Source: Saccharofermentanales bacterium
GTDB lineage: Bacteria; Bacillota; Clostridia; Saccharofermentanales; DTU023
Length of the DNA stretch: 64,000 nucleotides
Assembly: GCA_050945495.1 (NCBI GenBank)
Contig: JBMNTA010000005.1
Span: 19,290 to 83,289, forward strand
Direction of reading: 5' to 3'
Of the stretch, positions 1 to 64,000 are shown piece after piece (the first letter of the stretch is position 1; every line of letters begins with the position of its first letter). The notes under the pieces are model-generated. The model ran no database searches, was not told the DNA's origin, and worked only from the letters and a program-made list of their open reading frames with translations. Both the position numbers and the translations under genes were made by a program.

Positions 1-630
1 GGGAGCGCGATCATCACCATCGCACCCATTGCGCTTGCCACGATGATGGAGCACGTCGGCGATATCTCCGCGATCTCCGCCACCGTCGGCAAAAACTTCA
101 TGAGCGATCCGGGCCTCCACCGCACCCTGATGGGCGACGGCCTTGCCACGAGCTTGGCCTCGATCTTCGGTGGTCCCGCGAACACCACGTACGGTGAGAA
201 CACCGGCGTTCTCGCGCTGACGCGCGTCTACGCTCCGGGCGTTATTCGTGTCGCCGCGATCATCGCGGTCATCGCGAGCCTGTTCCCCGCCGTCGGTACC
301 TTCATCCTGACGATCCCCGCGCCCGCCATCGGCGGCGTGTCGTTCGTCCTGTACGGCATGATCTCCGCGATCGGTGTCCGCAACATGGTTGAAAACCACG
401 TTGACCTCACCAAAGCGCGCAACCTGATGATCACGTCGGTCATTCTCGTGTCCGGCCTCGGCATCAGCTTGAGCGGAACGGGCGGCATCCAGATTGGCAG
501 CGTTATGCTTTCCGGTCTCGCCGTTTCGGCGTTGCTCGGCATCATCCTGAATGCGATCCTGCCGGGGAAAGATTACACGTTCAAAGATCACGACGCTGAA
601 CCCGTTGCGGAACTGCCCTTGAAGGACTAA
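1..630 (+). CDS. NCS2 family uracil/xanthine permease (UraA/PyrP-like), 5'-truncated by window edge
   Basis: Frame open from base 1; motifs EHVGD and GGPANTTYGENTGV typical of UraA/PyrP; hydrophobic helices. Confidence 0.9.
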   Translation, partial: GSAIITIAPIALATMMEHVGDISAISATVGKNFMSDPGLHRTLMGDGLATSLASIFGGPANTTYGENTGVLALTRVYAPGVIRVAAIIAVIASLFPAVGTFILTIPAPAIGGVSFVLYGMISAIGVRNMVENHVDLTKARNLMITSVILVSGLGISLSGTGGIQIGSVMLSGLAVSALLGIILNAILPGKDYTFKDHDAEPVAELPLKD

Positions 631-673
631 TCGCACCATGACGTCGGCCTGATCGGCTGACGAACCACAAACA

Positions 674-703
674 AGAGGTGGCCGCTTCGGCGGCCACCTT
701 TTA
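674..703 (+). terminator. Intrinsic terminator after permease
   Basis: AGGTGGCCGC-TTCG-GCGGCCACCT followed by T-run. Confidence 0.85.
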
Positions 704-794
704 TGTTGTCAAAATGTGCCTTGGATTACTGCAGGAACGGAGTTTCGGGCGTATACTGTTAATTGTATTTTGAAATCAAATTTTAAAGGAGCGA

Positions 795-1331
795 ATGTAC
801 ATGAACAAAACGTTAAATGACTTGAAAGAACGCAGAAGCGTCCGCGGTTACCAAGATAAATGCGTGCCCGAGGATAAGCTCGATCAAATTTTGGAAGCCG
901 GCCTTTACGCGGCCTCGCCGCGCCAAGACACCGTGCTCGTGGCCGTTCAAAAGCCCGAGACCGTGAAAGAGCTGAAGGCGCTCAACGCGAAAGTCGTCGA
1001 ACAACAGAGCGGCGAACCCGCCGATGACCCGTACTACGGGGCCCCGACGATCATCGTCGTCCTCGCCAAACAAGGCAGCTCCTGCGCCGTCGAAAACGGC
1101 AGCCTCGTGCTTGGCAACCTCATGAACGCGGCCCACGCGGTCGGCGTGGAATCGTGCTGGATCCACCGCGCAAAAGAAGTCTTTGAATTGCCCGAAGGCA
1201 AAGCTTTGCTGAAACAGTGGGGCTTGAAAGACGACTACGTCGGTATCGGCAACCTCGCCCTGGGCTATCCGTCCGGCGACTACCCCGAAGCGCAACCGCG
1301 CGATCCGAAACGCATCGTGAAGATTCTGTAA
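795..1331 (+). CDS. Nitroreductase family flavoprotein
   Basis: RRSVRGY N-terminal FMN motif, AAHAVGVESCWI, LALGYP; RBS AAGGAG. Confidence 0.9.
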   Translation: MYMNKTLNDLKERRSVRGYQDKCVPEDKLDQILEAGLYAASPRQDTVLVAVQKPETVKELKALNAKVVEQQSGEPADDPYYGAPTIIVVLAKQGSSCAVENGSLVLGNLMNAAHAVGVESCWIHRAKEVFELPEGKALLKQWGLKDDYVGIGNLALGYPSGDYPEAQPRDPKRIVKIL

Positions 1332-1360
1332 AGAACGCGGACGATTTGAACGTCGCATCC

Positions 1361-1400
1361 AAAAGCGGCGGTGGCCCGAGGTCATCGCCGCTTTTGTTTT
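1361..1400. terminator. Bidirectional terminator between convergent genes
   Basis: AAAAGCGGCGGTGGC...GTCATCGCCGCTTTTGTTTT hairpin with A- and T-runs. Confidence 0.75.
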
Positions 1401-1425
1401 ACGGATAAATGGGGTCGATGCGGAC

Positions 1426-2373
1426 TTACGCGTATCCGAGCGTGCGGAGCAGTACCACGAGGATGTGCAACGTGAAGAGCGACAGCACCGTCGAGACGGC
1501 GACGCTCTGCGCGGCCAACTCACCATCCCCGCCCATCTCGTAGGCCATCGCGGGCAAGGTCGAGGCGATCGGACCGCCGAAGGCCACCATGAGGGCCAGG
1601 AGCGTGACGTCGCGGAAGCCGAAGATCACGGCCAGGGGGATCATGATCGCGGGCACGAGCACCAGGCGCGCCCCCACGGAGATCGCAATGAGCTTCTTGT
1701 TTTTGGCCATGCCCTTCAAAGTGATGGCCGCCCCCACGAGGATCATCGCCAACGTCGGCGCCGCATCCCCGATGGATCGGAACGGCACCAGAATCAATTC
1801 CGGAATTTTCCATCCCGTGAGATGGAAAAACAGGGCGAAGAGCACCGCGAGATTCAAGGGGTTCGTGATGACGCCTTTCAGGATTTTCGAGATTTTCGGG
1901 CGCTCTCCCGCTCCCCCGCGCATCAACTCCAGATTGATCACGCCCAAAATATTGAACACCGGCACGATGACGGCGATGAGCATGCTCGCGGGACCGATCC
2001 GATCGGCGCCGTAGAGCAACGTCGGATAGACGATGCCCAAAACGCCGAAGTTCGTCCGGTAAACGCTTTGGGAGACAACGGACGCGACGGCCTTGGATTC
2101 GCATTTTTTCGCCGTCACGATCATCGCGATGACGGCGATCACAATGACCCCCACCACGCCGAACACGAGCGACATCCATTGGATGTCTTCGGCAAGATCG
2201 ATGTTGTAAACGCTCAAAAACAGCATCGCCGGCAAAAAGACCGTGAAGACGATGCGATTCAACGGCTTCTCAATCGACCCCGGAATGATGCCGGTCTTGC
2301 GCAGCACCGCGCCGAGGATGAGATAAAAGTACAACGGGAAGAGCGATCGAAAGGTTTCAAGAAAAATATTCAT
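1426..2373 (-). CDS. AEC (auxin efflux carrier/MdcF-like) family transporter
   Basis: 315 aa, about 10 TM segments, VFLPAMLF, RTNFGVLG, ITNP and MGGDGELAA motifs. Confidence 0.85.
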   Translation of the reverse strand: MNIFLETFRSLFPLYFYLILGAVLRKTGIIPGSIEKPLNRIVFTVFLPAMLFLSVYNIDLAEDIQWMSLVFGVVGVIVIAVIAMIVTAKKCESKAVASVVSQSVYRTNFGVLGIVYPTLLYGADRIGPASMLIAVIVPVFNILGVINLELMRGGAGERPKISKILKGVITNPLNLAVLFALFFHLTGWKIPELILVPFRSIGDAAPTLAMILVGAAITLKGMAKNKKLIAISVGARLVLVPAIMIPLAVIFGFRDVTLLALMVAFGGPIASTLPAMAYEMGGDGELAAQSVAVSTVLSLFTLHILVVLLRTLGYA

Positions 2374-2410
2374 TGTGATCGTCCGTCAATATCCTTCATA
2401 AATATATCAA

Positions 2411-2446
2411 AGCCCGCCCGGCCAGTGTGGACCGACCGAGCGGGCC
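2411..2446 (-). terminator. Hairpin downstream of cyclase gene (possible terminator)
   Basis: GCCCGCCCGGCC...GACCGAGCGGGC imperfect inverted repeat followed by TTTGATAT on the minus strand. Confidence 0.45.
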
Positions 2447-2483
2447 GATGAAGCCTATTCAATTAAGAATGGCCGTGTTTCAA

Positions 2484-3281
2484 TTAGTCTTCGACGTCAA
2501 AGGCGACGCAGCGGCAGAACGCGGATTCACCGTATTGGAACTTCCAGGGGAACGTTCCGAGGATGAGGCGCTTGTTCAAGACCTTGTCGATCTCACCGCC
2601 GATGCACTCGGCGTGGATGCACTCCCAAGGTTTCGGGAACAGCCAGATATGCATGCACTGATAGGTGTCGGGCCATTTGTAAATTTCGTTCAGGCCTTTG
2701 CCGTATTTTTCACGCATGTAGGCGTCGCATTTTTCCGCTTCTTTCGGCTCCCAGTCACGAATCTTCGTGTTCATGGGGTGGTCCGCCGAACCGCAGTCAA
2801 CGGCGAGGTACTTGATTTCCATCTCTTTGCACCAGTCGGGGAAGTCCGTCGACGGGCCGGGGTGACGCAGCATGTAGCGGCGCTCGTCCGGTTCGGATCC
2901 TTCGGCCGAGTACTTATGGTAGCCGGTGTTGATGAAGAGGATATCGCCCTTCTTCACTTCGACGCGGTCCATGATGTCCTGCGGCGTGTAGATCGACCAG
3001 TCTTCCGCGATGTCGGAAAGGTCAACGACGACACCGGGGCCGACGAGTTTTTCGAGTTCGAGGGACGCGATGTCGCGGCCGCCCGTATCAAAGTGCATCG
3101 GGCCGTCCAAGTGCGTACCGACGTGGTTCGAGGTTTTGATGATCATGCCGTTCGCGCCGTTCGGGGCGAGACGTTTGAAGTATTGGACACCGAGGGGCTC
3201 GTAGGTCGGCCACGGGGGCGTCATGTGGTTGAGGTTCATCGTCAAGTCATACATCTTGACTTTGCTCCAGTCTTTGAACAT
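2484..3281 (-). CDS. Cyclase family metal-dependent amidohydrolase (kynurenine formamidase/isatin hydrolase fold)
   Basis: HVGTHLDGPMHF matches the HxGTHxDxPxH signature; start moved to ATG at 3281 behind GGAGG. Confidence 0.85.
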   Translation of the reverse strand: MFKDWSKVKMYDLTMNLNHMTPPWPTYEPLGVQYFKRLAPNGANGMIIKTSNHVGTHLDGPMHFDTGGRDIASLELEKLVGPGVVVDLSDIAEDWSIYTPQDIMDRVEVKKGDILFINTGYHKYSAEGSEPDERRYMLRHPGPSTDFPDWCKEMEIKYLAVDCGSADHPMNTKIRDWEPKEAEKCDAYMREKYGKGLNEIYKWPDTYQCMHIWLFPKPWECIHAECIGGEIDKVLNKRLILGTFPWKFQYGESAFCRCVAFDVED

Positions 3282-3372
3282 AAAATTGTTCCTCCCTTTC
3301 TGTGTGAGCATTAGTGTATCTATTGTACCCGCGTTGCCGCGGTGACATCCCTTTACGTATATTCTACACGAT

Positions 3373-4635
3373 TCATCCAAGCATGCCGTCCGCTTGCAAT
3401 TGCGCCGCGAACGCTTCCAACGCGTCCTCGAAGCACTTCATCGGCGGATGGACCACGCCCGCGCCGACTTGGCCGACGCCCGCGTGTTTGCTGGCAATAC
3501 CGGTGTTGATGACGGGCAGGATCTGCGTCTCGATGACGAGGCGAATATCGATGCCGGTCGGCGTGCCGCGGAAGTTCATGGGCGGCATCTTGTAGGCACC
3601 GCTCTCTTCCGTCGTGATTTCGTACATGGACGTCGTGTAGTTCACCGCGTCTTGCGGGGTACCGCCGACGAACTGAACGATGGCCGGAGCCGTCGCCATG
3701 GCGAAACCGCCGAGGCCGTAGGTCTCCGTGATGCACGAGTCGCCGATGTCCGGGTTGGCGTCGTCCATCGAGTAGCCCGGGAAATACAGGCCGTCGATGA
3801 TCTCGGCCGGCGCCGTGAACCATTTGTCTCCGCAGCCGGCGACGCGAATGCCGAACTCGGTGCCGTTGCGGCACATCGTGTAAACGATCGTCGAGTGCTT
3901 GATCTTGCCGACGGGATCCATCGAGGATTTGGCGGCCGGCATGGACATGTTCAAGAAGAAGTGGTCGTTCGAGTTCAAGAAGTCGAACACCTTGACTTTT
4001 TCTTCTTGCGGCGCATCGACCTTCAACAGACTCGACGCGATCTCACGGATGAACAGCGAGGTCGCCGCCTTGTTGCGGTTATGGACTTCGTCGCCCATCT
4101 GAACGGCTTGCGCGATCATGTTTTTCAGATCGATCGGGCCGTGAATTTCAATCGCTTCCTTCAGGATCGGATAGAGTTTTTCTTCCATCCATTTCAGGTG
4201 CTTCAGGACGTTCTCGTTGAACGCGCCGAAACGGAGCACTTCACCGAGGCCTTCGTTCATCGTGCAGAACGCGCGGTTGCCCTGCGACTTGTTCTCGACG
4301 ATGAAGACGGGCATCGACGCCGTGACGACACCGGCCATCGGCCCGACGGCCGCGTGGTGGTGGCACGGATCAAATTCGATCTCACCGGACTTGGCGAGTT
4401 CTTCCGCTTCTTCGAGGTCTTTGGCGAGGCCTTCATAGACCAAACCGCCGGTGACGGCGCCGCGCAGCGGTCCCGACATCTTGTCCCACGTAATCGGGGG
4501 ACCGGCGTGCAGGACGAGCTTTTTCTTCATGCCCGGGATCACGTCCCCGGCAATGCCCATGCCGACGAGCGTCGGCTGGGCGCTCTGCATGATTTCCAGT
4601 GCTTTTTTGTTGGCTTCATCAATAAAATTTGCCAT
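3373..4635 (-). CDS. YlbE/YahG (DUF1116; AllG-like) protein
   Basis: LHAGPP, PCHHHAAVGPMAG, MGDEVHNRN, RNGTEFGI, DIGDS, INTGI motifs; fdrA context. Confidence 0.88.
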   Translation of the reverse strand: MANFIDEANKKALEIMQSAQPTLVGMGIAGDVIPGMKKKLVLHAGPPITWDKMSGPLRGAVTGGLVYEGLAKDLEEAEELAKSGEIEFDPCHHHAAVGPMAGVVTASMPVFIVENKSQGNRAFCTMNEGLGEVLRFGAFNENVLKHLKWMEEKLYPILKEAIEIHGPIDLKNMIAQAVQMGDEVHNRNKAATSLFIREIASSLLKVDAPQEEKVKVFDFLNSNDHFFLNMSMPAAKSSMDPVGKIKHSTIVYTMCRNGTEFGIRVAGCGDKWFTAPAEIIDGLYFPGYSMDDANPDIGDSCITETYGLGGFAMATAPAIVQFVGGTPQDAVNYTTSMYEITTEESGAYKMPPMNFRGTPTGIDIRLVIETQILPVINTGIASKHAGVGQVGAGVVHPPMKCFEDALEAFAAQLQADGMLG

Positions 4636-4657
4636 GGTTGTTCTCTCTTTCTTTCAA

Positions 4658-4834
4658 TTATTTGGTGCCTCTGAGCATCCCAAGGAGCGAGGCCATCTTC
4701 TTGTTGCCGCCGGCCGCAGGTTTCCAATCCACATGGATGGCCGGAACGTCTTGGCTTTTGAGATCGTCATAAAACGACTCGAGGCCCATATTGACGATTT
4801 TCAGGTCTTGTTTAAATAAATCTTTGACTGCCAT
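4658..4834 (-). CDS. 58-aa protein matching the C-terminal segment of FdrA/YahF (absent from ORF track)
   Basis: MAVKDLFKQDLKIVNMGLESFYDDLKSQDVPAIHVDWKPAAGGNKKMASLLGMLRGTK; RBS AAGGAGG; fills the gap between fdrA and ylbE. Confidence 0.8.
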   Translation of the reverse strand: MAVKDLFKQDLKIVNMGLESFYDDLKSQDVPAIHVDWKPAAGGNKKMASLLGMLRGTK

Positions 4835-4849
4835 GGTGTTCCTCCTTCC

Positions 4850-6403
4850 CTACGCTTCCAGGCGTTGCATCATCAGGTCGACGAGACGAACGGCTTGCGC
4901 GTTCGAGGGCATCACGATGATGCCGACCGCTTCAAGCGATTCGACCGATTTGTCGAGGTCTTGCGGGTCTTTGTCCGTGCCCGTGATCGAGGCGACGGCG
5001 ATGATGTCTTTGCCCTCTTTCGCCAGGCGTTCGCGAATCTCGGTCACCGATTCGGCGACGGCGCCGGCGGGATCCACATAGGAGCCGTAGCCGAGCACGA
5101 CGTCCACCAAGATGATGGCCGATTGATCGTCGACGTGCGATTTGAAGAATTCGGTCCGCGTCATGGGATCAATCATCGGGTGCGGGCGACCCTGCGTGAA
5201 CTCGTCTTCGCCGAGGTCGTAGCAGATGTGGCCGTTGAGACCGTCGAGGTGTTCAAAGCCGCGATCGGGCGTCAAGGGAATGTTCGAATAAACGGGGCGT
5301 GCTTCGCCCAAATATTTGATCGCTTCGTCGGCCAGCGTGCCGCCGGTAAACAGCGCTCTCAAATATTTTTGATCCGGTTTCAATTTGGCGAGCGCTTCAT
5401 CAATGATGGCGTTGATCTCGTCGTCGGATTGGTCAAATCCGTCAAAGTCGACGGGTTTTTCGCCGCGCAACAACGCGACGGCTTTCCGCGCCGCGTCTTC
5501 GAGGCTCACGCACGCCGTGGCGCCCGCGTCTTCGATCGCCTTCGCGTCACCGCCGATAAAGTCGATGACCACGGGCTTGTCGCAACGGGCGACGATGTCG
5601 TAGATCTTCTTTTCAACCGAGGGGGCCGGCGGTTTCGAAATCAACACGATGACTTCGGTTTCGGGGTCTTCGATCAATGCCTCGAACCCGGTGATCATCA
5701 TCAGGCCGCCGATGTCGTCCTTGAGGTCGCGGCCGCCGGTGCCGATGACTTGCGAGAGGCCTTCGCCGAGCTGATCGACGCGAACGGTCACTTCCTGCGT
5801 GCCCGTTCCCGACGCGCCGACGACGCCGATCTTGCCGCGTTTCACCACGTTGGCGAAACAGAGCGGAACGCCGTTGATGATCGCGGTACCGCAGTCGGGA
5901 CCCATCATCAAGAGGCCTTTTTCCACGGCCATCTTCTTGAGCCGAAGCTCATCTTCCACCGTCACGTTGTCCGAGAACAGCATCACGTTCAGGCCTTGTT
6001 GCAAGGCGCCTTCCGCTTCTTCCGCGGCATAGCGGCCGGGCACCGAAATGGTCACCAGATTGGCACCTTCCAGGTGTTCGAGCGCGGAGTGCAATGTCGG
6101 CGGGCGGTAGTCTCCCGACGACGCTTCTTTTTTGCTGTTAATCTGTTCGTCAAACGATTGGATGAGTTCGTCCATCGTGACTTTCGATTCGTCGAACTTG
6201 GCGGCGATGAACAAATCGTTCGGCGTCACGCCTTCCAGTTCCGGCGGGAACATATCGAGTTTTTTCACCAAATCGATGTTAAGCTCTGTCCCCATGCCGA
6301 CGAGTACTTCCTCGACGCCATCCATGGATTTCATTTCGCGTGAAATGAGCATCAGGGTAACGGAGTCGTAGTACGCGTTTTCTCTTACCAGTGTTTGAAT
6401 CAT
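4850..6403 (-). CDS. fdrA: FdrA/YahF (AllF-like) acyl-CoA synthetase-fold protein
   Basis: YYDSVTLM, FSDNV, MMGPDCGTA, GASGTG, GTGGRDL, GRPHPMIDP motifs. Confidence 0.9.
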   Translation of the reverse strand: MIQTLVRENAYYDSVTLMLISREMKSMDGVEEVLVGMGTELNIDLVKKLDMFPPELEGVTPNDLFIAAKFDESKVTMDELIQSFDEQINSKKEASSGDYRPPTLHSALEHLEGANLVTISVPGRYAAEEAEGALQQGLNVMLFSDNVTVEDELRLKKMAVEKGLLMMGPDCGTAIINGVPLCFANVVKRGKIGVVGASGTGTQEVTVRVDQLGEGLSQVIGTGGRDLKDDIGGLMMITGFEALIEDPETEVIVLISKPPAPSVEKKIYDIVARCDKPVVIDFIGGDAKAIEDAGATACVSLEDAARKAVALLRGEKPVDFDGFDQSDDEINAIIDEALAKLKPDQKYLRALFTGGTLADEAIKYLGEARPVYSNIPLTPDRGFEHLDGLNGHICYDLGEDEFTQGRPHPMIDPMTRTEFFKSHVDDQSAIILVDVVLGYGSYVDPAGAVAESVTEIRERLAKEGKDIIAVASITGTDKDPQDLDKSVESLEAVGIIVMPSNAQAVRLVDLMMQRLEA

Positions 6404-6478
6404 GTCCGTATCACTCCTTACTTTAAGTTACTTGTTTATCACAATGGACGCGGTTGCTACCTCATCGCGTCCAAATGG

Positions 6479-7441
6479 TCACTTCGAAGACGCCATGTCT
6501 TGGGGCACGGCGTTGTCCAACAGCATGGTCTGTGCGCGGTAGAGACCATACATAAAGTCGCCGCCGGACGTCGCACCGATGGCGAGGGCACGTTCGCCGA
6601 CACGCGCCAATTTCTTGACGTCGCCCGTGGCGACGGCGTGCACAAGTTGAATGTACGCATCGCTCGCCTTGCCTTCCGCCGCATGCCTGAGCATGTGGTA
6701 ACTGACGAGCGTCGTCGCGCCCTTGGCGTAGGCCGCGATGGAACGCAGGAAGCGATCGATCGTATCGTGGCGGGTGCCCGTGCGCACGTACATGTCGTAC
6801 AAGCTGAGCATCACGCCCGCCAAAAAATCATCGCAAGACGGCGTGAGCCCCGGGCCGAACCCGATGAGGCGACGTGAGCACTCCAAGGCCTTCACGTAGT
6901 CGTCTTCGCCCAGCGCGGTCATGAACGCTTCCAGATCGCCGCCGATGAAAGAACAATACATGTTCGGCGCGCGTCCCGAGGACGTCGCCGAATCGTCGGA
7001 ACACGCAATCAACGGGGCGACCCCGCCGTTTTCCGGCTTGATCGCGCGGAGACGTTCACGGATCCATGCGAGCGACGCCCGACGCTGTGCGGCGGTCGTC
7101 GGCGGATGATCGCGCAGCGCGGGATCCCAGACGCGCGCATTGAACAAATCAATGGTCACACCGGTTCGGCGAATGGTCAGCGCCATGTCGCCGCCGTAAT
7201 CGACGACATCGTCCACATGAATGTAGGACGCCGGTTTCGGCTTTTCCTCGATCACGAGCCCCATGGGCATGATGTCGCGATCCGACGAGGCGATCGTGAT
7301 GAACGTCTCGTCTTCGGCGATCAAATTGACCGATGTGCGAAACACGGAGTGCACGTCAAAGCTCATCGCGCCGCGCGTCAAAAGCGTCCGACGCAAATCG
7401 GAGGCAATGATGCACGCATGTCCCCGAGGATCCGCGTTCAT
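6479..7441 (-). CDS. DUF2877 protein (YlbF/AllH-like)
   Basis: HSVF, LIGFGPGLTPSCDDFLAG, TTLVS, IGATSGGD motifs. Confidence 0.85.
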   Translation of the reverse strand: MNADPRGHACIIASDLRRTLLTRGAMSFDVHSVFRTSVNLIAEDETFITIASSDRDIMPMGLVIEEKPKPASYIHVDDVVDYGGDMALTIRRTGVTIDLFNARVWDPALRDHPPTTAAQRRASLAWIRERLRAIKPENGGVAPLIACSDDSATSSGRAPNMYCSFIGGDLEAFMTALGEDDYVKALECSRRLIGFGPGLTPSCDDFLAGVMLSLYDMYVRTGTRHDTIDRFLRSIAAYAKGATTLVSYHMLRHAAEGKASDAYIQLVHAVATGDVKKLARVGERALAIGATSGGDFMYGLYRAQTMLLDNAVPQDMASSK

Positions 7442-9123
7442 TGGATCAGTTCCTTAATCTTCAAGGCGAGTTGCAAATTAAACGCCGTTTCGGGATCGCG
7501 CAGATCGATGCCGTACATGTCGCGGATGCGATTGATCCGATAGATGACGGTATTGTAGTGCGTAAACATGATCTCCGAAACGCGCTTTAAGTTGCCGCCG
7601 GCTTCAAAATAGACGCGCACGGTATCGAGCAAGTCGCCGCGCTGCGTACTGTCGTGGGCTTCCAAATCGGCGAGCACTTCGTTCGCGTAGGCCAAGGCGT
7701 CGTCACGCAACAGCGGGTGTCCGAGCACGCGCAAAAGGCCGAGATCGTCGTAATGCAAGACCGATTGTTCGGTGTCGCCGCGACTCTGCAGAATGCGCAC
7801 GGCCTGCTCCGCCTGCTGCAAACTCGCCTGCAGTTGGCGATGCGACTCGACGCACGATCCGACGCCGATGTGCGGCACCGGCAGCGTCTCCGCCTGCTGC
7901 GTGTTGCGCAACAAAATGTTGATGAATCGCTGGCACATGGCACCGCGCTCTTCCGCCGTGGAATTTTTCTCATATTGCAAGAGGAAGATCGCGCGATCGC
8001 TCTTGCGCGTCGACAAGAAATAACCTCCGTATTCCTGGCGGAGGCGATTGGTCAAATTCAACAACCCGGTATTGAGGTTCTTGATCATGCGCGCGTTGTT
8101 CGGCGTCATCTGCAGGCGGCTGCCCTTGTCTTCCACGTCGAGCACCACGATCTGACTCGGTTTTTCCGGATGGTAGAGGTAATAATCGGCATTCTCGATG
8201 GCGCGGTCTTGCTCCGCGGCATCGTCGCTCAGCAATTGCTCCAAAAACGTCGTCTGATGGACGTTTTCGCGTTCGACGAGCGTGATGCGATTTAAAATGT
8301 CGAGGGCGATCAGGGACGAGGCCGATTCGATCACAAACAAATCCTGCGAACGGATCGATTCCTTGGTATCCCATATATAGATGCTGCCGTAGTGCGTGTT
8401 GTCAAAGAAAATCGGAATCGTGAAGCGGTGAATGCCGTGTTCGCCGACGCGCGCTTCGCGACGACGATCGCCCAGAAACATGTGGGTGGTCTGCGGCTCC
8501 ATCTTCGCGATCTCGCGATAGTCGTCGGCAATCAACGCCTCCGCGTCGGGGTCGGGACAATAGAGGTACACGTCACGGAAAATATCGTCGCGGATCACCA
8601 CGGGCGCGTCGAGCGCCAGGTAGATCTGCTCGGCGACGGCCTGCATGCCGCCGTGACGCAACATGATGTCGCGGACCGTGCTGTTGAAGTCGTTGATGCG
8701 GCTCAACAAGCGTGTTTGTTCGCCGATGATGTGGTTGAATATTTCCTTGATGAGGTCGCCGTACTGCACGCTCTGCGGAATGCGAATGATCGGGAAATCA
8801 ATTTCGTCGGCCACGCGCAGCACCCGTTCGGGCACTTCGCTGATGTACCGCTGCGTCTTGATGCCCATGCCGCACACGCGCTTCGCTTTCAGCTTGGGAA
8901 TGAGCGCTTCAAACATCTCAATATCGTCGCTGAACGTGTAGGCGGTGGTCAAAAGAAATTCGCCGGGACGCACCCAGTCGATGATGTCGGGCACTTCCAT
9001 GACGTTGACGGACACGATGCTGTTCGACAGCCCGCGTTCCCCCGCCAGCACCTCGGCATCTTGGAGCAAATCGACATTGAGGATGTCGCGTAGTTGAATT
9101 TTTAACTGATTGCGATCGGTCAC
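7438..9123 (-). CDS. PucR/CdaR family transcriptional regulator
   Basis: N-terminal VLAGERGL..VNVMEVPD..GEFLLTT PucR domain; C-terminal HTH HYNTVIYRINRI. Confidence 0.92.
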   Translation of the reverse strand: MTDRNQLKIQLRDILNVDLLQDAEVLAGERGLSNSIVSVNVMEVPDIIDWVRPGEFLLTTAYTFSDDIEMFEALIPKLKAKRVCGMGIKTQRYISEVPERVLRVADEIDFPIIRIPQSVQYGDLIKEIFNHIIGEQTRLLSRINDFNSTVRDIMLRHGGMQAVAEQIYLALDAPVVIRDDIFRDVYLYCPDPDAEALIADDYREIAKMEPQTTHMFLGDRRREARVGEHGIHRFTIPIFFDNTHYGSIYIWDTKESIRSQDLFVIESASSLIALDILNRITLVERENVHQTTFLEQLLSDDAAEQDRAIENADYYLYHPEKPSQIVVLDVEDKGSRLQMTPNNARMIKNLNTGLLNLTNRLRQEYGGYFLSTRKSDRAIFLLQYEKNSTAEERGAMCQRFINILLRNTQQAETLPVPHIGVGSCVESHRQLQASLQQAEQAVRILQSRGDTEQSVLHYDDLGLLRVLGHPLLRDDALAYANEVLADLEAHDSTQRGDLLDTVRVYFEAGGNLKRVSEIMFTHYNTVIYRINRIRDMYGIDLRDPETAFNLQLALKIKELIQ

Positions 9124-9581
9124 GGCAAAAAGCTCCTTTAATTTATTTTACACAAAATGAGGCGGCAATGTGTTGGCATTTAACTACAGGATTTATCTTG
9201 TATCATCCATGTATCATGTTAGCACACAACATTTCAAATATCAGGAAAAATTTTATAACTGTCAATATGTACAAATGATGAACGTACGAACGCGCCGCCT
9301 CTGTCATTTTAACCGTTTGTTGTTTAAATGTAAAACGTAATGTGGGCGATCTGCCATACAATCGGACCGATATGCACTGTAAATCCCGACAAAATGCGGG
9401 AACTTGTCCTTTTCTTTTGTGGCTTCCCTTCAATTTGGAGCCGTTTATTCGCCTTTTTTTATGACAACCTACAAAACGCCCCGCGGGGTTTCGTGTTAAA
9501 CTTGTATTGTATTTGTATTAAGCAAACATGACGGTTTAACCGTCAGAATACAGTGTTTCGCTGTGCAGAAGGAGGTTATTC
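9124..9581. promoter_or_regulatory. AT-rich divergent control region between pucR operon and xdh-type operon
   Basis: 458-bp AT-rich intergenic; TTTGT-N8-A(C/T)A-like motifs on the minus strand at about 9260-9275 and 9458-9476. Confidence 0.55.
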
Positions 9582-10424
9582 GTGCTAAGTAAATTTGATT
9601 ATGTCAAACCGCTTGCACTGGATGAAGCCTTGGATGTATTGGCGCGGGACGACGCGACCTACATTCTGGCGGGCGGCACCGATCTGTTGATCATGCTTCG
9701 CCACAACATCATCGATGCAAAGCACATCCTTGACATCAAAGGGATCCCCGACCTCGACGTGTTTGAGTACGTCGAAGGCAAAGGGCTCACCATTGGCGCC
9801 AACGTCAACGTCAATGAGATCGCGGAATGCGATGTCGTCAAAGAGAAGTATCGCGCACTCCACGACGCGGCCTCGGTTTTGGCCTCGTACCAGTTGAGAA
9901 ACCGCGCGACCTTGGTCGGCAATATCTGCAACGCCTCACCCGGCGCCGATTTGCCCCCGTCGCTCTTGATCTACGACGGCGTCGTCAACATCGCCAGCGC
10001 TCGCGGAGAGCGGAGCCTGCCGATCAACGAGTTCTTCACCGGCGTGAAAAAGAACGCCCTGGAAAAAGACGAACTCGTCGTTTCGGTCTTCCTCCCCGAC
10101 CCCGGTAAGGGAGATAAGAGTTGCTACAAACGTCAGACGCGCTTGAAGGGCCACGACCTTTCGTCGGTCGGCGTTGCCTGCCGCATCGACGGCGAAGGCA
10201 AAGCGGCCATCGGCATCAATGCCGTGGCGATCACGCCCCTGCGTCTCACAGAACTCGAAGAAGGTCTCAACGCCAAAGGTGTCAACGATGCGTCGATCGA
10301 ATGGGCGGCCGAAGAAATCAAACATCATATTCGACCGATCTCCGACGTTCGTGCTTCGAAAGAATACCGCTTGCACATGGCAGGCGTGTTGCTCAAGCGC
10401 TGCTTGAAGCAACTGGTAGGTTAG
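9582..10424 (+). CDS. Xanthine dehydrogenase family FAD-binding subunit
   Basis: LAGGTDL, QLRNRATLVGNICNASPGAD, PISDVRASKEYR; RBS AAGGAGG before GTG. Confidence 0.92.
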   Translation: MLSKFDYVKPLALDEALDVLARDDATYILAGGTDLLIMLRHNIIDAKHILDIKGIPDLDVFEYVEGKGLTIGANVNVNEIAECDVVKEKYRALHDAASVLASYQLRNRATLVGNICNASPGADLPPSLLIYDGVVNIASARGERSLPINEFFTGVKKNALEKDELVVSVFLPDPGKGDKSCYKRQTRLKGHDLSSVGVACRIDGEGKAAIGINAVAITPLRLTELEEGLNAKGVNDASIEWAAEEIKHHIRPISDVRASKEYRLHMAGVLLKRCLKQLVG

Positions 10425-10436
10425 GAGGCCAAGCGT

Positions 10437-10982
10437 ATGACGACCCAAGATAAAAAATTGTGTGCCATGGAACAGGCCCACATCGAATCGGAACAGCGCC
10501 ACGTGGTTCTGTCGTGCACCGTCAACGGCCAACCCGTGGTCGAATCGATCGACCCGACGATGCTGCTGTTGCACTTCTTGCGCGATAAACTCAATTTGAT
10601 GGGCGCGAAAGAAGCGTGCGGCGAAGGCGAATGCGGCGCGTGCACCGTGATTCTCAACGGCAAAGCCGTGACCTCGTGCCTCGTTTTGGCGATTGAAGCC
10701 CAAGGCGGCGAAGTGCTGACCGTCGAAGGCCTGTCGAAATTTGGCCAACTCAGCATTCTCCAACAAGAATTCATCGCCGTCGACGCGTTGCAATGCGGGT
10801 TCTGCACCCCCGGCATGTTGATGTCGGCCCGTGCCCTGCTCGATCGCAACCCCGATCCTACCGATGAAGAGATCAAAGAAGGCATGGCGGGCAACCTCTG
10901 CCGCTGCACCGGCTACTTGCAGATTTTCAACGCAGTGAAACGCGCTGCAAAACGCGAGAGAGAGGAGTTGAACCGTTCATGA
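10437..10982 (+). CDS. Xanthine dehydrogenase family (2Fe-2S) subunit
   Basis: CGEGECGACTV, QCGFCTPG, GNLCRCTGY. Confidence 0.95.
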   Translation: MTTQDKKLCAMEQAHIESEQRHVVLSCTVNGQPVVESIDPTMLLLHFLRDKLNLMGAKEACGEGECGACTVILNGKAVTSCLVLAIEAQGGEVLTVEGLSKFGQLSILQQEFIAVDALQCGFCTPGMLMSARALLDRNPDPTDEEIKEGMAGNLCRCTGYLQIFNAVKRAAKREREELNRS

Positions 10983-13393
10983 CCCATCAAGAACATTTAG
11001 AGCAATTTACCTATCAAAAACATGGCGACTATACGTCGCAGTATAAACATGTCGGACAAGGGTACGAGCGTAAGGACGCGACCGAAAAAGTGACGGGCCA
11101 AGCCCGCTACACATTCGACCTGAAGCTGCCCGGCATGCTGTACGGCAAGACGCTCCACTCCCCGTATGCACGGGCGAAGATCGTCAAAGTCGACGCGAGC
11201 AAGGCCGAGGCGCTGCCCGGCGTTCGCGCCGTTCTGCACGGCCAAAGCTGCTCCGTTTTGGTCGGCCTGTACATGCAAGACAAACGCATCATCGCATGCG
11301 ATGAGACGCGCTACCAAGGCGAAGTCGTCGCGGCCGTCGCCGCCGACACGGAAGCCATCGCGGAAGAAGCCATTTCGCTCATCGACATCGAATACGAAGT
11401 CTTGGAACCCGTGCGCACCATCGACGACGCGTTGAAGGCCGACATCCTCGTTCACGAGGACATCGCGGAACTCAAGCACACCGTGGGCGTCTTCTTCCCG
11501 CAAGCCAACTCGAACATCGCCAGCTTGAACAAGGCTTGCCGCGGCGTTCCCGAGGAAGGGTTCGAAGAAGCCGACATGATCGTCGAAAACGAATTCTCCC
11601 TGCCCGCCGTCGCGCACGTGCCGCTCGAAACGCACGTCGCGATCGTGGAAGCCGATCCTTACACCAATCGCATCAAGATTTGGTCCTCGGCACAGTCGCC
11701 CTTTGCCCTCCGTCAGATGATGGCCGACAGCTTCGGTGTCAACGAGTCGGATATCGAAGTGCACATTCCCTTCGTGGGCGGCGGCTTCGGCGGCAAATCC
11801 GGCATTCACCTGGAACCGCTCGGCACCATCTTGTCGCGTGCCTGCGGCGGCGCTCCGGTCAAACTGAGAATGACGCGTGAGCAAGAGTTCAACTACATGC
11901 CCACCCGTGCCGGGATGCGCGGTCACATCAAGTCCGGCGTCAAGAAGGACGGCGAAATCACCGCCACGTCGATTGTGTACGACTGGGATTCCGGCGCGTA
12001 CGCCGACTACGGCGTCAACGTCGGCAAGACGGCCGTCTACGGCGGCCTCGGCCCGTACGACATTCCGAACGCATCCATCGTCTCCAACACGATTTACACC
12101 AACAAGGTGTTCAGCACCGCGTACCGCGGCTTCGGTCACTTGGAGACCCTGTGGACGATCGAGCGTCAAACCGACATCCTGTCGCAGAAGCTCGGCATCG
12201 ACCCGTACGAGTTCCGCATGAAGAACTTGCTGCGCCCCGGCTCGAGAACGATCTCGGGCGAGCTCGTCACCGAAAGCACCGGAAGCCCGACCGACTGTCT
12301 CACGGCCGTCGTGAAGGAAATCGGCTGGACGGGACGCAAATCCGAAGAAGAACGCAGAGAAGAGTGGAAGACCGGTAAGGTGCGCGGCAAAGGCTTCGCC
12401 ATGATTCAAAAAGCACCGGCCATGCCTCCGAACACCTCGTCTTCCGTCATCATGCAAATGTGCGGCGACGGCCACGTCAAGATGATGATCGGTGCCATCG
12501 ACTACGGTCAGGGCGCCCTCACGGCCATGGCGCAAATCGCGGCGCAAGAGCTCGACATTCCGATTGAAATGGTCGAAACGATTCGCCAGACGAACACGGA
12601 AACGAACCCCTACGACTGGAACACGGTCGCCTCGAAATTCACCTGGATGGGCGGCAACGCCACCATTCGGGCGGCGCGCAACATGGTCGCGCAGATGAAA
12701 AACATCGCGGGACAAGTTCTGCACGTCGCGCCCGAATTTTTGGCGCACAAGGACGGCTACATTTACAGCCCGCACCGCCCCGAACTCCGCATTGCTTACA
12801 AAGACATGGCGCTCGGTTACATGTACCCCGACGGCAAAGGCATCGGCGGTCCGTTGATCTCGCACGGCATTTGCATGGCCGACGGTTTGACGAACCTCGA
12901 CTCCGAAACGGGTCAAGGCCTGCCGGCCGCGGCATGGACCTTTGGCGCGCACGCCGTTGACATCGAAGTCGACGTCGAATCGGGCAGCATTCACATCCTG
13001 AAGGTCGCGTCGGCCTTTGACTTGGGTCAAGTCATCAACGAACGCTTGGTCTACGGCCAAGTCATCGGCGGCGTCATGCAGGGCATCGGCTCGGCGATCC
13101 TCGAGGGCTACAAGTTCAGCGACGACAACGTCCTCCTGAACCCCTCGTTCACCGACAACAAGATCCCGACCATGAAAGACATGCCGGATGAAATCGTTCC
13201 GATTTACATCGAGAACCCGCAGTACAACGGTCCGTTCGGCGCCCGCGGTGTCGCGGAGCACACGATGATTGCCGTGCCTTCGGCCATCGGCAACGCGCTC
13301 TACGACGCGCTCGGCATCAACTACTACCACTTGCCCTTGACGCCCGAAAACGTGGCGCTCGGCATTCTGAGCGGTAAGAAGGACTATAAGTAA
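10979..13393 (+). CDS. Xanthine dehydrogenase family molybdopterin-binding subunit (substrate unknown)
   Basis: KVTG, GGGFGGK, AYRGFG, DYGQG, GARGVAE motifs. Confidence 0.93.
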   Translation: MTHQEHLEQFTYQKHGDYTSQYKHVGQGYERKDATEKVTGQARYTFDLKLPGMLYGKTLHSPYARAKIVKVDASKAEALPGVRAVLHGQSCSVLVGLYMQDKRIIACDETRYQGEVVAAVAADTEAIAEEAISLIDIEYEVLEPVRTIDDALKADILVHEDIAELKHTVGVFFPQANSNIASLNKACRGVPEEGFEEADMIVENEFSLPAVAHVPLETHVAIVEADPYTNRIKIWSSAQSPFALRQMMADSFGVNESDIEVHIPFVGGGFGGKSGIHLEPLGTILSRACGGAPVKLRMTREQEFNYMPTRAGMRGHIKSGVKKDGEITATSIVYDWDSGAYADYGVNVGKTAVYGGLGPYDIPNASIVSNTIYTNKVFSTAYRGFGHLETLWTIERQTDILSQKLGIDPYEFRMKNLLRPGSRTISGELVTESTGSPTDCLTAVVKEIGWTGRKSEEERREEWKTGKVRGKGFAMIQKAPAMPPNTSSSVIMQMCGDGHVKMMIGAIDYGQGALTAMAQIAAQELDIPIEMVETIRQTNTETNPYDWNTVASKFTWMGGNATIRAARNMVAQMKNIAGQVLHVAPEFLAHKDGYIYSPHRPELRIAYKDMALGYMYPDGKGIGGPLISHGICMADGLTNLDSETGQGLPAAAWTFGAHAVDIEVDVESGSIHILKVASAFDLGQVINERLVYGQVIGGVMQGIGSAILEGYKFSDDNVLLNPSFTDNKIPTMKDMPDEIVPIYIENPQYNGPFGARGVAEHTMIAVPSAIGNALYDALGINYYHLPLTPENVALGILSGKKDYK

Positions 13394-13441
13394 ACACACG
13401 GCTTGACGCTCGCGTTTCGTCGCGAGCATCTCCGATGATCC

Positions 13442-13476
13442 TGTCCGCGACGGCCTGACCGTCGCGGACATTTTTT
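13442..13476 (+). terminator. Intrinsic terminator of xdh-type operon
   Basis: TGTCCGCGACGG-CCTGA-CCGTCGCGGACA-TTTTTT. Confidence 0.88.
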
Positions 13477-13498
13477 ATGCGAAAATATTCTGAGATCG

Positions 13499-14032
13499 TC
13501 AGGACGGCATCGTCGCCCGAGGTTGCGTCACCCGAACCACGCGGCGACCGACGGCCCATGCCAACAGCGCTTTCAAGGCATCCCCGGGCAAAAAGATCAC
13601 CATGCCCGTCATCAACAGCTCGCGAAAGCTCAGGACCTTGCCCATGTACACGCGAAGGATCCACGCCATGTAGGGCAGCCCGATGACGTAGAGGGCAAGC
13701 GACGCGAGGACGATGACCGCCCCTTCAAGCCAAGCGCGTCCGCGAACGCGCGGCATGACGAGCGCCATCAAAGGCGCGACGACGACAAACGCGATGACGA
13801 AGCCGAAGGCCGGCGACAGGACGGCGGCGCCGCCGACGATCAACTTGAGCGCCAGATGCAGCAGCATCGCAAAGAAGGCCTCCCACGGACGAAGCACCAG
13901 TCCCGCCATGAGGACGCCGAACGTCTGCAAGGTCACGGGCACCGGCCCGACGGGAATGCGAAACAAGCCGAGCACGAAGGTGAGCCCGCCTAGGAGCGCA
14001 GCCCACGTCATGGAAGCGACGGAACGTCTCAT
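13499..14032 (-). CDS. bioY: Biotin transporter BioY
   Basis: PVPVTLQTFGV, FLPGDALK; ATGA overlap with birA stop. Confidence 0.88.
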   Translation of the reverse strand: MRRSVASMTWAALLGGLTFVLGLFRIPVGPVPVTLQTFGVLMAGLVLRPWEAFFAMLLHLALKLIVGGAAVLSPAFGFVIAFVVVAPLMALVMPRVRGRAWLEGAVIVLASLALYVIGLPYMAWILRVYMGKVLSFRELLMTGMVIFLPGDALKALLAWAVGRRVVRVTQPRATMPS

Positions 14033-15000
14033 GGCCGATCCTCCCAGTCCGCGATGCGCACTTCGCCCGACGTCACCTCGACCGGGACACCGCCCCGCCG
14101 ATAGCACAGGGCACCGTCGTCGGAGATGGATTCCGGGATGACGGTCTCGCCCGAGTCGAGCGTCACGCGGCGGCCCAAAACAAAGCACCGTTCGCGATAG
14201 GCGTCGAGGTAATCGCGCGACGGCAGGCGGTCGAAGATGTCGCCCAAGGCGTTGACAATGTCGGCCGCCAAGCGATTCCGATCGATCGTGACGTCGGGAC
14301 CGTAGAGCGCTCCGGCGATGTCACGGAGCGCGTCGGGGAAGCCGCCTTTTGGGGCGTTCACGTTCAGCCCGATGCCGATCACGACGGCATCGATGTCTCG
14401 GGTCTCCAAGGTCGTCAACGCTTCGGTCAGAATGCCGCCGACTTTGCGTCGCCCCACATACAGATCGTTCACCCACTTGATCCCGACGTCGGGCGCGTTC
14501 GGCGAGCTGCGTTCCAAGGCGCTGCAACCGGCGACGGCCGCCATGGTCGTGACGAGCGTCGGCGGGACGTCGTGGTCCCATCGGACGCCGAGGGACATGT
14601 ACAGGCCCGTGCCGTGCGGCGAAAAGAAGGTACGGCCGCGTCGTCCCCGTCCCGCCGTCTGCGTTTCCGCGACGATGAGGCAGGGCCGATCGTGTGACGT
14701 CCACCGCGCTTTCATGACGTCGTTGGTCGAACGAACCTCGTCCAGGACGATGACCTCCGTGGTGCGCCAACGCTCGGCGAGCGCGCTTTCGATGCCGGCG
14801 ACCGAGAGGTCGGGCGAGGCGGCGGTGAGCCGATACCCTTCGTTCGGGATGCCATCCACCGCAAAGCCGTCACGTCGGAGACGTTCGACCGCTTTGCCGA
14901 CGGCGGCGCGACTGACGCCCGCCCGATCGGCCATGATTTGCCCCGATACGGGCCGGGGCGCCTCGCGTAAACACTTCAAAACAAACGATGCGGTATCCAT
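14029..15000 (-). CDS. birA: Bifunctional biotin ligase/repressor BirA
   Basis: N-terminal HTH (SGQ..GVSRAAV), QTAGRGRRGR, IKWVND, KVGGIL, GIGLN. Confidence 0.93.
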   Translation of the reverse strand: MDTASFVLKCLREAPRPVSGQIMADRAGVSRAAVGKAVERLRRDGFAVDGIPNEGYRLTAASPDLSVAGIESALAERWRTTEVIVLDEVRSTNDVMKARWTSHDRPCLIVAETQTAGRGRRGRTFFSPHGTGLYMSLGVRWDHDVPPTLVTTMAAVAGCSALERSSPNAPDVGIKWVNDLYVGRRKVGGILTEALTTLETRDIDAVVIGIGLNVNAPKGGFPDALRDIAGALYGPDVTIDRNRLAADIVNALGDIFDRLPSRDYLDAYRERCFVLGRRVTLDSGETVIPESISDDGALCYRRGGVPVEVTSGEVRIADWEDRP

Positions 15001-15027
15001 GCGACCATTGTCTTCGGAAACACGTCG

Positions 15028-15060
15028 ATTGTCAACCGTAATTACAGACAGGTTGACGTT
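15028..15060. promoter_or_regulatory. Putative BirA operator (bioO)
   Basis: GTCAACC-N13-GGTTGAC palindrome 30 bp upstream of birA, resembling the known TGTtAAC-N14/16-GTTaACA BirA consensus. Confidence 0.75.
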
Positions 15061-15090
15061 CAACGTTCCCCGCCGCTTTGGTGTATTCTT

Positions 15091-16020
15091 ATGAGTGTCA
15101 TCATGCGGAAGGAGCCTCAAAGATCCATGACCTTTCATCAGCTCAATGTCTTTCGTTGCGTCGTCGAAATGGGGGGTGTCAGCCGCGCCTCGGACCACCT
15201 CGACATTCCGCAGCCGGCCGCGACGCGTGCCATTCGCGCCTTGGAAGAAGAGTTCGGGCTCGAACTCTTCGATCGCAGCGGCAATCGCATGGTCGTCAAC
15301 GAGAGCGGTCAACTGCTCTATGACTTCACGACGCGTCTGTTTCGCATGAAGGCCAAACTCGAGACGGCGATGGAGGCCCGCCGTCAACACGACGACACGG
15401 TCATCTCGATCGTGGTCGAAGCGGCGTCGTCGCGCTTACCGCAAATCTGCACGGCCTTCAGCGAACGCCACCCCGATGCGACGTTTCGCCTGTTGCATCA
15501 GCCGGCGGCCGTGCGCTGGGAGGCCAAGGACTATCATTTGCGCCTCCATTCGACGCGCGAACGCCCCACGGGCGACCACCTCTACGTCTTGGCCGACGAA
15601 GCCATCAAGCTGGCCGTTCAGAGCGACGGGCCGTTCGGCGATCGGACGAGCGTGAAGCTTGCCGAAGTGAAAGACATGGGCTTTGTGAGTTTGTTTCGCA
15701 CGCACGGGTTGCGCCAAATCACCAACGCGTACTGCGCCATTGCGGGCTTTCAGCCGAAAATCATTTTCGAAACCGACAACACGACGACGGTCTTTCGCTA
15801 CGTCAACGCAGGGCACGGCATCGCGTTTATCCCCGATCTGACGTGGCCCAAACAGCGCGAAGGCGATGAGCAAGTGCATCTCATCGCCATCACGGAGCCG
15901 GTATGCCGGCGTTACATCAATTTAAGCACGCTCGAACCGAGTGATCTCACCCGGTACGAGCGGCTCTTTGTCGATTTTTTAATCGAATCGTTTCAAACGA
16001 TCCAAGCACACAACGCTTAA
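15091..16020 (+). CDS. LysR family transcriptional regulator
   Basis: SRASDHLDIPQPAATRAIRALEEEFGLELFDR HTH; true start may be the Met at about 15127. Confidence 0.9.
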   Translation: MSVIMRKEPQRSMTFHQLNVFRCVVEMGGVSRASDHLDIPQPAATRAIRALEEEFGLELFDRSGNRMVVNESGQLLYDFTTRLFRMKAKLETAMEARRQHDDTVISIVVEAASSRLPQICTAFSERHPDATFRLLHQPAAVRWEAKDYHLRLHSTRERPTGDHLYVLADEAIKLAVQSDGPFGDRTSVKLAEVKDMGFVSLFRTHGLRQITNAYCAIAGFQPKIIFETDNTTTVFRYVNAGHGIAFIPDLTWPKQREGDEQVHLIAITEPVCRRYINLSTLEPSDLTRYERLFVDFLIESFQTIQAHNA

Positions 16021-17498
16021 TCGAGCGCCGGTGCGGACACGGGCGGCCGACGATCGTGCGTCGCCTGTTCGAAGGCGTACGCGATCTCGATCAGGACGGG
16101 CTCGCTGAACGGACGTCCGATGATCTCCAGCCCCACGGGCACGCCGATCGGCGCCTCGGGACTCGGGGCAAATCCGGCCGGCACGGCGATGGACGGGAAG
16201 CCCGTCGACGAGCACAGGACGCCGTTGCGTCCGTTTTGGCTGCCGCCGATCTCGCACACCAACTGTTGCTGGTGCGGATAGACAAACGCGTCCAGGTCGT
16301 GGTCGGCCATGAGCTTCAAGATCTTCGTCTTGAACGCTTCTTGACGCATGCGCTTTTCGTTGTAGCGCGGCGTGCCGATGTCGAGCTTCTTCGCCGTCAA
16401 CATGTTCTCTTCGATGCCCGGATGGTACAGGCCGCTCTCGAGGATGTCGTCCATCGAGTGCACCTTCGCTTCCGGACCGAGCGTTTCGAGGTAACCGTTC
16501 AAGTGCGTCTTGAAGTCATCCAAGTGGACGCTCACTTCCGAAATCATCCACGCGGAATCGAGCTCCTCGTCGATGTCGATCAGGGTGGCGCCGTTCGCTT
16601 CGAAGGCCTTCAACGCTTCGTCCATGACATCGTTCACCGGTTGGTGAATCGCTTTTTTGCCGAAGAACGAGCGCAAGACGCCGATGCGTTTGCCCTCGAG
16701 CCCGTCGCGGCGCAAGTGCTCGGTGTAGTGCGTCGTGTCCTGCCCGTACGCCCACGCGGTCTCATCGTCGTCGGGGTCGTACCCCGCGATGACCTCCAGC
16801 GTGCGAACGCAATCTTCCACGGTGCGGCAAATGGGGCCGGCCGTATCTTGCGTCAAGCTGTACGGCACGATGCCGGCGCGTGAGACGAGGCCCACGGTCG
16901 GACGAATGCCCGCGAGCGAGCACGCCGATGCGGGACTCCGCACCGAGTTGATCGTGTCGGTGCCGATGCCGATGATGCCGATGTTGCAGGCAATCGCGGC
17001 GCCGGTGCCGCCCGACGAACCGCCGGGGGTCCGGGTCGGATCGTACGGGTTCACCGTCTGGCCGAGCATCGAGCTGATCGTCTCGCCCCAGATCGCGAAC
17101 TCGTGCAGGTTCGTCTTCGCCAGGATCAGGGCCCCGGCCTCACGCAAGCGCTTCGTGATGAACGCGTCGTGATCCGGCACGTAGCCTTCGAGCGATTTCG
17201 AACCGGCCGTCGTCGGCATATCGTACGTGTTGACGTTGTCTTTCAACATCACGGGAATCCCGTGCAAGGGTCCCGAAAGGCTCCCCGAGCGCTTCAAAAG
17301 ATCGTCCAAGCGGTCCGCCTCTTCGAGCGCTTTGGGGTTGACCAAGATGATCGCGTTGATCGCGGGCCCTTGGTCTTCGAATGCGTCGATGCGCTTCAGG
17401 TACGCCTCGACGAGCTCGCGGCACGTCAGTTGTCCGTCGAGCATCGCGCGATGCACCTTGGCGATCGTCGTTTCCATCAATTCAAAAGATTGTGACAT
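16017..17498 (-). CDS. Amidase-signature family amidase (possible malonamidase)
   Basis: GPLHGIPVMLKDN, GGSSGG, GTDTINSVRSPAS carry the Lys/cis-Ser/Ser triad; last gene of mdcA operon. Confidence 0.9.
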   Translation of the reverse strand: MSQSFELMETTIAKVHRAMLDGQLTCRELVEAYLKRIDAFEDQGPAINAIILVNPKALEEADRLDDLLKRSGSLSGPLHGIPVMLKDNVNTYDMPTTAGSKSLEGYVPDHDAFITKRLREAGALILAKTNLHEFAIWGETISSMLGQTVNPYDPTRTPGGSSGGTGAAIACNIGIIGIGTDTINSVRSPASACSLAGIRPTVGLVSRAGIVPYSLTQDTAGPICRTVEDCVRTLEVIAGYDPDDDETAWAYGQDTTHYTEHLRRDGLEGKRIGVLRSFFGKKAIHQPVNDVMDEALKAFEANGATLIDIDEELDSAWMISEVSVHLDDFKTHLNGYLETLGPEAKVHSMDDILESGLYHPGIEENMLTAKKLDIGTPRYNEKRMRQEAFKTKILKLMADHDLDAFVYPHQQQLVCEIGGSQNGRNGVLCSSTGFPSIAVPAGFAPSPEAPIGVPVGLEIIGRPFSEPVLIEIAYAFEQATHDRRPPVSAPALD

Positions 17499-17515
17499 TT
17501 ACCTGCTCCCTCCGT

Positions 17516-18679
17516 TTAGCCAAAGAAGCTCAAAAGCAAGCCCGCGGCGACCGCCGATCCGATGACGCCGGCCACGTTCGGGCCCATGGCGTGCATCAAC
17601 AGGAAGTTCGACGGGTTGTACTTCTGCCCTTCTTTTTGGACGACGCGCGCGGCCATCGGGACGGCCGACACACCGGCGGCGCCGATCAACGGATTGATCT
17701 TGCCCTTCGTGAAGAAGCACATGAGCTTGCCGAACAAGACGCCGAAGGCCGTGCCGATCGCAAAGGCCAAGAGGCCCAAGACGATGATCTTGATCGTCCC
17801 GGTCGTCAAGAATGTCTCCGCGGTCGCGGTCGCGCCGACGGTGACGCCCAGGAAAATCGAGACGATGTACATCAAGGAATCTTGGATGGCTTTCACCATC
17901 AACGGGACACGTCCCGATTCTTTCAGCAAGTTACCGAGCATCAGCATGCCGATCAACGCGCCGGCCGACGGCAGCAGCAACACGGTGAAGAGCGTCACGA
18001 CGATCGGGAACAAGACTTTTTCGTGCTTGCTCACGGGGCGCAACTGCTCCATCTTGATCTCGCGTTCCTTCTTGGTCGTCAGGGCTTTCATGATGGGCGG
18101 TTGAATGATCGGTACCAGCGCCATGTATGAGTAGGCCGCAATGGCGATCGGTCCCAACAGATAGGGCGCCAGCCGACTCGTCAAAAACAAGGCGGTCGGT
18201 CCGTCGGCGCCGCCGATGATGCCGATCGAGGCCGCTTCGGGGCCCGTGAAGCCCAAGGCGATCGCACCGATGAAGGTGATAAAAATGCCGATCTGTGCCG
18301 CGGCCCCCAAAAGCAGGCTGCGCGGGTTCGCGATCAGCGGACCGAAGTCCGTCGACGCCCCGATGCACAGGAAGATCAGCGGCGGATAAATCCCCATGGC
18401 GGTGCCTTGGTAGAGGTAGTACAGAAGGCCGCCCGGCTGCGTGCCGAGGGGACCGTCCATCAACCCCGCCAACGGCAAGTTGACGAGCAACATACCGAAC
18501 GCGATGGGAATCAATAAGTACGGTTCGTAATCCTTCTTGACGCCCAAGTAGATGAACAGACAGGCGATCACGATCATGATCAGCCGGCCCGGCACCATCA
18601 CGCCGAACAGCTCCGTATCGAGCGAAAACAGTTCGGCGAACCCGGACGTCTTGAAGAAATCAATTAAGACTTCCCACAT
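17516..18679 (-). CDS. Na+-translocating decarboxylase beta subunit (MmdB/OadB)
   Basis: IGIIGGADGPT, AAYSYMALVP, GVSAVPMAARV, MHAMGPNVAGVIGS. Confidence 0.95.
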   Translation of the reverse strand: MWEVLIDFFKTSGFAELFSLDTELFGVMVPGRLIMIVIACLFIYLGVKKDYEPYLLIPIAFGMLLVNLPLAGLMDGPLGTQPGGLLYYLYQGTAMGIYPPLIFLCIGASTDFGPLIANPRSLLLGAAAQIGIFITFIGAIALGFTGPEAASIGIIGGADGPTALFLTSRLAPYLLGPIAIAAYSYMALVPIIQPPIMKALTTKKEREIKMEQLRPVSKHEKVLFPIVVTLFTVLLLPSAGALIGMLMLGNLLKESGRVPLMVKAIQDSLMYIVSIFLGVTVGATATAETFLTTGTIKIIVLGLLAFAIGTAFGVLFGKLMCFFTKGKINPLIGAAGVSAVPMAARVVQKEGQKYNPSNFLLMHAMGPNVAGVIGSAVAAGLLLSFFG

Positions 18680-18691
18680 GTGACGGCTCCT

Positions 18692-19078
18692 CTACTTGAA
18701 CGAGACGAGCGTCGTTCCGGCGCTGACGACATCCCCTTTGTTGACATGGACTTTGTCGACGACGCCGTCGGTGGGCGCCACGATCTCGTTTTCCATCTTC
18801 ATGGCTTCGATGACAAGGAGCAAATCGCCGGCTTTGACCGTCTGCCCGGGCTCCGCCGCGATCGAGAGGATCGTGCCCTGCAAGGGCGCGGTGACGCCGC
18901 CGCCCACGGGCGCGGGTGCGGGTGCGGGGGCCGGAGCGGCCTTGGGGGCCGGGGCCGCCTTCGGGGCGGGCGCGGCTTTCGGTGCGGGACGCGCCGAGGG
19001 CGCGTCGGCCTTCACTTCTTCGACTTCAACAAAATGTTCAACGCCGTCAATGACGATGCGAAATGATTTCATGGACAT
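18692..19078 (-). CDS. Biotin carboxyl carrier subunit (MmdC-like)
   Basis: EAMKM biotinylation motif; Pro/Ala linker with APKAAP repeats. Confidence 0.95.
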
Positions 19079-19096
19079 AACAAAATTTCCTTTCTC

Positions 19097-19453
19097 TTAT
19101 GAACGCTGGAGCGAGTCTTCGATGCTCGACGCTTCCCAGCCGGTTAAAGGCGCGCCGCGGCGCTCCACTTTTCGAATGATCAGTTGCGTATCCTCGTCCG
19201 CGTACGCCGCCAGGGCCGCCGCGATGATGGCCACGGTTTCGGCACTCACGCCGTCCTCGACCGCGGGCGCCGGCGGGGGCGCCTGGTCGTTCGCGACCTC
19301 GTCCTTTTCGCGCTTGTTCGCTTTGCGCTTCGCGGCGACGGCCACCAGGTCGATCAAATACGAGATGACCAAGAGGACCAAAAAGACGATGACGATCGAA
19401 AACAACGACAGCAAAAACGCTTGCCAGGCCGTAATGTTGGCAAAATCAAACAT
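19097..19453 (-). CDS. OadG/MmdD family decarboxylase anchor subunit
   Basis: N-terminal TM IVIVFLVLLVI, VAIIAAALAAY, C-terminal Trp motif. Confidence 0.85.
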   Translation of the reverse strand: MFDFANITAWQAFLLSLFSIVIVFLVLLVISYLIDLVAVAAKRKANKREKDEVANDQAPPPAPAVEDGVSAETVAIIAAALAAYADEDTQLIIRKVERRGAPLTGWEASSIEDSLQRS

Positions 19454-19462
19454 GGCAACCCC

Positions 19463-21010
19463 CTAGAGCGGCATGTTACCGTGTTTCTTCGCCGGAAGCC
19501 CCGCACGTTTCGTGCGCAGCGTCTCAAACGAAGAGATCAGGCGCTGACGCGTCTCCTCGGGCACGATGACGTCGTCCAGGTAGCCGCGCGATGCCGCATA
19601 GTACGGGTTCATCATGGCCTCCTGGTAATCGGCGATGCGCTCTTGGCGCTTGGCCGCGGGATCTTCGGCGTTGCGAATCTCACGCGAGAAGATGATGTTC
19701 GCCGCACCCTCGGCCCCCATGACCGCGATCTCCGCCTCGGGCCAACCGAGGACGATGTCGCCGCCCAAATGCTTGGAGCACATCCCAATGTACGCGCCGC
19801 CGTAGGCTTTGCGCACAATCAAGGTCACCTTCGGCACGGTCGCTTCGCTGTAAGCGAAGAGCATTTTCGCGCCGTGGCGGATGATGCCGCCGTACTCCTG
19901 TTGCGTGCCGGGCAGGAAGCCGGGCACGTCGACCAGCGTCAGCAACGGAATGTTGAACGCGTCGCACGTGCGAATGAAGCGCGAGGCCTTGTCGGACGCA
20001 TTGATGTCGAGGCAACCGGCCATGGCGCGCGGTTGGTTCGCAATGACGCCGATGCTCTGGCCGTTCAGGCGCATGAAGCCCGTGAGGATGTTGGGCGCGT
20101 ACAGCTCCTGAACCTCGAAGAAGTCGCCGCCGTCGGCGATGGCGTAAATCAAATCGCGCATGTCGTACGGCTTGCTCGGGTCTTCGGGAATCAGTTCGTT
20201 CAAGTCCTCCAACAGCGCGTTGGGGTCTTCCGCCGGCTCATAGACTTCGGGCTTTTCGCGGTTGTTTTGCGGCAAATAGCTCAAGAGCTTGCGGATTTGT
20301 TCCAGACACGCCGCTTCATCGGGCGCGCGGAAATGCGCGACGCCGCTCGTCTGGTTGTGCGTGTAGGAACCGCCCAATGCCTGGGCCGAAACTTCTTCGC
20401 CCGTGACCGCACGGATGACGTTTGGTCCGGTGATGAACATTTCGCTGGTGTCGTCGACCATGAAGATGAAGTCCATCAGGGCCGGCGAATAGACGGCGCC
20501 GCCGGCGCACGGTCCCATGATCACGGAGATCTGGGGGATGACGCCCGACGCCATCGTGTTGTTGTAGAAAATACGGCCGTAACCCGCGAGGGAGTCGACG
20601 CCCTCTTGGATGCGGGCGCCGCCCGAGTCGTTGATGCAGATCATCGGGCAACCGAGTTTCAGGGCCAAATTCTGTGTCGCGACGATTTTGTCCGCGTGCA
20701 TCTCGCCGAGCGAGCCGCCGACCACGGTGAAGTCCTGCGCCGAAACGCACACCGTGCGACCGTCGATCGTGCCGTAACCGGTCACGACGCCGTCGCCCGG
20801 CGCCTCTTTCGTGTCCATCCCGAACTGGGTGGAACGATGTTTGACGAACCCACCCGTCTCGACAAAGCTTTTGTCATCGAGCAATGCCTCGATGCGTTCG
20901 CGCGCCGTCATTTTGCCGCGCTCATGCTGGCGTTCGATGCGCCGCTCGCCGCCGCCCAACCGCAATTGGGCTTTGCGTTCGAGCAATTGTTCATGAATAT
21001 CCTTACGCAA
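19463..21010 (-). CDS. Acyl-CoA carboxyltransferase (methylmalonyl-CoA decarboxylase alpha, MmdA-like)
   Basis: GKMTARERI, DSGGARIQEG, GPCAGGAVYSPA, DVPGFLPG, KKHGNMPL. Confidence 0.93.
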   Translation of the reverse strand: MRKDIHEQLLERKAQLRLGGGERRIERQHERGKMTARERIEALLDDKSFVETGGFVKHRSTQFGMDTKEAPGDGVVTGYGTIDGRTVCVSAQDFTVVGGSLGEMHADKIVATQNLALKLGCPMICINDSGGARIQEGVDSLAGYGRIFYNNTMASGVIPQISVIMGPCAGGAVYSPALMDFIFMVDDTSEMFITGPNVIRAVTGEEVSAQALGGSYTHNQTSGVAHFRAPDEAACLEQIRKLLSYLPQNNREKPEVYEPAEDPNALLEDLNELIPEDPSKPYDMRDLIYAIADGGDFFEVQELYAPNILTGFMRLNGQSIGVIANQPRAMAGCLDINASDKASRFIRTCDAFNIPLLTLVDVPGFLPGTQQEYGGIIRHGAKMLFAYSEATVPKVTLIVRKAYGGAYIGMCSKHLGGDIVLGWPEAEIAVMGAEGAANIIFSREIRNAEDPAAKRQERIADYQEAMMNPYYAASRGYLDDVIVPEETRQRLISSFETLRTKRAGLPAKKHGNMPL

Positions 21011-21030
21011 AGGTCTGTCCTCCTTCTCGA

Positions 21031-22665
21031 TTACTTACGGAAACTTTCGGGAATCTCGTACAAGCCGCCGGAGATCTCGACAAGTTCGTCGAGCGATTGA
21101 ACCGCCAAACGATCGTGCGTGGCCGTCGCGGGATCGATGCCGAGATCTTCGGGCAACGCGACCTTGCCGGCCTTACGCAGCTGTTCGAGTTTCGCCTTGT
21201 TGGTGTATTCGCCGATCGGCGTGTCTTGCGCGACCGCGCCGAGGATTTGTGTCTTCTCTTCGTCGCTTTCGGCCATGTACAGGTACGCGATGCCTTGCTC
21301 CGTCACCACGTGCGTGACGTCTTCGCTGTAGATCATGATCGGCGGCGCGTCCAATCCCGCGTCGCGACCGATCTTGATGGCATCGAGTTCCGGTTTGATG
21401 TTGTAGCCGTAGCGGCCTTGGCTGCGCAGCATTTGAACGACCAGTTTCTTGCCGGGGATCAACGAACGTCCCGTGGTCGAACGCGTGCTGAGGTACGCGG
21501 GCGTCGTGTGACGACGGCCCAAGGTGTTGTGCCCCATGTTCGGCGCACCGCCGAAGCCGGAGAGGCGTCCGCTCGTGACGGTCGACGAGTTGCCGAGGTA
21601 GTCAAGCTGCAGCGTGCCGCCCAAGAACAGGTCGATGCCGTAGAGGCCGGCGAGCTGCGCATAGGCGCGGTTGGAGCGGAGCGACCCATCCGATCCTATC
21701 GTGAAGATGTCCGGACGTGCTTCCGTGTAACGCTGCATGCCGGTTTCGCCGCCGAACGCGTAGATCGAATCGACCCAGCCGTGTTCGATCGCGGGGATCA
21801 TCGTGGGATGCGGGTTCAACACCCAGTGACGACAGATCTTGCCCTTGAGTCCCAGCTCTTCGCCGTACGTGGGCAGCAAGAGCTCAATGGCCGCGGCATT
21901 GTAGCCGATGCCGTGGTTCAAGGTCGTGACGCCGTGCTTCGCGTAAATGCCCTTGATGGTCATCATGCCCATCAAGATATGGTGATCGCGGATCTTCTTC
22001 GGATCGCGCGTAAAGAGCGCTTCCATCGGGTACGGTTCGTCGGCCTTGACGATCAAGTCGATCCAACCGCCGGGGATGTCGACGCGCGGGAGCTCCTCCG
22101 TCGGCACGATCTCGTTCACTTGCGCGATGACGATGCCGTCCTTGAAGGCCGCCGATTCGACGATGATCGGCGTCTCTTCCGTGCTGAAGCCCGTGTAGAG
22201 GTTGCCGTCCGCGTCGGCTTTGTCGGCCGCCACGAGGCACACGTCCGGGATCAAGTCCACAAACAGCCGTGCGTACAGCTCCAAATACGTGTGGATGGAA
22301 CCGATCTTCAATTTGTGTTCTTCGAGCATCTTCGACAGGCGAACGCTCTGCACGCCCGCGAAGGCGAAGTTGATTTCTTCCGCAATGCCCTTTTCAAAAA
22401 TATCCAAATGCGCATCGCGGGAAATCGACGGAATGATCATCGTCAATCCGTTGATCTTTTGAGGATCGACCTCGGCCAGAGCACTCGACAAAAACGTCGC
22501 TTGTTTCTGGTTGTCGCCCTCAAGCACCACCCGATCGTTCGGTTGCAAAATCGCCTCCAACGCCGGCACGATCGACGCGGTCTCGATGACCTTGCCGTCG
22601 ACCCAAGACGCCGCGCGTTCCAAACGTTTCGCTTTTCGATCACGCCTACCTTGCCAATTCATCAT
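21031..22665 (-). CDS. mdcA: Malonate decarboxylase alpha subunit (ACP/CoA transferase)
   Basis: LEGDNQKQA, IHTYLELYARLF, LNPHPT, GFGGAPNMG, DVTHVVTEQGIAYL; start at 22665 behind AAGGAGG. Confidence 0.92.
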   Translation of the reverse strand: MMNWQGRRDRKAKRLERAASWVDGKVIETASIVPALEAILQPNDRVVLEGDNQKQATFLSSALAEVDPQKINGLTMIIPSISRDAHLDIFEKGIAEEINFAFAGVQSVRLSKMLEEHKLKIGSIHTYLELYARLFVDLIPDVCLVAADKADADGNLYTGFSTEETPIIVESAAFKDGIVIAQVNEIVPTEELPRVDIPGGWIDLIVKADEPYPMEALFTRDPKKIRDHHILMGMMTIKGIYAKHGVTTLNHGIGYNAAAIELLLPTYGEELGLKGKICRHWVLNPHPTMIPAIEHGWVDSIYAFGGETGMQRYTEARPDIFTIGSDGSLRSNRAYAQLAGLYGIDLFLGGTLQLDYLGNSSTVTSGRLSGFGGAPNMGHNTLGRRHTTPAYLSTRSTTGRSLIPGKKLVVQMLRSQGRYGYNIKPELDAIKIGRDAGLDAPPIMIYSEDVTHVVTEQGIAYLYMAESDEEKTQILGAVAQDTPIGEYTNKAKLEQLRKAGKVALPEDLGIDPATATHDRLAVQSLDELVEISGGLYEIPESFRK

Positions 22666-22770
22666 GTATCCTCCTTGCAATGGTGTGAAAAACACGGCCA
22701 AAGGCCGCTGTTTCAGTGTATCCGACTACTTTAAAGCTATCACTCAAGCGCCTAAAACGTCAATTATTAA

Positions 22771-22802
22771 ATGGGCTATAGCCCATAACAAAAATGTTAT
22801 GG
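22771..22802. promoter_or_regulatory. Overlapping inverted repeats upstream of mdcA (candidate operator)
   Basis: ATGGGCTATAGCCCAT (22771-22786) and CCATAACA-AAAA-TGTTATGG (22783-22802). Confidence 0.55.
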
Positions 22803-22850
22803 CAAAGCGGCCTCGCAAGCGCCGCGTCGAGTGTATATACTGGGGATATC

Positions 22851-23240
22851 ATGTTGACGTTGGATGAGACACAACGCGCGTTGGAAACGCTCGTCGAGCG
22901 CCTGCCCGAGGCCATTTTTTACGAGCTCAACGGCGGCGTCCTTTTAAAGGAGGACGTGCGTCTCAGCCCGCACCGCGTGCAAGATGATTTATTCGTTCTG
23001 GGTGAATATTATCGCGATCCCGTGTTCGGGCGCTACGTCGTCATTTATTACGGATCCATGCGCCGCGTGTTCGGGCATCTGCCCCGTGACCGATTCATCG
23101 AGGAGCTCGACCGCGTGCTGAAACATGAGTTGACGCATCACTTGGAGGATCGGGCGGGCGACCGCGATCTGGAGATCGAGGATGCGCGACAACTCCTCCA
23201 CTATTATGCGCGTCATGCGCCGTCGGAGGCGGAATCGTAA
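22851..23240 (+). CDS. Minimal zincin-like metallopeptidase
   Basis: HELTH (HExxH) motif in a 129-aa protein. Confidence 0.75.
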   Translation: MLTLDETQRALETLVERLPEAIFYELNGGVLLKEDVRLSPHRVQDDLFVLGEYYRDPVFGRYVVIYYGSMRRVFGHLPRDRFIEELDRVLKHELTHHLEDRAGDRDLEIEDARQLLHYYARHAPSEAES

Positions 23241-23246
23241 AGGGCG

Positions 23247-24260
23247 TTAACGTCGTTCCGATGCCCGTCGGATGAACGCGTGCTTGCGCGCGGGGTACTC
23301 GTCGCCCGCGACCGCCACGGCCAAGACGTGCTTCGCGCCGTCGACGAGCCACAGCTCTTTCGGATCGGCGCTCGACGCCTCGTACAAGGCGATCCCCATG
23401 TCGGTCGGCACGAAGTCATCCTTCTTGCCGTGAATGATCATCGTCGGCACCGAGGCGTGTCGCACTTGGTCGAGCGGTGTCGCATCGCTCAGCCGATAGC
23501 CCATCACCGTGCGGAAGAACAGCATCGTGAAGAACAGCGCCGGCGTTCGGATCCAGGGCTTCATGGTGCGCGTCAGCCACTTGCCTTCATCGATGTACGA
23601 GGTGTAAGGACTGTCGGCGATGACGGCCGCCACGTCCCGGGGCAAATCCGCGTCGCCGCTCATCTGCAAGACGGTCGCGGCCCCCATCGAGTAGCCGTCC
23701 AGGACAAAGAAGTCGATCGTCGGATCGAGTGCGCGAATCTGTTCCATCCACGCGTAGAAATCACGGCGGTGCAATCCGCCCAAGTCGATCCGCGGCCCCT
23801 CACTCGGCGCATGACCGCGACAGACGGGCACAAACGCCGCGCATCCGGCATCGAGGTACGTCAGGGCGTCGACGGACCGCTGACGCCGTGTATCGCGCCA
23901 GCCGTGCGCGAGCACCGCGCAGCCGCCGAGCAACGGCCGGTCCTCCGCCCGTTCGGCGTCCGACAACGGGAAATAATACCCGATCATCTTGATGCCGTCG
24001 CGCTCGATTTCCACGACGTCGTGCGGCCGGCGGAACAGCGCCTGCCGCTTTTGTTCGATCGTTTCGTACCACGCCAATTCTTCTTCAGGCACCTGCGTCG
24101 CGTCGAGTTCCATCGTCTTTTCGATGCGTTTCGACGCGAAGCGGAACACGTTCCACCCCATCACGATAATGAAGGTGAGATAGCCCAAGACGACGGCGAT
24201 CACGGCGATGATCAAGAGTTTGACACCGATCGAAAGCAACATGACGGGAATCATCCCCAC
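23247..24260 (-). CDS. Membrane-anchored alpha/beta hydrolase
   Basis: N-terminal TM, HGW, GYSMG nucleophile elbow, IHGKKDDFVP, GAKH. Confidence 0.88.
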   Translation of the reverse strand: MGMIPVMLLSIGVKLLIIAVIAVVLGYLTFIIVMGWNVFRFASKRIEKTMELDATQVPEEELAWYETIEQKRQALFRRPHDVVEIERDGIKMIGYYFPLSDAERAEDRPLLGGCAVLAHGWRDTRRQRSVDALTYLDAGCAAFVPVCRGHAPSEGPRIDLGGLHRRDFYAWMEQIRALDPTIDFFVLDGYSMGAATVLQMSGDADLPRDVAAVIADSPYTSYIDEGKWLTRTMKPWIRTPALFFTMLFFRTVMGYRLSDATPLDQVRHASVPTMIIHGKKDDFVPTDMGIALYEASSADPKELWLVDGAKHVLAVAVAGDEYPARKHAFIRRASERR

Positions 24261-24275
24261 GGCCTCCTTCTCTCG

Positions 24276-25676
24276 TTAATGCTCGGTCTGCGGTTCGGTG
24301 AACCATTTACCACGTTTGTAGAGCCAGAGCGCGAATAAATCAATGATGATGTTGGATGCCAGCATGGAGACCCAGATGCCGTATTCGGCAAGCCCCGTGA
24401 AGCGCTTAAACAGGTAGATCATGGGCAGGCGGATCCCCCAGAGCCGCAAGACCGACATGTAGGCCGCGTACCTCGGATAACCGGCGCCGCTGAAAATGCC
24501 CGTAAATGCTCCGAAGTAACCCATGAACGGCGTCATCACGACGTTGAAGAACATGTAGTCGATCGCCATGCGCCAGACCTCGTCCGCCATGGCCCCCTGC
24601 TCCCGAATGAACACCGACAAAATGGGATAGCGGACAAACCACAAGATGAGTCCGCCGATGATCGACATCCCCAGGACGACACGGAACCCCGCGCGATTGA
24701 ATTTCTTCACGCGGTCGAATTGTTTGGCGCCCATGTTCTGACCGACGATGGGGGTCAACGCGCCGCCGATCGCCGACAGCGGTTGCATGACGAACCCGCC
24801 GATGCGGTTCACGGCCGCAAAGGCCGCAATCGTCGCGTCCCCGAACGCCGCGATGACGGAGTTGAGCAACGTAAAGCCCAAAGCCGCGCTCCCCTGCCCG
24901 AGGGCCGTCGGCAGGCCCATGCGAACCAACTCGCCGAACTGTTTCCACGTCAATTTGACGCCGACGATGCGTAAGCGAATTTCATTGTGTTGCGATCGGA
25001 TGGCGATCGCGCCGAACACGACGCGCATCACCTGCGACAGCACCGTCGCCCACGCGGCGCCCGCGATGCCCCAGCCGAGCCCGGGCACATTTAAAAGCGG
25101 CACCCGCTCAAAAATAAAGAACGGGTCCAAAATGACGTTTAAGACGGCCGATGAAGCACTGATCACGGTCGAGACTTTGGTCTTCCCCTGCGCCGACAAG
25201 ATGGCGTAAAACGAGAAATAAAACATCTCGAAAAACAGGCCGATCATCATGATCCGCAAGTAGGTGGTCGAGTGGACGAGCAATTCACCTTCGGCCCCCA
25301 TCCAGCGCACGATGTCGCCCGCCAAGAGGGTGCCGAACACCGAAAAGAGCACGCCGAAAAACAAACAGAAGTAGAAGACATGCGTCGCGTAGGATTCGGC
25401 GCGCTCACGATCGCCGCCGCCGATCAACTGCGCCATGATCGCCGTGCCGGCGATCGCGATGCCGATGCCCAAGGATACAAACAGGTAATGCGGCGGCCAC
25501 ACGAAGCTCGTCGCCGAAAATTCCACGAGCGACAATTGCGCGACCCACAGCCCGTCCGCCAAGTTGTAAAACGAGTTGATCAAGTTATTGATCATCAGCG
25601 GAATCGAGACAGCAAAGAGGACCCGATAGACGGGTCCGTCCAAAATATGTTGTTTACCTAATTTTTCTTGAGCCAA
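24276..25676 (-). CDS. MATE family efflux transporter
   Basis: FYNLADGLWV, LNVILDPFFI, GIAGAAWAT, VGQNMGA. Confidence 0.92.
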   Translation of the reverse strand: MAQEKLGKQHILDGPVYRVLFAVSIPLMINNLINSFYNLADGLWVAQLSLVEFSATSFVWPPHYLFVSLGIGIAIAGTAIMAQLIGGGDRERAESYATHVFYFCLFFGVLFSVFGTLLAGDIVRWMGAEGELLVHSTTYLRIMMIGLFFEMFYFSFYAILSAQGKTKVSTVISASSAVLNVILDPFFIFERVPLLNVPGLGWGIAGAAWATVLSQVMRVVFGAIAIRSQHNEIRLRIVGVKLTWKQFGELVRMGLPTALGQGSAALGFTLLNSVIAAFGDATIAAFAAVNRIGGFVMQPLSAIGGALTPIVGQNMGAKQFDRVKKFNRAGFRVVLGMSIIGGLILWFVRYPILSVFIREQGAMADEVWRMAIDYMFFNVVMTPFMGYFGAFTGIFSGAGYPRYAAYMSVLRLWGIRLPMIYLFKRFTGLAEYGIWVSMLASNIIIDLFALWLYKRGKWFTEPQTEH

Positions 25677-25828
25677 AACAATCTCCCACGGCGGGGCGCT
25701 CCGAAGATCACGAAGCCGTCCACCCCTTATGATGCCACATAAAAAGAAGCGCTCATAGGATTATAGCAGAATCCCGGAGCGCTTGTCGTGTGCTTTGACG
25801 GGTGACCGACCGGTCAGCAGGGCCCCCC

Positions 25829-26023
25829 TCAGGTCCAGAGGCCGAAATGGCGCAATAAAACGGCGACCACGATGATCGCGATCAAGCCCACGATGTACCA
25901 GATCGTCTCGGCGCGATTTTCTTTGTGATGCGCGCAGCCCTTGCACCCCATCATGTCATCGCGTGCGTCGCACGGATCGTCTCGATGGCGCACATCGTCT
26001 TTGTGATCGTTGGGATCGGCCAT
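25829..26023 (-). CDS. Small membrane protein with Cys/His/Asp-rich N-terminus
   Basis: RBS AAGGAGG; CKGC motif; single C-terminal TM helix. Confidence 0.6.
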   Translation of the reverse strand: MADPNDHKDDVRHRDDPCDARDDMMGCKGCAHHKENRAETIWYIVGLIAIIVVAVLLRHFGLWT

Positions 26024-26298
26024 GGCACCGCCCTCCTTTTCAATGTGATGCCATCATACCACGCGCCCCGACGATCGGTCGTTTCGTACGCGCCCCGTGA
26101 TCCATGTCGCATTTGTTCATACTTTGTTAGCGATTGGCACCCACCTTTGATGTACAATAATCGTGTGGGTTGAAACGCGTCGTTCGACGACGCGCCGTTC
26201 GGTTGTCTCACGTGCATCGGCCACGTCTTCGGAGGGACCGTCACCCGCAAACCTTGAAGGTCGCCTCTGGTCGCGACCCGGACATAACGGAGGACACC

Positions 26299-26823
26299 AT
26301 GATCGGTAAGCACATCGGCCCGTATCTATTGGAGGGCGACGACCCTTTGATGATCGAATCAGAACGTTGCGCAACCGTCCGAACAGAAAACACCCTGATG
26401 CACGCCATGTTGCTGTTATCCAGCGTCGGGTTTTCTTCCGTCCCCGTCCTCAACGCCGACGCCCGACTGGCCGGCACCGTGAGCATGCCGCAGATCATCA
26501 ACGGCGTCCTCGACGATGAAAATTACAACTGGGAACATCTGGACGTCAAAAAAGTCAAAGACGTGATGGCGACGGATGTGCCGACCGTCTTTGACGATTC
26601 GCCGCTCGAAGACATCCTGCACCTTTTGGTCGACGCGAATTACCTCTGCGTCACCGATCATGACGGCGGATTTCGGGGCATCATCGCCCGTAAACAGATC
26701 CTGAAACGCGTGAACCGTCTGGCCCACGATTTCGAGATCGACTACCTCGTCAAGGCGCGCCCCGAACGCTCCCTCGAGATGCAAAAGGACATGCCGTCCA
26801 CGCATGCGTCGACGCCCCACTGA
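26299..26823 (+). CDS. Tandem CBS-domain protein (CbpB/DarB/YkuL-like)
   Basis: HAMLLLSSVGFSSVPVL, LHLLVDANYLCV, GIIARKQILKR; RBS GGAGG. Confidence 0.8.
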   Translation: MIGKHIGPYLLEGDDPLMIESERCATVRTENTLMHAMLLLSSVGFSSVPVLNADARLAGTVSMPQIINGVLDDENYNWEHLDVKKVKDVMATDVPTVFDDSPLEDILHLLVDANYLCVTDHDGGFRGIIARKQILKRVNRLAHDFEIDYLVKARPERSLEMQKDMPSTHASTPH

Positions 26824-26854
26824 CGTCACCCATAACTAGATGCTTTCTTATAAC

Positions 26855-26888
26855 AAAGGGACCGCCTCGCATGAGACGGTCCCTTTTC
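26855..26888. terminator. Bidirectional terminator between CBS gene and rplL
   Basis: AAAGGGACCG...CGGTCCCTTTT. Confidence 0.85.
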
Positions 26889-26912
26889 TGTCTGAGAAAG
26901 GAAGGGATCGGG

Positions 26913-27296
26913 TTATTCGATTTCGACTTCCGCGCCCGCTTCTTCGAGCTTCTTCTTGATGTCTTCCGCCTCTTCGCGGCTGGCCTTTTCTTTGACCGGC
27001 TTCGGGGCTTCGTCGACGAGACCTTTCGCCTCTTTCAGGCCGAGGCCCGTGATCTCGCGGACGGCCTTGATGACGGCGATCTTCGCCTGACCGGCGTTCT
27101 TCAAAATGACGTCGAATTCCGTCTTTTCGGCTTCGTCGTCGCCACCCGCGGCGCCACCGGCGGCCGGTGCGGCAACCGCCATCGCGGCGGCGGACACGCC
27201 AAATTCGTCTTCCATCAATTTAACGAGATCGTTCAGTTCGAGAATCGTCAAACCTTTAATGTCTTCCAAAATGCCGTTGATTTTTTCGTTATCCAT
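26913..27296 (-). CDS. rplL: 50S ribosomal protein L7/L12
   Basis: [24 protein letters not shown]. Confidence 0.98.
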
Positions 27297-27350
27297 GGGT
27301 TTTCCTCCTAATTGGCATCCAATGTTGAAATGAATCGTTCGTCGCTCCGA

Positions 27351-27980
27351 TTACGCGTCTTCGGCGGGAGCGTCTTCGTTCGTCTCCTCGGCGGGCGCGG
27401 CCTCTTCCGGAGCGTCCTCGGCGGGAGCGTCTTCTTCCGCGGCGGCTTCGCCGGCGGGAATGTCGGCCACGGTCTCAACGCCGGCTTCGGCGCCTTTATC
27501 GGCGGCCAGCTGCGCGACTTGGGCGAACGTGGTGAGCGGGTACAACATCAAGAATAAGAGTTTGCCGTACAGTTTCTCACGCGATTCGACATGAGACAGC
27601 GCCTGAATGTAGTCGAGTTCTTTGACTTCGCTGTTGACAATGCCGCCCTTGAGTTGAATTTTCTTGAATTTTTCGGAAAATTCACGGATCAGGCGGGGCG
27701 CCAACACGACGTCGTCGTTGCTGTACGCGATCGCCGTCGGACCCAAGAGCGTCTCTTCGAGCCCTTCGATGCCGAGCTTGTCAAATGCGCGCTCGGAAAT
27801 CGAGTTTTTGACGACGCGATACGTCAGACCTTGGCGACGGAATTCGGCACGCATTTCGGTGTCTTGCGCGACGGTCAAACCTTTGTAGTCGGCAAAGACG
27901 ATCGAAGCGGCGTCCTTGAGCTCGTTGGCCAAGTCGTCGACTTGTTGCTGTTTGCGTTGCAGTACCTTGTCACTGGGCAT
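27351..27980 (-). CDS. rplJ: 50S ribosomal protein L10 with acidic C-terminal extension
   Basis: ADYKGLTV, VVKN, GPTAIA; upstream of rplL. Confidence 0.95.
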   Translation of the reverse strand: MPSDKVLQRKQQQVDDLANELKDAASIVFADYKGLTVAQDTEMRAEFRRQGLTYRVVKNSISERAFDKLGIEGLEETLLGPTAIAYSNDDVVLAPRLIREFSEKFKKIQLKGGIVNSEVKELDYIQALSHVESREKLYGKLLFLMLYPLTTFAQVAQLAADKGAEAGVETVADIPAGEAAAEEDAPAEDAPEEAAPAEETNEDAPAEDA

Positions 27981-28004
27981 GCGACTTCCTCCTTGTGCTT
28001 AAAA

Positions 28005-28115
28005 TATCAACACCCCTTCGCAAGACGGCGGAGGGGCGTGCAAAAATTCATGACCTTCCGCCTCGGCAGGACAGCTTGACCTGGTTACGTTCGAAAACTC
28101 CGGCTTTCTTCGGCG
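28005..28115 (-). promoter_or_regulatory. L10 leader (autogenous regulatory RNA)
   Basis: Between rplA and rplJ; minus strand CCGAAGAAAGCCGG...CCTGCCGAGG resembles the L10-leader core. Confidence 0.65.
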
Positions 28116-28158
28116 TCGCGGGTTGATTCAATTGTCAATGCCCGTTCGGGCAAGCGCG

Positions 28159-28851
28159 TTACTTCGAGAGTTTCGGGTTCGTGCGAACGCCCGGACCCAT
28201 CGTGCTCGTCAAGGTGCAGCGCTGAATGTATTGGCCTTTGGCGGCCGCGGGTTTCGCGCGAATGACGGCGTCCAACAGGGCTTCAAAGTTGTCCTGCAAC
28301 TTTTCGGCACCGAACGACACTTTGCCGATCGCGCAGTGAATGATGTTCTGTTTCTCCAAACGATACTCGATCCGGCCGGCTTTCGCTTCTTCGACCGCAC
28401 GCGCGACGTCCATCGTCACCGTGCCCGATTTCGGGTTCGGCATAAGGCCGCGAGGGCCGAGGACGCGGCCGAGACGGCCGACGACACTCATCATGTCGGG
28501 GGTTGCGATGGCGACGTCAAAATCGAGCCATCCTTCGTTTTGGATCTTCTCCGCGAGGTCTTCGGCTCCGACGAAATCGGCGCCCGCTTCCTTCGCCTCT
28601 TCGGCGGCGGGGCCCTTCGCAAAGACGACGACCGTCACCGATTTACCGGTCCCGTGCGGGAGCACGACGGTGCCGCGAATTTGTTGGTCGGCGCGGCGCG
28701 AGTCCACGCCCATGCGCATGTGCACTTCGACCGTTTCGTCGAACTTGGCGTTGGCGCATTCGACGACGAGTTCCAACGCTTCGTCGGGCTCGTACGTCTT
28801 CATTTTGTCGACCTTTTGGGCGACGTCTCTGTAACGTTTACCGTGTTTCAT
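28159..28851 (-). CDS. rplA: 50S ribosomal protein L1
   Basis: [37 protein letters not shown]. Confidence 0.98.
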
Positions 28852-28862
28852 ATCCGTCCCCC

Positions 28863-29294
28863 CTATTTGTCGTAGTCGACCACGATGCCCATGCTGCGAG
28901 CGGTACCCGCCACCATGCGCGCCCCGGATTCGATGTCCGAAGCATTCGTGTCCACCATTTTCATTTCGGCGATGCGCTTGCACTCCGACCACGGAACGCG
29001 CGCGACCTTCGTCTTGTTCGGTTCACCCGAAGCTTTCTCGAGTTTGCAGGCTTTCTTCAACAAAACGGACGCCGGTGGGGTCTTCGTAATGAACGAATAC
29101 GTACGGTCTTGATAGACGGTGATGACGACGGGGATGATCAACCCCATGTCCTTTTGCGTACGTTCATTAAATTCTCGAACGAACTGAGCGATGTTCAGTC
29201 CATGTTGTCCGAGCGCTGGTCCGACCGGCGGCGCGGGCGTTGCCTGGCCTGCAGGAATTTGCAGTTTTACGTATGCGATGACTGGCTTAGCCAT
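28863..29294 (-). CDS. rplK: 50S ribosomal protein L11
   Basis: [28 protein letters not shown]. Confidence 0.98.
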
Positions 29295-29351
29295 TCTGCC
29301 ACCTCCCATTGCATTGTTTTATTTGCGCGACGGCCATGCCGTCGTTCGCGT

Positions 29352-29897
29352 CTAATCTTCTTGTCGAATGACTTGCGTCAATTCGAGTTCCACCGGCGTT
29401 TCGCGACCGAACATCATGATCGAGACGATGACTTTCTTCTTCTCGGTGTTGATCTCCTCGACGCGGCCGTCGAAGCCCTCCAAGGGGCCGTTGATGACGC
29501 GCACGTCGTCGCCGATGTCGTAATCCATGACGGGCTCCCAATCGGAATCGAGGCCCATCATGCCGAGCTCGTCCTCCGTCAGCGGGACGGGATTCGTGCT
29601 CGACGGTCCGACAAATCCGGTAACGCCGCGCGTATTGCGCACGATGTACCAGATGTCGTCGGTCAAAATCATTTTAATCAGGACGTACCCGGGATAAATT
29701 TTGCGCTCCACCGTCCGACGCTTGCCGTCTTTGATCTCAATGACGGTCTCGGTCGGCACCAGAACCTCTTGGATCATGTCTTGCAATCCACGGTTCTCGA
29801 TGATCAGGTCGAGCGTCGCTTTGACACGGTTTTCGTAACCGGAGTACGTGTGAATGACGTACCAGAGCGCCTCTTGTTTCTCGGGCGTTTCTGCCAT
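29352..29897 (-). CDS. nusG: Transcription elongation factor NusG
   Basis: WYVIHTYSGYENRV, VRNTRGVTGFVG, KOW motif, MFGRETPVEL. Confidence 0.98.
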   Translation of the reverse strand: MAETPEKQEALWYVIHTYSGYENRVKATLDLIIENRGLQDMIQEVLVPTETVIEIKDGKRRTVERKIYPGYVLIKMILTDDIWYIVRNTRGVTGFVGPSSTNPVPLTEDELGMMGLDSDWEPVMDYDIGDDVRVINGPLEGFDGRVEEINTEKKKVIVSIMMFGRETPVELELTQVIRQED

Positions 29898-29902
29898 GGC
29901 GA

Positions 29903-30271
29903 TTACCTGTCCGCCTTCGTCGCGTCGGGTTCCGTGACCACCGGTTCGACGGTCACCGTCGGCGCATCTTGATCATGGTCATGGTCGTGATCCGCGGCGT
30001 CGGGCGCCTCGGTCTCCACGGGGGCTTTCCCGTAGAATCCCGTCGCGTTGAAAATGCCTCGGATCGCCGAGTCAAACGCCAAGATGATGATGACCGCGAT
30101 GAAAATAATCAACAACACGGTCGCCGTGCTCTGGCGCAATTTTTTCTTATCGGGCCAGACGACACGCTTCAGTTCCGTGATGATGTTGGTGAACCACTTT
30201 TTCAGACGTGCCCACCACGACGGCTTTTGTTTCGCGTCTTTCTTCGATTTGCCTTGATCTTTTTTCGCCAT
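29903..30271 (-). CDS. secE: Preprotein translocase subunit SecE with C-terminal extension
   Basis: ELKRVVWP followed by TM helix; upstream of nusG. Confidence 0.92.
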   Translation of the reverse strand: MAKKDQGKSKKDAKQKPSWWARLKKWFTNIITELKRVVWPDKKKLRQSTATVLLIIFIAVIIILAFDSAIRGIFNATGFYGKAPVETEAPDAADHDHDHDQDAPTVTVEPVVTEPDATKADR

Positions 30272-30298
30272 GTTCTCTGTCTCCCGAACCCACGCGGA

Positions 30299-30463
30299 TT
30301 ACTTCGTCTCGCGGTGGATCGTATGCTTGTCGCAGAACTTACAATACTTTTTAAGTTCCAACTTCTCAGGCGTATTCATCTTATTCTTCTTGACGTCGTA
30401 GTTGCGCTGTTTGCATTCGGAACAAGCGAGCGTAATACGATCTCGAGCACCGGGTTTTGCCAT
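30299..30463 (-). CDS. rpmG: 50S ribosomal protein L33, zinc-ribbon type (absent from ORF track)
   Basis: [54 protein letters not shown]; RBS AGGAGG. Confidence 0.96.
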
Positions 30464-30643
30464 GTCGGCACCTCCTAAAAACTAACCGTCCAAAAACTCT
30501 TGTCCGCGCAAAAAAAAAGACCCGCGCGTCTGACAAGCAGAAGCATAGTACCACAGGCACCGCGGGCTGTCAAATCAATTTTGTCACAAAAAGATCGCTG
30601 TAATGCCGAAAAAGTCGACGTTTGAGCGATCGCATGGGCCGCG

Positions 30644-31243
30644 TCACCACACGTCGGCCATCGCCCGGGCCTCCTCGATCGCGCGGGCCAAAATCACGTC
30701 CGCGGGCTCGTGCCCGAGATCGATGCCGTCGGCCGCCACATAATCGAACGCGGGGATGCCGAAAAACGTCGCGAGGTTGCGCAAGGTCGGCAACGCCGTC
30801 TCCAGGGACGAATCGACGTACGCGCCGCCGCGCGTCGTGAGGTAACACATTTTCTCGGCCCGGCATATGCCGAACAGGCGTCCGTCCGTCGTGTCGCAAT
30901 CAAAGGTGATGCCCTGCACACTGACGTTTTCGATGTAAATTTTGAGCAGCGCCGGAAACGAGAGGTCCCAAAACGGCGCTGCGATGACGATCTTGTCGGC
31001 GCGGGCAAACCGATGCGCATAACGAAAGCGCGCATGGTCGAGGTCTCCGGCCTCCAACAGGCGCTCGCGTTGCCAAAAGAAATCGCCCGTCAACGGCAAG
31101 AGCGGCTCTTCGGTGAGGACGAGCCGTTCGACCGCGTGATCGCCGCGCGCTTGCAGCCGTTCGACGAAGGCTTCGGCCAGCCGACGGGTGCGCGACGACT
31201 CTTTGCGAATGCAACCGTCGACGAACAAGACATCATACGTCAT
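30644..31243 (-). CDS. Flavodoxin-like NAD(P)H-dependent oxidoreductase (AzoR/AcpD-like)
   Basis: SSRT..LA, ADKIVIAAPFWDLSFPALLK, TTRGG. Confidence 0.85.
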   Translation of the reverse strand: MTYDVLFVDGCIRKESSRTRRLAEAFVERLQARGDHAVERLVLTEEPLLPLTGDFFWQRERLLEAGDLDHARFRYAHRFARADKIVIAAPFWDLSFPALLKIYIENVSVQGITFDCDTTDGRLFGICRAEKMCYLTTRGGAYVDSSLETALPTLRNLATFFGIPAFDYVAADGIDLGHEPADVILARAIEEARAMADVW

Positions 31244-32246
31244 CGTTGTACCTCTCCAACAGCTCAAAGATCATGGTTTTGAACGCGTCGCGGTCGACGT
31301 CCGTGACGACCGTGTGGATGCGTTCGTCCTTCTTATGATCGGAAAAGACATCCGTCACGGTTTTCCCGTACGCCTTCGCGGCGTGCGTCTCCACGTGCAC
31401 CCACGCGGGATAGGTGCGGAACATTGCCGGATGATGGAGCGTCAGCACGGCCGCGGGGTCGTGCAGGCAGATGCCCGGCAGGCCGAGCGATCGGGAGAAG
31501 GCCATGGCGCCGATCAGGCAATCGTGCGCAAAGCGCGCTTGCTGCGACGGCAGACATCCGAGTCGGCGATGCTCCTCGGGGGTCAGGTAGGCCTGCATCG
31601 TGACGTCCAGACCCGTCATGGTCACGGGGATGCCGGAAGAAAACACCACTTCGGCCGCTTCGGGATCGGCGTAGATGTTGAACTCGGCGACGGGCGTGAC
31701 GTTGCCGCCGACGGCGGCCCCGCCCATGATCACGATGCGGTCGACGTATTGCGGCAAGTCTTCGTGGCGGATGAGCGCCAGGGCAATGTTCGTCAACGGT
31801 CCGACCGCGATGACGGTGAGCCCGTCGGCGGCGCGCGCCGCATCGTAGAGCGCATCCCACGCGGCGCCCGTCTCCAAAGGCCGGTCGGACGGCGGCAATT
31901 CAATGTCGCCCAGACCGTTTTGTCCGTGCACGTACGGCGCCGTGATCTGGTCGCGGAGGAGCGGCTTCGCCGCCCCGGCGAACACCGGCCAATCCGCGCC
32001 CGCAAGTTGCACGACGTCCAGCGTGTTGGGGGCCGTCAACGCGAGCGGTGCATTGCCGGCGACGGCCGATACGCCCACGACGTGCAGGTGGTCCAGTTGG
32101 CGCAGGATCAAGAGGGCGACGGCGTCATCCACCCCCGTATCGCAGTCAAACCACACGGTGCGCGGCGCATCGATCGGTCGGGCCCCGTCCGGCACGCGAT
32201 GCGGCGGCCGACCGTGGTATAAAACTTTGGGGGGTCGTGGGTTCAT
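31233..32246 (-). CDS. Nucleoside hydrolase (IU-NH family)
   Basis: DCDTGVDDA, HGQNGLG, GPLTN, AEFNIYADPEAA, LHDP. Confidence 0.93.
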   Translation of the reverse strand: MNPRPPKVLYHGRPPHRVPDGARPIDAPRTVWFDCDTGVDDAVALLILRQLDHLHVVGVSAVAGNAPLALTAPNTLDVVQLAGADWPVFAGAAKPLLRDQITAPYVHGQNGLGDIELPPSDRPLETGAAWDALYDAARAADGLTVIAVGPLTNIALALIRHEDLPQYVDRIVIMGGAAVGGNVTPVAEFNIYADPEAAEVVFSSGIPVTMTGLDVTMQAYLTPEEHRRLGCLPSQQARFAHDCLIGAMAFSRSLGLPGICLHDPAAVLTLHHPAMFRTYPAWVHVETHAAKAYGKTVTDVFSDHKKDERIHTVVTDVDRDAFKTMIFELLERYNDDV

Positions 32247-33193
32247 CGGTGCTCTCCTCCGTACGATTCGCAGGCCTCGACGATGACATCGATGAACGCC
32301 CGGCGGTCGATGTCGCAAATCCATCGCACATTGGGCGGCCGTTCGGTCGTGCCCAACACATCGCCGATCGTCATGCCGCGGCAATAATCGCCGCCGGTCT
32401 CAATGTCGACGCGGATGGATTTCGCCGTCAAGAGATCGGGGCGCACCAAGGCCAGCACGGCCACGGCATCGTGCAGCGGCGCGCCGGGGTAGCCGAGGCT
32501 TCGGTGGAACGTGTAAAAGAAATCCAACCAACCCGCGACGACGCGCGCCACCGGGTTATCCACGGCGCGAATGCGCCGGATGTCCTCGGGAAACACCAGC
32601 GCCTGTTCCGTGACGTCGAGTCCGGCCATCGTGATGGGAATGCCCGACGAAAAGACGATGTCGGCCGCCTCGGGGTCGACCAAAATGTTGAACTCCGCGG
32701 CCGGCGTCCAGTTGCCGTGCGCGATGCCGCCGCCCATCAGCGAGATGCGTTCGATCTTGGGCATGACCCGCGGGTAAAGCTTTAAGAGCGCGGCGATGTT
32801 CGTCAGCGGCCCCGTCGGCACCAGCGTGACGGCGCGATCCTCGGCATCGATGATCCGGGCCATCAGAGCGGGCGCGCCGATGGGATCCGGTGCCTTCAAA
32901 GGATCCGGCAGCTTCGGCCCGTCGAGGCCCGTCTGCCCGTGGATGTTCGGCGCCGTCATCGGCTCCGAACAAAGCGGCCGCGCGCGTCCCGCGGCAAACG
33001 GCGCGTCCAAGTCGATCAATGCCATGACGCGCGCGGCGTTGTGCGTTGTTTTCTCAATCGTTTGATTGCCACCGCACGCGGTGACGCTCAAAATGTCCAA
33101 TTCCGGTCGGCTCTTCGCCAGCACCCATGCGATGGCGTCGTCGTGACCGGGGTCGCCGTCCAGCAAGATCGGGAGGGGATCCATCGTCGCCAC
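32243..33193 (-). CDS. Nucleoside hydrolase (RihA/RihC-like)
   Basis: DGDPGHDDA, HGQTGLDG, GNWTPAAEFNILVDPEAA, PLHDA. Confidence 0.93.
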   Translation of the reverse strand: MATMDPLPILLDGDPGHDDAIAWVLAKSRPELDILSVTACGGNQTIEKTTHNAARVMALIDLDAPFAAGRARPLCSEPMTAPNIHGQTGLDGPKLPDPLKAPDPIGAPALMARIIDAEDRAVTLVPTGPLTNIAALLKLYPRVMPKIERISLMGGGIAHGNWTPAAEFNILVDPEAADIVFSSGIPITMAGLDVTEQALVFPEDIRRIRAVDNPVARVVAGWLDFFYTFHRSLGYPGAPLHDAVAVLALVRPDLLTAKSIRVDIETGGDYCRGMTIGDVLGTTERPPNVRWICDIDRRAFIDVIVEACESYGGEHR

Positions 33194-33197
33194 GTCC

Positions 33198-34148
33198 CTA
33201 TTGAATCGGACGGATGCCGCGTCGTCGGGCGCGCGCCTTCACGCTGATCGCGTAGATGACGAGGCCCAGAATGGTCGCGGCGTAAGGAATGACCGAGATG
33301 AGGTAGCTGTACTTCGTGGCGCCCTGAATGCCGGTGGCCTTGATGCGCAGGCCCTGCGCAAAGCCGAACAGCAAGGAGGACAGCATCGTCCCGACGGGTT
33401 CGCCGCGTCCCATGGCCTGGGCCGCCAACGCGATGAAGCCGCGACCTTCGACCATGCCCTGGTTCCACCCTTGGGAGTAATACATCGACATGTACGCGCC
33501 GCCGAGGCCGGCCAGCACGCCCGATATCGCGATGGCGATGTATTGCATTTTCGTGACCGACACGCCGACCGACGCGGCCGCGTTCGGGTTCTCGCCGACG
33601 GCGCGCAAGTTCAGCCCGAGGGGCGTCTTATAGAGCAACAGCCAGATCAGCCACACCGACAAGAACGCGAAATACGTCAACACGGAGTGACCGGAGAGCA
33701 TCTCCCCCACCACCGGAATCTTGTCGATCAGCGGGATCGTGACGGTCGGGATCAAGATGTTCGGCGTCACGAGGTTGCCCGTGTTGCCGCGCATGCCGGT
33801 AAACATGTGGAGCATGAAGATGGTGCCTCCGGCGCCAAGCATGTTCACGGCGATACCGGAGAGGATGATGTCCGTTTTGAGCTTGAAGGAGAAGAACCCC
33901 ATCATCAAGGCGAGCAACACGCCCACCGCGATGGCCCCCAACACGCCGAGGAACCAACTCTGGGTCCAGTACGCGATGAGGAATCCGAAGAGGGCGGTGA
34001 TCATCATAATGCCTTCGAGGCCGATGTTGACGACGCCCGCCTTCTCGGCGATGACCGCCGCCAGCGCCGCGAACAAGATCGGGGCCGTGATGCGGAAAAT
34101 GGCAAAGACAAAGTCGGCTTGGAAAATGGCCTGTCCGAGTTCACCCAT
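33198..34148 (-). CDS. Nucleoside ABC transporter permease
   Basis: EKAGVVNIGLEG, RAVGENP.AA.SVGV, GRGFIALAA. Confidence 0.92.
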   Translation of the reverse strand: MGELGQAIFQADFVFAIFRITAPILFAALAAVIAEKAGVVNIGLEGIMMITALFGFLIAYWTQSWFLGVLGAIAVGVLLALMMGFFSFKLKTDIILSGIAVNMLGAGGTIFMLHMFTGMRGNTGNLVTPNILIPTVTIPLIDKIPVVGEMLSGHSVLTYFAFLSVWLIWLLLYKTPLGLNLRAVGENPNAAASVGVSVTKMQYIAIAISGVLAGLGGAYMSMYYSQGWNQGMVEGRGFIALAAQAMGRGEPVGTMLSSLLFGFAQGLRIKATGIQGATKYSYLISVIPYAATILGLVIYAISVKARARRRGIRPIQ

Positions 34149-35254
34149 TATGCGTTCCCCCCTTCACCTTCGATGGCGCCCGCAAGTTGTTGCTGTGCGA
34201 GCTCCTCTCGTGTCGTCTTGACGACGAGCCGTTGACGATACCGGGAGAGGAATTGTTCGGCCGCAAAGAACAGGAAAATCGCCGCTTGGATGATGTCGAT
34301 CATCTCACTCGGGACGTCCGAGTACGTCGACATCAGCATGCAGCCCTTGTTCAGGTACGCGAGGAAAAACGCCGCGAGCGGCACATACGCCGGGTTGTTC
34401 TTGGCCAGAATCGCAATCGTGATGCCTTCCCAGCCGTAGCCCGGCAGTTCGCGCCAGAGGAAGCGCTCATAGCGTCCCAGCACTTCGAGGCTGCCGCCCA
34501 TGCCGGAGAGCAGACCGCCGATGACCTGGGACAGGACGATGGTGCTTCCGACCTTCATGCCGGAGTATTTGGCGAATTGCTGATTGATGCCGATCATGCG
34601 GATCGAGTACCCCCAGCGCGTGCGATACATGAAAATCGAGACGAAGACGGTGAAGACCAACGCCACGATGAACGCGACGGTGAGTTTGCTCGTCCCGGGC
34701 ACCAATGCGGGGATCCGCGCATTCTCATGGAACGGGAACGACATCGTCGCGCCCATGGTGCGGTCGGCAAAATAGTTATTCAAGTAATGCAGGACGACGT
34801 ACAAGATGATGTAGTTGAGCATCAAGCTCGTGACCATCTCGCTCGCCCCCAGTTTGACTTTCAAAAGGGCCGGAATCAGCATGATCAGGCCGCAGGCGAT
34901 CGCCGCGATCAAGACGCAGACCACGCCGTGCCAACGCGTCGACATGTTGAGGTAGACGGCCAGCATGCCGCCGATGAATCCGCCGGCCAAGGTGCAGCCT
35001 TCGCCCGCCAGGTTAAATTGGTTGGCCGAGAACATCACGCAGACGGCCAACCCCGTAAACACGGTCGGGATCATCGCCGCCAAAATGTCGTAGATGTATA
35101 GCTTGCGCGTCAGCGGACCGACCAACAGGTAGTACAACGCCGTCCATGGCTCCTCCGATGTCAAAAAGACAAAGATGGCGCCGACGGCCAGCGCAAGGAT
35201 AATGGCGGCCGCGCCGCGAACGACGCTGAACAGCCTCATTCTTTTCTCATACAT
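34148..35254 (-). CDS. Nucleoside ABC transporter permease
   Basis: FNLAGEG, SLMLNY, GYGWEGITIAILA. Confidence 0.9.
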   Translation of the reverse strand: MYEKRMRLFSVVRGAAAIILALAVGAIFVFLTSEEPWTALYYLLVGPLTRKLYIYDILAAMIPTVFTGLAVCVMFSANQFNLAGEGCTLAGGFIGGMLAVYLNMSTRWHGVVCVLIAAIACGLIMLIPALLKVKLGASEMVTSLMLNYIILYVVLHYLNNYFADRTMGATMSFPFHENARIPALVPGTSKLTVAFIVALVFTVFVSIFMYRTRWGYSIRMIGINQQFAKYSGMKVGSTIVLSQVIGGLLSGMGGSLEVLGRYERFLWRELPGYGWEGITIAILAKNNPAYVPLAAFFLAYLNKGCMLMSTYSDVPSEMIDIIQAAIFLFFAAEQFLSRYRQRLVVKTTREELAQQQLAGAIEGEGGNA

Positions 35255-36815
35255 GAGACGCCCTCCGAATCTCCTCATCGCTCTGGCGTTTGATGCCGAG
35301 CATGTATTCGCCCATCATGACGTCGTCCCACTTGCCGTCATCGAAATAGCCGGCGATCTGCCCGTTGTAGAAGACGATCAGGCTGTCGGACAACTCCATG
35401 ACTTCGTTCAAGTCGGCCGACACGAGCAAGACGGCCGCGCCGGCACGGGACAACTCCACGAGTTTGTTGCGGATCAATTCCGTCGCGCCGACGTCGATGC
35501 CGCGTGTCGGCTGATCGGCAATGATCAAGACGGGATCGCTTGAGAATTCACGGGCGACGACGACTTTCTGAATGTTGCCGCCCGACAGCATGCCGACGTT
35601 CTGACTCCGCGATTTACAGAGCACCACGTAGTCCTCGATCAAGCGGTCGCTCTCTTCATGCAGCGCTTTCATGTCAAACAGCGGCCCGTGATTGAATTGA
35701 TCTTTCCAATAGCGATCCGAGATGACGTTTTCCTCGATGCTCGCCGTATCGGCGATGCCGAAGGTCATGCGGTCGGCCGGCACATACGCGACGCCGAGTT
35801 CGCGAATCTCGGCCGGCGGATGGCCGATGAGGCTTTTGCCGCCGACCGTCGCGTCGCCCGATTCCGGCAATTTCAAGCCGAAGAGCAAATCGACCAATTC
35901 GCGCTGCCCGTTGCCTTCCACGCCGGCGATGCCGACGATCTCACCTTGACGCACGGAAAACGTGACGCCGTCGAGCACGCGCTTGTTCCACTCGTTCGTG
36001 TACTGCAGATCGTCGACGTGCAAGACCACGTCGGCGGGCGTCGCCGGGGGCTTTTCAATCTCCAAAATGACGTCGCGTCCGACCATGTTGCGCGAGATCT
36101 CTTTCTCCGTGATGCTGTCCGTGTCGAACACGCCGACGGAACGCCCGGCCCGCATGATGGTGATGCGGTCGGTCAACGCTTTGATCTCGTTTAATTTATG
36201 CGAAATGAAGATGATCGTGAAGCCTTGCTCTTTCAAGTTCTTCAACTCTTCAAACAAGACGGTCGTCTCCTGCGTCGTCAAAACGGCCGTCGGTTCGTCC
36301 AAAATCAAGACGTGCGCCCCGCGGACGAGCGCTTTCAGAATTTCAACTTTTTGCTTCATGCCCGTCGCGATGTCGACGACCCGCGCTTCGGGATCCACGT
36401 GCAAATTAAATTTTTCCGCCGCATTCCGCGTCAATTCCACGGCTTCTTTTTCATTCAAAAAAACACCGCCCTTGGTCGGCGCCATGCCGAGGACGATGTT
36501 TTCCGCCACCGTTAAGCTGGGTACGAGCATGAAGTGCTGATGCACCATGCCGATGCCTCGCTCGATGGCATCGATGGGTGAATGAAACGTCACCGGTTCC
36601 CCGTCCACCAAAATCTCTCCTTCGGTGGGACGCTCCATGCCGAACAGAATTTTCATCAACGTCGATTTACCGGCACCGTTCTCGCCGATCAAGGCGTGAA
36701 TTTCGCCCGCGCGAACGGAAAAATCGACCGCGCGGTTGGCGGCGATGCCGTTGGGATAAATCTTGGAAATCCCCTTCATTTCGACGACGAGCTGTTCAGG
36801 GTTCGTTGTCTCCAT
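35247..36815 (-). CDS. Nucleoside/sugar ABC transporter ATPase (two NBDs)
   Basis: GENGAGKST, LILDEPT, LSGGNIQK, DQPTRGIDVGA. Confidence 0.95.
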   Translation of the reverse strand: METTNPEQLVVEMKGISKIYPNGIAANRAVDFSVRAGEIHALIGENGAGKSTLMKILFGMERPTEGEILVDGEPVTFHSPIDAIERGIGMVHQHFMLVPSLTVAENIVLGMAPTKGGVFLNEKEAVELTRNAAEKFNLHVDPEARVVDIATGMKQKVEILKALVRGAHVLILDEPTAVLTTQETTVLFEELKNLKEQGFTIIFISHKLNEIKALTDRITIMRAGRSVGVFDTDSITEKEISRNMVGRDVILEIEKPPATPADVVLHVDDLQYTNEWNKRVLDGVTFSVRQGEIVGIAGVEGNGQRELVDLLFGLKLPESGDATVGGKSLIGHPPAEIRELGVAYVPADRMTFGIADTASIEENVISDRYWKDQFNHGPLFDMKALHEESDRLIEDYVVLCKSRSQNVGMLSGGNIQKVVVAREFSSDPVLIIADQPTRGIDVGATELIRNKLVELSRAGAAVLLVSADLNEVMELSDSLIVFYNGQIAGYFDDGKWDDVMMGEYMLGIKRQSDEEIRRASHV

Positions 36816-36888
36816 ACGATCCACGCTCCGTCTCCTCCAATGTGTGTACAGCGATGCTCTGTACGGGTTTGTCGTCCATCTTTCATCC

Positions 36889-36920
36889 AATAAAGGCAAC
36901 CTCCGCGTGGAAGTTGCCCC
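36889..36920 (-). terminator. Terminator after putative ncRNA
   Basis: Minus strand GGCAACTTCC-ACGC-GGAGGTTGCC-TTTATT. Confidence 0.7.
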
Positions 36921-36939
36921 ATAAGCCTTCGCTAATTAT

Positions 36940-37128
36940 GGAATCCTGTGCTGACCCGACGGCGGGCCGTCATCCCTCCGTCCTCTCCGGGTGTTCGACG
37001 GATGTTTGGGCAACACGGCCCGGGCAAGCATCGAAAAATTGAACGGGCATGTTCGTCATCCGCCTCCCCAAACGCGATCACGCCGCCGTTACCGGCGCTT
37101 ACATGCGTGGCATCAACGGGGATCTTAA
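36940..37128 (-). ncRNA. Putative ~190-nt structured RNA, 6S RNA-like (alternative: attenuating leader)
   Basis: Own promoter upstream and terminator downstream; partially complementary ends (GATCCCCGTTGAT / GTCAGCACAGGATT); 6S-like length; the overlapping 66-aa ORF is not convincing. Confidence 0.5.
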
Positions 37129-37137
37129 ACATACTTT

Positions 37138-37166
37138 ATCCTATCACACACCCCCATGGGATTCAA
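37138..37166 (-). promoter_or_regulatory. SigA-type promoter
   Basis: TTGAAT-N17-TAGGAT with extended -10 TG. Confidence 0.65.
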
Positions 37167-37203
37167 TGCAATAAGCGATGTTTGCGGGGTCGCGCACCCG
37201 CGG

Positions 37204-37809
37204 TCACGCCAACGATCCGTCCTCGCGATCGGCTTCGTAGGCGCGAAGTCGTCGGTACGCTTCCGGCGTGTCGGCATCGAGCAAAACGGCGCGATCGTCG
37301 ACGGGAAGATCGACCATCGCCTCGCTCAAGGCATAAATGGCACCGCGCAAGCCGTCCGTTCCGTCGTAATCCATCATCTTGTCGACGACCGAGGCCGCCA
37401 ACAAGATCGGATGTCCGGATTTGCCGCCCCACCGGGGTCGGATCACGTCGCCTTCCGCACGTTGCAAGGCCCGGAGCGTCTCGACCCGGACGAGCGGGAT
37501 GTCCACGGGCGTCACAAACACGCGGTCGTAAGGCAAGGTCAGGTGTTGACAGCCCAAACAGATGGAATCAAACATTTCGGTGGTCGCGTAGTCGCGATTG
37601 ACGCACCACGTGACCCCGTACGGGCGGATGTGCTCGGCGAGCTCCTCGGCACGGTGCCCCGCGACGACGACCGTCTCTCGGACGCCGGCCTCGCGAAATA
37701 CACGGATCAACCGCTCAATCATCGTCTCATGGTTGAGCGCCATCGTCGGTTTAAATGCGCGCATGCGCGACCCCAGCCCGGCGGCGGCGATCACGGCGGA
37801 ACAATGCAT
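37204..37809 (-). CDS. MocA/YgfJ-like nucleotidyltransferase (molybdenum cofactor cytidylyltransferase family)
   Basis: AAAGLGSRMRAFK, PVDIP, GHPILL, DADTPEAY. Confidence 0.8.
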   Translation of the reverse strand: MHCSAVIAAAGLGSRMRAFKPTMALNHETMIERLIRVFREAGVRETVVVAGHRAEELAEHIRPYGVTWCVNRDYATTEMFDSICLGCQHLTLPYDRVFVTPVDIPLVRVETLRALQRAEGDVIRPRWGGKSGHPILLAASVVDKMMDYDGTDGLRGAIYALSEAMVDLPVDDRAVLLDADTPEAYRRLRAYEADREDGSLA

Positions 37810-37876
37810 AACATCCTTGCCTTTCCAAGGGGCGCTCGAACGCCCCCGACCATCTTAACAAATCAACCCATAGAAA

Positions 37877-37910
37877 ATGGGGCGAGGTCTCTCACGGAAT
37901 CCCCGCCCCA
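37877..37910 (-). terminator. Terminator after BMP gene
   Basis: ATGGGGCG...CGCCCCAT hairpin followed by TTTT on the minus strand. Confidence 0.65.
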
Positions 37911-37972
37911 TCGTTATGCCGGGTTGGCTTCAAATGCGTCGGTCATCTCCGAAAGATGACGTTCGCCTGACC

Positions 37973-39127
37973 TTACGGCTGCATCGAATCGCGCAGCGCC
38001 TCGACGGCTTTCTCGGTGTCACCGATCGCGGACGGAACGGTGATCTTGCCTTCGCGAATGTCTTTTTCCGCGAGCAGGACCAAATCTTGGACCTCTTGCG
38101 GCGCGATCTTCTTGAAGTTCTTGTCGGTCACGATGCCGACGCCGCCTTCGAGCAATCCGAGGTTGACTTCTTTACCCCAGTAGGTGCGGCCGGCGTCCCA
38201 CTCGTCGAAGAACCAAATCAGCGAATCGCCGATGTTCTTCAAGCCGGACGTCAAGGTGATCGCCGCGAGCTCATCCGACAGGGTGAGTTCTTGGTCGGAG
38301 TCAACGCCGATGAACCAGGCTTTGCCCGTCTCGAGCGCCGCTTCCGCGCCGCCGTTGCCGGACAGGCCGGCCACGCCCCAGATGATGTCCGCGCCGTTGT
38401 CTTTGATCATCGACAGGCCCATCTCTTTGGCCGTCGCCGTGTCGGCGTAGCTGTTGACGTAACGGGTGTCGACTTTGACGTCAGGGTCGGTCGCTTTCGC
38501 GCCCTCGAGGAAGCCGAACAGGAAGTCGTTGATGACCGGGCTGTCGATGCCGCCGATAAAGCCGATGACCTTTTCGTCGTTGATGTTGTCGACATCGGTG
38601 CGCGTCGTCATCGCCGCCGCGAAAACACCGATGAGGTAGCCCATGTCGTTCTGCTTGAAGCTCATGTTGACGACGTTGTCGTTCTCACCGACGTAGGTCG
38701 TGTCGTCGTAGATCACGAACTTCTGATCGGGGTTGGCCGTCGCGGCCTCTTTGAGGTAATCGGGCATCTGATACGTGCCGCAAACGATGAGGTCATACGT
38801 GCCCTCCGCGGCGACGTCGTTGATGGTCTGCTGCCAACGCGGTTGGTCGGCGTCGGTCGCGCCCATCTCAATGTACTTGTACTCGATGCGGCCGTCATCG
38901 GCGAGCTTCTGCAGACCGGCGTGTGCCGAGTCGAAGAACGACTTGTCGCCCAAGTTACCGTTGATCAAGTGCACCACTTTGTAAACTTTTTTGTCGGGAT
39001 CCGAGGGTTCATTTTGATCCTCGGTCTTCACGGGGTCGTCCGTGTTCGGCTTATCCGTCTCCGGACCGCACGCCACCAGCGTCAACGCCAGAACGGCGAC
39101 GAGCAAGAATGCGAGTAGTTTTTTCAT
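37973..39127 (-). CDS. BMP family nucleoside-binding lipoprotein
   Basis: Lipobox LVAC, LGDKSFFDSA, IGFIGG, IGVDSDQ. Confidence 0.93.
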   Translation of the reverse strand: MKKLLAFLLVAVLALTLVACGPETDKPNTDDPVKTEDQNEPSDPDKKVYKVVHLINGNLGDKSFFDSAHAGLQKLADDGRIEYKYIEMGATDADQPRWQQTINDVAAEGTYDLIVCGTYQMPDYLKEAATANPDQKFVIYDDTTYVGENDNVVNMSFKQNDMGYLIGVFAAAMTTRTDVDNINDEKVIGFIGGIDSPVINDFLFGFLEGAKATDPDVKVDTRYVNSYADTATAKEMGLSMIKDNGADIIWGVAGLSGNGGAEAALETGKAWFIGVDSDQELTLSDELAAITLTSGLKNIGDSLIWFFDEWDAGRTYWGKEVNLGLLEGGVGIVTDKNFKKIAPQEVQDLVLLAEKDIREGKITVPSAIGDTEKAVEALRDSMQP

Positions 39128-39255
39128 CTTTTCTTCTCCTAAATGTTGATTGATGACCGCGTTCGGCCACGCCGAACGGGTGCATGTCGGTTGGTCGTCG
39201 CTCCATCTATGTGAGGTACACAAAATGTACAACGACGACACAAACATTTAATTAT

Positions 39256-39284
39256 ATTTTAACGATTGGGTTGTCGTAAGTCAA
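39256..39284 (-). promoter_or_regulatory. SigA-type promoter of BMP gene
   Basis: TTGACT-N17-TAAAAT. Confidence 0.75.
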
Positions 39285-39357
39285 TGAAACCGCCGACCAA
39301 ACGGGGCATGACCGAGGCCCCCGCGATTGTCCCAAGAGTACAAATCAGAGGGCGCCG

Positions 39358-40479
39358 TCAAGGGATGTAACGCTTGACGGACAACAACAAAGCGGCCTGG
39401 GCTTCGTACGTTTCCGAGTCGAGATCGATCACGTGCAGGGTCGTTTGATCAAAGGTCGCCATCAACAATTGGTTGTCCGCGACGCGCATGCCGACCGCAT
39501 CAACCCGCGTGCGATCGCCCGGTCGGTGGAAATAATAGACGTCCCCTTCGCGGGCTTCGGACGCCCTGATGTCCTCCCCCATGCGCATCAGGGCGGCACG
39601 GTCGCGCGGCAGCGACAGACCGTGCAAACGCCCCGCCACATGCAGGGCGCCTTCGGGACTGATGCCGCGGACGGTCGCTCCGCCCGGCACCCACGGACAA
39701 TCGACGAAGGCCATGAGCGTCGAGGCAAACGACGCCGCCGCATCGTCTTCCGGCACGACGGACGCCTCGGGCGGCAGGATCAAGACCCCCGAGACATTGA
39801 TCCATCCCGTCTCGCCCTTCGGCAAGCGCAGACGCAAAAGATCGCCGCGTCGATAATCGGCATACATGACGCTCCCCATCGGGGCCTCCACCATGACGTA
39901 CCCGCGCCGCGCATCGCTCATGACGCGTTTGGATGCCGTGCGGACGATCACGCGGGCGACGGTCCCCTCGGGCGACACCGAGCGCGTGTCGGCCGACGCC
40001 GCCTCGCGGCGGATGTACCCGCGGACGCCGTCGCTCAATCGAACGCCCAAGAAGATGCGGTCGCGCGCGTCGATGATGTCCACGCGTTCGTTGAACAAGG
40101 CTTCGGCCCGTCGCTCGGAGCGCGGATCCGGCGACGCAAACACCGGGGTCGACGCGACCGTGACAACGGCGGCGTTCTCGTCCGCCGGCGGCACGCGGTG
40201 GGACGGACGCTCGACGCCCGACGGATCGGGCACGACCACCCGCGGGTCGCGATCGATCAGACGCGGCAAAATCACGAACAGGCCGACCATCAATAAAGCG
40301 AAGACCGCGATCGCCACCGTCCACGGCGGAATGCGTCGCTTCTTGTGTCCAACGTAGACGGGGCGCCGTTTCACATCGCCGTCGGACCAAGCGCTCGGTC
40401 CCGACGTCGAGGGAATCCCGCGATCGATGGGAATCTTCGGTTCGGATTTGGGCGGGTTGTCGGACGTGCGATCGGTCAT
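39358..40479 (-). CDS. Membrane-anchored SH3 + degenerate NlpC/P60-like protein
   Basis: TM helix, two SH3b-like repeats, PWVPGG..GISPEG where active enzymes have PYxWGG..GxDCSG. Confidence 0.6.
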   Translation of the reverse strand: MTDRTSDNPPKSEPKIPIDRGIPSTSGPSAWSDGDVKRRPVYVGHKKRRIPPWTVAIAVFALLMVGLFVILPRLIDRDPRVVVPDPSGVERPSHRVPPADENAAVVTVASTPVFASPDPRSERRAEALFNERVDIIDARDRIFLGVRLSDGVRGYIRREAASADTRSVSPEGTVARVIVRTASKRVMSDARRGYVMVEAPMGSVMYADYRRGDLLRLRLPKGETGWINVSGVLILPPEASVVPEDDAAASFASTLMAFVDCPWVPGGATVRGISPEGALHVAGRLHGLSLPRDRAALMRMGEDIRASEAREGDVYYFHRPGDRTRVDAVGMRVADNQLLMATFDQTTLHVIDLDSETYEAQAALLLSVKRYIP

Positions 40480-40853
40480 GATTCAACCTCGCGCTCCATC
40501 ACGCAAAAGGCCACGGCAAACGCACGTTCGTGGGACACGCTGAGGGCGATGGCGCCCCCACCCATGGCGCGTCGACGCACGTCGGCCGCCCCGTGCAAAC
40601 GCACGATCGGACGTCCGGCGTCATCGGCGAGAATCTCGATGTCGCGCCATCCGATGCCGGCGCGCGCAATCCCCGTGCCGAGGGCCTTGGCAACGGCTTC
40701 TTTGGCGGCGAACCGCCCGGCGAGCCGCACGGGATCGTGACCGCACAGATCGGCCTCGCGATCCGTGAACACGCGCTCGATGAAGCGCGCTCCGTGGCGC
40801 TCCAAGACCTCGCGCATGCGGTCAATCTCCAGGATGTCGACGCCCGTCCACAT
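40476..40853 (-). CDS. acpS: Holo-ACP synthase
   Basis: GVDI, AGRFAAKEAVAKALGTG, SVSH. Confidence 0.95.
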   Translation of the reverse strand: MWTGVDILEIDRMREVLERHGARFIERVFTDREADLCGHDPVRLAGRFAAKEAVAKALGTGIARAGIGWRDIEILADDAGRPIVRLHGAADVRRRAMGGGAIALSVSHERAFAVAFCVMEREVES

Positions 40854-40863
40854 GGCCGCCGCC

Positions 40864-41868
40864 TCAATCGTTGTGCTTCGAACGAAGTCGCACGTCGTCG
40901 CCCGGGAAACGGTACATCAAGAACAATCCGTTCAGGCGGCTCGACATGCGGCGATCGTATTGGCGTTGAAGATCGTTCGGCGAAAGGTTGGACGCGATGA
41001 GGGTGGCACGGCCGTCGTTGTGGCGTCGATCGATGATCCCCAACAGCCCGGCATACGCATCCTGCGTGGCGGGCTCCGTGCCGAGGTCGTCGATCAAAAG
41101 CGCGTCCCACGTGAGCAGCGCATCGTACATCATCGCCGTCTCTTCGTAGAGGTCCGGGTCGGGACGGTAAGCCGTCTGTTGGCGCCGATAGCGCGTGATC
41201 ATGTCCATCAAATTGGGCGCCGTGACGTAAATGACGGAAAACCCGCGCGCCATGAGCGCGTGGCCGATGCATTGCATCAAAAACGTTTTGCCGGTGCCCG
41301 GCTGCCCCGAAAAGAATAAATTCCGATCGAGCAAATCGCGGAAATTGGCCGTGTATCGCTCGGCCATGCGCAGATGGCTCGCCATGACGTCGCGGACGGT
41401 GACCTCTGATCGCTCCGAGACGGGCGTGCGCGCAAACAAGTTGAGGTTGTACCGCTCAAAGGTCGCGTCCTCGGCCATCGCATCGGGAAAATAGCGGGGC
41501 AAAATCGACCGGACCAACGCGCGTCGACAATAGCACCAGTCGTTGCCCACACGGCCCGTGTCGCCGCAGGCGCGACATTGATACACCGGTTCGTCGTAGC
41601 CGTCGCAAATCCCGTGCGCCGCGAGGTAGTCGGCGCGCTCGCGCTCGACCCGATCCAGGGCCTCCGTCGCCTCGGCCTCGTTGCCGTCGAGGACGGCCTC
41701 CAGACGGGCCAATCCCGCGTCGAGAACGGCGCGATCGAGCGCTTCGAGTTGCGGATGGGTCCGATACAACATGGCGACGCGACGGTCGCGGAGCGCGTGG
41801 GCGCGATGACGACGCCGCTCATAGATGCGCACCATTTCCCCGTTGATTTTTTGTGCCAAACTTGCCAT
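40864..41868 (-). CDS. DnaC/DnaI-like AAA+ ATPase (helicase loader)
   Basis: CRACGDTG..C.C zinc knuckle, GQPGTGKT, LLIDDLGTE, SRL. Confidence 0.85.
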   Translation of the reverse strand: MASLAQKINGEMVRIYERRRHRAHALRDRRVAMLYRTHPQLEALDRAVLDAGLARLEAVLDGNEAEATEALDRVERERADYLAAHGICDGYDEPVYQCRACGDTGRVGNDWCYCRRALVRSILPRYFPDAMAEDATFERYNLNLFARTPVSERSEVTVRDVMASHLRMAERYTANFRDLLDRNLFFSGQPGTGKTFLMQCIGHALMARGFSVIYVTAPNLMDMITRYRRQQTAYRPDPDLYEETAMMYDALLTWDALLIDDLGTEPATQDAYAGLLGIIDRRHNDGRATLIASNLSPNDLQRQYDRRMSSRLNGLFLMYRFPGDDVRLRSKHND

Positions 41869-41874
41869 GTCGCT

Positions 41875-42885
41875 TTACCTGGACGCCACGTCGTCTTCGT
41901 CCGACTTCAAGCGCGGCATGTCGGTGTCAAAGAGTTCGTCGTCCCAATCGATGTCCTCCTCGGCCGAGAAGTTGTCGCGATTGTCGCGGCCCCCCGACGC
42001 CTTGCCGGTGCGTTTCCACTTGGCGTAAGCGGCCTGTTCGTGGGCCTTGATGGCCTCGAGATCTTGCAACCCCTCCTTGTGCCATCCGGTCAAAATCGCG
42101 CCGACGTAGCGGACCGACGGATTCGCGGCGGACGTAGTTTTGCTCAGGGCGAAATCGATGACGGATTTGTCGTAGCCGTAATCGTCGACCCAGCGTTCGA
42201 CTTCTTTGAGATCGTAAGCGGTCAGCTTGCGGCGCAACGTTTTGGCCACGTGCGCCTTGATGTCGTTCGTCGCCATGAAACGCTCGTAATACACCGTCAG
42301 CTGCGCGTATGTCTTCACCCCGGCCGCCGCCCAGTTCTCGGCAATCCCCATCGCGTAGCCCGGACCGTCCAGTTTGTTTTTGTTGGCCGCTTCCTGAAAG
42401 ACGGCGTAGACGACGTCCGGCTCGAAGCCGTAGGCCACAAACCAGCGATCGATGGCATCGTACCAATCGAGCGTCATCAGCCCTTGGAAAAACGTCATGC
42501 GGATCGTGTCGACGACGTCCAAACGCGCTTTTTCGTCGTGATCGCGGGCCACGATGTCGGTCGGCCGCGACGACGTGATGGGGCGATACCGTTTGTGGAT
42601 CTCCTGCATCTTCACGTCGTTGACGGCGATCTGTCGCTCCCCCAACGTGATGAGCTCGCGCTTCACCAATTCGACCAATGCATCATCCACGGCGGCCTCC
42701 GAGATCCCCAGCCGATCGGCGAGGTCCGCGCGCGTCGCCTCACGCGCGCCGTGGTGCGCGACGCTTTTCAAAAACAGGTAGCATTTGACGGCTTGGCCGC
42801 TCAGGCGCGGCATCACGTCTTGAATGAACACATCGGGAATCGGCGTGTCGCCGAGCAAGATCGTTTGATGATCTTCAACGCGCAT
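41875..42885 (-). CDS. DnaD domain replication protein
   Basis: N-terminal wHTH and two DnaD repeats (Y..GIAENW..GVKT; YVGAILTGW..GL). Confidence 0.85.
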   Translation of the reverse strand: MRVEDHQTILLGDTPIPDVFIQDVMPRLSGQAVKCYLFLKSVAHHGAREATRADLADRLGISEAAVDDALVELVKRELITLGERQIAVNDVKMQEIHKRYRPITSSRPTDIVARDHDEKARLDVVDTIRMTFFQGLMTLDWYDAIDRWFVAYGFEPDVVYAVFQEAANKNKLDGPGYAMGIAENWAAAGVKTYAQLTVYYERFMATNDIKAHVAKTLRRKLTAYDLKEVERWVDDYGYDKSVIDFALSKTTSAANPSVRYVGAILTGWHKEGLQDLEAIKAHEQAAYAKWKRTGKASGGRDNRDNFSAEEDIDWDDELFDTDMPRLKSDEDDVASR

Positions 42886-42967
42886 GGAGGCCTCCTCTCT
42901 CGATCGCGGCGGATGGACTTTTATCTTATCAAATCGGCCGACGCGTTGGCTAACGTTTTTGTCCAAC

Positions 42968-42998
42968 GGAAAGGGAACCGACGCGCGGTTCCCTTTCC
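42968..42998 (-). terminator. Hairpin/terminator after nifJ
   Basis: GGAAAGGGAACCG...CGGTTCCCTTTCC perfect inverted repeat. Confidence 0.7.
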
Positions 42999-43041
42999 AT
43001 AACGTATCGGCGATGTGCCGTGGACGTTCCGGTTCGAAACG

Positions 43042-46000
43042 TTACTTCCCTTCGGCCAGTTTGACGTAGCCTTGATAGCGCTCTTCCGCCGCTTCGCGCG
43101 CACGGGCGAAAATCTCTTCGACTTTCTCCGGCGGGTACTTCTTGTACAGCGACGTGTAGCGGACCTCACGCTCCAAGAACTCGGTGTAGTCGCGTTTCGG
43201 CGGCTTCGAGTCGAGCGAGAAGGGATTCTTGTCGCCGTCTTCTTGGAGGACGGCGGGGTTGTAACGCCACAGATGCCAGTAACCGGTCTCGACGGCGTCT
43301 TTCTCACGGATCTGCGACTGCGTCAAGCCGCCGCGGATGCCGTGGTTGATGCACGGCGCGTAGGCGATGACGATCGAAGGACCGTTCCACGCTTCGGCTT
43401 CGCGCAAGGCGCGGAGCGTATGGGCTTGGTTGGCGCCCATGGCGATCTGCGCGACGTACACGTATCCGTACGTCATGGCCATGCGGCCCAGGTCTTTCTT
43501 CTTCAGCGCCTTGCCGCCGGACGCGAATTGCGCCACGGCGCCGAGCTGCGTCGCCTTCGAGGCTTGACCGCCCGTGTTCGAGTACACCTCGGTGTCGAGG
43601 ACGAGCACGTTGACATCTTCGCCCGACGCGAGGACATGGTCCAACCCGCCGTAATCGATGTCGTACGCCCAGCCGTCGCCGCCGACGATCCACGTCGAGC
43701 GCAGCATGACGTAGTCCTTGAGCTCCAAGATATGCGCTTTCAACGCTTGGGCTTCCCCGGTGAGGTCGGCCGCTTCCAGCGCCTCGAGGTAAGCGTCCGC
43801 GATCGCGCGGGCATCCGCTTTCTCGTCTTTCCGCTCCAGCCATTCGGCCGTCGCGTCGGCGAGTTCGGTCGGGATGTCGTCGCGGTCGCCGAGCGCCCGG
43901 ATGGCTTCGGTCGCGCGTTCGCGCAGTTGCTTGACGCCCATATGCATGCCGAGGCCGTATTCGGCGTTGTCCTCAAAGAGCGAGTTCGCCCAGGAGGGGC
44001 CGTGGCCGCAGTGGTTCGTGCAGTAAGGCATCGACGGCGCCGAACCGCCCCAGATGGAGGAGCAGCCCGTGGCGTTCGCAATCATCATGCGATCGCCGAA
44101 CAGTTGCGTGGCGAGCTTGACGTACGGCGTCTCGCCGCAGCCGGCGCAGGCGCCCGAGAACTCGAGCAACGGTTTTTCAAACTGACTGCCCTTGACCGAT
44201 TTCGTGTTCATCGGATTGGGCTTCGGCTTAAGCGACATGGCGAATTCCCAGTTGTCGGCTTCGACCAAGTGATCCTCCAAGGGCTCCATGACGAGCGCTT
44301 TTTCCTTGGCGGGGCACACTTGCGCACACGAACCGCAGCCGGTGCAGTCGAGCGCGGACATTTGAATGCGGAATTCGTATGCTTCGTACGGACGGCTGCC
44401 GGGGATCGTCTCGAACGTCGCCGGTTTCTCGGCGCTCTCTTCCTTCGAGACGAGGAACGGACGGATGACCGCGTGCGGGCAAACGAGCGAGCATTGGTTG
44501 CACTGGATGCAGTTGTCGGGAATCCAAGTCGGGATGTTCACGGCGATGCCGCGTTTTTCGTATTGGGACGTTCCCTGGGGCATCGTGCCGTCCACATGAT
44601 CCATGAAGACCGAGACGGGCAACGTGTCGCCCTTTTGGCGGTTCATGACATCGGCGATGTTCAAGACGAAGTCGGGCGCGTCGCGCAATTCGACGGGCTC
44701 ATCTTCGAGATCTTTCCATGCCGCGGGCACGTCGACTTTTTTGACTTCGGCGATGCCGGCGTCGACGGCGCGGTAGTTCATGTTGACGATGTCTTCGCCC
44801 TTGTGTCCGTAGGAGCGCACGATCGCGTCCTTCATGTGTTGGACGGCTTCGTCGACCGGAATGACTTCCGTGATCTTGAAGAACGCGGCTTGGCAGATCG
44901 TGTTGATGCGGCTGCCGAGGCCGATCTCTTGCGCCAGACCGACGGCGTCAATGGTGTAGAAATCGATGTCGTTTTCCGCCAAATAACGCTTGATGTGATT
45001 CGGCAGGAACGCTTCCAAATCCTCACCGTGATGCGACGTGTTCAAGAGGAACTTGCCGCCCTTTTTCAGGACACGGAGCATGTCGTATTGGTGCAGGTAG
45101 GCCTGGTTGTGACAGGCGACGAAGTCGGCGCTGTCGACCAGGTAAGGCGCTTTGATCGGCGTGTGGCCGAAGCGCAGGTCCGAAATGGTGACGCCGCCCG
45201 ACTTCTTCGAGTCGTACGAGAAGTAGGCTTGCGCGTACATGTCGGTGTTGTCGCCGATGATCTTGATCGAGTTCTTGTTGGCCCCGACCGTTCCGTCGGA
45301 ACCGAGGCCCCAGAAGCGGGCCGCGATCGTGCCTTCCGGCGCCACTTGCAAGGGCTCGCCGAGCGGCAGCGACAAATGCGTGACGTCGTCCTCAATGCCG
45401 ATGGTGAAGCGCGGCTTCAGATCGCCCGCAAGCATCGTGAAGACGGCGTTGATCTGCGTGGGCGTCGTGTCTTTCGAGCCGAGGCCGTAACGACCGCCGA
45501 CGATCTCGATGTCGCGGCCGGCCGCCGAGACGGCGGACACCACATCCAAGAACAGGGGCTCGCCTTGCGCGCCCGGTTCTTTCGTGCGATCCAAGACCGC
45601 GATGCGGCGGACGCTCTTCGGAATGGCTTCCAAGAGACGATCGGCGCAGAACGGACGATACAGGAACACGTGGATGACGCCGACTTTGCGGCCGTGCGCG
45701 TTCAGGTAATCGACCGTTTCGCAAACGGTATCGAACACGGATCCCATGCAGACGATGATCTCTTCCGCATCGGGAGCGCCGTGGTAGACGAACGGTTTAT
45801 ACGTGCGTCCCGTCAAGCGGCTGATGTCGTCCATGTATTTTTCGACGATCTCGGGCAGCGCGTTGTAGTACGTGTTGGACGCCTCTTTTTCTTGGAAGAA
45901 AATGTCCGGGTTTTGGGCGGAACCGCGCAGCACCGGACGGTTCGGCGACAGACCGCGTTCGCGGAATGCGCGAACGGCATCCATATCGACCAGATCGACG

Positions 46001-46578
46001 AGGTCCTCGTAATCGAGTTGTTCGATTTTTTGAATTTCATGCGAGGTCCGGAAGCCGTCGAAGAAGTGCACGAACGGCACCCGGCCTTTGATCGCGGATA
46101 AGTGCGCCACCACGCCCATGTCCATCGCGGACTGGACGCTCGGCGAAGCGAGCAGCGCAAACCCGGTTTGGCGCGCCGCCATGACGTCGCTGTGATCTCC
46201 GAAGATCGACAAGGCGTGCCCCGCGACCGCACGTGCGGAGACGTGGAAAACGGCCGGCAACAATTCGCCCGCCATTTTATACATGTTCGGAACCATCAAG
46301 AGCAGACCTTGCGACGCCGTGTATGTGGTCGTCAAGGCGCCGGTCGCCAGCGATCCGTGGACAAAGCCGGCCGCGCCGCCTTCCGCCTGCATCTCGATCA
46401 CGCGAACGGTTTGTCCGAAGATGTTTTTGCGCCCCTTTTGCGCCCATTGGTCCACCATGTCCGCCATCGGAGACGACGGGGTGATGGGATAGATGCCGGC
46501 AACTTCCGTGAACGCGTACGATGCGTACGCCGCCGCGGTATTACCGTCCATCGTTACGAATGTCTTTTCTTTTGCCAT
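43042..46578 (-). CDS. nifJ: Pyruvate:ferredoxin/flavodoxin oxidoreductase
   Basis: YPITPS, two 4Fe-4S motifs, FSGACAGCGE, GGDGWAYDI, YSNTGGQ. Confidence 0.97.
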   Translation of the reverse strand: MAKEKTFVTMDGNTAAAYASYAFTEVAGIYPITPSSPMADMVDQWAQKGRKNIFGQTVRVIEMQAEGGAAGFVHGSLATGALTTTYTASQGLLLMVPNMYKMAGELLPAVFHVSARAVAGHALSIFGDHSDVMAARQTGFALLASPSVQSAMDMGVVAHLSAIKGRVPFVHFFDGFRTSHEIQKIEQLDYEDLVDLVDMDAVRAFRERGLSPNRPVLRGSAQNPDIFFQEKEASNTYYNALPEIVEKYMDDISRLTGRTYKPFVYHGAPDAEEIIVCMGSVFDTVCETVDYLNAHGRKVGVIHVFLYRPFCADRLLEAIPKSVRRIAVLDRTKEPGAQGEPLFLDVVSAVSAAGRDIEIVGGRYGLGSKDTTPTQINAVFTMLAGDLKPRFTIGIEDDVTHLSLPLGEPLQVAPEGTIAARFWGLGSDGTVGANKNSIKIIGDNTDMYAQAYFSYDSKKSGGVTISDLRFGHTPIKAPYLVDSADFVACHNQAYLHQYDMLRVLKKGGKFLLNTSHHGEDLEAFLPNHIKRYLAENDIDFYTIDAVGLAQEIGLGSRINTICQAAFFKITEVIPVDEAVQHMKDAIVRSYGHKGEDIVNMNYRAVDAGIAEVKKVDVPAAWKDLEDEPVELRDAPDFVLNIADVMNRQKGDTLPVSVFMDHVDGTMPQGTSQYEKRGIAVNIPTWIPDNCIQCNQCSLVCPHAVIRPFLVSKEESAEKPATFETIPGSRPYEAYEFRIQMSALDCTGCGSCAQVCPAKEKALVMEPLEDHLVEADNWEFAMSLKPKPNPMNTKSVKGSQFEKPLLEFSGACAGCGETPYVKLATQLFGDRMMIANATGCSSIWGGSAPSMPYCTNHCGHGPSWANSLFEDNAEYGLGMHMGVKQLRERATEAIRALGDRDDIPTELADATAEWLERKDEKADARAIADAYLEALEAADLTGEAQALKAHILELKDYVMLRSTWIVGGDGWAYDIDYGGLDHVLASGEDVNVLVLDTEVYSNTGGQASKATQLGAVAQFASGGKALKKKDLGRMAMTYGYVYVAQIAMGANQAHTLRALREAEAWNGPSIVIAYAPCINHGIRGGLTQSQIREKDAVETGYWHLWRYNPAVLQEDGDKNPFSLDSKPPKRDYTEFLEREVRYTSLYKKYPPEKVEEIFARAREAAEERYQGYVKLAEGK

Positions 46579-46683
46579 AGTTACCCCCCTAGTAATTACG
46601 GTGCGAAGCCCGCACCCGAAACATTATAACATGACGGCGCCCGATCGGACCGACGGGCGCCGGCGTTCAACCCTTTCGAAACG

Positions 46684-48258
46684 TCATGCTTCGGCGCGGT
46701 GCCAAAGCGAGTGACCCGTCATCTCGTTCGAGGGCGAAATCCCGAGAATATCGAGCATCGTCGGCGCGATGTCGGCCAGACGCCCGTCCTCGAGCGACCC
46801 GTCCTTCAAGCCGCAGCCGATGAGCCACACGGGATTCGTCGTATGGGCGGTAAAAGCGCCGCCGTGAACGCGATCGATCATCTGCTCAAGGTTGCCGTGA
46901 TCGGCGGTGATCAAGGCGACGCCCCCGCGATCCAAAATCTCGGGGACGATCTCGGACAGACAACGGTCCACCGTTTCCATCGCGCGGACGGCGGCGTCAA
47001 AGACGCCCGTATGCCCGACCATGTCGCCGTTGGCATAGTTCAAAATGATGACGTCGACGGGATCGTTGCGCATGATGTCGAGCAAGCGCTCCGTGACCTT
47101 CGGCGCACTCATCTCCGGTTGGAGGTCGTACGTCGACACGTCGGGCGACGGCACGAGCTCCCGCGATTCATGCGCGTACGGCGTCTCGCGTCCCCCGTTG
47201 AAAAAGAAGGTAACGTGCGCGTACTTCTCCGTCTCGGCGATCCGCAATTGTGTGACGCCCGCATCGGCGAGGATCTCGCCGATCGTGCCCGTGATGTCCT
47301 CGGGCGGGTACGCCACGGCCAAGTTCGGGAATGCGTTGAAATCGGCCATGTATTCCGTCATGCAGACGTACGTCAGGCCGAACGGCGTGTGTTTCACCGG
47401 GAATCGATCGAAGCCCGGCTCGCAGAGCGCACGCGTCATCTCGCGCGCCCGATCGGGTCGGAAATTGAAGAAAATGAAGCTGTCGCCGGGGCAGACGGGG
47501 CCCACGGGATCGCCGTGTTCGTCGACGACCACGACGGGCACGATGAATTCATCGGTGACGCCCTCGGCGTACGACGCGCGCACCGCCGCCACGGGGTCCG
47601 TCGTCGTCTCGCCCTCAAAGCCGTCGGCCGTCAAGGCCCGGTAGGCGAGCTCGACGCGATCCCAGCGGTTGTCGCGATCCATCGCGTAGTAGCGCCCGGA
47701 CAACGTCGCGATCTTGCCGAGCCCGACCGATGCGCAATGATCGATCAAGGTCTTGAGATAGCCGGCACCCGATTCGGGCGGCGTGTCGCGACCGTCGAAG
47801 AACGCGTGAATGTAGACCCGCTCGACGCCCAAGCGTTTCGCGAGGTCGACCAGGGCCATGGTATGGGTGATGTGGCTGTGCACGCCGCCGTCGGAGAGCA
47901 GCCCCGCCAAGTGGAGCGCCGCGCCCGTGTCGCGGGCGTGCTCCATGGCGTGCACCAGCGCTTCGTTCTCAAAAAACGACCCGTCGTCGATCGCATTGCT
48001 GATGCGCAAGAGATCTTGGTAGACGACGCGACCGGCGCCGATGTTCGTGTGTCCGACTTCGGAGTTGCCCATCTGTCCGTCGGGCAAACCGACGTCGCGT
48101 CCGCTCGTTTTGATTTGACTTTTCGGCCAACGGGCCATGAGGTCATCGAGGAACGGCGTCGATGCGGCCATCGCGGCGTTCCCCTCGACTTCTTCGGAGA
48201 TGCCCCACCCGTCCAGAATGATCAGGGCGAGGGGGCCCGTAAGTTGTTTGTCTGCCAT
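46684..48258 (-). CDS. gpmI: 2,3-BPG-independent phosphoglycerate mutase
   Basis: ILDGWG, MGNSEVGH, AETEKYAHVTFFFNGG, DMVGHTG, TADHGN. Confidence 0.97.
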   Translation of the reverse strand: MADKQLTGPLALIILDGWGISEEVEGNAAMAASTPFLDDLMARWPKSQIKTSGRDVGLPDGQMGNSEVGHTNIGAGRVVYQDLLRISNAIDDGSFFENEALVHAMEHARDTGAALHLAGLLSDGGVHSHITHTMALVDLAKRLGVERVYIHAFFDGRDTPPESGAGYLKTLIDHCASVGLGKIATLSGRYYAMDRDNRWDRVELAYRALTADGFEGETTTDPVAAVRASYAEGVTDEFIVPVVVVDEHGDPVGPVCPGDSFIFFNFRPDRAREMTRALCEPGFDRFPVKHTPFGLTYVCMTEYMADFNAFPNLAVAYPPEDITGTIGEILADAGVTQLRIAETEKYAHVTFFFNGGRETPYAHESRELVPSPDVSTYDLQPEMSAPKVTERLLDIMRNDPVDVIILNYANGDMVGHTGVFDAAVRAMETVDRCLSEIVPEILDRGGVALITADHGNLEQMIDRVHGGAFTAHTTNPVWLIGCGLKDGSLEDGRLADIAPTMLDILGISPSNEMTGHSLWHRAEA

Positions 48259-48261
48259 CGT

Positions 48262-50202
48262 TTACGCCTTTGCGATCGCGATGAAGCTCTCCGCTTCGAG
48301 CGAAGCTCCGCCGACGAGGCCGCCGTCGACGTGGTCGCCCGCGAACAATTCGCTCGCGTTCTCCGGCTGGATGGAACCGCCGTACAAAATCTTGACGCGT
48401 TCGGCCGACTCACCGTACATGTCGGCGAGCTTATCGGCGATGAACGCACAGGCCGCTTCCGCCTGTTCGGCCGTCGCGGTGTCGCCCGTGCCGATGGCCC
48501 AGATGGGCTCGTACGCGATTGTCATTTGACAGAGTTTCTCGGCGGGCACGCCGTCCAAGGCATGCTCGAGTTGCATGGACAAGATGCGCTTCGTGACGCC
48601 GTCGGCGCGCTCTTGTTTCGACTCGCCGATGCAGACGATCGGGCGAATGCCCCAGTGCAATGCGGCGTGAAGTTTACGGTTGACGCATTGATCGGTCTCC
48701 CCCGCCATCGCGCGGCGTTCGGAGTGGCCGATCACGACGTACGGCACGTGCATCTCGGCGAGCGTCGCCATGGCGATTTCACCCGTGTAGGCACCCGCGT
48801 CTTTCGAGTAACCGTTCTGCGCGGCGACATGCACCGGCGTCCCGGCCGTCCGATCGAGCGCGGCGGCCAGCGCCGTGTACGGCACGGCGACGACCAAGCG
48901 GGCGTCGACGTCGTACGCGTCCTTCAGAATGCCGTCGATCAGGGCCGTGGCCTCGGCGGGCACCGCCTTGTTCATCTTCCAGTTGCCGGCCACGAAACGG
49001 GCGCGCGGATCGCGGTCTTGCAGGCAGTCGATGCCGGGCAAAACTTTGCCTTCCAAATATTCGAGCGAAGCGCCGCCGCCGGTCGAGACGTGCGTCATGC
49101 CGTCGGTGTAGCCGAATTTTTCAACGGCCGCGGCCGTGTCACCGCCGCCGACGATGGAGACGGCATCGGATTCCGCGATGGCCTTGGCGATCGCGGCGGT
49201 CCCTTTGCCGAAGGCGTCGAATTCAAACACGCCGACGGGACCGTTCCAAATCACGGTGCCGGATTCGCGAATAATCTCGGAGAAGCGTTCGATCGTTTTC
49301 GGACCGGCGTCCAGGCCTTCCCAGTCATCGGGAATCTGATCGGCGGCCACCACTTGCGACGTGGCATCGGGCGCATATGTATCGGCCGCCACCACATCGA
49401 TCGGCAGGACGAGACGGACGCCTTTTTTCTCGGCCAGCTCCATCAGCTCTTTCGCCAAGTCGATCTTGTCGGTCTCGCAGAGCGAATTGCCGACCGAATG
49501 GCCCAATGCCGCGATGAACGTGTACGCCATGCCGCCGCCGATGAGCAAATTGTCGACGTTGTCGATCAAGTTGCGGATGACGCCGATTTTGTCGTAGACT
49601 TTGGCGCCGCCCAAAATCGCGGTCAACGGACGCTTCGGCGAAGCCATCGCTTGACCGATCATCTCGATTTCACGGTCGATCGTGTAGCCGGCCACGCCGG
49701 GCAAAAACGACGCGACGCCGGCCGTCGAAGCGTGCGCACGGTGCACGGCACCGAACGCGTCACTGACGTACAGTTCGGCCATCGACGCCAACGCGCGCGC
49801 AAACGCCGGTTTGTTCTTGGTTTCTTCTTTGTGGTAACGAACGTTTTCCAGCAATAAAATTTCGCCGTCTCGGAGCGCGGCGGCTTTCGCCTGCGCATCT
49901 TCGCCGACGACATCTTCGGCCAGCGTGACGGGCCGTTCGAGCAGTTCGGACAGGCGCTCGGCCACGGGGCGCAAAGACAATTTCGGGTCGAAGCCTTTCG
50001 GGCGACCCAAGTGGGAGACGATGATCAGGCGGGCACCGCGTTCCACGAGCGTACGGATCGTCGGGATCGCCGCACGAATCCGCTTGTCGTCCGTGATTTC
50101 GCCCGTTTTTTTATCGAGCGGAACGTTGAATTCCGCGCGTAAAAGGACGCGCTTGCCTTGTACATTGACATCATCGATGGTTTTTTTCACGTATTGGATC
50201 AT
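48262..50202 (-). CDS. Phosphoglycerate kinase-triosephosphate isomerase fusion
   Basis: PGK motifs (SHLGRP, LLENVRY, GGAKV, STGGGASLE) run in frame into TPI motifs (AGNWKMN, GHSERR, AYEPIWAIGTG, LVGGASL). Confidence 0.93.
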   Translation of the reverse strand: MIQYVKKTIDDVNVQGKRVLLRAEFNVPLDKKTGEITDDKRIRAAIPTIRTLVERGARLIIVSHLGRPKGFDPKLSLRPVAERLSELLERPVTLAEDVVGEDAQAKAAALRDGEILLLENVRYHKEETKNKPAFARALASMAELYVSDAFGAVHRAHASTAGVASFLPGVAGYTIDREIEMIGQAMASPKRPLTAILGGAKVYDKIGVIRNLIDNVDNLLIGGGMAYTFIAALGHSVGNSLCETDKIDLAKELMELAEKKGVRLVLPIDVVAADTYAPDATSQVVAADQIPDDWEGLDAGPKTIERFSEIIRESGTVIWNGPVGVFEFDAFGKGTAAIAKAIAESDAVSIVGGGDTAAAVEKFGYTDGMTHVSTGGGASLEYLEGKVLPGIDCLQDRDPRARFVAGNWKMNKAVPAEATALIDGILKDAYDVDARLVVAVPYTALAAALDRTAGTPVHVAAQNGYSKDAGAYTGEIAMATLAEMHVPYVVIGHSERRAMAGETDQCVNRKLHAALHWGIRPIVCIGESKQERADGVTKRILSMQLEHALDGVPAEKLCQMTIAYEPIWAIGTGDTATAEQAEAACAFIADKLADMYGESAERVKILYGGSIQPENASELFAGDHVDGGLVGGASLEAESFIAIAKA

Positions 50203-50332
50203 AGCTACCTCTCTACTTTCTTTTCTATCGCATCGACCGCAGTCGATCTTTTGCTTCATGAGGCCCAAAGGGGCCCTCTTGTTAGTTTAACGCTCTTTCG
50301 CGTATGTGGGGAGGAGTGTTTCACACGTGCCG

Positions 50333-51310
50333 TTAATTTTCGGTAAACGCGCGCTCACGCGTGTACATCGCGGCATGCACGGCGTCGTTCGGCCGTCCGT
50401 GACTGTCGGAGCCGGCCGTCACGATGAGGCCCAGATCGCGCGCAAGCTTCACCATCGCGCGCGACTGAGCGGGCGTCGCCATCCCGTGGAAACATTCGAT
50501 GCCGCGGATGCCGTAGGCCCGCATCCTTTCAAATCGCTCACGCAGTCGCGCACGCCCCGACGCCGACAGATCGTCGACCCAGCCCTTGTATTCGTTCGGA
50601 TGCGCCAAGACCGCCACACCGCCGGCCTCCCCGATCGCATCGCAGGCGGCTTCCACGCGTTCCCGCGTACGGGGCACGTAAAACGGACGACCGGGCTTCA
50701 AGAATGTGTCGAACGCCTCTTGGGTGGTCGCACAATGGCCTCGGTCGACGAGCCAAAGCGCCATGTGATTGCGTCCCAGCACGGCCCCCTTGCCCGCAAA
50801 ACGCGCCAGATCTTCGAAGGTGACCTCGACGCCGAAATGGTCGCTCATCTTTTGGAGCATCGCGCGGTTACGCGTTTCGCGACGCGCCCGTTGGCGCGCA
50901 AGATAGGCATCCATGCGGGGCGGCGCATCTTCGGTGAAATAACCCAGGATGTGAATTTCCACGGCGGTGCCGTCAAAGGTGTCGGACGTGCTGCATTCGA
51001 CGCCGGGAATGAAGACGATGCCGTCCTCGGCCGGGCCGTCCGTCCACGGCAGAACACGGGCGCCCGCCCGCTCCAAGGCCGCGCGTACGCGAGCGTTGCC
51101 GTCCACGGTGTCGTGGTCGGTCAGCGCAAAGACACGCAATCTGTGACGGCAGGCTTGTTCCGCGAGCGTTGCCGGCGTGGGCTTGCCGTCGGAAAAGCAC
51201 GAATGCAAATGCAAATCGACGCCGCCGAGACGCGTGGCGTCATCGAGAAACGTTGCGAGCGATCTGTCATTCGATCGGGTCATGCGATGCGGGAGCATGC
51301 TCGGCGTCAC
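50333..51310 (-). CDS. PHP domain metal-dependent phosphoesterase
   Basis: DLHLHS..SDG, LTDHDT, HILGY, LAHP, GSDSHG; start uncertain. Confidence 0.88.
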   Translation of the reverse strand: MTPSMLPHRMTRSNDRSLATFLDDATRLGGVDLHLHSCFSDGKPTPATLAEQACRHRLRVFALTDHDTVDGNARVRAALERAGARVLPWTDGPAEDGIVFIPGVECSTSDTFDGTAVEIHILGYFTEDAPPRMDAYLARQRARRETRNRAMLQKMSDHFGVEVTFEDLARFAGKGAVLGRNHMALWLVDRGHCATTQEAFDTFLKPGRPFYVPRTRERVEAACDAIGEAGGVAVLAHPNEYKGWVDDLSASGRARLRERFERMRAYGIRGIECFHGMATPAQSRAMVKLARDLGLIVTAGSDSHGRPNDAVHAAMYTRERAFTEN

Positions 51311-52274
51311 ACGTGATGTGCTCCGACAAAAGATAACGCGGACGTGCTTTGGTTTCTTTGAATAATTTGCTGATGTACAGGCCGATCAGCCCCAAACTGA
51401 TCAAGATCAAGCTTCCGATCAGCAGCTGCAGCAAGATGACGGTCGTAAAGCCCGTCGCCGCATCGCCCATGAAATAACGAACCAGCGTCTGAATCGCGAG
51501 GATGAAGAAGAGCAGCAAAAAGATGCCGCCGATCGTGCTGATCCACAGGAGCGGCTGCGATGAGAAACCGACCAACGCATTGACGGACAGCTTCAGCAGT
51601 TTGCGAAAGCCCCACTTGCTCTTGCCCACCGTGCGCTCTTCGACGACAAAGGGAAACGTCGCCCGATCGAAGCCCATCCAGGCGGACAGGGCGCGGAAGA
51701 ACGTCTCTTTTTCCGGAAGCGTCTTCCACTGATCGACGAACGATCGATCGAGCAATTTGAAGTCGGAGGCATTTTTCAAATTGATGCCCGACATCTTGTG
51801 AAACAGTCGGTAGAACGTGTTGGCGAAAAAGCCCGAGGCCTTCGATTCTTTGCCGCGGGAGGTCTTGACGCCTTCGACAACGTCGTACCCTTCGCGCCAC
51901 AACGCGAGCATCGTCGGGATGTAGCGCGGCGGATGCTGCAGGTCGCCGTCCATCAAAATGACGGCGTCCCCGCGAGCCGCGTCCAAGCCGGCGCACATGG
52001 CCGCCTCTTTGCCGAAGTTGCGTGAGAAACGGAGGCATTGGACCGACGCCCCGTCAAACGGATACGACGTCAAGGCCGTCCACGTGGCGTCCGATGAGCC
52101 GTCGTCGATCGCGACGATCTCGTACGGCATCCCCGTCGTCCGCAGCACGCGCTCGGTCTCGGCCAGCGTCAGGGCCACCTGGGCCTCCTCGTTGTAAAAC
52201 GGGATGACCACAGAAAGAGACGCCCCCTCGGGGCGTTTTGTACGACATGCACCGTGGCATTCGGTCGATTTCAT
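51267..52274 (-). CDS. GT2 glycosyltransferase (GtrB-like)
   Basis: VIPFYNE, DDGSSD, FSRNFGKEAA, MDGDLQHPP, two C-terminal TM helices. Confidence 0.92.
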   Translation of the reverse strand: MKSTECHGACRTKRPEGASLSVVIPFYNEEAQVALTLAETERVLRTTGMPYEIVAIDDGSSDATWTALTSYPFDGASVQCLRFSRNFGKEAAMCAGLDAARGDAVILMDGDLQHPPRYIPTMLALWREGYDVVEGVKTSRGKESKASGFFANTFYRLFHKMSGINLKNASDFKLLDRSFVDQWKTLPEKETFFRALSAWMGFDRATFPFVVEERTVGKSKWGFRKLLKLSVNALVGFSSQPLLWISTIGGIFLLLFFILAIQTLVRYFMGDAATGFTTVILLQLLIGSLILISLGLIGLYISKLFKETKARPRYLLSEHITCDAEHAPASHDPIE

Positions 52275-52362
52275 GTGGACCCACGCCCTTTCTTTAAAAA
52301 CGTGGACGCGGTGCCAGACCACGTCCACGTTGGATGTCATGGTATGTCGCTCGCCGCGATCG

Positions 52363-54450
52363 TCAGCCGATCAAGCGTTTGGCGAGCACCGGTTGCATGC
52401 CGTACGTCACCAAGTTGTCCATCACGACCCCTCGGCGACTCACGGCGTGGATCATCATGTTGTTGCCGGCGTAAATACCGACGTGATGGTATCCGTAACC
52501 GCGACTGAAGAAGACCAGATCGCCCGGTTGCAAGTTCGAGAAGTCACGCCCGGAGAACGGGATCTTGCGCCCGTACAGCGTGGCCTGTGCCTGCGAACCG
52601 TGGTGCCGCATGTTATAGCCGACGGCATTGTAGCAATATTTGACGAGACCCGAACAGTCGAGGCCGCGCATGCTGCAGCCGCCGCGAATATAAGGCAGGC
52701 CGATGCACGATTTGGCAATCTCGACGATGCGCAGACAGCGATCGTCAACGCCGCCGTTGCCGCCACCGTTGCCACCGGGATTCGTGGTACCGCCGCCGCT
52801 GCTTCCGCCGGAACTGGGCGCCGGCTTCGGTTTCGTCTTCGACAAGAGATCCGACGAAATGTAGCCTTGCTTGCCGCCCGACACCTTGACCATGGTCCAG
52901 CCGTCGCCGACGGCGACCGTCTTCACCGCGTCACCCAAGCGCACCACCGTAATGATCGTGCAGTTGGTGTTCGGTTGCGAGCGCACATTGACGGCGCCCG
53001 AATTGACGTACAACGTTCCGGAAACACGCTTAAAGCCTTCCGGCGGCGGTTTCACGGACGTCAAGAATTCGCCTTTGACAAAGCCCGTCCGATCGCCGAC
53101 CTTGACTTTCGACCACGTGCCGTTCGTCGCGAGCTCCTGCACCGCTTGGTCGCGGCGAAGCGAGTCGAGCACCGGCGCATCGGTCGTCGGGGATTGGCGG
53201 ACGTTCAGGGCATTGGTATCGACGTACATGGTCCGGTTGGTGTTCGAAAACGGATCGACCGGGGGCGTGTCGCGCAGCAAATCGTTGCGGATGAAGGCGA
53301 TGATGCCCGCTTCGGTGCGGATCCGCGACCAGCCGCCGTTGTCGGAGTACTGGTACACGCGATCATCCAAGAAGCCCGTCGTGATGATTTCGGCATCGAG
53401 CGAGGGCGATTCGCGCAAATTGGCCATGTCGGTATCAATGTACATGTAACGGCCCACTTCGAGTTCCGTGATCTCATCGGCCGGTTTGTCCGGTCCGAAC
53501 AAGTCATTGAACATGTAGCCCGTGACGCCGTTTTCCGTCTGAATTTTCGACCATTCATCGCCGACGTCGAGCACGACGAGCGTCATGCCGCGCAAGCCGA
53601 ACCCCTCGATCGGGTGTTCCTTGCCGGGACCGCTGCGAACGTACACTTGGCGATTTTGGACGTAATAGGTCGCGCCCTGCTCGGGAACGAACACGCGTTC
53701 TTCGGTAACGTCGCCCGCTCGGACGTAGCCCGAGATGCCGCTCAAGGTGCGAACGGCGACCCAGCCGTAGCTGTCCGACAGTTTGACGAGCGCATCGTTC
53801 AAGCGCGCATGTCCGATCACTCCGGCACCTTCCTTGGGCTCGTCATACACCGAGATGGTGTCTTTTTGCACAAAGACATAAGGTACCGGCGGTTTTTCTT
53901 GCGGAGGAACATGAACCCATTGATCCAAACGGTCGGTCATGCCCTCCACGACAATTTCACCGTCCGACGCCATCGGATCGGTGACAACCTCAATCACCGC
54001 CTCGGAGACGAAGGGTTCCGTGACCTCCGGGGCAGTCGTCGGCACTTCGTCCGGCGCGGATACCGTGGTCTCGGGGATCCCATTTTCCAAGGGGGTTTGA
54101 TCGGTTGGTACGGGCGCGATTAACTCAGGATGGTCACGACGGATCAGACCGTCGTCATTCATCGCTTCATAATTCTGGAAGGGAACCGGTGCTTCGGGGG
54201 TCGCTGTGATCTTGATGATAAAGACCGTCATCAACAGCACGATCACCACCGTCGGCAACCCGTAAAAGAGCAAGCGGTCGCGCGCGTGAGCGCCGATCCG
54301 CCGACGTTTGCGCACTTTGGGGCGCACGCGCCGAATGGGTTCGGTCGAAGCCGTATCACCGATTGGAGCGATGGCCAGCGTGACCGATCGTGTCACGGGA
54401 GCCGTTCGTTCGCTCGTCGACGACCCTTTATGGGGGTTTTTATCGGACAT
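52363..54450 (-). CDS. Multi-SH3b NlpC/P60 peptidoglycan endopeptidase
   Basis: TM anchor, about five SH3b repeats (e.g. NVRQSP, NVRSQP), GLDCSG, HVGIY, IHA. Confidence 0.9.
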   Translation of the reverse strand: MSDKNPHKGSSTSERTAPVTRSVTLAIAPIGDTASTEPIRRVRPKVRKRRRIGAHARDRLLFYGLPTVVIVLLMTVFIIKITATPEAPVPFQNYEAMNDDGLIRRDHPELIAPVPTDQTPLENGIPETTVSAPDEVPTTAPEVTEPFVSEAVIEVVTDPMASDGEIVVEGMTDRLDQWVHVPPQEKPPVPYVFVQKDTISVYDEPKEGAGVIGHARLNDALVKLSDSYGWVAVRTLSGISGYVRAGDVTEERVFVPEQGATYYVQNRQVYVRSGPGKEHPIEGFGLRGMTLVVLDVGDEWSKIQTENGVTGYMFNDLFGPDKPADEITELEVGRYMYIDTDMANLRESPSLDAEIITTGFLDDRVYQYSDNGGWSRIRTEAGIIAFIRNDLLRDTPPVDPFSNTNRTMYVDTNALNVRQSPTTDAPVLDSLRRDQAVQELATNGTWSKVKVGDRTGFVKGEFLTSVKPPPEGFKRVSGTLYVNSGAVNVRSQPNTNCTIITVVRLGDAVKTVAVGDGWTMVKVSGGKQGYISSDLLSKTKPKPAPSSGGSSGGGTTNPGGNGGGNGGVDDRCLRIVEIAKSCIGLPYIRGGCSMRGLDCSGLVKYCYNAVGYNMRHHGSQAQATLYGRKIPFSGRDFSNLQPGDLVFFSRGYGYHHVGIYAGNNMMIHAVSRRGVVMDNLVTYGMQPVLAKRLIG

Positions 54451-54530
54451 CGAATATCACCTTTCTGCTAAAAAAGACGCCACAAACACGCGTCAACTTT
54501 GGCTCATTATAGCATCGCGCCCCCGGACGT

Positions 54531-55928
54531 TCAACAGAACCCGCATGACAAAACGATGTCATTCGCGTGAAGAAGGCGATCCAAAAGGCGGCTGGCGGCC
54601 AACGCATCGGCGACGCCGCCGCAGCTCAAACGATCTCGCACAAACACGCGATCGAGCGATCGCACAAAGTCCGTCAACAGTGGTTCGGGCATCGCGGACG
54701 CCCCTTCGGCAAGGTCATCGCCGTACGCCGACAGCGTGTCGGAGACCCGGCGACGGACATCCTTGGCCCGACCGATGCCGCCCCGCCCCGAGAGGGTCGT
54801 ATCGTCGAGGACGGCCAAGAGTGCCACCAAGGCGCGCAGGCCCGCCGTGTTGTCATCTTCCCCCCGCATGCGCGACGCGCGGAGCACGGGTACGCCGAGC
54901 TCGAAGATATGCGGCAAGCCGCCCAACGCTTCGGCGCGGATGCCGCCGACAGCGGGACCCTTCGATGCCGCCACCGACGCAAACGCCTCGTCCGCCAACA
55001 CCTCTTCCAAGCGATGCGCCATGTCCGTCACGTGCGCCCGCAGCGTGCGCGTCGAATCGGTCGCTTGCTTGGCGCCCAGGGCGGCGCCGATCAGCCCCGA
55101 CAAATAGATCCAACCGCGGTGCGTATTGACGCCACGGGTCGCCCCCATCATGTCGGCTTCGGCAAGCATCCCGGCGCGGCGCAAACGGGCGGCGTCGGCC
55201 CCCGTCCAACCGATCGCGAACGCGCGGCGATAATACGGCACGAGCACGGCCTGACTTTTGGCAAAGGAAAAGCGATCCATGTCGTCGTGGGCGCCCTGCC
55301 CGTCCGGCGTGACCAGGCCGGGCTTCGGCGAGACCAACAACTCAAACGACGACGCCTCCGCGGCCATGCGGGCGAAGTCATCGGCCAACGCGCCCCGCGC
55401 AAACGCTTCAAGGCGTCGTGCCGCGACGTCGGCCGCCGCACCGGGCGCGTGTCGGCCGGCGATGCGACACTCGTGGGCCGGTCGATCGCAGATGAGGCAT
55501 GTTCGGGGCGGCCACCCGAGGCGGGCGCGATCGATCACCGCGCCGTCCCGATCGATGACGTCCAGATCCAAAAGACGCGCCGCGGGCGAGGCCGTTTCCA
55601 AGTCCACGGCCATCCGCTTCATCGCCATGGGCGTCAACCCGCGAACGGCCCACAGCGCCTCGTCGCCCGTCGCCGCCGTCACGACCTCACGCGCTTCGAC
55701 GGTGCCGCCCGACGCTTCGATGAGCGCCTCGACGCGGCGCCGTTGCCGCTCAAAGAACAGCGCGGAATGCGCCGTCCGCTTGACGGCGCCCGGCATGTTG
55801 ACGGTCATGGAAAAGACGGGACACCGGTGCGCCTCCCGCAGACGGCGCTGCCGTTCGGCCCGCCGTTCGCGGGCCGCGAGCACGGCCTCAAGCGACACCG
55901 CTTCGCCAACGTTCGTAGCGTCCGTCAT
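54531..55928 (-). CDS. citXG: CitX-CitG fusion (holo-ACP synthase + triphosphoribosyl-dephospho-CoA synthase)
   Basis: LAARERR, RLLDLDV, CLIC (CitX); PKPGLV, GAHDDM, GVNTHRG, DDTT, GGVAD (CitG). Confidence 0.88.
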   Translation of the reverse strand: MTDATNVGEAVSLEAVLAARERRAERQRRLREAHRCPVFSMTVNMPGAVKRTAHSALFFERQRRRVEALIEASGGTVEAREVVTAATGDEALWAVRGLTPMAMKRMAVDLETASPAARLLDLDVIDRDGAVIDRARLGWPPRTCLICDRPAHECRIAGRHAPGAAADVAARRLEAFARGALADDFARMAAEASSFELLVSPKPGLVTPDGQGAHDDMDRFSFAKSQAVLVPYYRRAFAIGWTGADAARLRRAGMLAEADMMGATRGVNTHRGWIYLSGLIGAALGAKQATDSTRTLRAHVTDMAHRLEEVLADEAFASVAASKGPAVGGIRAEALGGLPHIFELGVPVLRASRMRGEDDNTAGLRALVALLAVLDDTTLSGRGGIGRAKDVRRRVSDTLSAYGDDLAEGASAMPEPLLTDFVRSLDRVFVRDRLSCGGVADALAASRLLDRLLHANDIVLSCGFC

Positions 55929-55937
55929 GGGAAGCGA

Positions 55938-56894
55938 TCACTCGCGCACTTGTTCGTGCGCCGAGAACGTCATCATCTGCAGCGAGTTCAATTCGGAGAG
56001 CTTGAACGTATCGGGCATGTTGATGAGGCCCAAGAGCTGCGCATCGTTCGTAATCGGATGCGATAAAAATTCGTGGTACAGTTGAAAGTCTTTGATCTCC
56101 CCCGTCGATTTGACGTGCATGCGCGGTCCCGTGCAGTAATGGCGCTGATCGCCGATCAAGATATGCGTATTGTCGAGGTACGAGATCGGCAAATCGCGCG
56201 CGATCATGTCCTTGACGTCGCGTTCCAATTCGACCAGATCGAATTCGGGACGCTCATGGAACGAGAGGATGAAGCCCGAGCGCACGTCGTAGTGATCGAA
56301 ATGGTAGACACGGCGATCGATGAGGCAATACTCCACGAGGTCTTCGGCCGTGTGTGCCATGCGGCGATTGTTGATCGACGCGAAGACGACGTCTTTGATG
56401 TCGTTCGGTTCGGGACCGAACACGCTCGGGCGCGTCACGATGATCTCCTCGCCGACCCCGATCAACAAGTGCGCGTTCATGCCGAGGTACGGGTAAATCA
56501 AATCGAAATGCTCGATGACGACGCGCTTGCCGCGCGACACGGCCAGACGGATCGCATCGGCCAGCTCGTGCGCCTGATAAAACGCGAGCTCAAAGCGGAT
56601 GTCCAAGTGGTACGTGTGCGGCGTGAAAAAGCCGGTATCGTCTTGGTGCATGATCGGCAGCGGCCGCACATTGACGCCTTCGTCGTCGTTCGTGAGCTCC
56701 AGACCGGGGAACATGCCCTTCAGCATGATGCTCTTGCCGGATCCGCTGTCGCCGATCAAGCCGATCAACAGGTCAAACGGCGACAGAAATTGCTGCGCGA
56801 TCTGTGTGCCCTGATCGGCCATGCGCGGTGCGCCGCGCGGTGACAACAAAACGCTGTATAAGTGGTTACGCTGCATGCGATCTGAATAGGACAT
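55938..56894 (-). CDS. Uncharacterised P-loop protein with C-terminal AlaRS-editing (tRNA_SAD)-like domain
   Basis: GDSGSGKS Walker A; HTAEDL and HYCTGPRMHV resemble the HxxxH/CxGxH editing motifs. Confidence 0.7.
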   Translation of the reverse strand: MSYSDRMQRNHLYSVLLSPRGAPRMADQGTQIAQQFLSPFDLLIGLIGDSGSGKSIMLKGMFPGLELTNDDEGVNVRPLPIMHQDDTGFFTPHTYHLDIRFELAFYQAHELADAIRLAVSRGKRVVIEHFDLIYPYLGMNAHLLIGVGEEIIVTRPSVFGPEPNDIKDVVFASINNRRMAHTAEDLVEYCLIDRRVYHFDHYDVRSGFILSFHERPEFDLVELERDVKDMIARDLPISYLDNTHILIGDQRHYCTGPRMHVKSTGEIKDFQLYHEFLSHPITNDAQLLGLINMPDTFKLSELNSLQMMTFSAHEQVRE

Positions 56895-57137
56895 ATCTGC
56901 CTCCCTCGCGCCCCACGGGGCATGCTTGACCGTATTGTCTCACAAACGCGCCGTCAACGCGACCGACGCGGTCCATCGTGTCATATTGGATAAAGATAAT
57001 CAACACGCGTGCGCATATAAATAGCAAAAACCCCCAAGCGCCACGCAAAACGTCAAGAAACGTTGCAAAAAAGCCATATTTTCACGTCAAGCACACCCGC
57101 CTCGGATGGTAAAATACAGACAGACGGAGGAATGCCC

Positions 57138-58192
57138 ATGACCCGATCAACTCAATCATCAGACCGTCTTTGGATCGTGACCGGTGCCTCCGGGCACCTG
57201 GGCAACACGGTGGTTCGCGCGCTCGCCGAGCGCGGCGAACGCGTGCGCGCGTTCGTTTTGGAAAAGAACGCCCCGAGGCGCTCCGAGGCCTTCCGTGCGA
57301 GGTCATTTCCGGCGACATCACCGACCCCGAGACGCTCGAACCGCTCTTCATGAACCTTAAATCGCCCCACGTGACGGTGCTCCACCTTGCGAGCGTCGTC
57401 TCCATCTATGCCCACGCATCGCCCATGCTGTTCGAGGTCAACGTCCGCGGCACCCGTCATCTGCTCGACCGCTCGATGGCGCACGGCGTGGACCGCTTCG
57501 TGTATTGCGGCAGCGTCCATGCGCTGCCCGTGCCCGACGATCCCGAAACGATTATCACGGAAGTCGATCACTACGATCCAAACCTCGTCGTCGGCGATTA
57601 CGCAAAATCCAAAGCCATGGCCGCCGAGATGGTGCTCGATGCGAGCCGCAACGGCTTGGACGCTTCCGTCGTCCTCCCCGCGGGCATCATCGGCCCATAC
57701 GATTATTTGGGCAACAGCATCTCCGGCCTTTTGAAGCGCGTCGTGGATCGGAAGCTGCCCGCCATGATCGGGGGCGGGTACAACTTTGTCAGCGTCAAAG
57801 ATGTGGCCAACGGCATCATCGCCGCCGCCGAACGCGGCCGTTCGGGCGAGAGTTACATCCTCTCCGGACACGAAGTCGACGCTTTGGACATGGTCAATTT
57901 CGTCGCGCAAATGACCGGCCGCCGCACGTTCCGCCATCTCGCGCCCATGTGGATCGCACGTCTCATCGCACCGATCACGGAGTGGCTGTCCAAACAGACG
58001 GGTCGACGCCCCGTCCTCACGCCTTACTCGCTCTACACGCTCACGAGCCCGCGTCATTTTTCGCACGACAAGGCGACGCGCGAGCTGGGGTACACGGTGC
58101 GGCCGCTGGAGGAAACCCTCACCGCGATGGTGCGCTTCATGGCCGACAACCACCAATTCAAAACGGCGGTCGTCTTTGAAAACGGCAGCTGA
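57138..58192 (+). pseudogene. NAD-dependent epimerase/dehydratase (extended SDR) split by a frameshift near 57260
   Basis: RBS GGAGG and VTGASGHLG in one frame; GDITD, HLAS, YAKSK in the -1 frame; one extra A in GGAAAAG would restore a single ORF. Confidence 0.75.
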
Positions 58193-58234
58193 CGGGCGCT
58201 GAATTTCGTCCGTCGTAAATCTTTTGCCAAATCG

Positions 58235-58260
58235 AAGGGCCCGCGCGACGGCGGGCCCTT
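58235..58260. terminator. Hairpin between convergent epimerase and citF
   Basis: AAGGGCCCGC-N6-GCGGGCCCTT. Confidence 0.65.
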
Positions 58261-58282
58261 GTTGCATGCGTTGAACGGTGGA

Positions 58283-59698
58283 TTATGCGTCGATGGCGCG
58301 GATCACATCGAGCGGTTCGCCGTCGCGATCGATGACTTCGGCGACGACGCGACCGGGCGACGACACGTGCGCCGGGACGCCCGCGATCGCCTCCGCTTTC
58401 GCTTTCAAATCTTCGATGCGGACGACCGGCAGGCCGGCATCCTTCAGCCGTGCGGCCAGATCCGACCGGTTCGGATGGCACGCCATCCCGTATTGCGTCA
58501 CAAGCAAGTCGATGTCCCGTCCGGGCGTCGAGATCGTTCGGACGCGATCCACGATGAGCGGCAGCCTCGCACGGATCAACGGCGCGACGATCACGGCGAG
58601 CTTGGCGCCGGCGGCCGTATCGCTGTGGCCGCCCGACCCGCCCATGATGATGCCGTTCGAATCGGTGTGCACGTTGACGTTGAACGACGTATCGATCTCG
58701 GTCGCCCCCAAAATGACCGTGTCCAAATGGTCCACGACGGCGGAACGAGACGCCGGGCTCGCATAGCGGTCGGCGCTGATTTCGATGTGACGATCGTTCT
58801 CCATGATCGAACGGACGGCGTCGCGATCAAAGCACTGCACATCCAAGAGCGTCTCAAAGAGCCCTTCCTTAAACAAATCGACGAGCAATCCCGTGATGCC
58901 GCCCGAGGCGAAGCTGCCGGTGATGTGCCCCTGTCGCATGCGCTCGCCCAACGAACGCGCCACGGCCAATGACGTGCCGCCCGCGCCCGTTTGGAACGAA
59001 AATCCGTCGACCAAAAGCCCCGACGCCTCGACGGCCTTCGCCGTGTAATCGGCGATCATGAGCCCCACGGGATCCCGCGTGACCCGCGTCGTCCCCGACA
59101 TGATCTTGTCCGGGTCGCCGATGGAATCGACGACGACCACTTGATCGACCCGCGTCTCATCGATCGAGGCGCGTTGGAGCGGATAAGGGACAAGATGATC
59201 GGTCATCACGATGACGTGATCGGCATAGCGCGCATCGGGCATGGCGTACCCGATCGAGCCGAAGGCCGTCGCGCCCTCCATGCCGTTGCAGTTGCCGGCC
59301 GGATCGGCCGTCGACGCGCCGATGAAGGCGACGTCCACGTGGGTGTCGCCGCGTTCCAGGGCGGCGGGACGACCGCCGTGGCTGCGAAAGATGACCGGCG
59401 TCTCCAGACACCCGCGGCTGATCGGTTCGCCCACGACGGCGTGCATGAAGTTGCACTCGATCCGGGTGACGACGCCCGTGCGAATGTGTTCGAGGATCGG
59501 TCGGTGGCCGGCCATGATGGCCGAGGTGTTGACGGTCAGATCACGGATGTTCAAGTCGGCGCAGGCGTCGAGCACCGCATTCAGGACGGCGTCGCCGGCG
59601 CGCAGATGGTGGTGAAAAGATACGGTCATGCCGTCGGTCAGACCCGAACGACGAATCGCTTCTTTCAGAGACGGCACCGCTTTATCGACAGTGTTCAT
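58283..59698 (-). CDS. citF: Citrate/citramalate lyase alpha subunit (ACP transferase)
   Basis: SFHHHLRAGD, RSHGGR, FQTGAGG, GGSGGHSDTAAG. Confidence 0.93.
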   Translation of the reverse strand: MNTVDKAVPSLKEAIRRSGLTDGMTVSFHHHLRAGDAVLNAVLDACADLNIRDLTVNTSAIMAGHRPILEHIRTGVVTRIECNFMHAVVGEPISRGCLETPVIFRSHGGRPAALERGDTHVDVAFIGASTADPAGNCNGMEGATAFGSIGYAMPDARYADHVIVMTDHLVPYPLQRASIDETRVDQVVVVDSIGDPDKIMSGTTRVTRDPVGLMIADYTAKAVEASGLLVDGFSFQTGAGGTSLAVARSLGERMRQGHITGSFASGGITGLLVDLFKEGLFETLLDVQCFDRDAVRSIMENDRHIEISADRYASPASRSAVVDHLDTVILGATEIDTSFNVNVHTDSNGIIMGGSGGHSDTAAGAKLAVIVAPLIRARLPLIVDRVRTISTPGRDIDLLVTQYGMACHPNRSDLAARLKDAGLPVVRIEDLKAKAEAIAGVPAHVSSPGRVVAEVIDRDGEPLDVIRAIDA

Positions 59699-60564
59699 CG
59701 GCTTCCCCCTTCGTTGTCCAAGAGGCCGCTCGCACGCGCCATGTCGAGGGTGAGCTCGGCTTGACGCACGACCGGCGGGTCGATCATTTTGCCGTGCAGC
59801 GATACGGCGCCGAGGCCTTCCGCCTTGGCGCGTTCCATCGCCTCGACCACGTCGAGGGCAAATTGCAGTTCGCGTTCGCTCGGGGCGAAGGCATCGTGGA
59901 TCGGTTGCAGGTGATGCGGCGAAATGCTGAGCTTGCCCGTGAAGCCCAACGATTTGGCAAACGCCGCGTCGTCGAAACAGCCTTGGAGATCGCGTGCGTC
60001 GGTAAACGGCGTATCGATCGCCTGAATGTCCGCGGCGCGGGCCGCATTGACAAGTCGCGTGCGGCTGTAAAAAATCTCGGTCCCCGCCTTTGTTCGCTGA
60101 CACCCGAGGTCGGCCGACAAGTCTTCGGCGCCCAGAGCGAGCGCCACCATGCGCTTCGATGCCGTCGCGGCTTCGTGCGCGAATTCGATACCGACCGCCG
60201 TCTCGATCAGGGCGATCAGTTGCACGTTGTCTGCGCCCATCCGGTCGAGTTCGCGATCGATCACGTCGATCGTCTTTTTGCCGACGACCTTCGGCACCAT
60301 CACGGTGTCGGCGCCGGCGGCGACCACGGCGCGCAGATCGTCGATGGCGTAAGGCGTGTCAATGCCGTTGATCCGCACCACGCGTTCGCGATCGCCGAAA
60401 TCAAAATCACGGAGTGCGGAGGCGACGAGTTCGCGCGCGGCGTCTTTCTCCGTCGGAGCGACGGCATCTTCGAGGTCCAGGATCAAGGCATCGGCCGGAA
60501 GCACGCCGCCGTTTTGGAGCATGTTCGGCTGATTGCCCGGCAAGAACAAAAGCGAACGTCTCAT
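59695..60564 (-). CDS. citE: Citrate/citramalate lyase beta subunit
   Basis: RRSLLFLPG, DLEDAV, VVRIN, LIET, GAEDL, GKMIDPP. Confidence 0.93.
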   Translation of the reverse strand: MRRSLLFLPGNQPNMLQNGGVLPADALILDLEDAVAPTEKDAARELVASALRDFDFGDRERVVRINGIDTPYAIDDLRAVVAAGADTVMVPKVVGKKTIDVIDRELDRMGADNVQLIALIETAVGIEFAHEAATASKRMVALALGAEDLSADLGCQRTKAGTEIFYSRTRLVNAARAADIQAIDTPFTDARDLQGCFDDAAFAKSLGFTGKLSISPHHLQPIHDAFAPSERELQFALDVVEAMERAKAEGLGAVSLHGKMIDPPVVRQAELTLDMARASGLLDNEGGSR

Positions 60565-60839
60565 CGCTCATCCCCCTCCCCCGCGGCACCGCGTTTCACG
60601 GCGGTCGCCACGCGGGCGCGAATCGTGCAGTCCAACGCGCCCTGGTCGGCCAATGCGACGGAGCCTTCGCGGACGCCCAGGTCCTCCAACACCGCGTGCG
60701 CCGTCGCCAAAATTTGATCGCCGAATTGCGCCTTGACGGGCGACTCGAGCGTCACGGTCAAGGCTTCCGCCGGCGCCACGGTGACGAGGACATCGCCCGA
60801 TTCCAATGTGCCCGCTCGGGCCCTTCGGATGAGTTCCAT
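60561..60839 (-). CDS. citD: Citrate/citramalate lyase acyl carrier protein
   Basis: AGTLESGD attachment motif, QFG, DQGALDCTIRARV. Confidence 0.93.
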   Translation of the reverse strand: MELIRRARAGTLESGDVLVTVAPAEALTVTLESPVKAQFGDQILATAHAVLEDLGVREGSVALADQGALDCTIRARVATAVKRGAAGEGDER

Positions 60840-60904
60840 GATCCTTTGCCTCTTTTCTAAAAAAATGCCGTCGCGCAGGGGCGCGACGGCGTGGTTGATT
60901 CGTC

Positions 60905-62146
60905 TTATTTCGCTTGACGCAGGGCCAAGATGCGGCTCATTTCGTTGTACGCGATCATGATGCCCTCGTCGACGCCCATGCCGGGCTTCGCCAGGATTTG
61001 CACCGGTCGGGTCGCCATGGCGACGTGCACGCAGACTTCGGCCGAACGCGACGTCTCGTTGCACGTGCCGCCCAGGTACGCGCCGACGCCCTTCTCTTTG
61101 CAGTACAGGACCGACTCGGCCGATTTGTGCAAGCTGCCGAGGTCGGGCGTTTTGATCTGAATCATGTGGCCCGCGCCCGCATCGACAAAGTCGCGGACGT
61201 CGTCGGCCGTATTGCACCATTCGTCGGCCACGAGCTCGACGGGGATCTCGCGACGGTTGACTTCTTCGGTGAGTTTCGCAAGCCAGATCAGCTGTTCTTC
61301 ACGCGATCCGGCGTCGATCGGACCCTCGATGCGCAGGGCAAACGGATCGGCCAACTCGGCCAAGCGCTCGAAGTAATCGGCGATCTTGTCGACGTTTTCG
61401 TATCCGAAGAGCATGCCGACGGTGCCGTAGACATCGAGGTGGAACACCGGATGATAGTCTTGGTGCAGACGATGCTGGATGACGCGTTCGCGCAGCCACG
61501 CGACGTAGTCGGCCAAGACATCGCCGTTCTCGCCCAATTTTTCCAAGTTGTTGATCAGGGCGTGCGGCAACACGTCGACTTCCTTCAGGATCATCTTGTC
61601 GGCGTTGTCATGGCGCATATCGCCCGACTGGGAAAAGATCGGGATCATGGTGTCGCTGACTTCGGTGCCGTATTCGTCGGCCACGACGTCGCACATCAGT
61701 CGGTTCGTCGAGCGCGCGACGGCGTCGAGCACCGCCTGGGACAGCCCGTAACGGATCGCCGTGTGCAGGCGCTTGCCGTTGTGATCTTTGAAGGTTTCAA
61801 ACGCCTCCATCGTCTCGCGAAACGACGTCAACGGCATGTCGATCAACCGCGGCGCGATCTCCCGCTCGATGACGGGAATAAAGTCGGAGGCCAGGAAGAG
61901 CGGATCGCGCCCGCCGGCGCCCGAATATTGCACGGCGGCGCAGTCGCCCCATGCCACTTGTCCGTCTTCCAGAACGAGCATCAGCGAAATGGCTTCGCCC
62001 GCTTGGCGGATGGTTTTGAAGCCCGGCGTCATCGCCTCGCCGAGGTAGAAGTTGCCGTCGCTTTTCGCGCCGGCGCGAATCGCCTTCTGATCGTCAAAGT
62101 AAAAGCCCGAGCGCCCGGGTGCGCATACTACGTTTTTGATTTTCAT
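60905..62146 (-). CDS. mal: Methylaspartate ammonia-lyase
   Basis: FYFDDQ, GDCAAVQYSGAGGRDP, VLPHAL, ADEWCNT, QIKTPDLG, AKPGMG. Confidence 0.96.
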   Translation of the reverse strand: MKIKNVVCAPGRSGFYFDDQKAIRAGAKSDGNFYLGEAMTPGFKTIRQAGEAISLMLVLEDGQVAWGDCAAVQYSGAGGRDPLFLASDFIPVIEREIAPRLIDMPLTSFRETMEAFETFKDHNGKRLHTAIRYGLSQAVLDAVARSTNRLMCDVVADEYGTEVSDTMIPIFSQSGDMRHDNADKMILKEVDVLPHALINNLEKLGENGDVLADYVAWLRERVIQHRLHQDYHPVFHLDVYGTVGMLFGYENVDKIADYFERLAELADPFALRIEGPIDAGSREEQLIWLAKLTEEVNRREIPVELVADEWCNTADDVRDFVDAGAGHMIQIKTPDLGSLHKSAESVLYCKEKGVGAYLGGTCNETSRSAEVCVHVAMATRPVQILAKPGMGVDEGIMIAYNEMSRILALRQAK

Positions 62147-62200
62147 GGTTTACGTTTCCTGAACTTTCTTTTTAATATTTGGTCGGTGCGTGAGAAGTCC

Positions 62201-63652
62201 TTATTTGGGACGTCCCACGAGACGCCCTTTACTGATGGCGTACACGTCGTCGATGACCATTTGGAACGACGCTTGTCGGTTTTCATATTTCGCCCGCTCC
62301 TGGATTTTTTCGCGGTGGAAGTCCAAAAGCTCGGGCGTCAACGGGACATTGCCCGGATGGAAGAGACGGATGGCCCCGTCGTTGTCGCGCGCCGGGAGCA
62401 TTTTGCCGGCGTTGTAACGACTGGGAGCGAACGGGATGTCGAGGACGCCGGAACGGATCGCGAGGATCGTGCCCTTCGCGATGTCGCCCTCCCCCAATTC
62501 GAAGCAACGATCCAGCACACACCGCGTCTCGGACGCGATGATGACCTTCTCGTCTTTCAAGCTGTAGGTGTTGAGGCTTTGCTCCCCCAGCATGTTGATC
62601 ATCTGACGGGTGCAGAGCATGCCGGCCGCGTTGGCCTCTTTCGTGGGCACGCCGACGGCTTCGTGCGGTGTCTTGACGATGACCTTCGTCGCGTGCGACA
62701 AGGCGGCCACGGCGCTGCCCCACGCGATGACGGCGTACGCTTTCGATTCATCTTCGGGGAACCCGCCCATCCACTGGTGCAGCACGGTCGTGACGTTGCA
62801 ATCGCCGTAGCCGTAACGGCGCAAATATTCGTCCGTCAGGCTCTGCAGGACTTGGAGGGCCGCCACGTCTTGCACGAGGTTGCCGCATTGGCCGTAACCG
62901 ACCGTGATGTTCTTCACGCCTTGCTCCGCGGCCAACAAGCTTTCGATGATGGCGACGGAGTGTGAAATGAACGGCGGGACGAGGGTGCCCGTCAAGGGAC
63001 CGTACGGCTCGCGGTTGATCGGGCAGCCGGCCTCTTCGTAGATGCCCGTCAGGCGGTCGACGTACTGCCAGTCACGGATCGTCGTCTCGAGCGAGACATC
63101 TTTGGCGTACGGAATGTTGTAAGAAATGCCGCCGCCCTCGTAGCTCGTGTAGCCGCCGGCATACGTGATTTCCGTCAACAGCCGCGCATCGGGCGTGCCG
63201 TGGCGAATTTGCAACGGCGTGTCGAGGGCGTCGATCAGCTGACGGCAGCCGGAGACACCGTGGTTGACGGCCGGGAAGCCGTTCAGCATCGCCTTTTGCG
63301 TGCGCGCCGATTCCGTGATGCCCACCTCGGCTTCGTGATAGCGATTTTGACGCGTGTAGCTGTCGATCGTCGTCGGCAAAAGATCGGCCTCGCCGACGTC
63401 CTGCAAGTACGTCAACAAATTGATCATGTCGGCGATCAGCGGGACGCCCGCACGCGGTTGCACCAGGGTGCGCCCTTCTTCCTTGGCCTTGTTCAGACGG
63501 TGGCTGAACACTTTATTCTCGGGCAAGCTCTGATGGTACGCGAAGGCCTCTTCGAGGTTGACGTCTTTGCCCGTCGGCCATTGCGTCAAAATGTCCTTGC
63601 GGACCGCCTCGAATTCATCTCGCGACCATTTTTTGTTTTTTAACTCGTCCAT
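62201..63652 (-). CDS. glmE: Glutamate (methylaspartate) mutase E subunit, B12-dependent
   Basis: [49 protein letters not shown]. Confidence 0.96.
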
Positions 63653-63670
63653 GGTTGTTCCTAAGTCTCC

Positions 63671-64000
63671 TTATTCAAGCGTTCGGTCGTCGTCCGATGC
63701 GTCCGTCGCAGCGGCGATCGTACCGAGGTTTTTCAGTTCGCGCTTCATGATGCGCAACGCGATGTCGGGCTCACGCTCGGCGAGCACCCCCATCGCGGAA
63801 AGCATGTATCGGTCATCGCGGAGCACGCGCGCCTTGCGTGGCCGAAGCGACGCCGGATATGCGTCCGAATAAAGTGCGTGACGCGCGATGAACAGGGGGT
63901 CGCTCGCGTGAATGAGCGATCCGCCCGTTAAAACGATGGTGTGGACGTGCGTCAAATTCTTGCCCGTCTGCACATACACGATGCCGTGCACCGTGTAGGC
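63671..64000 (-). CDS. glmL: Glutamate mutase accessory protein GlmL/MutL, C-terminal part
   Basis: QTGKNL..VLTGG, SLRP, YMLSAMGVL; directly upstream of glmE; runs off window. Confidence 0.85.
   Translation of the reverse strand, partial: AYTVHGIVYVQTGKNLTHVHTIVLTGGSLIHASDPLFIARHALYSDAYPASLRPRKARVLRDDRYMLSAMGVLAEREPDIALRIMKRELKNLGTIAAATDASDDDRTLE

Follow-up and report, generated by a model that had tools for sequence, protein, structure and literature searches.

The window, the whole stretch of 64,000 nucleotides that was analysed, opens inside a gene cluster of a small anaerobic-digester bacterium. The cluster ends near 22.7 kb, and hydrolase, MATE pump and ribosomal protein genes lie beyond it. 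An earlier note on this DNA had listed the genes of the cluster, and profile matches find every one of them at its place; the list left out one gene, for a nitroreductase-family flavoprotein (795..1331, forward strand; PF00881, 57.6 bits), downstream of the permease. That permease, an NCS2 nucleobase permease of the uracil type, is present by its 3' part (1..630, forward; Pfam Xan_ur_permease; TIGR00801, 342.8 for a cut-off of 291.8): the full gene (G000:C5:18534-19919), for 461 amino acids, has its start 755 bases ahead of the window, with a tRNA-Arg gene directly to its left. The uracil permease model gives the permease 335 bits, below the cut-off of 477, and the pbuX model 200; its sequence contains MEHVGD and GENTGVLALTR, which we take to be uracil-type motifs. 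The permease-nitroreductase pair is kept in one of the 80 loci described below (L005, 78% identity), and the flavoprotein is possibly an electron outlet.

On the reverse strand, a gene for a PucR-family regulator (7438..9123; PucR, GGDEF_2 and HTH_30 domains) heads the string pucR-allH-fdrA-allG-cyclase-AEC, and has the same position in 60 of the 80 loci. The three genes that follow it encode homologues of AllH, or YlbF (6479..7441; PF11392, 83.2 bits; 25% identity to E. coli YlbF), FdrA, or AllF (4850..6403; NF004760, 496.4 for a cut-off of 433; 37% identity to E. coli FdrA), and AllG, or YlbE (3373..4635; PF06545, 341.8 bits; 45% identity to E. coli YlbE and 65-84% to the module orthologues). 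AllG is a candidate subunit of an AllFGH-like enzyme that would form carbamoyl phosphate. Then come a cyclase-family metal hydrolase (2484..3380; PF04199, 117 bits; motif HVGTHLDGPMH), whose start is probably at 3281, judging from its orthologues, and an AEC-family transporter (1426..2373; PF03547, 83.2 bits). The latter had been compared to the malonate carrier MdcF, which is not supported: it shares 26% identity over 108 amino acids with the AEC gene of a Klebsiella mdc operon, which is no specific likeness. An AEC gene lies 3' of the cyclase in 5 of the 80 loci, all close relatives, and sits where other genomes have a family-III CoA-transferase.

An Xdh-family molybdenum hydroxylase occupies positions 9582..13393 of the forward strand, with three subunits identified by Pfam (FAD, 9582-10424; 2Fe-2S, 10437-10982; Mo, 10979-13393). 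It reaches the cut-off of no NCBIfam equivalog, the best score being 465 against XdhA_XDHase (cut-off 780). Among solved chains it comes closest to 4-hydroxybenzoyl-CoA reductase (291 bits), followed by quinoline oxidoreductase (258 bits), against 172 for bovine XDH; no enzyme of known substrate is closer than the first of these or E. coli XdhA, at 29% identity. Some clusters, L067 for example, hold two different Xdh enzymes.

The last operon, on the reverse strand, starts with mdcA (21031..22665, within an open reading frame that extends to 22701), the gene for a malonate-activating CoA/ACP transferase that has 60% identity to Klebsiella MdcA and passes the malonate-specific equivalog cut-off (TIGR01110, 792.4 for 789.15). 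A ribosome-binding site makes 22665 its probable start, which is also the end coordinate of the earlier note; no match to MdcC, the acyl carrier protein that would go with MdcA, was found in the genome. Upstream, a perfect 16-base palindrome (22771..22786; one match in the window, none in 100 shuffles) is a possible LysR-type operator. After mdcA comes a Na+-translocating biotin decarboxylase of the methylmalonyl-CoA decarboxylase type (17516..21010; TIGR01109, 478.8 for 190.6; biotin motif EAMKM), composed of carboxyltransferase (19463-21010; mmdA TIGR01117, 856, below the cut-off of 998.8), gamma/delta (19097-19453; oadG_fam, 39.8 for 36.05), biotin carrier (18692-19078) and beta (17516-18679) subunits; the MmdC model gives 121 bits, short of the 200 required. 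The last gene encodes an amidase-signature hydrolase (16017..17498; PF01425, 326.8 bits; motif GGSSGG). The likeness to malonamidase once suggested for it was not borne out: its closest solved relative is a peptide amidase, and no solved chain named malonamidase matches at E <= 1e-40. Convergent with this gene is that of a LysR-family regulator (15091..16020, forward; HTH_1 and LysR_substrate domains), which relatives L096, L100 and L101 also have next to the operon. Finally, a BioY biotin transporter and a BirA biotin ligase/repressor (13499..15000, reverse; PF02632, PF03099 and HTH_11; TIGR00121, 131.5 for 83.1) are proposed to serve the biotin-dependent decarboxylase.

The module in other genomes

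Collecting loci by their cyclase gave 80, which record titles assign to Chloroflexota (26), Bacillota-type organisms (53) and one haloarchaeon; Clostridia and Anaerolineaceae are included. Many carriers are anaerobes, and Fusibacter tunisiensis DSM 24436, Maledivibacter halophilus M1 and Acidaminobacter sp. JC074 are cultured ones. The cyclase is 62-86% identical to that of the window in 79 of the loci; for the haloarchaeal locus the figure is about 49%. The core PucR-AllH-FdrA-AllG-cyclase recurs over these loci and is usually accompanied by an Xdh-type molybdoenzyme and an NCS2 permease. By tblastn, AllG is present in 73 loci, FdrA in 67, AllH in 65 and PucR in 60; an Xdh subunit is detected in 51 and the permease in 31. 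Contig edges truncate many of the loci.

The amidase is part of this conserved linkage. An orthologue with at least 51% identity is found in 43 of 50 module genomes, across phyla, and lies within the module in 19 of the 80 loci. A string of 11 same-strand genes in G021 reads amidase, Xdh FAD, FeS and Mo subunits, permease, PucR, AllH, FdrA, AllG, cyclase and CoA-transferase; G024 has the same order, amidase first. Six of the seven module genomes that lack the amidase have a CN_hydrolase gene 3' of the cyclase, the seventh being the archaeon: we propose that this nitrilase-superfamily amidase sometimes stands in for the amidase-signature enzyme.

A family-III CoA-transferase gene lies directly 3' of the cyclase in 57 of the 80 loci. 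Searched genome-wide at no less than 57% identity, it turns up in each of the 41 bacterial genomes that lack MdcA and in 0 of the 9 that have it, the genome of the window among these 9: over the 50 genomes, none has both and none has neither. Such a complementary replacement suggests that the CoA-transferase does the job of MdcA in most other carriers. The enzyme resembles oxalate, glutarate and mesaconate CoA-transferases to much the same degree, and would, alone, fit an oxalate route equally well. No Mmd gene adjoins the module in 38 of the 41 genomes with the CoA-transferase; a homologue of the beta subunit exists somewhere in 45 of the 50.

An order-level count over 301 genomes finds MdcA in 26, the cyclase in 22 and both in 21. 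MdcA with a neighbouring Mmd is confined to one bacterial family, that of the window organism (24 of 64 genomes besides its own), and outside this family there is one of a different, conventional mdc type; because of this confinement, the replacement between MdcA and CoA-transferase was probably a single evolutionary event. The MdcA-Mmd-amidase operon adjoins Xdh in all six relatives examined. In G114, the sole genome among 12 of its genus to have either half, a single cluster contains MmdA and MdcA, then Xdh, then PucR-AllH-FdrA-AllG-cyclase-carbamate kinase-amidase. Two Tissierellales have other groupings: CoA-transferase, carbamate kinase, amidase and MmdA-delta-C-B in G050; CoA-transferase, MmdA-delta-C-B and BirA in G020. 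The Mmd found nearby in L066 belongs to an ordinary mutase-MeaB operon.

The earlier note rightly saw no carbamate kinase in the window; the genome has one elsewhere, in an arginine deiminase operon of a different contig. Elsewhere the gene is in the cluster, in L036, L039, L048 and L073 by clustering of open reading frames (the L036 member scores 438.9 against TIGR00746, for a cut-off of 358.25), and in G114 and G050 by BLAST to the L036 member.

A proposed pyrimidine route and its competitors

We hold it somewhat probable that the whole cluster, about 23 kb, encodes one route, the breakdown of uracil-type pyrimidines without oxygen, yielding ATP and a sodium gradient. The NCS2 permease would import uracil, or thymine, and the Xdh-family enzyme, as a proposed uracil/thymine dehydrogenase whose substrate is not readable from sequence, would hydroxylate C6 to give barbiturate. 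The cyclase-family hydrolase, replacing the unrelated classical barbiturase, is proposed to open the barbiturate ring, giving ureidomalonate. With phosphate, the AllFGH-like enzyme would cleave this N-acylurea to carbamoyl phosphate, from which carbamate kinase would make ATP, and malonamate. The amidase-signature enzyme, a proposed amidase of malonamate (or methylmalonamate), would release malonate and ammonia; MdcA would move CoA from acetyl-CoA onto malonate; and the Mmd-type decarboxylase would split malonyl-CoA into acetyl-CoA and CO2 and pump Na+ out of the cell. The comparisons show which genes there are, their conserved linkage, the complementary replacement of genes and the family to which each protein belongs; all substrates, the order of amide hydrolysis and CoA transfer, and the acceptor to which the molybdoenzyme passes its electrons are what we infer from them.

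Some variants share this overall logic and differ in chemistry: thymine, barbiturate as such or a different 2,4-dioxopyrimidine might be the substrate; the CoA-transferase might act before the amidase, from malonamate through malonamoyl-CoA to malonyl-CoA; or the cyclase might not be the ring-opener. The methylmalonyl-CoA type of the decarboxylase, the methylmalonyl-CoA mutase/epimerase-type operon that follows the CoA-transferase in L066, the paired Xdh enzymes of some clusters and the tighter tie of the cyclase to the CoA-transferase than to the amidase (57 against 19 loci) are consistent with such variants. The equivalog model, however, makes the MdcA family malonate-specific, and no observation here separates the variants from the pyrimidine route as set out above; we regard them as rather unlikely.

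It is also conceivable that two unrelated modules are neighbours by chance: one for an N-heterocycle (permease, Xdh, cyclase and AllFGH-like enzyme, with the AEC carrier that ends the first operon exporting the end product), the other for fermentation of external malonate or malonamate through MdcA and the Mmd-type decarboxylase. The operons are indeed separate, the left half having a PucR regulator and the right half a LysR regulator, and a search for an operator common to both halves found none. Malonate alone supports anaerobic growth of Malonomonas rubra and Sporomusa malonica (PMC8085960), and four related metagenome-assembled genomes (G089, G101, G054 and G057) have MdcA-Mmd with no cyclase detected, but these are 84-94% complete, with mdcA contigs short or cut. 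Against chance stand the amidase of the malonate operon, orthologous to the one embedded in the cyclase-AllFGH-Xdh module of other phyla; the G114 cluster, where the amidase is within the AllFGH operon and MdcA-MmdA abuts Xdh; and the mutual exclusion of MdcA and the module CoA-transferase. We thus consider chance improbable: the single pathway proposed in the earlier note is favoured by halves that co-occur in other genomes, in a richer form than expected.

Finally, the substrate might be a purine-derived ureide, either oxalurate, as in the allantoin branch of E. coli (oxamate to oxalate to oxalyl-CoA), or 4-ureido-5-imidazolecarboxylate from xanthine, the MdcA-Mmd link being a secondary addition in the family of the window organism. 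Purine catabolism is where PucR regulators and Xdh enzymes are typically encountered, and xanthine amidohydrolase is reported to be metal-dependent. The best NCBIfam and PDB matches of the CoA-transferase include CoA:oxalate transferases (YfdE, 332 bits; NF008511, 358.7, below the cut-off of 522), and no role other than oxamate carbamoyltransferase is known for AllFGH (PMC11326118). Yet the permease scores as uracil type and not xanthine type, MdcA, a malonate enzyme, replaces the CoA-transferase, and the genome has no homologue of allD or allE and no allantoinase above its cut-off. Purines may instead be handled elsewhere in the genome, on contig C12, which groups homologues of E. coli ygeW, ygeY, ygfK, ssnA and hyuA in a complete-looking reductive urate cluster. 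Some loci are flanked by cytosine permease genes (5 of 80; the L036 member scores 529.9 for a cut-off of 326) or cytosine deaminase-like genes (5 of 80; of three members scored, only L040 passes, with 540.7 for 483), which point to pyrimidines; PreA-like genes, found in 5 loci, are a hint of reductive chemistry in the neighbourhood. Classical purine fermenters (Gottschalkia, Clostridium cylindrosporum) are absent from the 80 locus titles, a weak argument as the search was pattern-based. All told, a purine ureide seems improbable as well.

Comparison with known systems

No published account of such a route was found in the literature, and the pyrimidine route in this form is most likely undescribed. 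Tong et al. reportedly defined, in 2023, a clostridial xanthinase cluster, which may overlap in families with the present one. For the individual steps, two precedents can be named. The closest folds to the cyclase model are Mn-dependent isatin hydrolases (TM 0.58, for a model that is poor round the metal motif, with pLDDT below 50 at residues 22-69, motif included): these enzymes open a cyclic amide, and provide a precedent for a ring-opening cyclase. Ureidomalonate would be, chemically, the one-carbon homologue of oxalurate, and E. coli AllFGH, which interconverts oxalurate plus phosphate and oxamate plus carbamoyl phosphate (PMC11326118), is a precedent for the cleavage of an N-acylurea.

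Genes and enzymes of the cluster

The window covers bases 19290-83289 of contig C5, and the genome that carries it amounts to 1.52 Mb in 78 contigs, with an estimated completeness of 93.6%. Because its G+C content is about 60%, reading frames were chosen by third-position G+C, and then named with Pfam and NCBIfam. An earlier note had read positions 1-22665 as a candidate anaerobic pathway for the oxidation of pyrimidines: every gene that it named is found in the window by these models.

The cluster has two halves. The left half, or module, opens with an NCS2 permease gene that begins 755 bases before the window and ends at position 630 of the plus strand; a tRNA-Arg(CCT) gene, at 18029-18105 of the stretch L002 fetched from the same genome, lies directly upstream, at the left edge of the cluster. 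A nitroreductase-family gene (795-1331, plus strand) is followed, on the minus strand, by genes for an AEC transporter (1426-2373) and a cyclase-family protein (2484-3380), then by allG (3373-4635), fdrA (4850-6403), allH (6479-7441) and pucR (7438-9123), and, on the plus strand, by those for the FAD, 2Fe-2S and Mo subunits of an Xdh-family enzyme (9582-13393). The right half contains bioY and birA (13499 to about 15000, minus strand), lysR (15091-16020, plus strand), and a minus-strand operon with, in order of position, the genes for an amidase (16017-17498), OAD_beta (17516-18679), a biotin carrier (18692-19078), OAD_gamma (19097-19453) and an mmdA-like carboxyltransferase (19463-21010), and mdcA (21031-22665). 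Genes past 22.7 kb are unrelated to the cluster.

A perfect palindrome of 16 bases (22771-22786), with 0 matches in 100 shuffles, lies about 105 bases upstream of the likely start of mdcA. A search for an operator shared by the pucR-xdh region and the upstream region of mdcA gave no convincing motif among 14-mers with at most two mismatches in eight intergenic stretches. DNA sequencing runs from 12 studies contain the window stretch, and no RNA run was found among the sequencing runs that do: the one run that bears an RNA-Seq label (X11) is flagged 'probably DNA', and its flat contig depth of about 11 across all 20 kb is uninformative on co-expression.

The three adjacent genes at 3373-7441 encode the subunit families of an AllFGH-like enzyme: FdrA (PF00549 and PF02629; NF004760, 496.4 > 433), AllG (PF06545, 341.8 bits) and AllH (PF11392, 83.2 bits). 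According to PMC11326118, purified E. coli AllFGH makes oxalurate from oxamate and carbamoyl phosphate, the physiological direction being the opposite one. Carbamate kinase genes lie inside the cluster in other genomes, an indirect sign that the window enzyme may split an N-acylurea with phosphate into an amide and carbamoyl phosphate. The host genome has a single copy, a gene that the earlier note proposed to look for, in an arginine deiminase-ornithine fermentation cluster on contig C7. The surrounding stretch (L003, 2399-15263) contains V-type ATPase genes and, after them, those for arginine deiminase, ornithine carbamoyltransferase, carbamate kinase and ornithine fermentation, the last group comprising diaminopentanoate dehydrogenase/OrtA, a PLP enzyme and ornithine aminomutase.

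The cyclase belongs to PF04199 (117 > 23.1). Its HxGTHxDxPxH metal motif reads HVGTHLDGPMH, and all of 28 orthologues keep residues H53, H57, D59 and H63. It is not an orthologue of kynurenine formamidase by TIGR03035 (47.5, versus a cut-off of 223), and the kynurenine formamidases of the PDB match it at residues 42-125 only, with about 40 bits. A structural model of moderate quality (pLDDT 75.7, pTM 0.79, poor at residues 22-69) finds its best fold matches in Mn-dependent isatin hydrolases (TM 0.58, E 2e-10), enzymes that open a cyclic amide; the predicted structure supports the fold only. No match to TIGR02714, the model for barbiturases of the AtzD/TrzD type, was found in the host genome, but the control genomes are likewise without a match.

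The amidase (PF01425, 326.8 bits) has a GGSSGG motif at residue 159, in keeping with the Ser-cisSer-Lys signature. Peptide amidases score highest (296 bits) among the solved chains matched at E <= 1e-40, and none of these chains is named malonamidase; the analogy with malonamidase E2 drawn in the earlier note thus finds no specific support. The same note's analogy between the AEC transporter and a malonate carrier was set aside: the identity to the AEC gene product of a Klebsiella mdc operon is 26% over 108 amino acids, indicating family membership only.

MdcA reaches 792.4 with TIGR01110, whose malonate-specific equivalog cut-off is 789.15, and is 60% identical to Klebsiella MdcA. The decarboxylase subunits are recognised by TIGR01109 (beta, 478.8 > 190.6), TIGR01195 (gamma/delta, 39.8 > 36.05) and PF01039 (carboxyltransferase, 674 bits), and the biotin carrier has an EAMKM motif at residue 92; the carboxyltransferase scores 856 against the mmdA subfamily model, under the cut-off of 998.8. 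An acyl carrier protein of the MdcC/MadE type was sought with TIGR03130, without a match in the 93.6% complete genome. The sole CitX-CitG gene (54531-55928) lies beside glutamate mutase, methylaspartase and CitE-like lyase genes, and its CitG match was rejected as a gene of the malonate system: it is a CitX-CitG fusion among glutamate-fermentation genes. Because no MdcC-type carrier was found and CitX-CitG belongs to the glutamate region, the decarboxylase probably acts on free malonyl-CoA, which an Mmd-type enzyme can do. The region 54531-63991 itself encodes the methylaspartate route of glutamate fermentation: besides the fusion, it has genes for a CitE-like lyase (59695-60564), methylaspartate ammonia-lyase (60905-62146), glutamate mutase E (62201-63652) and MutL (63671-63991).

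Recurrence of the module and linkage of the two halves

A scan for the cyclase, with one genome per species, yielded 83 relatives; the best 80 of these served as loci for a tblastn comparison with 20 window proteins. By record title, these best 80 come from 26 Anaerolineaceae or other Chloroflexota, 53 Clostridia-type Bacillota and one haloarchaeon. The identity to the window cyclase is about 49% in the haloarchaeal locus and 62-86% in the other 79, a level that is very high for hosts so distant. AllG is found in 73 of the best 80 loci, FdrA in 67, AllH in 65, PucR in 60, any Xdh subunit in 51, the permease in 31, the amidase in 19, AEC in 5 and MdcA in none, counts that are bounded by contig ends, which cut many loci, and by the 10-kb flank, which stops short of mdcA's distance in the window.

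Clustering the ORFs of the flanks revealed a protein of about 400 amino acids, not present in the window, directly 3' of the cyclase in 57 of the best 80 loci. It is a family-III CoA-transferase (PF02515, 444 bits) that reaches no NCBIfam equivalog cut-off; among solved structures, it scores highest with YfdE (332 bits), succinate-hydroxymethylglutarate CoA-transferase (331) and a formyl-CoA transferase (330). In the same best 80, smaller clusters correspond to carbamate kinase (4 loci; TIGR00746, 438.9 > 358.25 in L036), cytosine permease (5 loci; NF008241, 529.9 > 326 in L036), a cytosine deaminase-like protein (5 loci; 540.7 > 483 in L040, with the members of L008 and L081 under cut-offs), a PreA-like flavoprotein (5 loci; 261 bits, under the cut-off of 335) and a CN_hydrolase (8 loci). 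The flanks also contain the molybdenum-cofactor genes XdhC, MobA, MoeA and YqeC, and one ORF cluster, c12, has no Pfam match.

Several features of these loci deserve mention in their own right. In the Chloroflexota copies (L008, L016-L035), the cyclase, AllG and the Xdh Mo subunit are 72-82% identical to the proteins of window 2484-13393, a level that equals or exceeds that of many Clostridia copies and suggests a recent transfer between phyla in digesters. Many Clostridia (for example L037, L038 and L043) have, upstream of the permease gene, a second type of Xdh with a Mo subunit about 41% identical to that of the window, and both types share one cluster in L067. Genes for methyl-accepting chemotaxis proteins adjoin the module or the amidase in L039, L041 and L047 (cluster c52) and at 4737-6269 of L103, a proximity that hints at chemotaxis towards the substrate. 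In the haloarchaeal locus (L081, Halostagnicola sp.), the cyclase relative is accompanied by a pair of cytosine-deaminase-like genes, an NCS1 permease gene and Xdh-like genes, and AllFGH genes are absent.

Turning to the right half, we searched 50 of the genomes behind the module loci for MdcA, the amidase and the CoA-transferase. An orthologue of the amidase (51-76% identity, 488-865 bits) is present in 41 genomes and, counting two split or truncated copies, in 43 of 50; paralogues reach at most 39%, except for a second copy of 46% with an internal stop in G040, alongside an orthologue of 55%. In Anaerolineaceae loci, the amidase is placed between Xdh and pucR. Genome G021 has a string of 11 genes on the same strand that reads amidase, Xdh FAD-FeS-Mo, permease, PucR, AllH, FdrA, AllG, cyclase, CoA-transferase, and G024 has the identical order. 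Of the seven genomes without the amidase, one is the haloarchaeon, and the six others (G023, G028, G033, G034, G042 and G046) are exactly those with a CN_hydrolase 3' of the cyclase. An amide-hydrolysis step therefore belongs to the module, and two unrelated amidases can each fill it.

MdcA behaves differently: it is full-length in 8 of the 50 genomes, all close relatives of the window organism, four extra matches of 19-31 bits being noise. The mdcA-mmd-amidase operon is kept in all 6 MdcA-carrying relatives examined, and the fetched stretch has window-like Xdh genes in 3 of these 6, with all three subunits in L097 and L098 and the Mo subunit only in L096. An orthologue of the CoA-transferase (at least 57% identity) is present in all 41 bacterial genomes without MdcA, and in none of the 9 with MdcA, the window's own included, at E <= 1e-40; the haloarchaeon has CoA-transferase matches of 41-43% only. 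Genomes that have no CoA-transferase have MdcA, and an AEC gene in the CoA-transferase slot. Since the nine MdcA genomes form one lineage, the swap is probably a single replacement event. By its sequence assignment, MdcA is the best pointer found to malonate as the activated acid.

Among 301 genomes of the host's order, MdcA is found in 26 (E <= 1e-50) and the cyclase in 22, with both in 21, MdcA only in 5, the cyclase only in 1 and neither in 274; no statistic is drawn from these counts because relatives are not independent. Four of the five genomes with MdcA only are MAGs 84-94% complete whose mdcA contigs are short or cut (L115-L117), and the fifth, G349, from another family, is of the conventional type: an MdcA of 57% identity followed by a distant carboxyltransferase, without Mmd genes.

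Differing gene arrangements are more telling than such counts. Of 12 genomes in its genus, G114 is the only one with either half, and has both in one cluster: XdhC; MmdA and MdcA (minus strand); Xdh FAD-FeS-Mo; PucR, AllH, FdrA, AllG, cyclase, carbamate kinase, amidase. In G050, a Tissierella MAG, the module is followed by a contig with genes for CoA-transferase, carbamate kinase, amidase, MmdA, a small subunit, MmdC and MmdB. In G020, an operon that begins with a second copy of the CoA-transferase goes on with MmdA, a small subunit, MmdC, MmdB and BirA, and is thus the window's mdcA operon with CoA-transferase replacing MdcA. The co-occurrence of both halves, proposed as a check in the earlier note, is borne out by the amidase in 43 of 50 genomes and by the joined clusters of G114, G050 and G020. 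Against the linkage, no Mmd gene lies beside the module in 38 of the 41 CoA-transferase genomes; a homologue of the beta subunit is found somewhere in 45 of the 50 genomes. The Mmd genes of locus L066 do not count as clean support, since they are placed after methylmalonyl-CoA mutase and MeaB.

The substrate and the proposed pathway

The carbamoyl-phosphate step calls for a ureido group and the malonate-specific transferase for a C3 diacid, which together describe a pyrimidine ring, and we infer that such a ring is the substrate of the module. The permease scores 335 bits with the uracil permease model NF007995 (under the cut-off of 477), versus 200 for the xanthine permease pbuX, and 342.8 > 291.8 with TIGR00801. 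It contains the motifs MEHVGD and GENTGVLALTR (GEN...TR), which we take to be the pattern of uracil-type NCS2 permeases. The cytosine permease and deaminase genes that flank part of the loci would supply the module with uracil.

The Xdh sequence gives no pointer to the substrate: no NCBIfam equivalog or substrate-specific model is reached, 4-hydroxybenzoyl-CoA reductase and quinoline oxidoreductase come closest among solved structures, and the identity to E. coli XdhA is 29%. Reading the substrate from the active site was given up: GGGFGGK precedes a Ser in the window enzyme and a Gln in E. coli XdhA, so that a rule based on Glu at this position fails to separate bacterial enzymes.

Oxalurate from allantoin is an unlikely source, because the host genome has no allD or allE homologues by tblastn and no allantoinase above cut-off. 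Purines are served outside the cluster: contig C12 carries, at about 6300-17500, homologues of E. coli ygeW (64%), ygeY (67%), ygfK (41%), ssnA (31%) and hyuA (38%), a purine-type cluster that adjoins another Xdh-family molybdoenzyme gene and, by its gene set, matches the reductive urate pathway as described in PMC12507026.

Other genes of the organism touch on nucleobases. On contig C9 (13645-16296), a D-hydantoinase/dihydropyrimidinase (499.6 bits, above cut-off) adjoins an AllC-like M20 amidohydrolase (33% to E. coli AllC), a pair that may form a reductive branch for pyrimidines or hydantoins. In the window, two adjacent genes for inosine-uridine-preferring nucleoside hydrolases (31233-33193), followed by four further minus-strand ORFs up to 36899, could supply free bases. 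Five Xdh-family loci (contigs C64, C12, C4, C5 and C18) and two D-hydantoinase-type genes above cut-off, in only 1.5 Mb, give the organism the look of a specialist in nucleobase fermentation.

The pathway of the earlier note, from uracil through barbiturate, ureidomalonate, malonamate and malonate to acetyl-CoA, stands as the best reading of the comparative data, provided that it is amended in three respects: its general form would use the family-III CoA-transferase, and at times a nitrilase-type amidase, with MdcA as a local substitute; carbamate kinase belongs to the cluster in several genomes; and the AEC-malonate and malonamidase-E2 analogies find no specific support. We give somewhat more credence than doubt to the proposal that an unrecognised oxidative route of pyrimidine breakdown, which yields ATP and ends in Na+-coupled decarboxylation of malonyl-CoA, is common to strict anaerobes from two or more phyla (Clostridia and Anaerolineae) that abound in digesters and sediments, and that uracil or cytosine could be their energy source. 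A cyclase-family 'barbiturase', unrelated to the known barbiturase, would open the ring; a ureidomalonate phosphorylase of the AllFGH type would make carbamoyl phosphate; and energy would come from substrate-level phosphorylation and an ion gradient. Each substrate assignment in this chain we infer from sequence.

Known routes of pyrimidine breakdown are the reductive, Rut, URC and aerobic oxidative ones. In the literature searched, which covers few subscription journals and leaves aside the comparison with xanthinase clusters, no description was found of an anaerobic route via barbiturate, ureidomalonate and malonamate, and the same search, with the same coverage of journals, found no pyrimidine role for AllFGH homologues. 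If the proposal is true, an oxygen-independent, energy-conserving oxidative route joins the known ones, the recently defined AllFGH enzyme family gains a second physiological role, and functions are assigned to a highly conserved cyclase-family protein and to a family-III CoA-transferase. It would also help explain how small-genome fermenters of anaerobic digesters, sludge and landfills live on nucleobases. The idea is directly testable, since the carriers include cultured strains: Fusibacter tunisiensis DSM 24436 (L078), Fusibacter sp. 3D3 (L043), Maledivibacter halophilus M1 (L040) and Acidaminobacter sp. JC074 (L038).

Comparison with known systems

The aerobic oxidative pathway of Rhodococcus and Mycobacterium uses uracil/thymine dehydrogenase, barbiturase and ureidomalonase. 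The proposed pathway would share its intermediates (uracil, barbiturate, ureidomalonate and malonate), and an Xdh-family hydroxylase as first step. It would differ in its ring opener, a cyclase-family metal hydrolase instead of a barbiturase of the AtzD/TrzD type; in a cleavage by phosphate to carbamoyl phosphate and malonamate, versus hydrolysis to urea and malonate; in its host, a strict anaerobe; and in taking malonate on to acetyl-CoA with export of Na+.

The methylmalonyl-CoA decarboxylase of Veillonella is a known system of the Na+-pumping biotin kind. For malonate itself, PMC8085960 describes how Malonomonas rubra uses a biotin-dependent, Na+-pumping malonate decarboxylase, and how Sporomusa malonica ferments malonate. 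Like the Malonomonas system, that of the window combines a transferase of the MdcA/MadA type with a biotin carrier, a carboxyltransferase and a membrane OAD_beta pump. As a difference, no acyl carrier protein of the MdcC/MadE type was found for the window genes, the only CitXG gene being about 32 kb away in the glutamate-fermentation region, and free CoA esters are probably what the window system acts on; one MmdA-type protein of 515 amino acids forms its carboxyltransferase, and the amidase gene is part of the operon.

With E. coli AllFGH and its carbamate kinase AllK, as described in PMC11326118, the module shares three protein families encoded side by side, a carbamate kinase gene within the cluster in several carriers and, as proposed here, the anaerobic recovery of ATP or nitrogen from an N-acylurea. 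The identities to the E. coli proteins are 45% for AllG/YlbE, 37% for FdrA and 25% for AllH/YlbF, versus 65-84% for AllG among members of the module. The genes run in the order allH-allF-allG and have Xdh, cyclase, CoA-transferase and amidase genes beside them in place of allBCDE, and the proposed substrate is one carbon longer.

The reductive uric acid pathway of PMC12507026 involves YgeW/YqeA, with YgeW of the OTC family, and reductive dearomatisation by YgfK, and leads to diaminopropionate and then to pyruvate. The pathway proposed here would resemble it in being an anaerobic catabolism of a nucleobase that begins with an Xdh homologue and gains ATP from ureido phosphorolysis and carbamate kinase; it would differ in its enzymes and in its products, and the host genome has a separate cluster for the uric acid pathway on C12.

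Follow-up and report, generated by a model that had tools for sequence, protein, structure and literature searches.

An operon joining mdcA to a sodium pump and an amidase

Can an MdcA-type enzyme work on free CoA thioesters rather than on an acyl carrier protein (ACP)? The question is raised by a six-gene operon on the minus strand (22665-16017; intergenic gaps of 20, 9, 18, 12 and 17 nt) of the 64,000-nucleotide window, i.e., the whole stretch analysed, from an uncultured digester bacterium (genome of 1,515,828 bases in 78 contigs, 93.59% complete). The longest open reading frame of mdcA spans 21031-22701, with a likely ATG start at 22665 preceded by GGAGGA. It is followed by genes for a single-chain acyl-CoA:biotin carboxyltransferase of the MmdA/PccB type (19463-21010), an OadG/MmdD-type membrane anchor (19097-19453), a biotin carboxyl carrier protein with an Ala/Pro linker (18692-19078), an OadB-type carboxybiotin decarboxylase/Na+ pump beta subunit (17516-18679) and an amidase-signature amidase, a candidate malonamate amidohydrolase (16017-17498). 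An earlier note, made from the sequence of the window, had described this locus as a hybrid malonate decarboxylase without ACP, mdcB, mdcG or mdcH; the gene content agrees, all six genes were recovered in place on the minus strand, with the mdcA ATG at the note's end coordinate, and the assigned families are matched far above chance.

MdcA matches PF16957 (826.9 bits), TIGR01110 (792.4 bits; cut-off, 789.15) and the MdcA chain of PDB 5vit (689 bits). The carboxyltransferase matches PF01039 (674 bits) and, at 694 (PDB 1vrg) down to 642 bits, the solved chains of PccB, 12S transcarboxylase and ACC-beta; judged by its sequence, it is a canonical single-chain acyl-CoA enzyme. The anchor matches OAD_gamma (PF04277, 58.1 bits) and TIGR01195 (39.8 bits; cut-off, 36.05), whereas the carrier, with an EAMKM biotinylation motif in its translation, matches Biotin_lipoyl (PF00364, 69.4 bits). 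The carboxyltransferase (mmdA TIGR01117, 856.3 bits against a cut-off of 998.8), the carrier (MmdC NF047903, 121.3 against 200) and the amidase all fall short of the cut-off set for the closest named NCBIfam model, so that family membership does not give the substrate. The beta subunit matches OAD_beta (PF03977, 527.3 bits), TIGR01109 (478.8 bits; cut-off, 190.6) and PDB 6iva (386 bits). Of the 10 residues that the OAD structure paper identifies as essential or critical to function, it keeps 8, including all three of the Na+ site (D203, S382 and N412), but R304 and N311, which the Salmonella enzyme requires, are Leu and Asp here, which counts against the proposal developed below.

The carboxyltransferase, anchor, carrier and beta genes each occur once in the genome, in which tblastn found no further match to the carrier and AccC is absent (best score, 18.7 bits). 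The pump complex is apparently the only biotin enzyme of the genome, and the adjoining genes, encoding a BirA biotin-protein ligase (14029-15390, minus strand; PF03099 and HTH_11; TIGR00121, 131.5 bits, cut-off 83.1) and a BioY biotin transporter (13499-14188, minus strand; PF02632, 77.6 bits), would biotinylate it and supply its biotin. The BirA family match begins at residue 131, and the true start is thus probably near 15000. A LysR-type regulator (15091-16020, plus strand; HTH_1 and LysR_substrate domains) is convergent with the operon and has 54-63% identical copies in the same position in relatives. Beyond mdcA, the conserved neighbourhood continues with orf148 (22794-23240, plus strand) and, from Pfam matches, an alpha/beta hydrolase (23247-24260, minus strand) and a MATE exporter (24276-25676, minus strand), which are syntenic in the genus g1 and in metagenome loci.

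Within one genus of digester Clostridia the operon is fixed (MdcA in 19 of the 22 other genomes). Elsewhere, MdcA was found in 4 of 7 genomes of a second genus and in 1 of 12 genomes of a third. Of 80 loci taken from genomes and 80 from metagenomes, those in which the carboxyltransferase gene follows mdcA number 6 and 10, respectively, and in each set they are the closest relatives. Synteny inside one genus reflects inheritance; independent evidence comes only from the arrangement in G069, a genome of another genus (42.5% GC), and, for MdcA alone, from G304.

The operon within a candidate pyrimidine island

The operon forms the final part of a conserved 25-kb island, missed by the earlier note, that would yield malonamate. 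The window opens within an NCS2 nucleobase permease gene that begins upstream, and it holds the 3' portion of this gene (1-630, plus strand; PF00860); the full-length protein scores best against the uracil permease PRK10720 (335.1 bits), ahead of RutG (259.8) and PbuX (200.2). An AEC-family transporter (1426-2373, minus strand; PF03547, 83.2 bits) has a 48% identical copy in the same place in G057. A cyclase-family metal hydrolase (2484-3380, minus strand; PF04199, 117 bits), with 71-83% identical copies after AllG in G047, G057 and G069, is a candidate barbiturate ring opener. An AtzD-type barbiturase is absent, and the proposed ring opening thus relies on a family that, to our knowledge, has never been shown to open the barbiturate ring. 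Homologues of AllG (3373-4635; PF06545), FdrA/AllF (4850-6403; Ligase_CoA/CoA_binding; FdrA NF004760, 496.4 bits, cut-off 433) and AllH (6479-7441; PF11392), all on the minus strand, are together (3373-7441) proposed as candidates for the phosphorolysis of malonurate to malonamate and carbamoyl phosphate; in the available text of PMC11326118, E. coli AllFGH is the oxamic transcarbamylase. They are followed by a PucR-family regulator (7438-9123, minus strand; PucR, GGDEF_2 and HTH_30 domains), syntenic in relatives, and by a three-subunit Mo hydroxylase of the xanthine dehydrogenase (XDH) family assigned from Pfam matches (9582-13393, plus strand; FAD, 9582-10424; 2Fe-2S, 10437-10982; Mo, 10979-13393). 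The latter falls below all NCBIfam equivalog cut-offs, and among solved structures it best matches 4-hydroxybenzoyl-CoA reductase and quinoline oxidoreductase; we propose it as the candidate uracil-to-barbiturate hydroxylase.

Among 65 genomes of the family, 24 hold both MdcA and AllG and 36 hold neither, with MdcA alone in 1 and AllG alone in 4. In G069, the carboxyltransferase gene precedes mdcA, orf148, the hydrolase and the exporter are absent from the arrangement, and the pair is divergent from island genes in the order XDH(FAD, FeS, Mo)-PucR-AllH-FdrA-AllG-cyclase-carbamate kinase-amidase-MocA-like, the Mo hydroxylase genes directly adjoining mdcA. A nearby carbamate kinase had been set beforehand as a test, and the one in G069 matches TIGR00746 (424.9 bits; cut-off, 358.25). 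However, the carbamate kinase of the host itself lies outside the island, in an arcABC cluster on another contig, which counts against the proposal.

The amidase (PF01425, 326.8 bits) carries a GGSSGG motif and an LKDN motif, the Lys of which we take to be catalytic. Among solved structures it comes closest to peptide amidase (296 bits), and the 18 chains matching it at E <= 1e-30 include no malonamidase. The amidase might instead be of the ureidomalonase type, releasing urea from ureidomalonate, or unrelated and active on a different amide, such that malonamate would not be an intermediate: the classical oxidative pyrimidine pathway ends with a hydrolytic ureidomalonase, itself a member of the amidase-signature family, and the sequence of the amidase does not fix the substrate. 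We consider this unlikely. The amidase is retained in the operon across the genus, and in G069 its 66% identical counterpart has moved beside the AllFGH-like genes, near mdcA and the carboxyltransferase gene and directly after AllH-FdrA-AllG-cyclase-carbamate kinase. That series is sensible only if the ureido group exits as carbamoyl phosphate, which would leave malonamate and require an amidase. Moreover, AllG accompanies MdcA in 24 of the 25 MdcA-positive family genomes. These arrangements favour the link between amidase and malonate that the earlier note had suggested.

MdcA and the acyl carrier protein

MdcA residues were mapped by alignment to PDB 5vit, with roles as named in the available text of PMC5534430, and compared between 28 hybrid and 66 classical rows, 65 of the latter ACP-linked. 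The malonate-binding and catalytic residues are all kept (10/10): N59, Y134, R228, N258, N292, F312, R341, Q345 and G381 are invariant throughout both sets, and I261 changes only to Val or Leu. The same text reports that F312 of Pseudomonas MdcA packs on C2 of malonate and that the enzyme docks its ACP through F424, E466, I490 and R521. In the ACP-linked classical rows, these positions hold Phe or Tyr (65/65), Glu (63/65), Val or Ile (64/65) and Arg (59/65), whereas in the hybrid rows the first is deleted (28/28), the second is Gln (28/28), the third is Gly, Asp, Glu or Ala (28/28) and the fourth is Pro (24/28), Gln (2/28) or Thr (2/28). The hybrid MdcA rows form one split (SH-aLRT, 100). Furthermore, MdcC-type ACP genes are present at 65 of 66 classical loci versus none of 28 hybrid-type loci and none of 9 loci extended to 20 kb. 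Loss of the docking residues with an intact active site, together with this absence, favours the suggestion of an ACP-less system, and the standard single-chain acyl-CoA type of the carboxyltransferase supports free CoA esters as the predicted substrate of the pump. In all the computational tests made, the outcome was the one expected from the earlier note's model.

The genome, at 93.59% completeness, holds no match to MdcG or to Acyl_transf_1 (MdcH/FabD), a single match to CitG, fused to CitX (54582-55373), and a single match to the ACP family PF06857 (60591-60827), 38 kb from the operon. The earlier note, which asked for a genome search for an mdcC-type ACP, had named the latter CitD; the gene belongs to a citramalate/citrate-lyase cluster with CitE, CitF, methylaspartate ammonia-lyase and glutamate mutase E, a setting that the note had missed.

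This lyase ACP, matured by CitXG, could double as the carrier, in which case malonyl-S-ACP would be both the product of MdcA and the source of the carboxyl group for the carboxyltransferase, as it is for MadC/MadD of Malonomonas. Citrate-lyase and malonate-decarboxylase ACPs have a common prosthetic group, one ACP and one CitXG lie within the same window, each of five relatives tested holds exactly one ACP, and PF06857 is present in 51 of 65 family genomes, including 24 of the 25 that are MdcA-positive, a presence/absence pattern compatible with sharing. However, the ACP is equally common in genera without MdcA (8/8 genomes in g9 and 5/5 in g7), and the lyase beside which it is encoded thus accounts for its presence. 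The conserved docking residues are gone from MdcA, and the carboxyltransferase is of the single-chain acyl-CoA type rather than a split MdcD/E or MadC/D. In addition, the related closed genome G304 (single contig, 97% complete), which encodes a LysR regulator, MdcA and a fused MdcD-MdcE of 549 aa, has neither a PF06857 ACP nor CitG, and its MdcA has similar changes at the four docking positions (Leu, Gln, Asn and Pro). We therefore regard a shared carrier as distinctly improbable.

Malonate, methylmalonate and the direction of the pump

We very much doubt that the pump is an ordinary methylmalonyl-CoA decarboxylase, with MdcA activating methylmalonate or another dicarboxylate in place of malonate. 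The gene order is that of mmdA-D-C-B, the best named NCBIfam matches are mmdA and MmdC, and thymine passing through the same island would presumably yield methylmalonate. However, both of these models are matched below their cut-offs, the malonate-binding residues of Pseudomonas MdcA are all conserved, F312 included, and no methylmalonyl-CoA mutase was found in the genome, so that the succinate-to-propionate route is missing. The carboxyltransferase also has Ile where Streptomyces PccB has D422, and a D422I substitution reportedly allows PccB to use acetyl-CoA; this is a weak marker, as 3n6r, deposited as a propionyl-CoA carboxylase beta subunit, has Val there.

That the complex runs in reverse as a Na+-driven acetyl-CoA carboxylase, or that MdcA provides biosynthetic malonyl-CoA, in replacement of the missing acetyl-CoA carboxylase, is extremely improbable, despite the lack of AccC and the reported reversal of Na+ decarboxylases in vitro: the operon lies in a catabolic island that also encodes a PucR regulator and includes an amidase, and the genome holds no consumer of malonyl-CoA, with neither FabD nor a real match to ketoacyl synthase (best, 27.8 bits over 39 residues), so that type II fatty-acid synthesis appears absent.

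Proposed pathway and comparison with known systems

From the genes observed, their order and conservation, the residue patterns and the absences across the genome, we infer the substrates and reactions that follow. Uracil would be imported by the permease and hydroxylated to barbiturate by the Mo enzyme, and the cyclase-family hydrolase would open barbiturate to ureidomalonate (malonurate, i.e., oxalurate with one more CH2 group). The AllFGH-like carbamoyltransferase would split malonurate into malonamate and carbamoyl phosphate, worth one ATP via carbamate kinase, and the amidase would convert malonamate to malonate and ammonia. MdcA, in the candidate reading proposed here an acetyl-CoA:malonate CoA-transferase, would use acetyl-CoA as the CoA donor for malonate, so that malonyl-CoA and acetate are formed; the carboxyltransferase would pass the free carboxyl group of malonyl-CoA to the carrier biotin, regenerating acetyl-CoA; and the beta subunit, held in the membrane by the anchor, would decarboxylate carboxybiotin and export Na+. 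The net reaction would be malonate + H+ -> acetate + CO2, generating a Na+ gradient with no ATP spent.

The same reaction sequence reportedly underlies malonate degradation in Sporomusa malonica, where, according to Dehning and Schink (1994), CoA transfer from acetyl-CoA to malonate is followed by decarboxylation of free malonyl-CoA. We found no genes assigned to this activity, and EC 2.8.3.3 is given as 'No function number in KEGG' in the available text of a 2021 review (PMC8307300). The Mad system of Malonomonas rubra (EC 7.2.4.4), as described in the available text of PMC8085960, shares MdcA/MadA-type activation, a biotin carrier and OadB-family Na+-coupled decarboxylation. It depends, however, on an ACP of its own (MadE), which has its own prosthetic-group enzymes, and on a carboxyltransferase split into MadC and MadD that acts on malonyl-S-ACP, whereas the locus studied here has no ACP gene and a single-chain acyl-CoA carboxyltransferase, and its beta subunit falls far under the MadB-type model (181.5 bits; cut-off, 596.9). 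With MdcACDE of Pseudomonas, Klebsiella and Acinetobacter, the system shares MdcA (57-63% best-segment identity to classical MdcAs) with identical malonate-pocket and oxyanion-hole residues (PDB 5vit), but it lacks MdcC, MdcD/E, MdcB, MdcG and MdcH as well as the docking residues. MdcACDE is soluble and biotin-independent, whereas the present system would be membrane-bound, biotin-dependent and energy-conserving. MmdADECB of Veillonella and Propionigenium (EC 7.2.4.3) agrees in the types and order of carboxyltransferase, anchor, carrier and beta subunit and in the free acyl-CoA class, but here mdcA stands in front and the amidase behind, the mmdA and MmdC matches are below cut-off, and methylmalonyl-CoA mutase is missing.

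As for the island, homologues of AllF, AllG and AllH, and in G069 also carbamate kinase, are shared with the allantoin branch of E. coli (available text of PMC11326118), but no allantoin-pathway genes lie beside them. Compared with the oxidative (barbiturate) pathway of Rhodococcus, an XDH-family hydroxylase and a cyclase-family hydrolase replace uracil dehydrogenase and the AtzD-type barbiturase. Unlike in either pathway, the end product would be decarboxylated for energy.

Our literature search found no description of this operon architecture or pathway. With moderate confidence, we propose a third architecture of malonate decarboxylase, one that would use free CoA thioesters instead of an ACP and would end an island-encoded route from uracil through barbiturate. 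For these digester Clostridia, the operon is probably the energy-yielding final stage of an undescribed oxygen-free breakdown route for uracil-type bases.

A six-gene operon joining mdcA to genes of a decarboxylase sodium pump type

The earlier note had described mdcA followed directly by genes for a single-chain carboxyltransferase, an anchor, a biotin carrier, a beta subunit and an amidase, and the ORF positions and family matches bear this out: six genes occupy the minus strand from 22665 to 16017, separated by gaps of 20, 9, 18, 12 and 17 nt. The first, mdcA (21031-22665), matches PF16957 with 826.9 bits and TIGR01110 with 792.4 bits, just over the cut-off of 789.15. Its ATG at 22665, where the earlier note had also ended the operon, has GGAGGA in front of it and agrees better with where the homology begins than does the longer ORF opening with TTG. 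The carboxyltransferase is a single chain of 515 aa (PF01039, 674 bits) and scores 856.3 bits with the mmdA model, under the cut-off of 998.8. The third gene encodes an OadG-family anchor by family match, and the fourth a biotin carrier (Biotin_lipoyl, 69.4 bits) in which an EAMKM biotinylation motif follows an Ala/Pro linker; the MmdC model gives this carrier 121.3 bits against a cut-off of 200. Among the Mmd-related models, the OadB-family beta subunit (17516-18679) passes only the generic subfamily one, the general Na+-pump beta model TIGR01109 (478.8 bits, cut-off 190.6), and the MadB equivalog TIGR03136 gives it 181.5 bits, with a cut-off of 596.9. The amidase encoded by the last gene matches PF01425 with 326.8 bits over positions 1-443 of 445 and carries GGSSGG and the Lys of an LKDN motif, which we take to be parts of the catalytic Ser-cisSer-Lys triad.

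The carboxyltransferase matches the solved acyl-CoA carboxyltransferases (PccB, the 12S transcarboxylase subunit and an ACC beta chain) with 694 to 642 bits and the MdcD and MdcE models with only 36.8-79.4 bits (77.9 for MdcD with a cut-off of 278, 36.8 for MdcE with a cut-off of 237). In alignment, the beta subunit retains E40, D203, Y229, N373, G377, S382, N412 and S419 of the Salmonella and Klebsiella pumps, and all three Na+-site residues are kept among those checked. Two positions have changed, R304 to L and N311 to D, both of them essential in Salmonella OadB according to the accessible text of PMC7274780; the other essential residues checked are all kept.

A LysR regulator gene is convergent with the operon, and genes for BirA and BioY come next. 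Scanning positions 15800-23300 for promoters and terminators yielded counts not above those in shuffled sequence. Upstream of mdcA, the window encodes orf148 (without a family match), an alpha/beta hydrolase and a MATE exporter (22794-25676); these are kept genus-wide and in metagenome loci and are absent upstream of mdcA in G069, a relative in another genus of the family.

A wider island and a putative route from uracil to malonate

Downstream of BioY lie the genes of a three-subunit Mo enzyme of the xanthine-dehydrogenase family, which remains under every equivalog cut-off, followed by a PucR regulator, homologues of AllH, FdrA/AllF and AllG, a cyclase-family (PF04199) hydrolase, an AEC transporter and an NCS2 permease. 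The permease scores highest with the uracil permease model (335.1 bits), ahead of RutG (259.8) and xanthine permease (200.2). Escherichia coli AllFGH is an oxamic transcarbamylase that converts oxalurate to oxamate and carbamoyl phosphate, as stated in the available text of PMC11326118. No AtzD-type barbiturase was found.

We tentatively propose, with a confidence a little short of even, that this 25-kb island specifies a whole pathway, as yet undescribed, for fermenting uracil and perhaps thymine, which would conserve energy twice and end in an ACP-free, CoA-based, Na+-pumping decarboxylation of malonate. We infer all substrates and reactions of this scheme from the genes. Imported uracil would be hydroxylated to barbiturate by the Mo enzyme, and the cyclase-family hydrolase would open the ring to give ureidomalonate (malonurate, which is oxalurate plus one CH2). 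Phosphorolysis by the AllFGH-like proteins would then yield carbamoyl phosphate and malonamate, the former supplying ATP via carbamate kinase, which is encoded in the arcABC cluster on contig 7 of the window's own genome. The amidase would split malonamate into malonate and ammonia, MdcA would form malonyl-CoA from malonate using acetyl-CoA, and the carboxyltransferase, carrier, beta subunit and anchor would decarboxylate malonyl-CoA with Na+ pumping. Genes for a V-type ATPase are present in the same genome, and this enzyme could use the Na+ gradient.

The whole island block is syntenic across the genus, a pattern that by itself reflects inheritance only. In G069 (42.5% GC), the carboxyltransferase gene and mdcA are divergent from adjoining Mo enzyme genes, after which come PucR, AllH, FdrA, AllG, the cyclase-family hydrolase, a carbamate kinase (TIGR00746, 424.9 bits against a cut-off of 358.25), an amidase and a MocA-like gene. 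A nearby carbamate kinase had been named beforehand as a test of the pathway and was found in this genome, and we take the G069 arrangement as independent evidence for the predicted pathway link. Another substrate for the amidase, for example ureidomalonate with release of urea, is unlikely in our estimate; the G069 amidase encoded next to carbamate kinase is 66% identical to that of the window. Hydrolysis of malonamate is the reading that we retain for this step. Among the 18 solved chains matching the window amidase at E up to 1e-30, no malonamidase was found, and the best match is a peptide amidase (296 bits).

The pump subunits of G069 are encoded 150 kb away, in the locus L138 (G069:C1:159000-176000), where positions 7786-11079 of the minus strand hold genes for an OadA-like protein of the 5S type, an anchor, a carrier and a beta subunit, the last representing the only OadB-type pump of this genome. 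Either the G069 carboxyltransferase would depend on this same carrier and pump, or it would combine with the 5S-type subunit into a transcarboxylase. Of 65 genomes of the family, 24 encode both MdcA and AllG, 36 encode neither, 1 has MdcA alone and 4 have AllG alone, counts that are description rather than statistics because the genomes are kin and the genes are physically linked within the genus.

At 6 to 14 kb from the island, past a ribosomal-protein block, the window also carries genes for two inosine-uridine nucleoside hydrolases, a PnrA-type nucleoside ABC importer (binding protein, two permeases and ATPase) and a MobA-like protein (31233-39247). The nucleoside hydrolases and the importer could supply free bases.

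MdcA of the hybrid loci has lost its ACP-docking residues

Malonate decarboxylases are textbook cases of dependence on a special ACP, one bearing a phosphoribosyl-dephospho-CoA arm. We took MdcA sequences from 105 loci, dropping 3 because of a stop in the matched segment or a segment length under 500 residues and setting aside 9 further loci for want of a carboxyltransferase match. The groups compared were 28 hybrid rows, representing 23 distinct sequences, with mdcA followed by the gene of an MmdA-type carboxyltransferase, and 66 classical rows from ordinary Mdc loci. Pseudomonas MdcA (PDB 5vit, matched by the window MdcA with 689 bits) served as the reference, with functional residues taken from the accessible text of PMC5534430. 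N59, Y134, R228, N258, N292, F312, R341, Q345 and G381, side chains of the malonate pocket, the oxyanion holes and the diphosphate site, are invariant in all 28 hybrid and 66 classical rows, and I261 changes to V or L only.

The four MdcA-MdcC interface residues that the authors of the structure paper mutated (PMC5534430, accessible text) follow a different pattern. F424 is F or Y in 65/65 ACP-linked classical rows and is deleted in 28/28 hybrid rows; E466 is E in 63/65 of the former and Q in all 28 of the latter. At I490, 64/65 ACP-linked rows have V or I, and every one of the 28 hybrid rows has G, D, E or A. R521 is conserved in 59/65 ACP-linked rows and is replaced in the hybrid rows by P (24/28), Q (2/28) or T (2/28). 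R500, a contact between MdcA and MdcE, was discarded as an uninformative marker, being variable even within the classical enzymes.

A profile built from 41 MdcC ORFs detected an ACP in 65 of the 66 classical loci. The locus had been described as ACP-less, and this holds: the profile matched none of the 28 hybrid loci (window positions 9001-27000 included) and none of nine extended 20-kb loci, and the search for ACP genes across the window's own genome returned a single PF06857 match (window 60591-60827), 38 kb from the operon in a citramalate/citrate-lyase-like cluster. The neighbours of this ACP (window 54531-63652) are CitXG, CitF and CitE, with methylaspartate ammonia-lyase (60905-62146) and glutamate mutase E (62201-63652) directly beside it; none of the ORFs nearby matched the citrate-lyase ligase family. 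The gene set resembles that of glutamate fermentation by the methylaspartate route, with a lyase of the citramalate type, and its ACP looks like the carrier of that citramalate/citrate lyase rather than a malonate component. 'CitD', which the earlier note had offered as a candidate carrier, probably belongs to the citramalate-type lyase. The ACP occurs in 51 of 65 genomes of the family, whether or not MdcA is present, so that gene presence and absence does not decide whether the malonate system shares it; in view of the lost docking residues, we judge such sharing quite unlikely. A phyletic test of ACP independence in the same 65 genomes, in which only G048 (74% complete) is MdcA-positive without an ACP, was not discriminating because the ACP is so common regardless of MdcA.

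We argue instead that the window MdcA would use free CoA esters, and the strongest argument is the comparison with G304, a relative from another family of the same order with a single-contig genome (97% complete). It provides the only 'classical' locus without an ACP, L126 (G304:C1:58700-78699), which consists of a LysR gene (1441-2319), mdcA (2393-4048) and a gene for a 549-aa MdcD-MdcE fusion with Carboxyl_trans and MdcE domains (4064-5713). Neither a PF06857 ACP nor CitG was found anywhere in this closed genome. The docking positions of G304 MdcA read L, Q, N and P, and in the tree the protein branches at the base of the classical side, adjoining the split from the hybrid clade. Since G304 MdcA must work without an ACP, an ACP-independent MdcA therefore carries much the same substitutions as the window MdcA. 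The retained active site, the missing ACP surface and the partner of acyl-CoA type lead us to infer that the window MdcA would transfer CoA between acetyl-CoA and malonate (EC 2.8.3.3). The two-gene G304 system itself would represent one more undescribed variant, a soluble malonate decarboxylase operating without ACP or biotin. The gene upstream in L126 encodes an SBF-family transporter.

The operon in the context of its genome

The window's own genome comprises 1,515,828 bases in 78 contigs and is 93.59% complete. The mdcA, carboxyltransferase, anchor, carrier and beta-subunit genes are each present in single copy. No match to MdcG was found in this genome (93.6% complete), nor to an MdcH/FabD-type acyltransferase (Acyl_transf_1); the MadM carrier model also had no match, with the control genomes equally silent. 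Methylmalonyl-CoA mutase (PF01642) was not matched in the genome and was matched in 8 of 14 control genomes. The biotin carboxylase AccC was not found (best score 18.7 bits), and the genome has no real match to ketoacyl synthase (27.8 bits over 39 residues). Given single-copy genes, no mutase and no biotin carboxylase, the operon appears to hold the cell's only biotin enzyme, and its predicted place is outside the succinate-to-propionate route and outside any ATP-dependent carboxylase.

A system specific for methylmalonate would agree with the matches of the operon to the mmdA and MmdC models, which are both under the cut-offs; methylmalonyl-CoA decarboxylase (Mmd), however, needs a source of methylmalonyl-CoA, and with no mutase in the genome we regard this alternative as decidedly unlikely. 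The carboxyltransferase has Ile at the position aligned with D422 of Streptomyces PccB, presumably a determinant for accepting acetyl-CoA. We gave this residue little weight as a specificity marker because 3n6r, deposited as a propionyl-CoA carboxylase beta subunit, has Val there. Reverse or anabolic operation is highly improbable, no malonyl-CoA-consuming fatty-acid synthase having been found in the genome.

The organism seems to be without type II fatty-acid synthesis (no AccC, ketoacyl synthase or FabD found in 1.5 Mb), in which case BirA and BioY would have only one enzyme to serve. On contig 7 (L133, G000:C7, positions 4186-12501), V-type ATPase subunit genes lie beside those for arginine deiminase, ornithine carbamoyltransferase, carbamate kinase and ornithine fermentation. 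By its gene content, the organism is a predicted amino-acid fermenter with at least one other pathway yielding carbamoyl phosphate.

Distribution of the hybrid arrangement

A search of 301 genomes of the order, which included G304 from another family, located hybrid-type MdcA in 19 of 22 congeners of the window's own genome, in 4 of the 7 genomes representing a second genus and in one (G069) of the 12 representing a third. The gene after mdcA encodes an MmdA-type carboxyltransferase in 6 of the 80 genome loci and in 10 of the 80 from metagenomes, and these are the nearest relatives within each set; all other loci are classical Mdc, with MdcA identities of 55-63%. The hybrid MdcA rows form one split in the tree (SH-aLRT 100). 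No new hybrid arrangement occurred among the 80 metagenome loci kept, the 10 with a carboxyltransferase adjoining mdcA all having genus-type synteny; one further metagenome locus was cut inside mdcA.

The stretch was present at half or more of the sampled words in 20 of the 24 listed sequencing runs, two rows possibly being the window's own source. The 20 runs belong to 12 studies, which sampled digesters, bioreactors, sludge, wastewater and landfill. No RNA run was among the listed runs holding the stretch, the one RNA-Seq label being a guess.

Two loci depart from the common pattern. On the metagenome contig L142 (11685-15433), the carboxyltransferase and biotin carrier genes are followed directly by the amidase gene, with no tblastn match to the beta subunit or anchor between carrier and amidase. 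In L120 (G050:C11:103200-123199), from a 78%-complete relative, the Mo subunit, the beta subunit and LysR were each matched in several pieces. The breaks, either frameshifts or errors of assembly, may mark decay of the island in a single lineage.

Relation to known systems and implications

The operon shares the MdcA alpha subunit with the biotin-independent malonate decarboxylase Mdc. However, Mdc has a dedicated MdcC encoded with mdcA, the proteins MdcB, MdcG and MdcH, and a split MdcD/MdcE decarboxylase, whereas the operon has no MdcC, none of the three proteins (the only CitG-family gene of the genome is the CitXG fusion in the lyase cluster) and one 515-aa carboxyltransferase chain. With the Malonomonas-type Mad system it shares a biotin carrier with a biotinylatable lysine, BirA and BioY being encoded in adjoining genes; Mad, in contrast, uses the ACP MadE and split MadC/MadD acting on malonyl-S-ACP, where the operon has no ACP and a single-chain carboxyltransferase of the acyl-CoA type. 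The amidase fits the amidase-signature family, with no close relation to the malonamidase E2 type found among the solved chains.

The searchable full-text literature, subscription journals and supplements being outside its scope, contains no description of MdcA joined to an Mmd-type pump or of malonate decarboxylation joined to an AllFGH/barbiturate route; an anaerobic oxidative ring route for pyrimidine bases was likewise not found in the searchable literature. The reductive uric-acid pathway reported in 2025 differs from the one proposed here, judging from the accessible text of PMC12507026, and EC 2.8.3.3 appears in a review of 2021 with the entry 'No function number in KEGG' (PMC8307300, accessible text). 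The operon provides candidate genes for this malonate CoA-transferase.

If our reading is correct, the ACP would be dispensable in malonate decarboxylation, and MdcA together with an Mmd-type pump would constitute a natural version working on free CoA esters, a third type of malonate decarboxylase. Dehning and Schink reportedly described in 1994 a free-malonyl-CoA route in Sporomusa malonica, with the same reaction sequence as proposed here, for which the operon would offer gene candidates if no genes have yet been assigned. Decarboxylase Na+ pumps would also be modular, the G069 carboxyltransferase even being encoded apart from the OadA-type pump operon. What the window adds is the operon and the putative uracil-route genes side by side, together with the comparisons with G069 and G304. 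For fermenters with small genomes living in digesters, sludge and landfill, the island suggests a way in which pyrimidine bases, a nitrogen-rich substrate, could provide ATP as well as an ion gradient.
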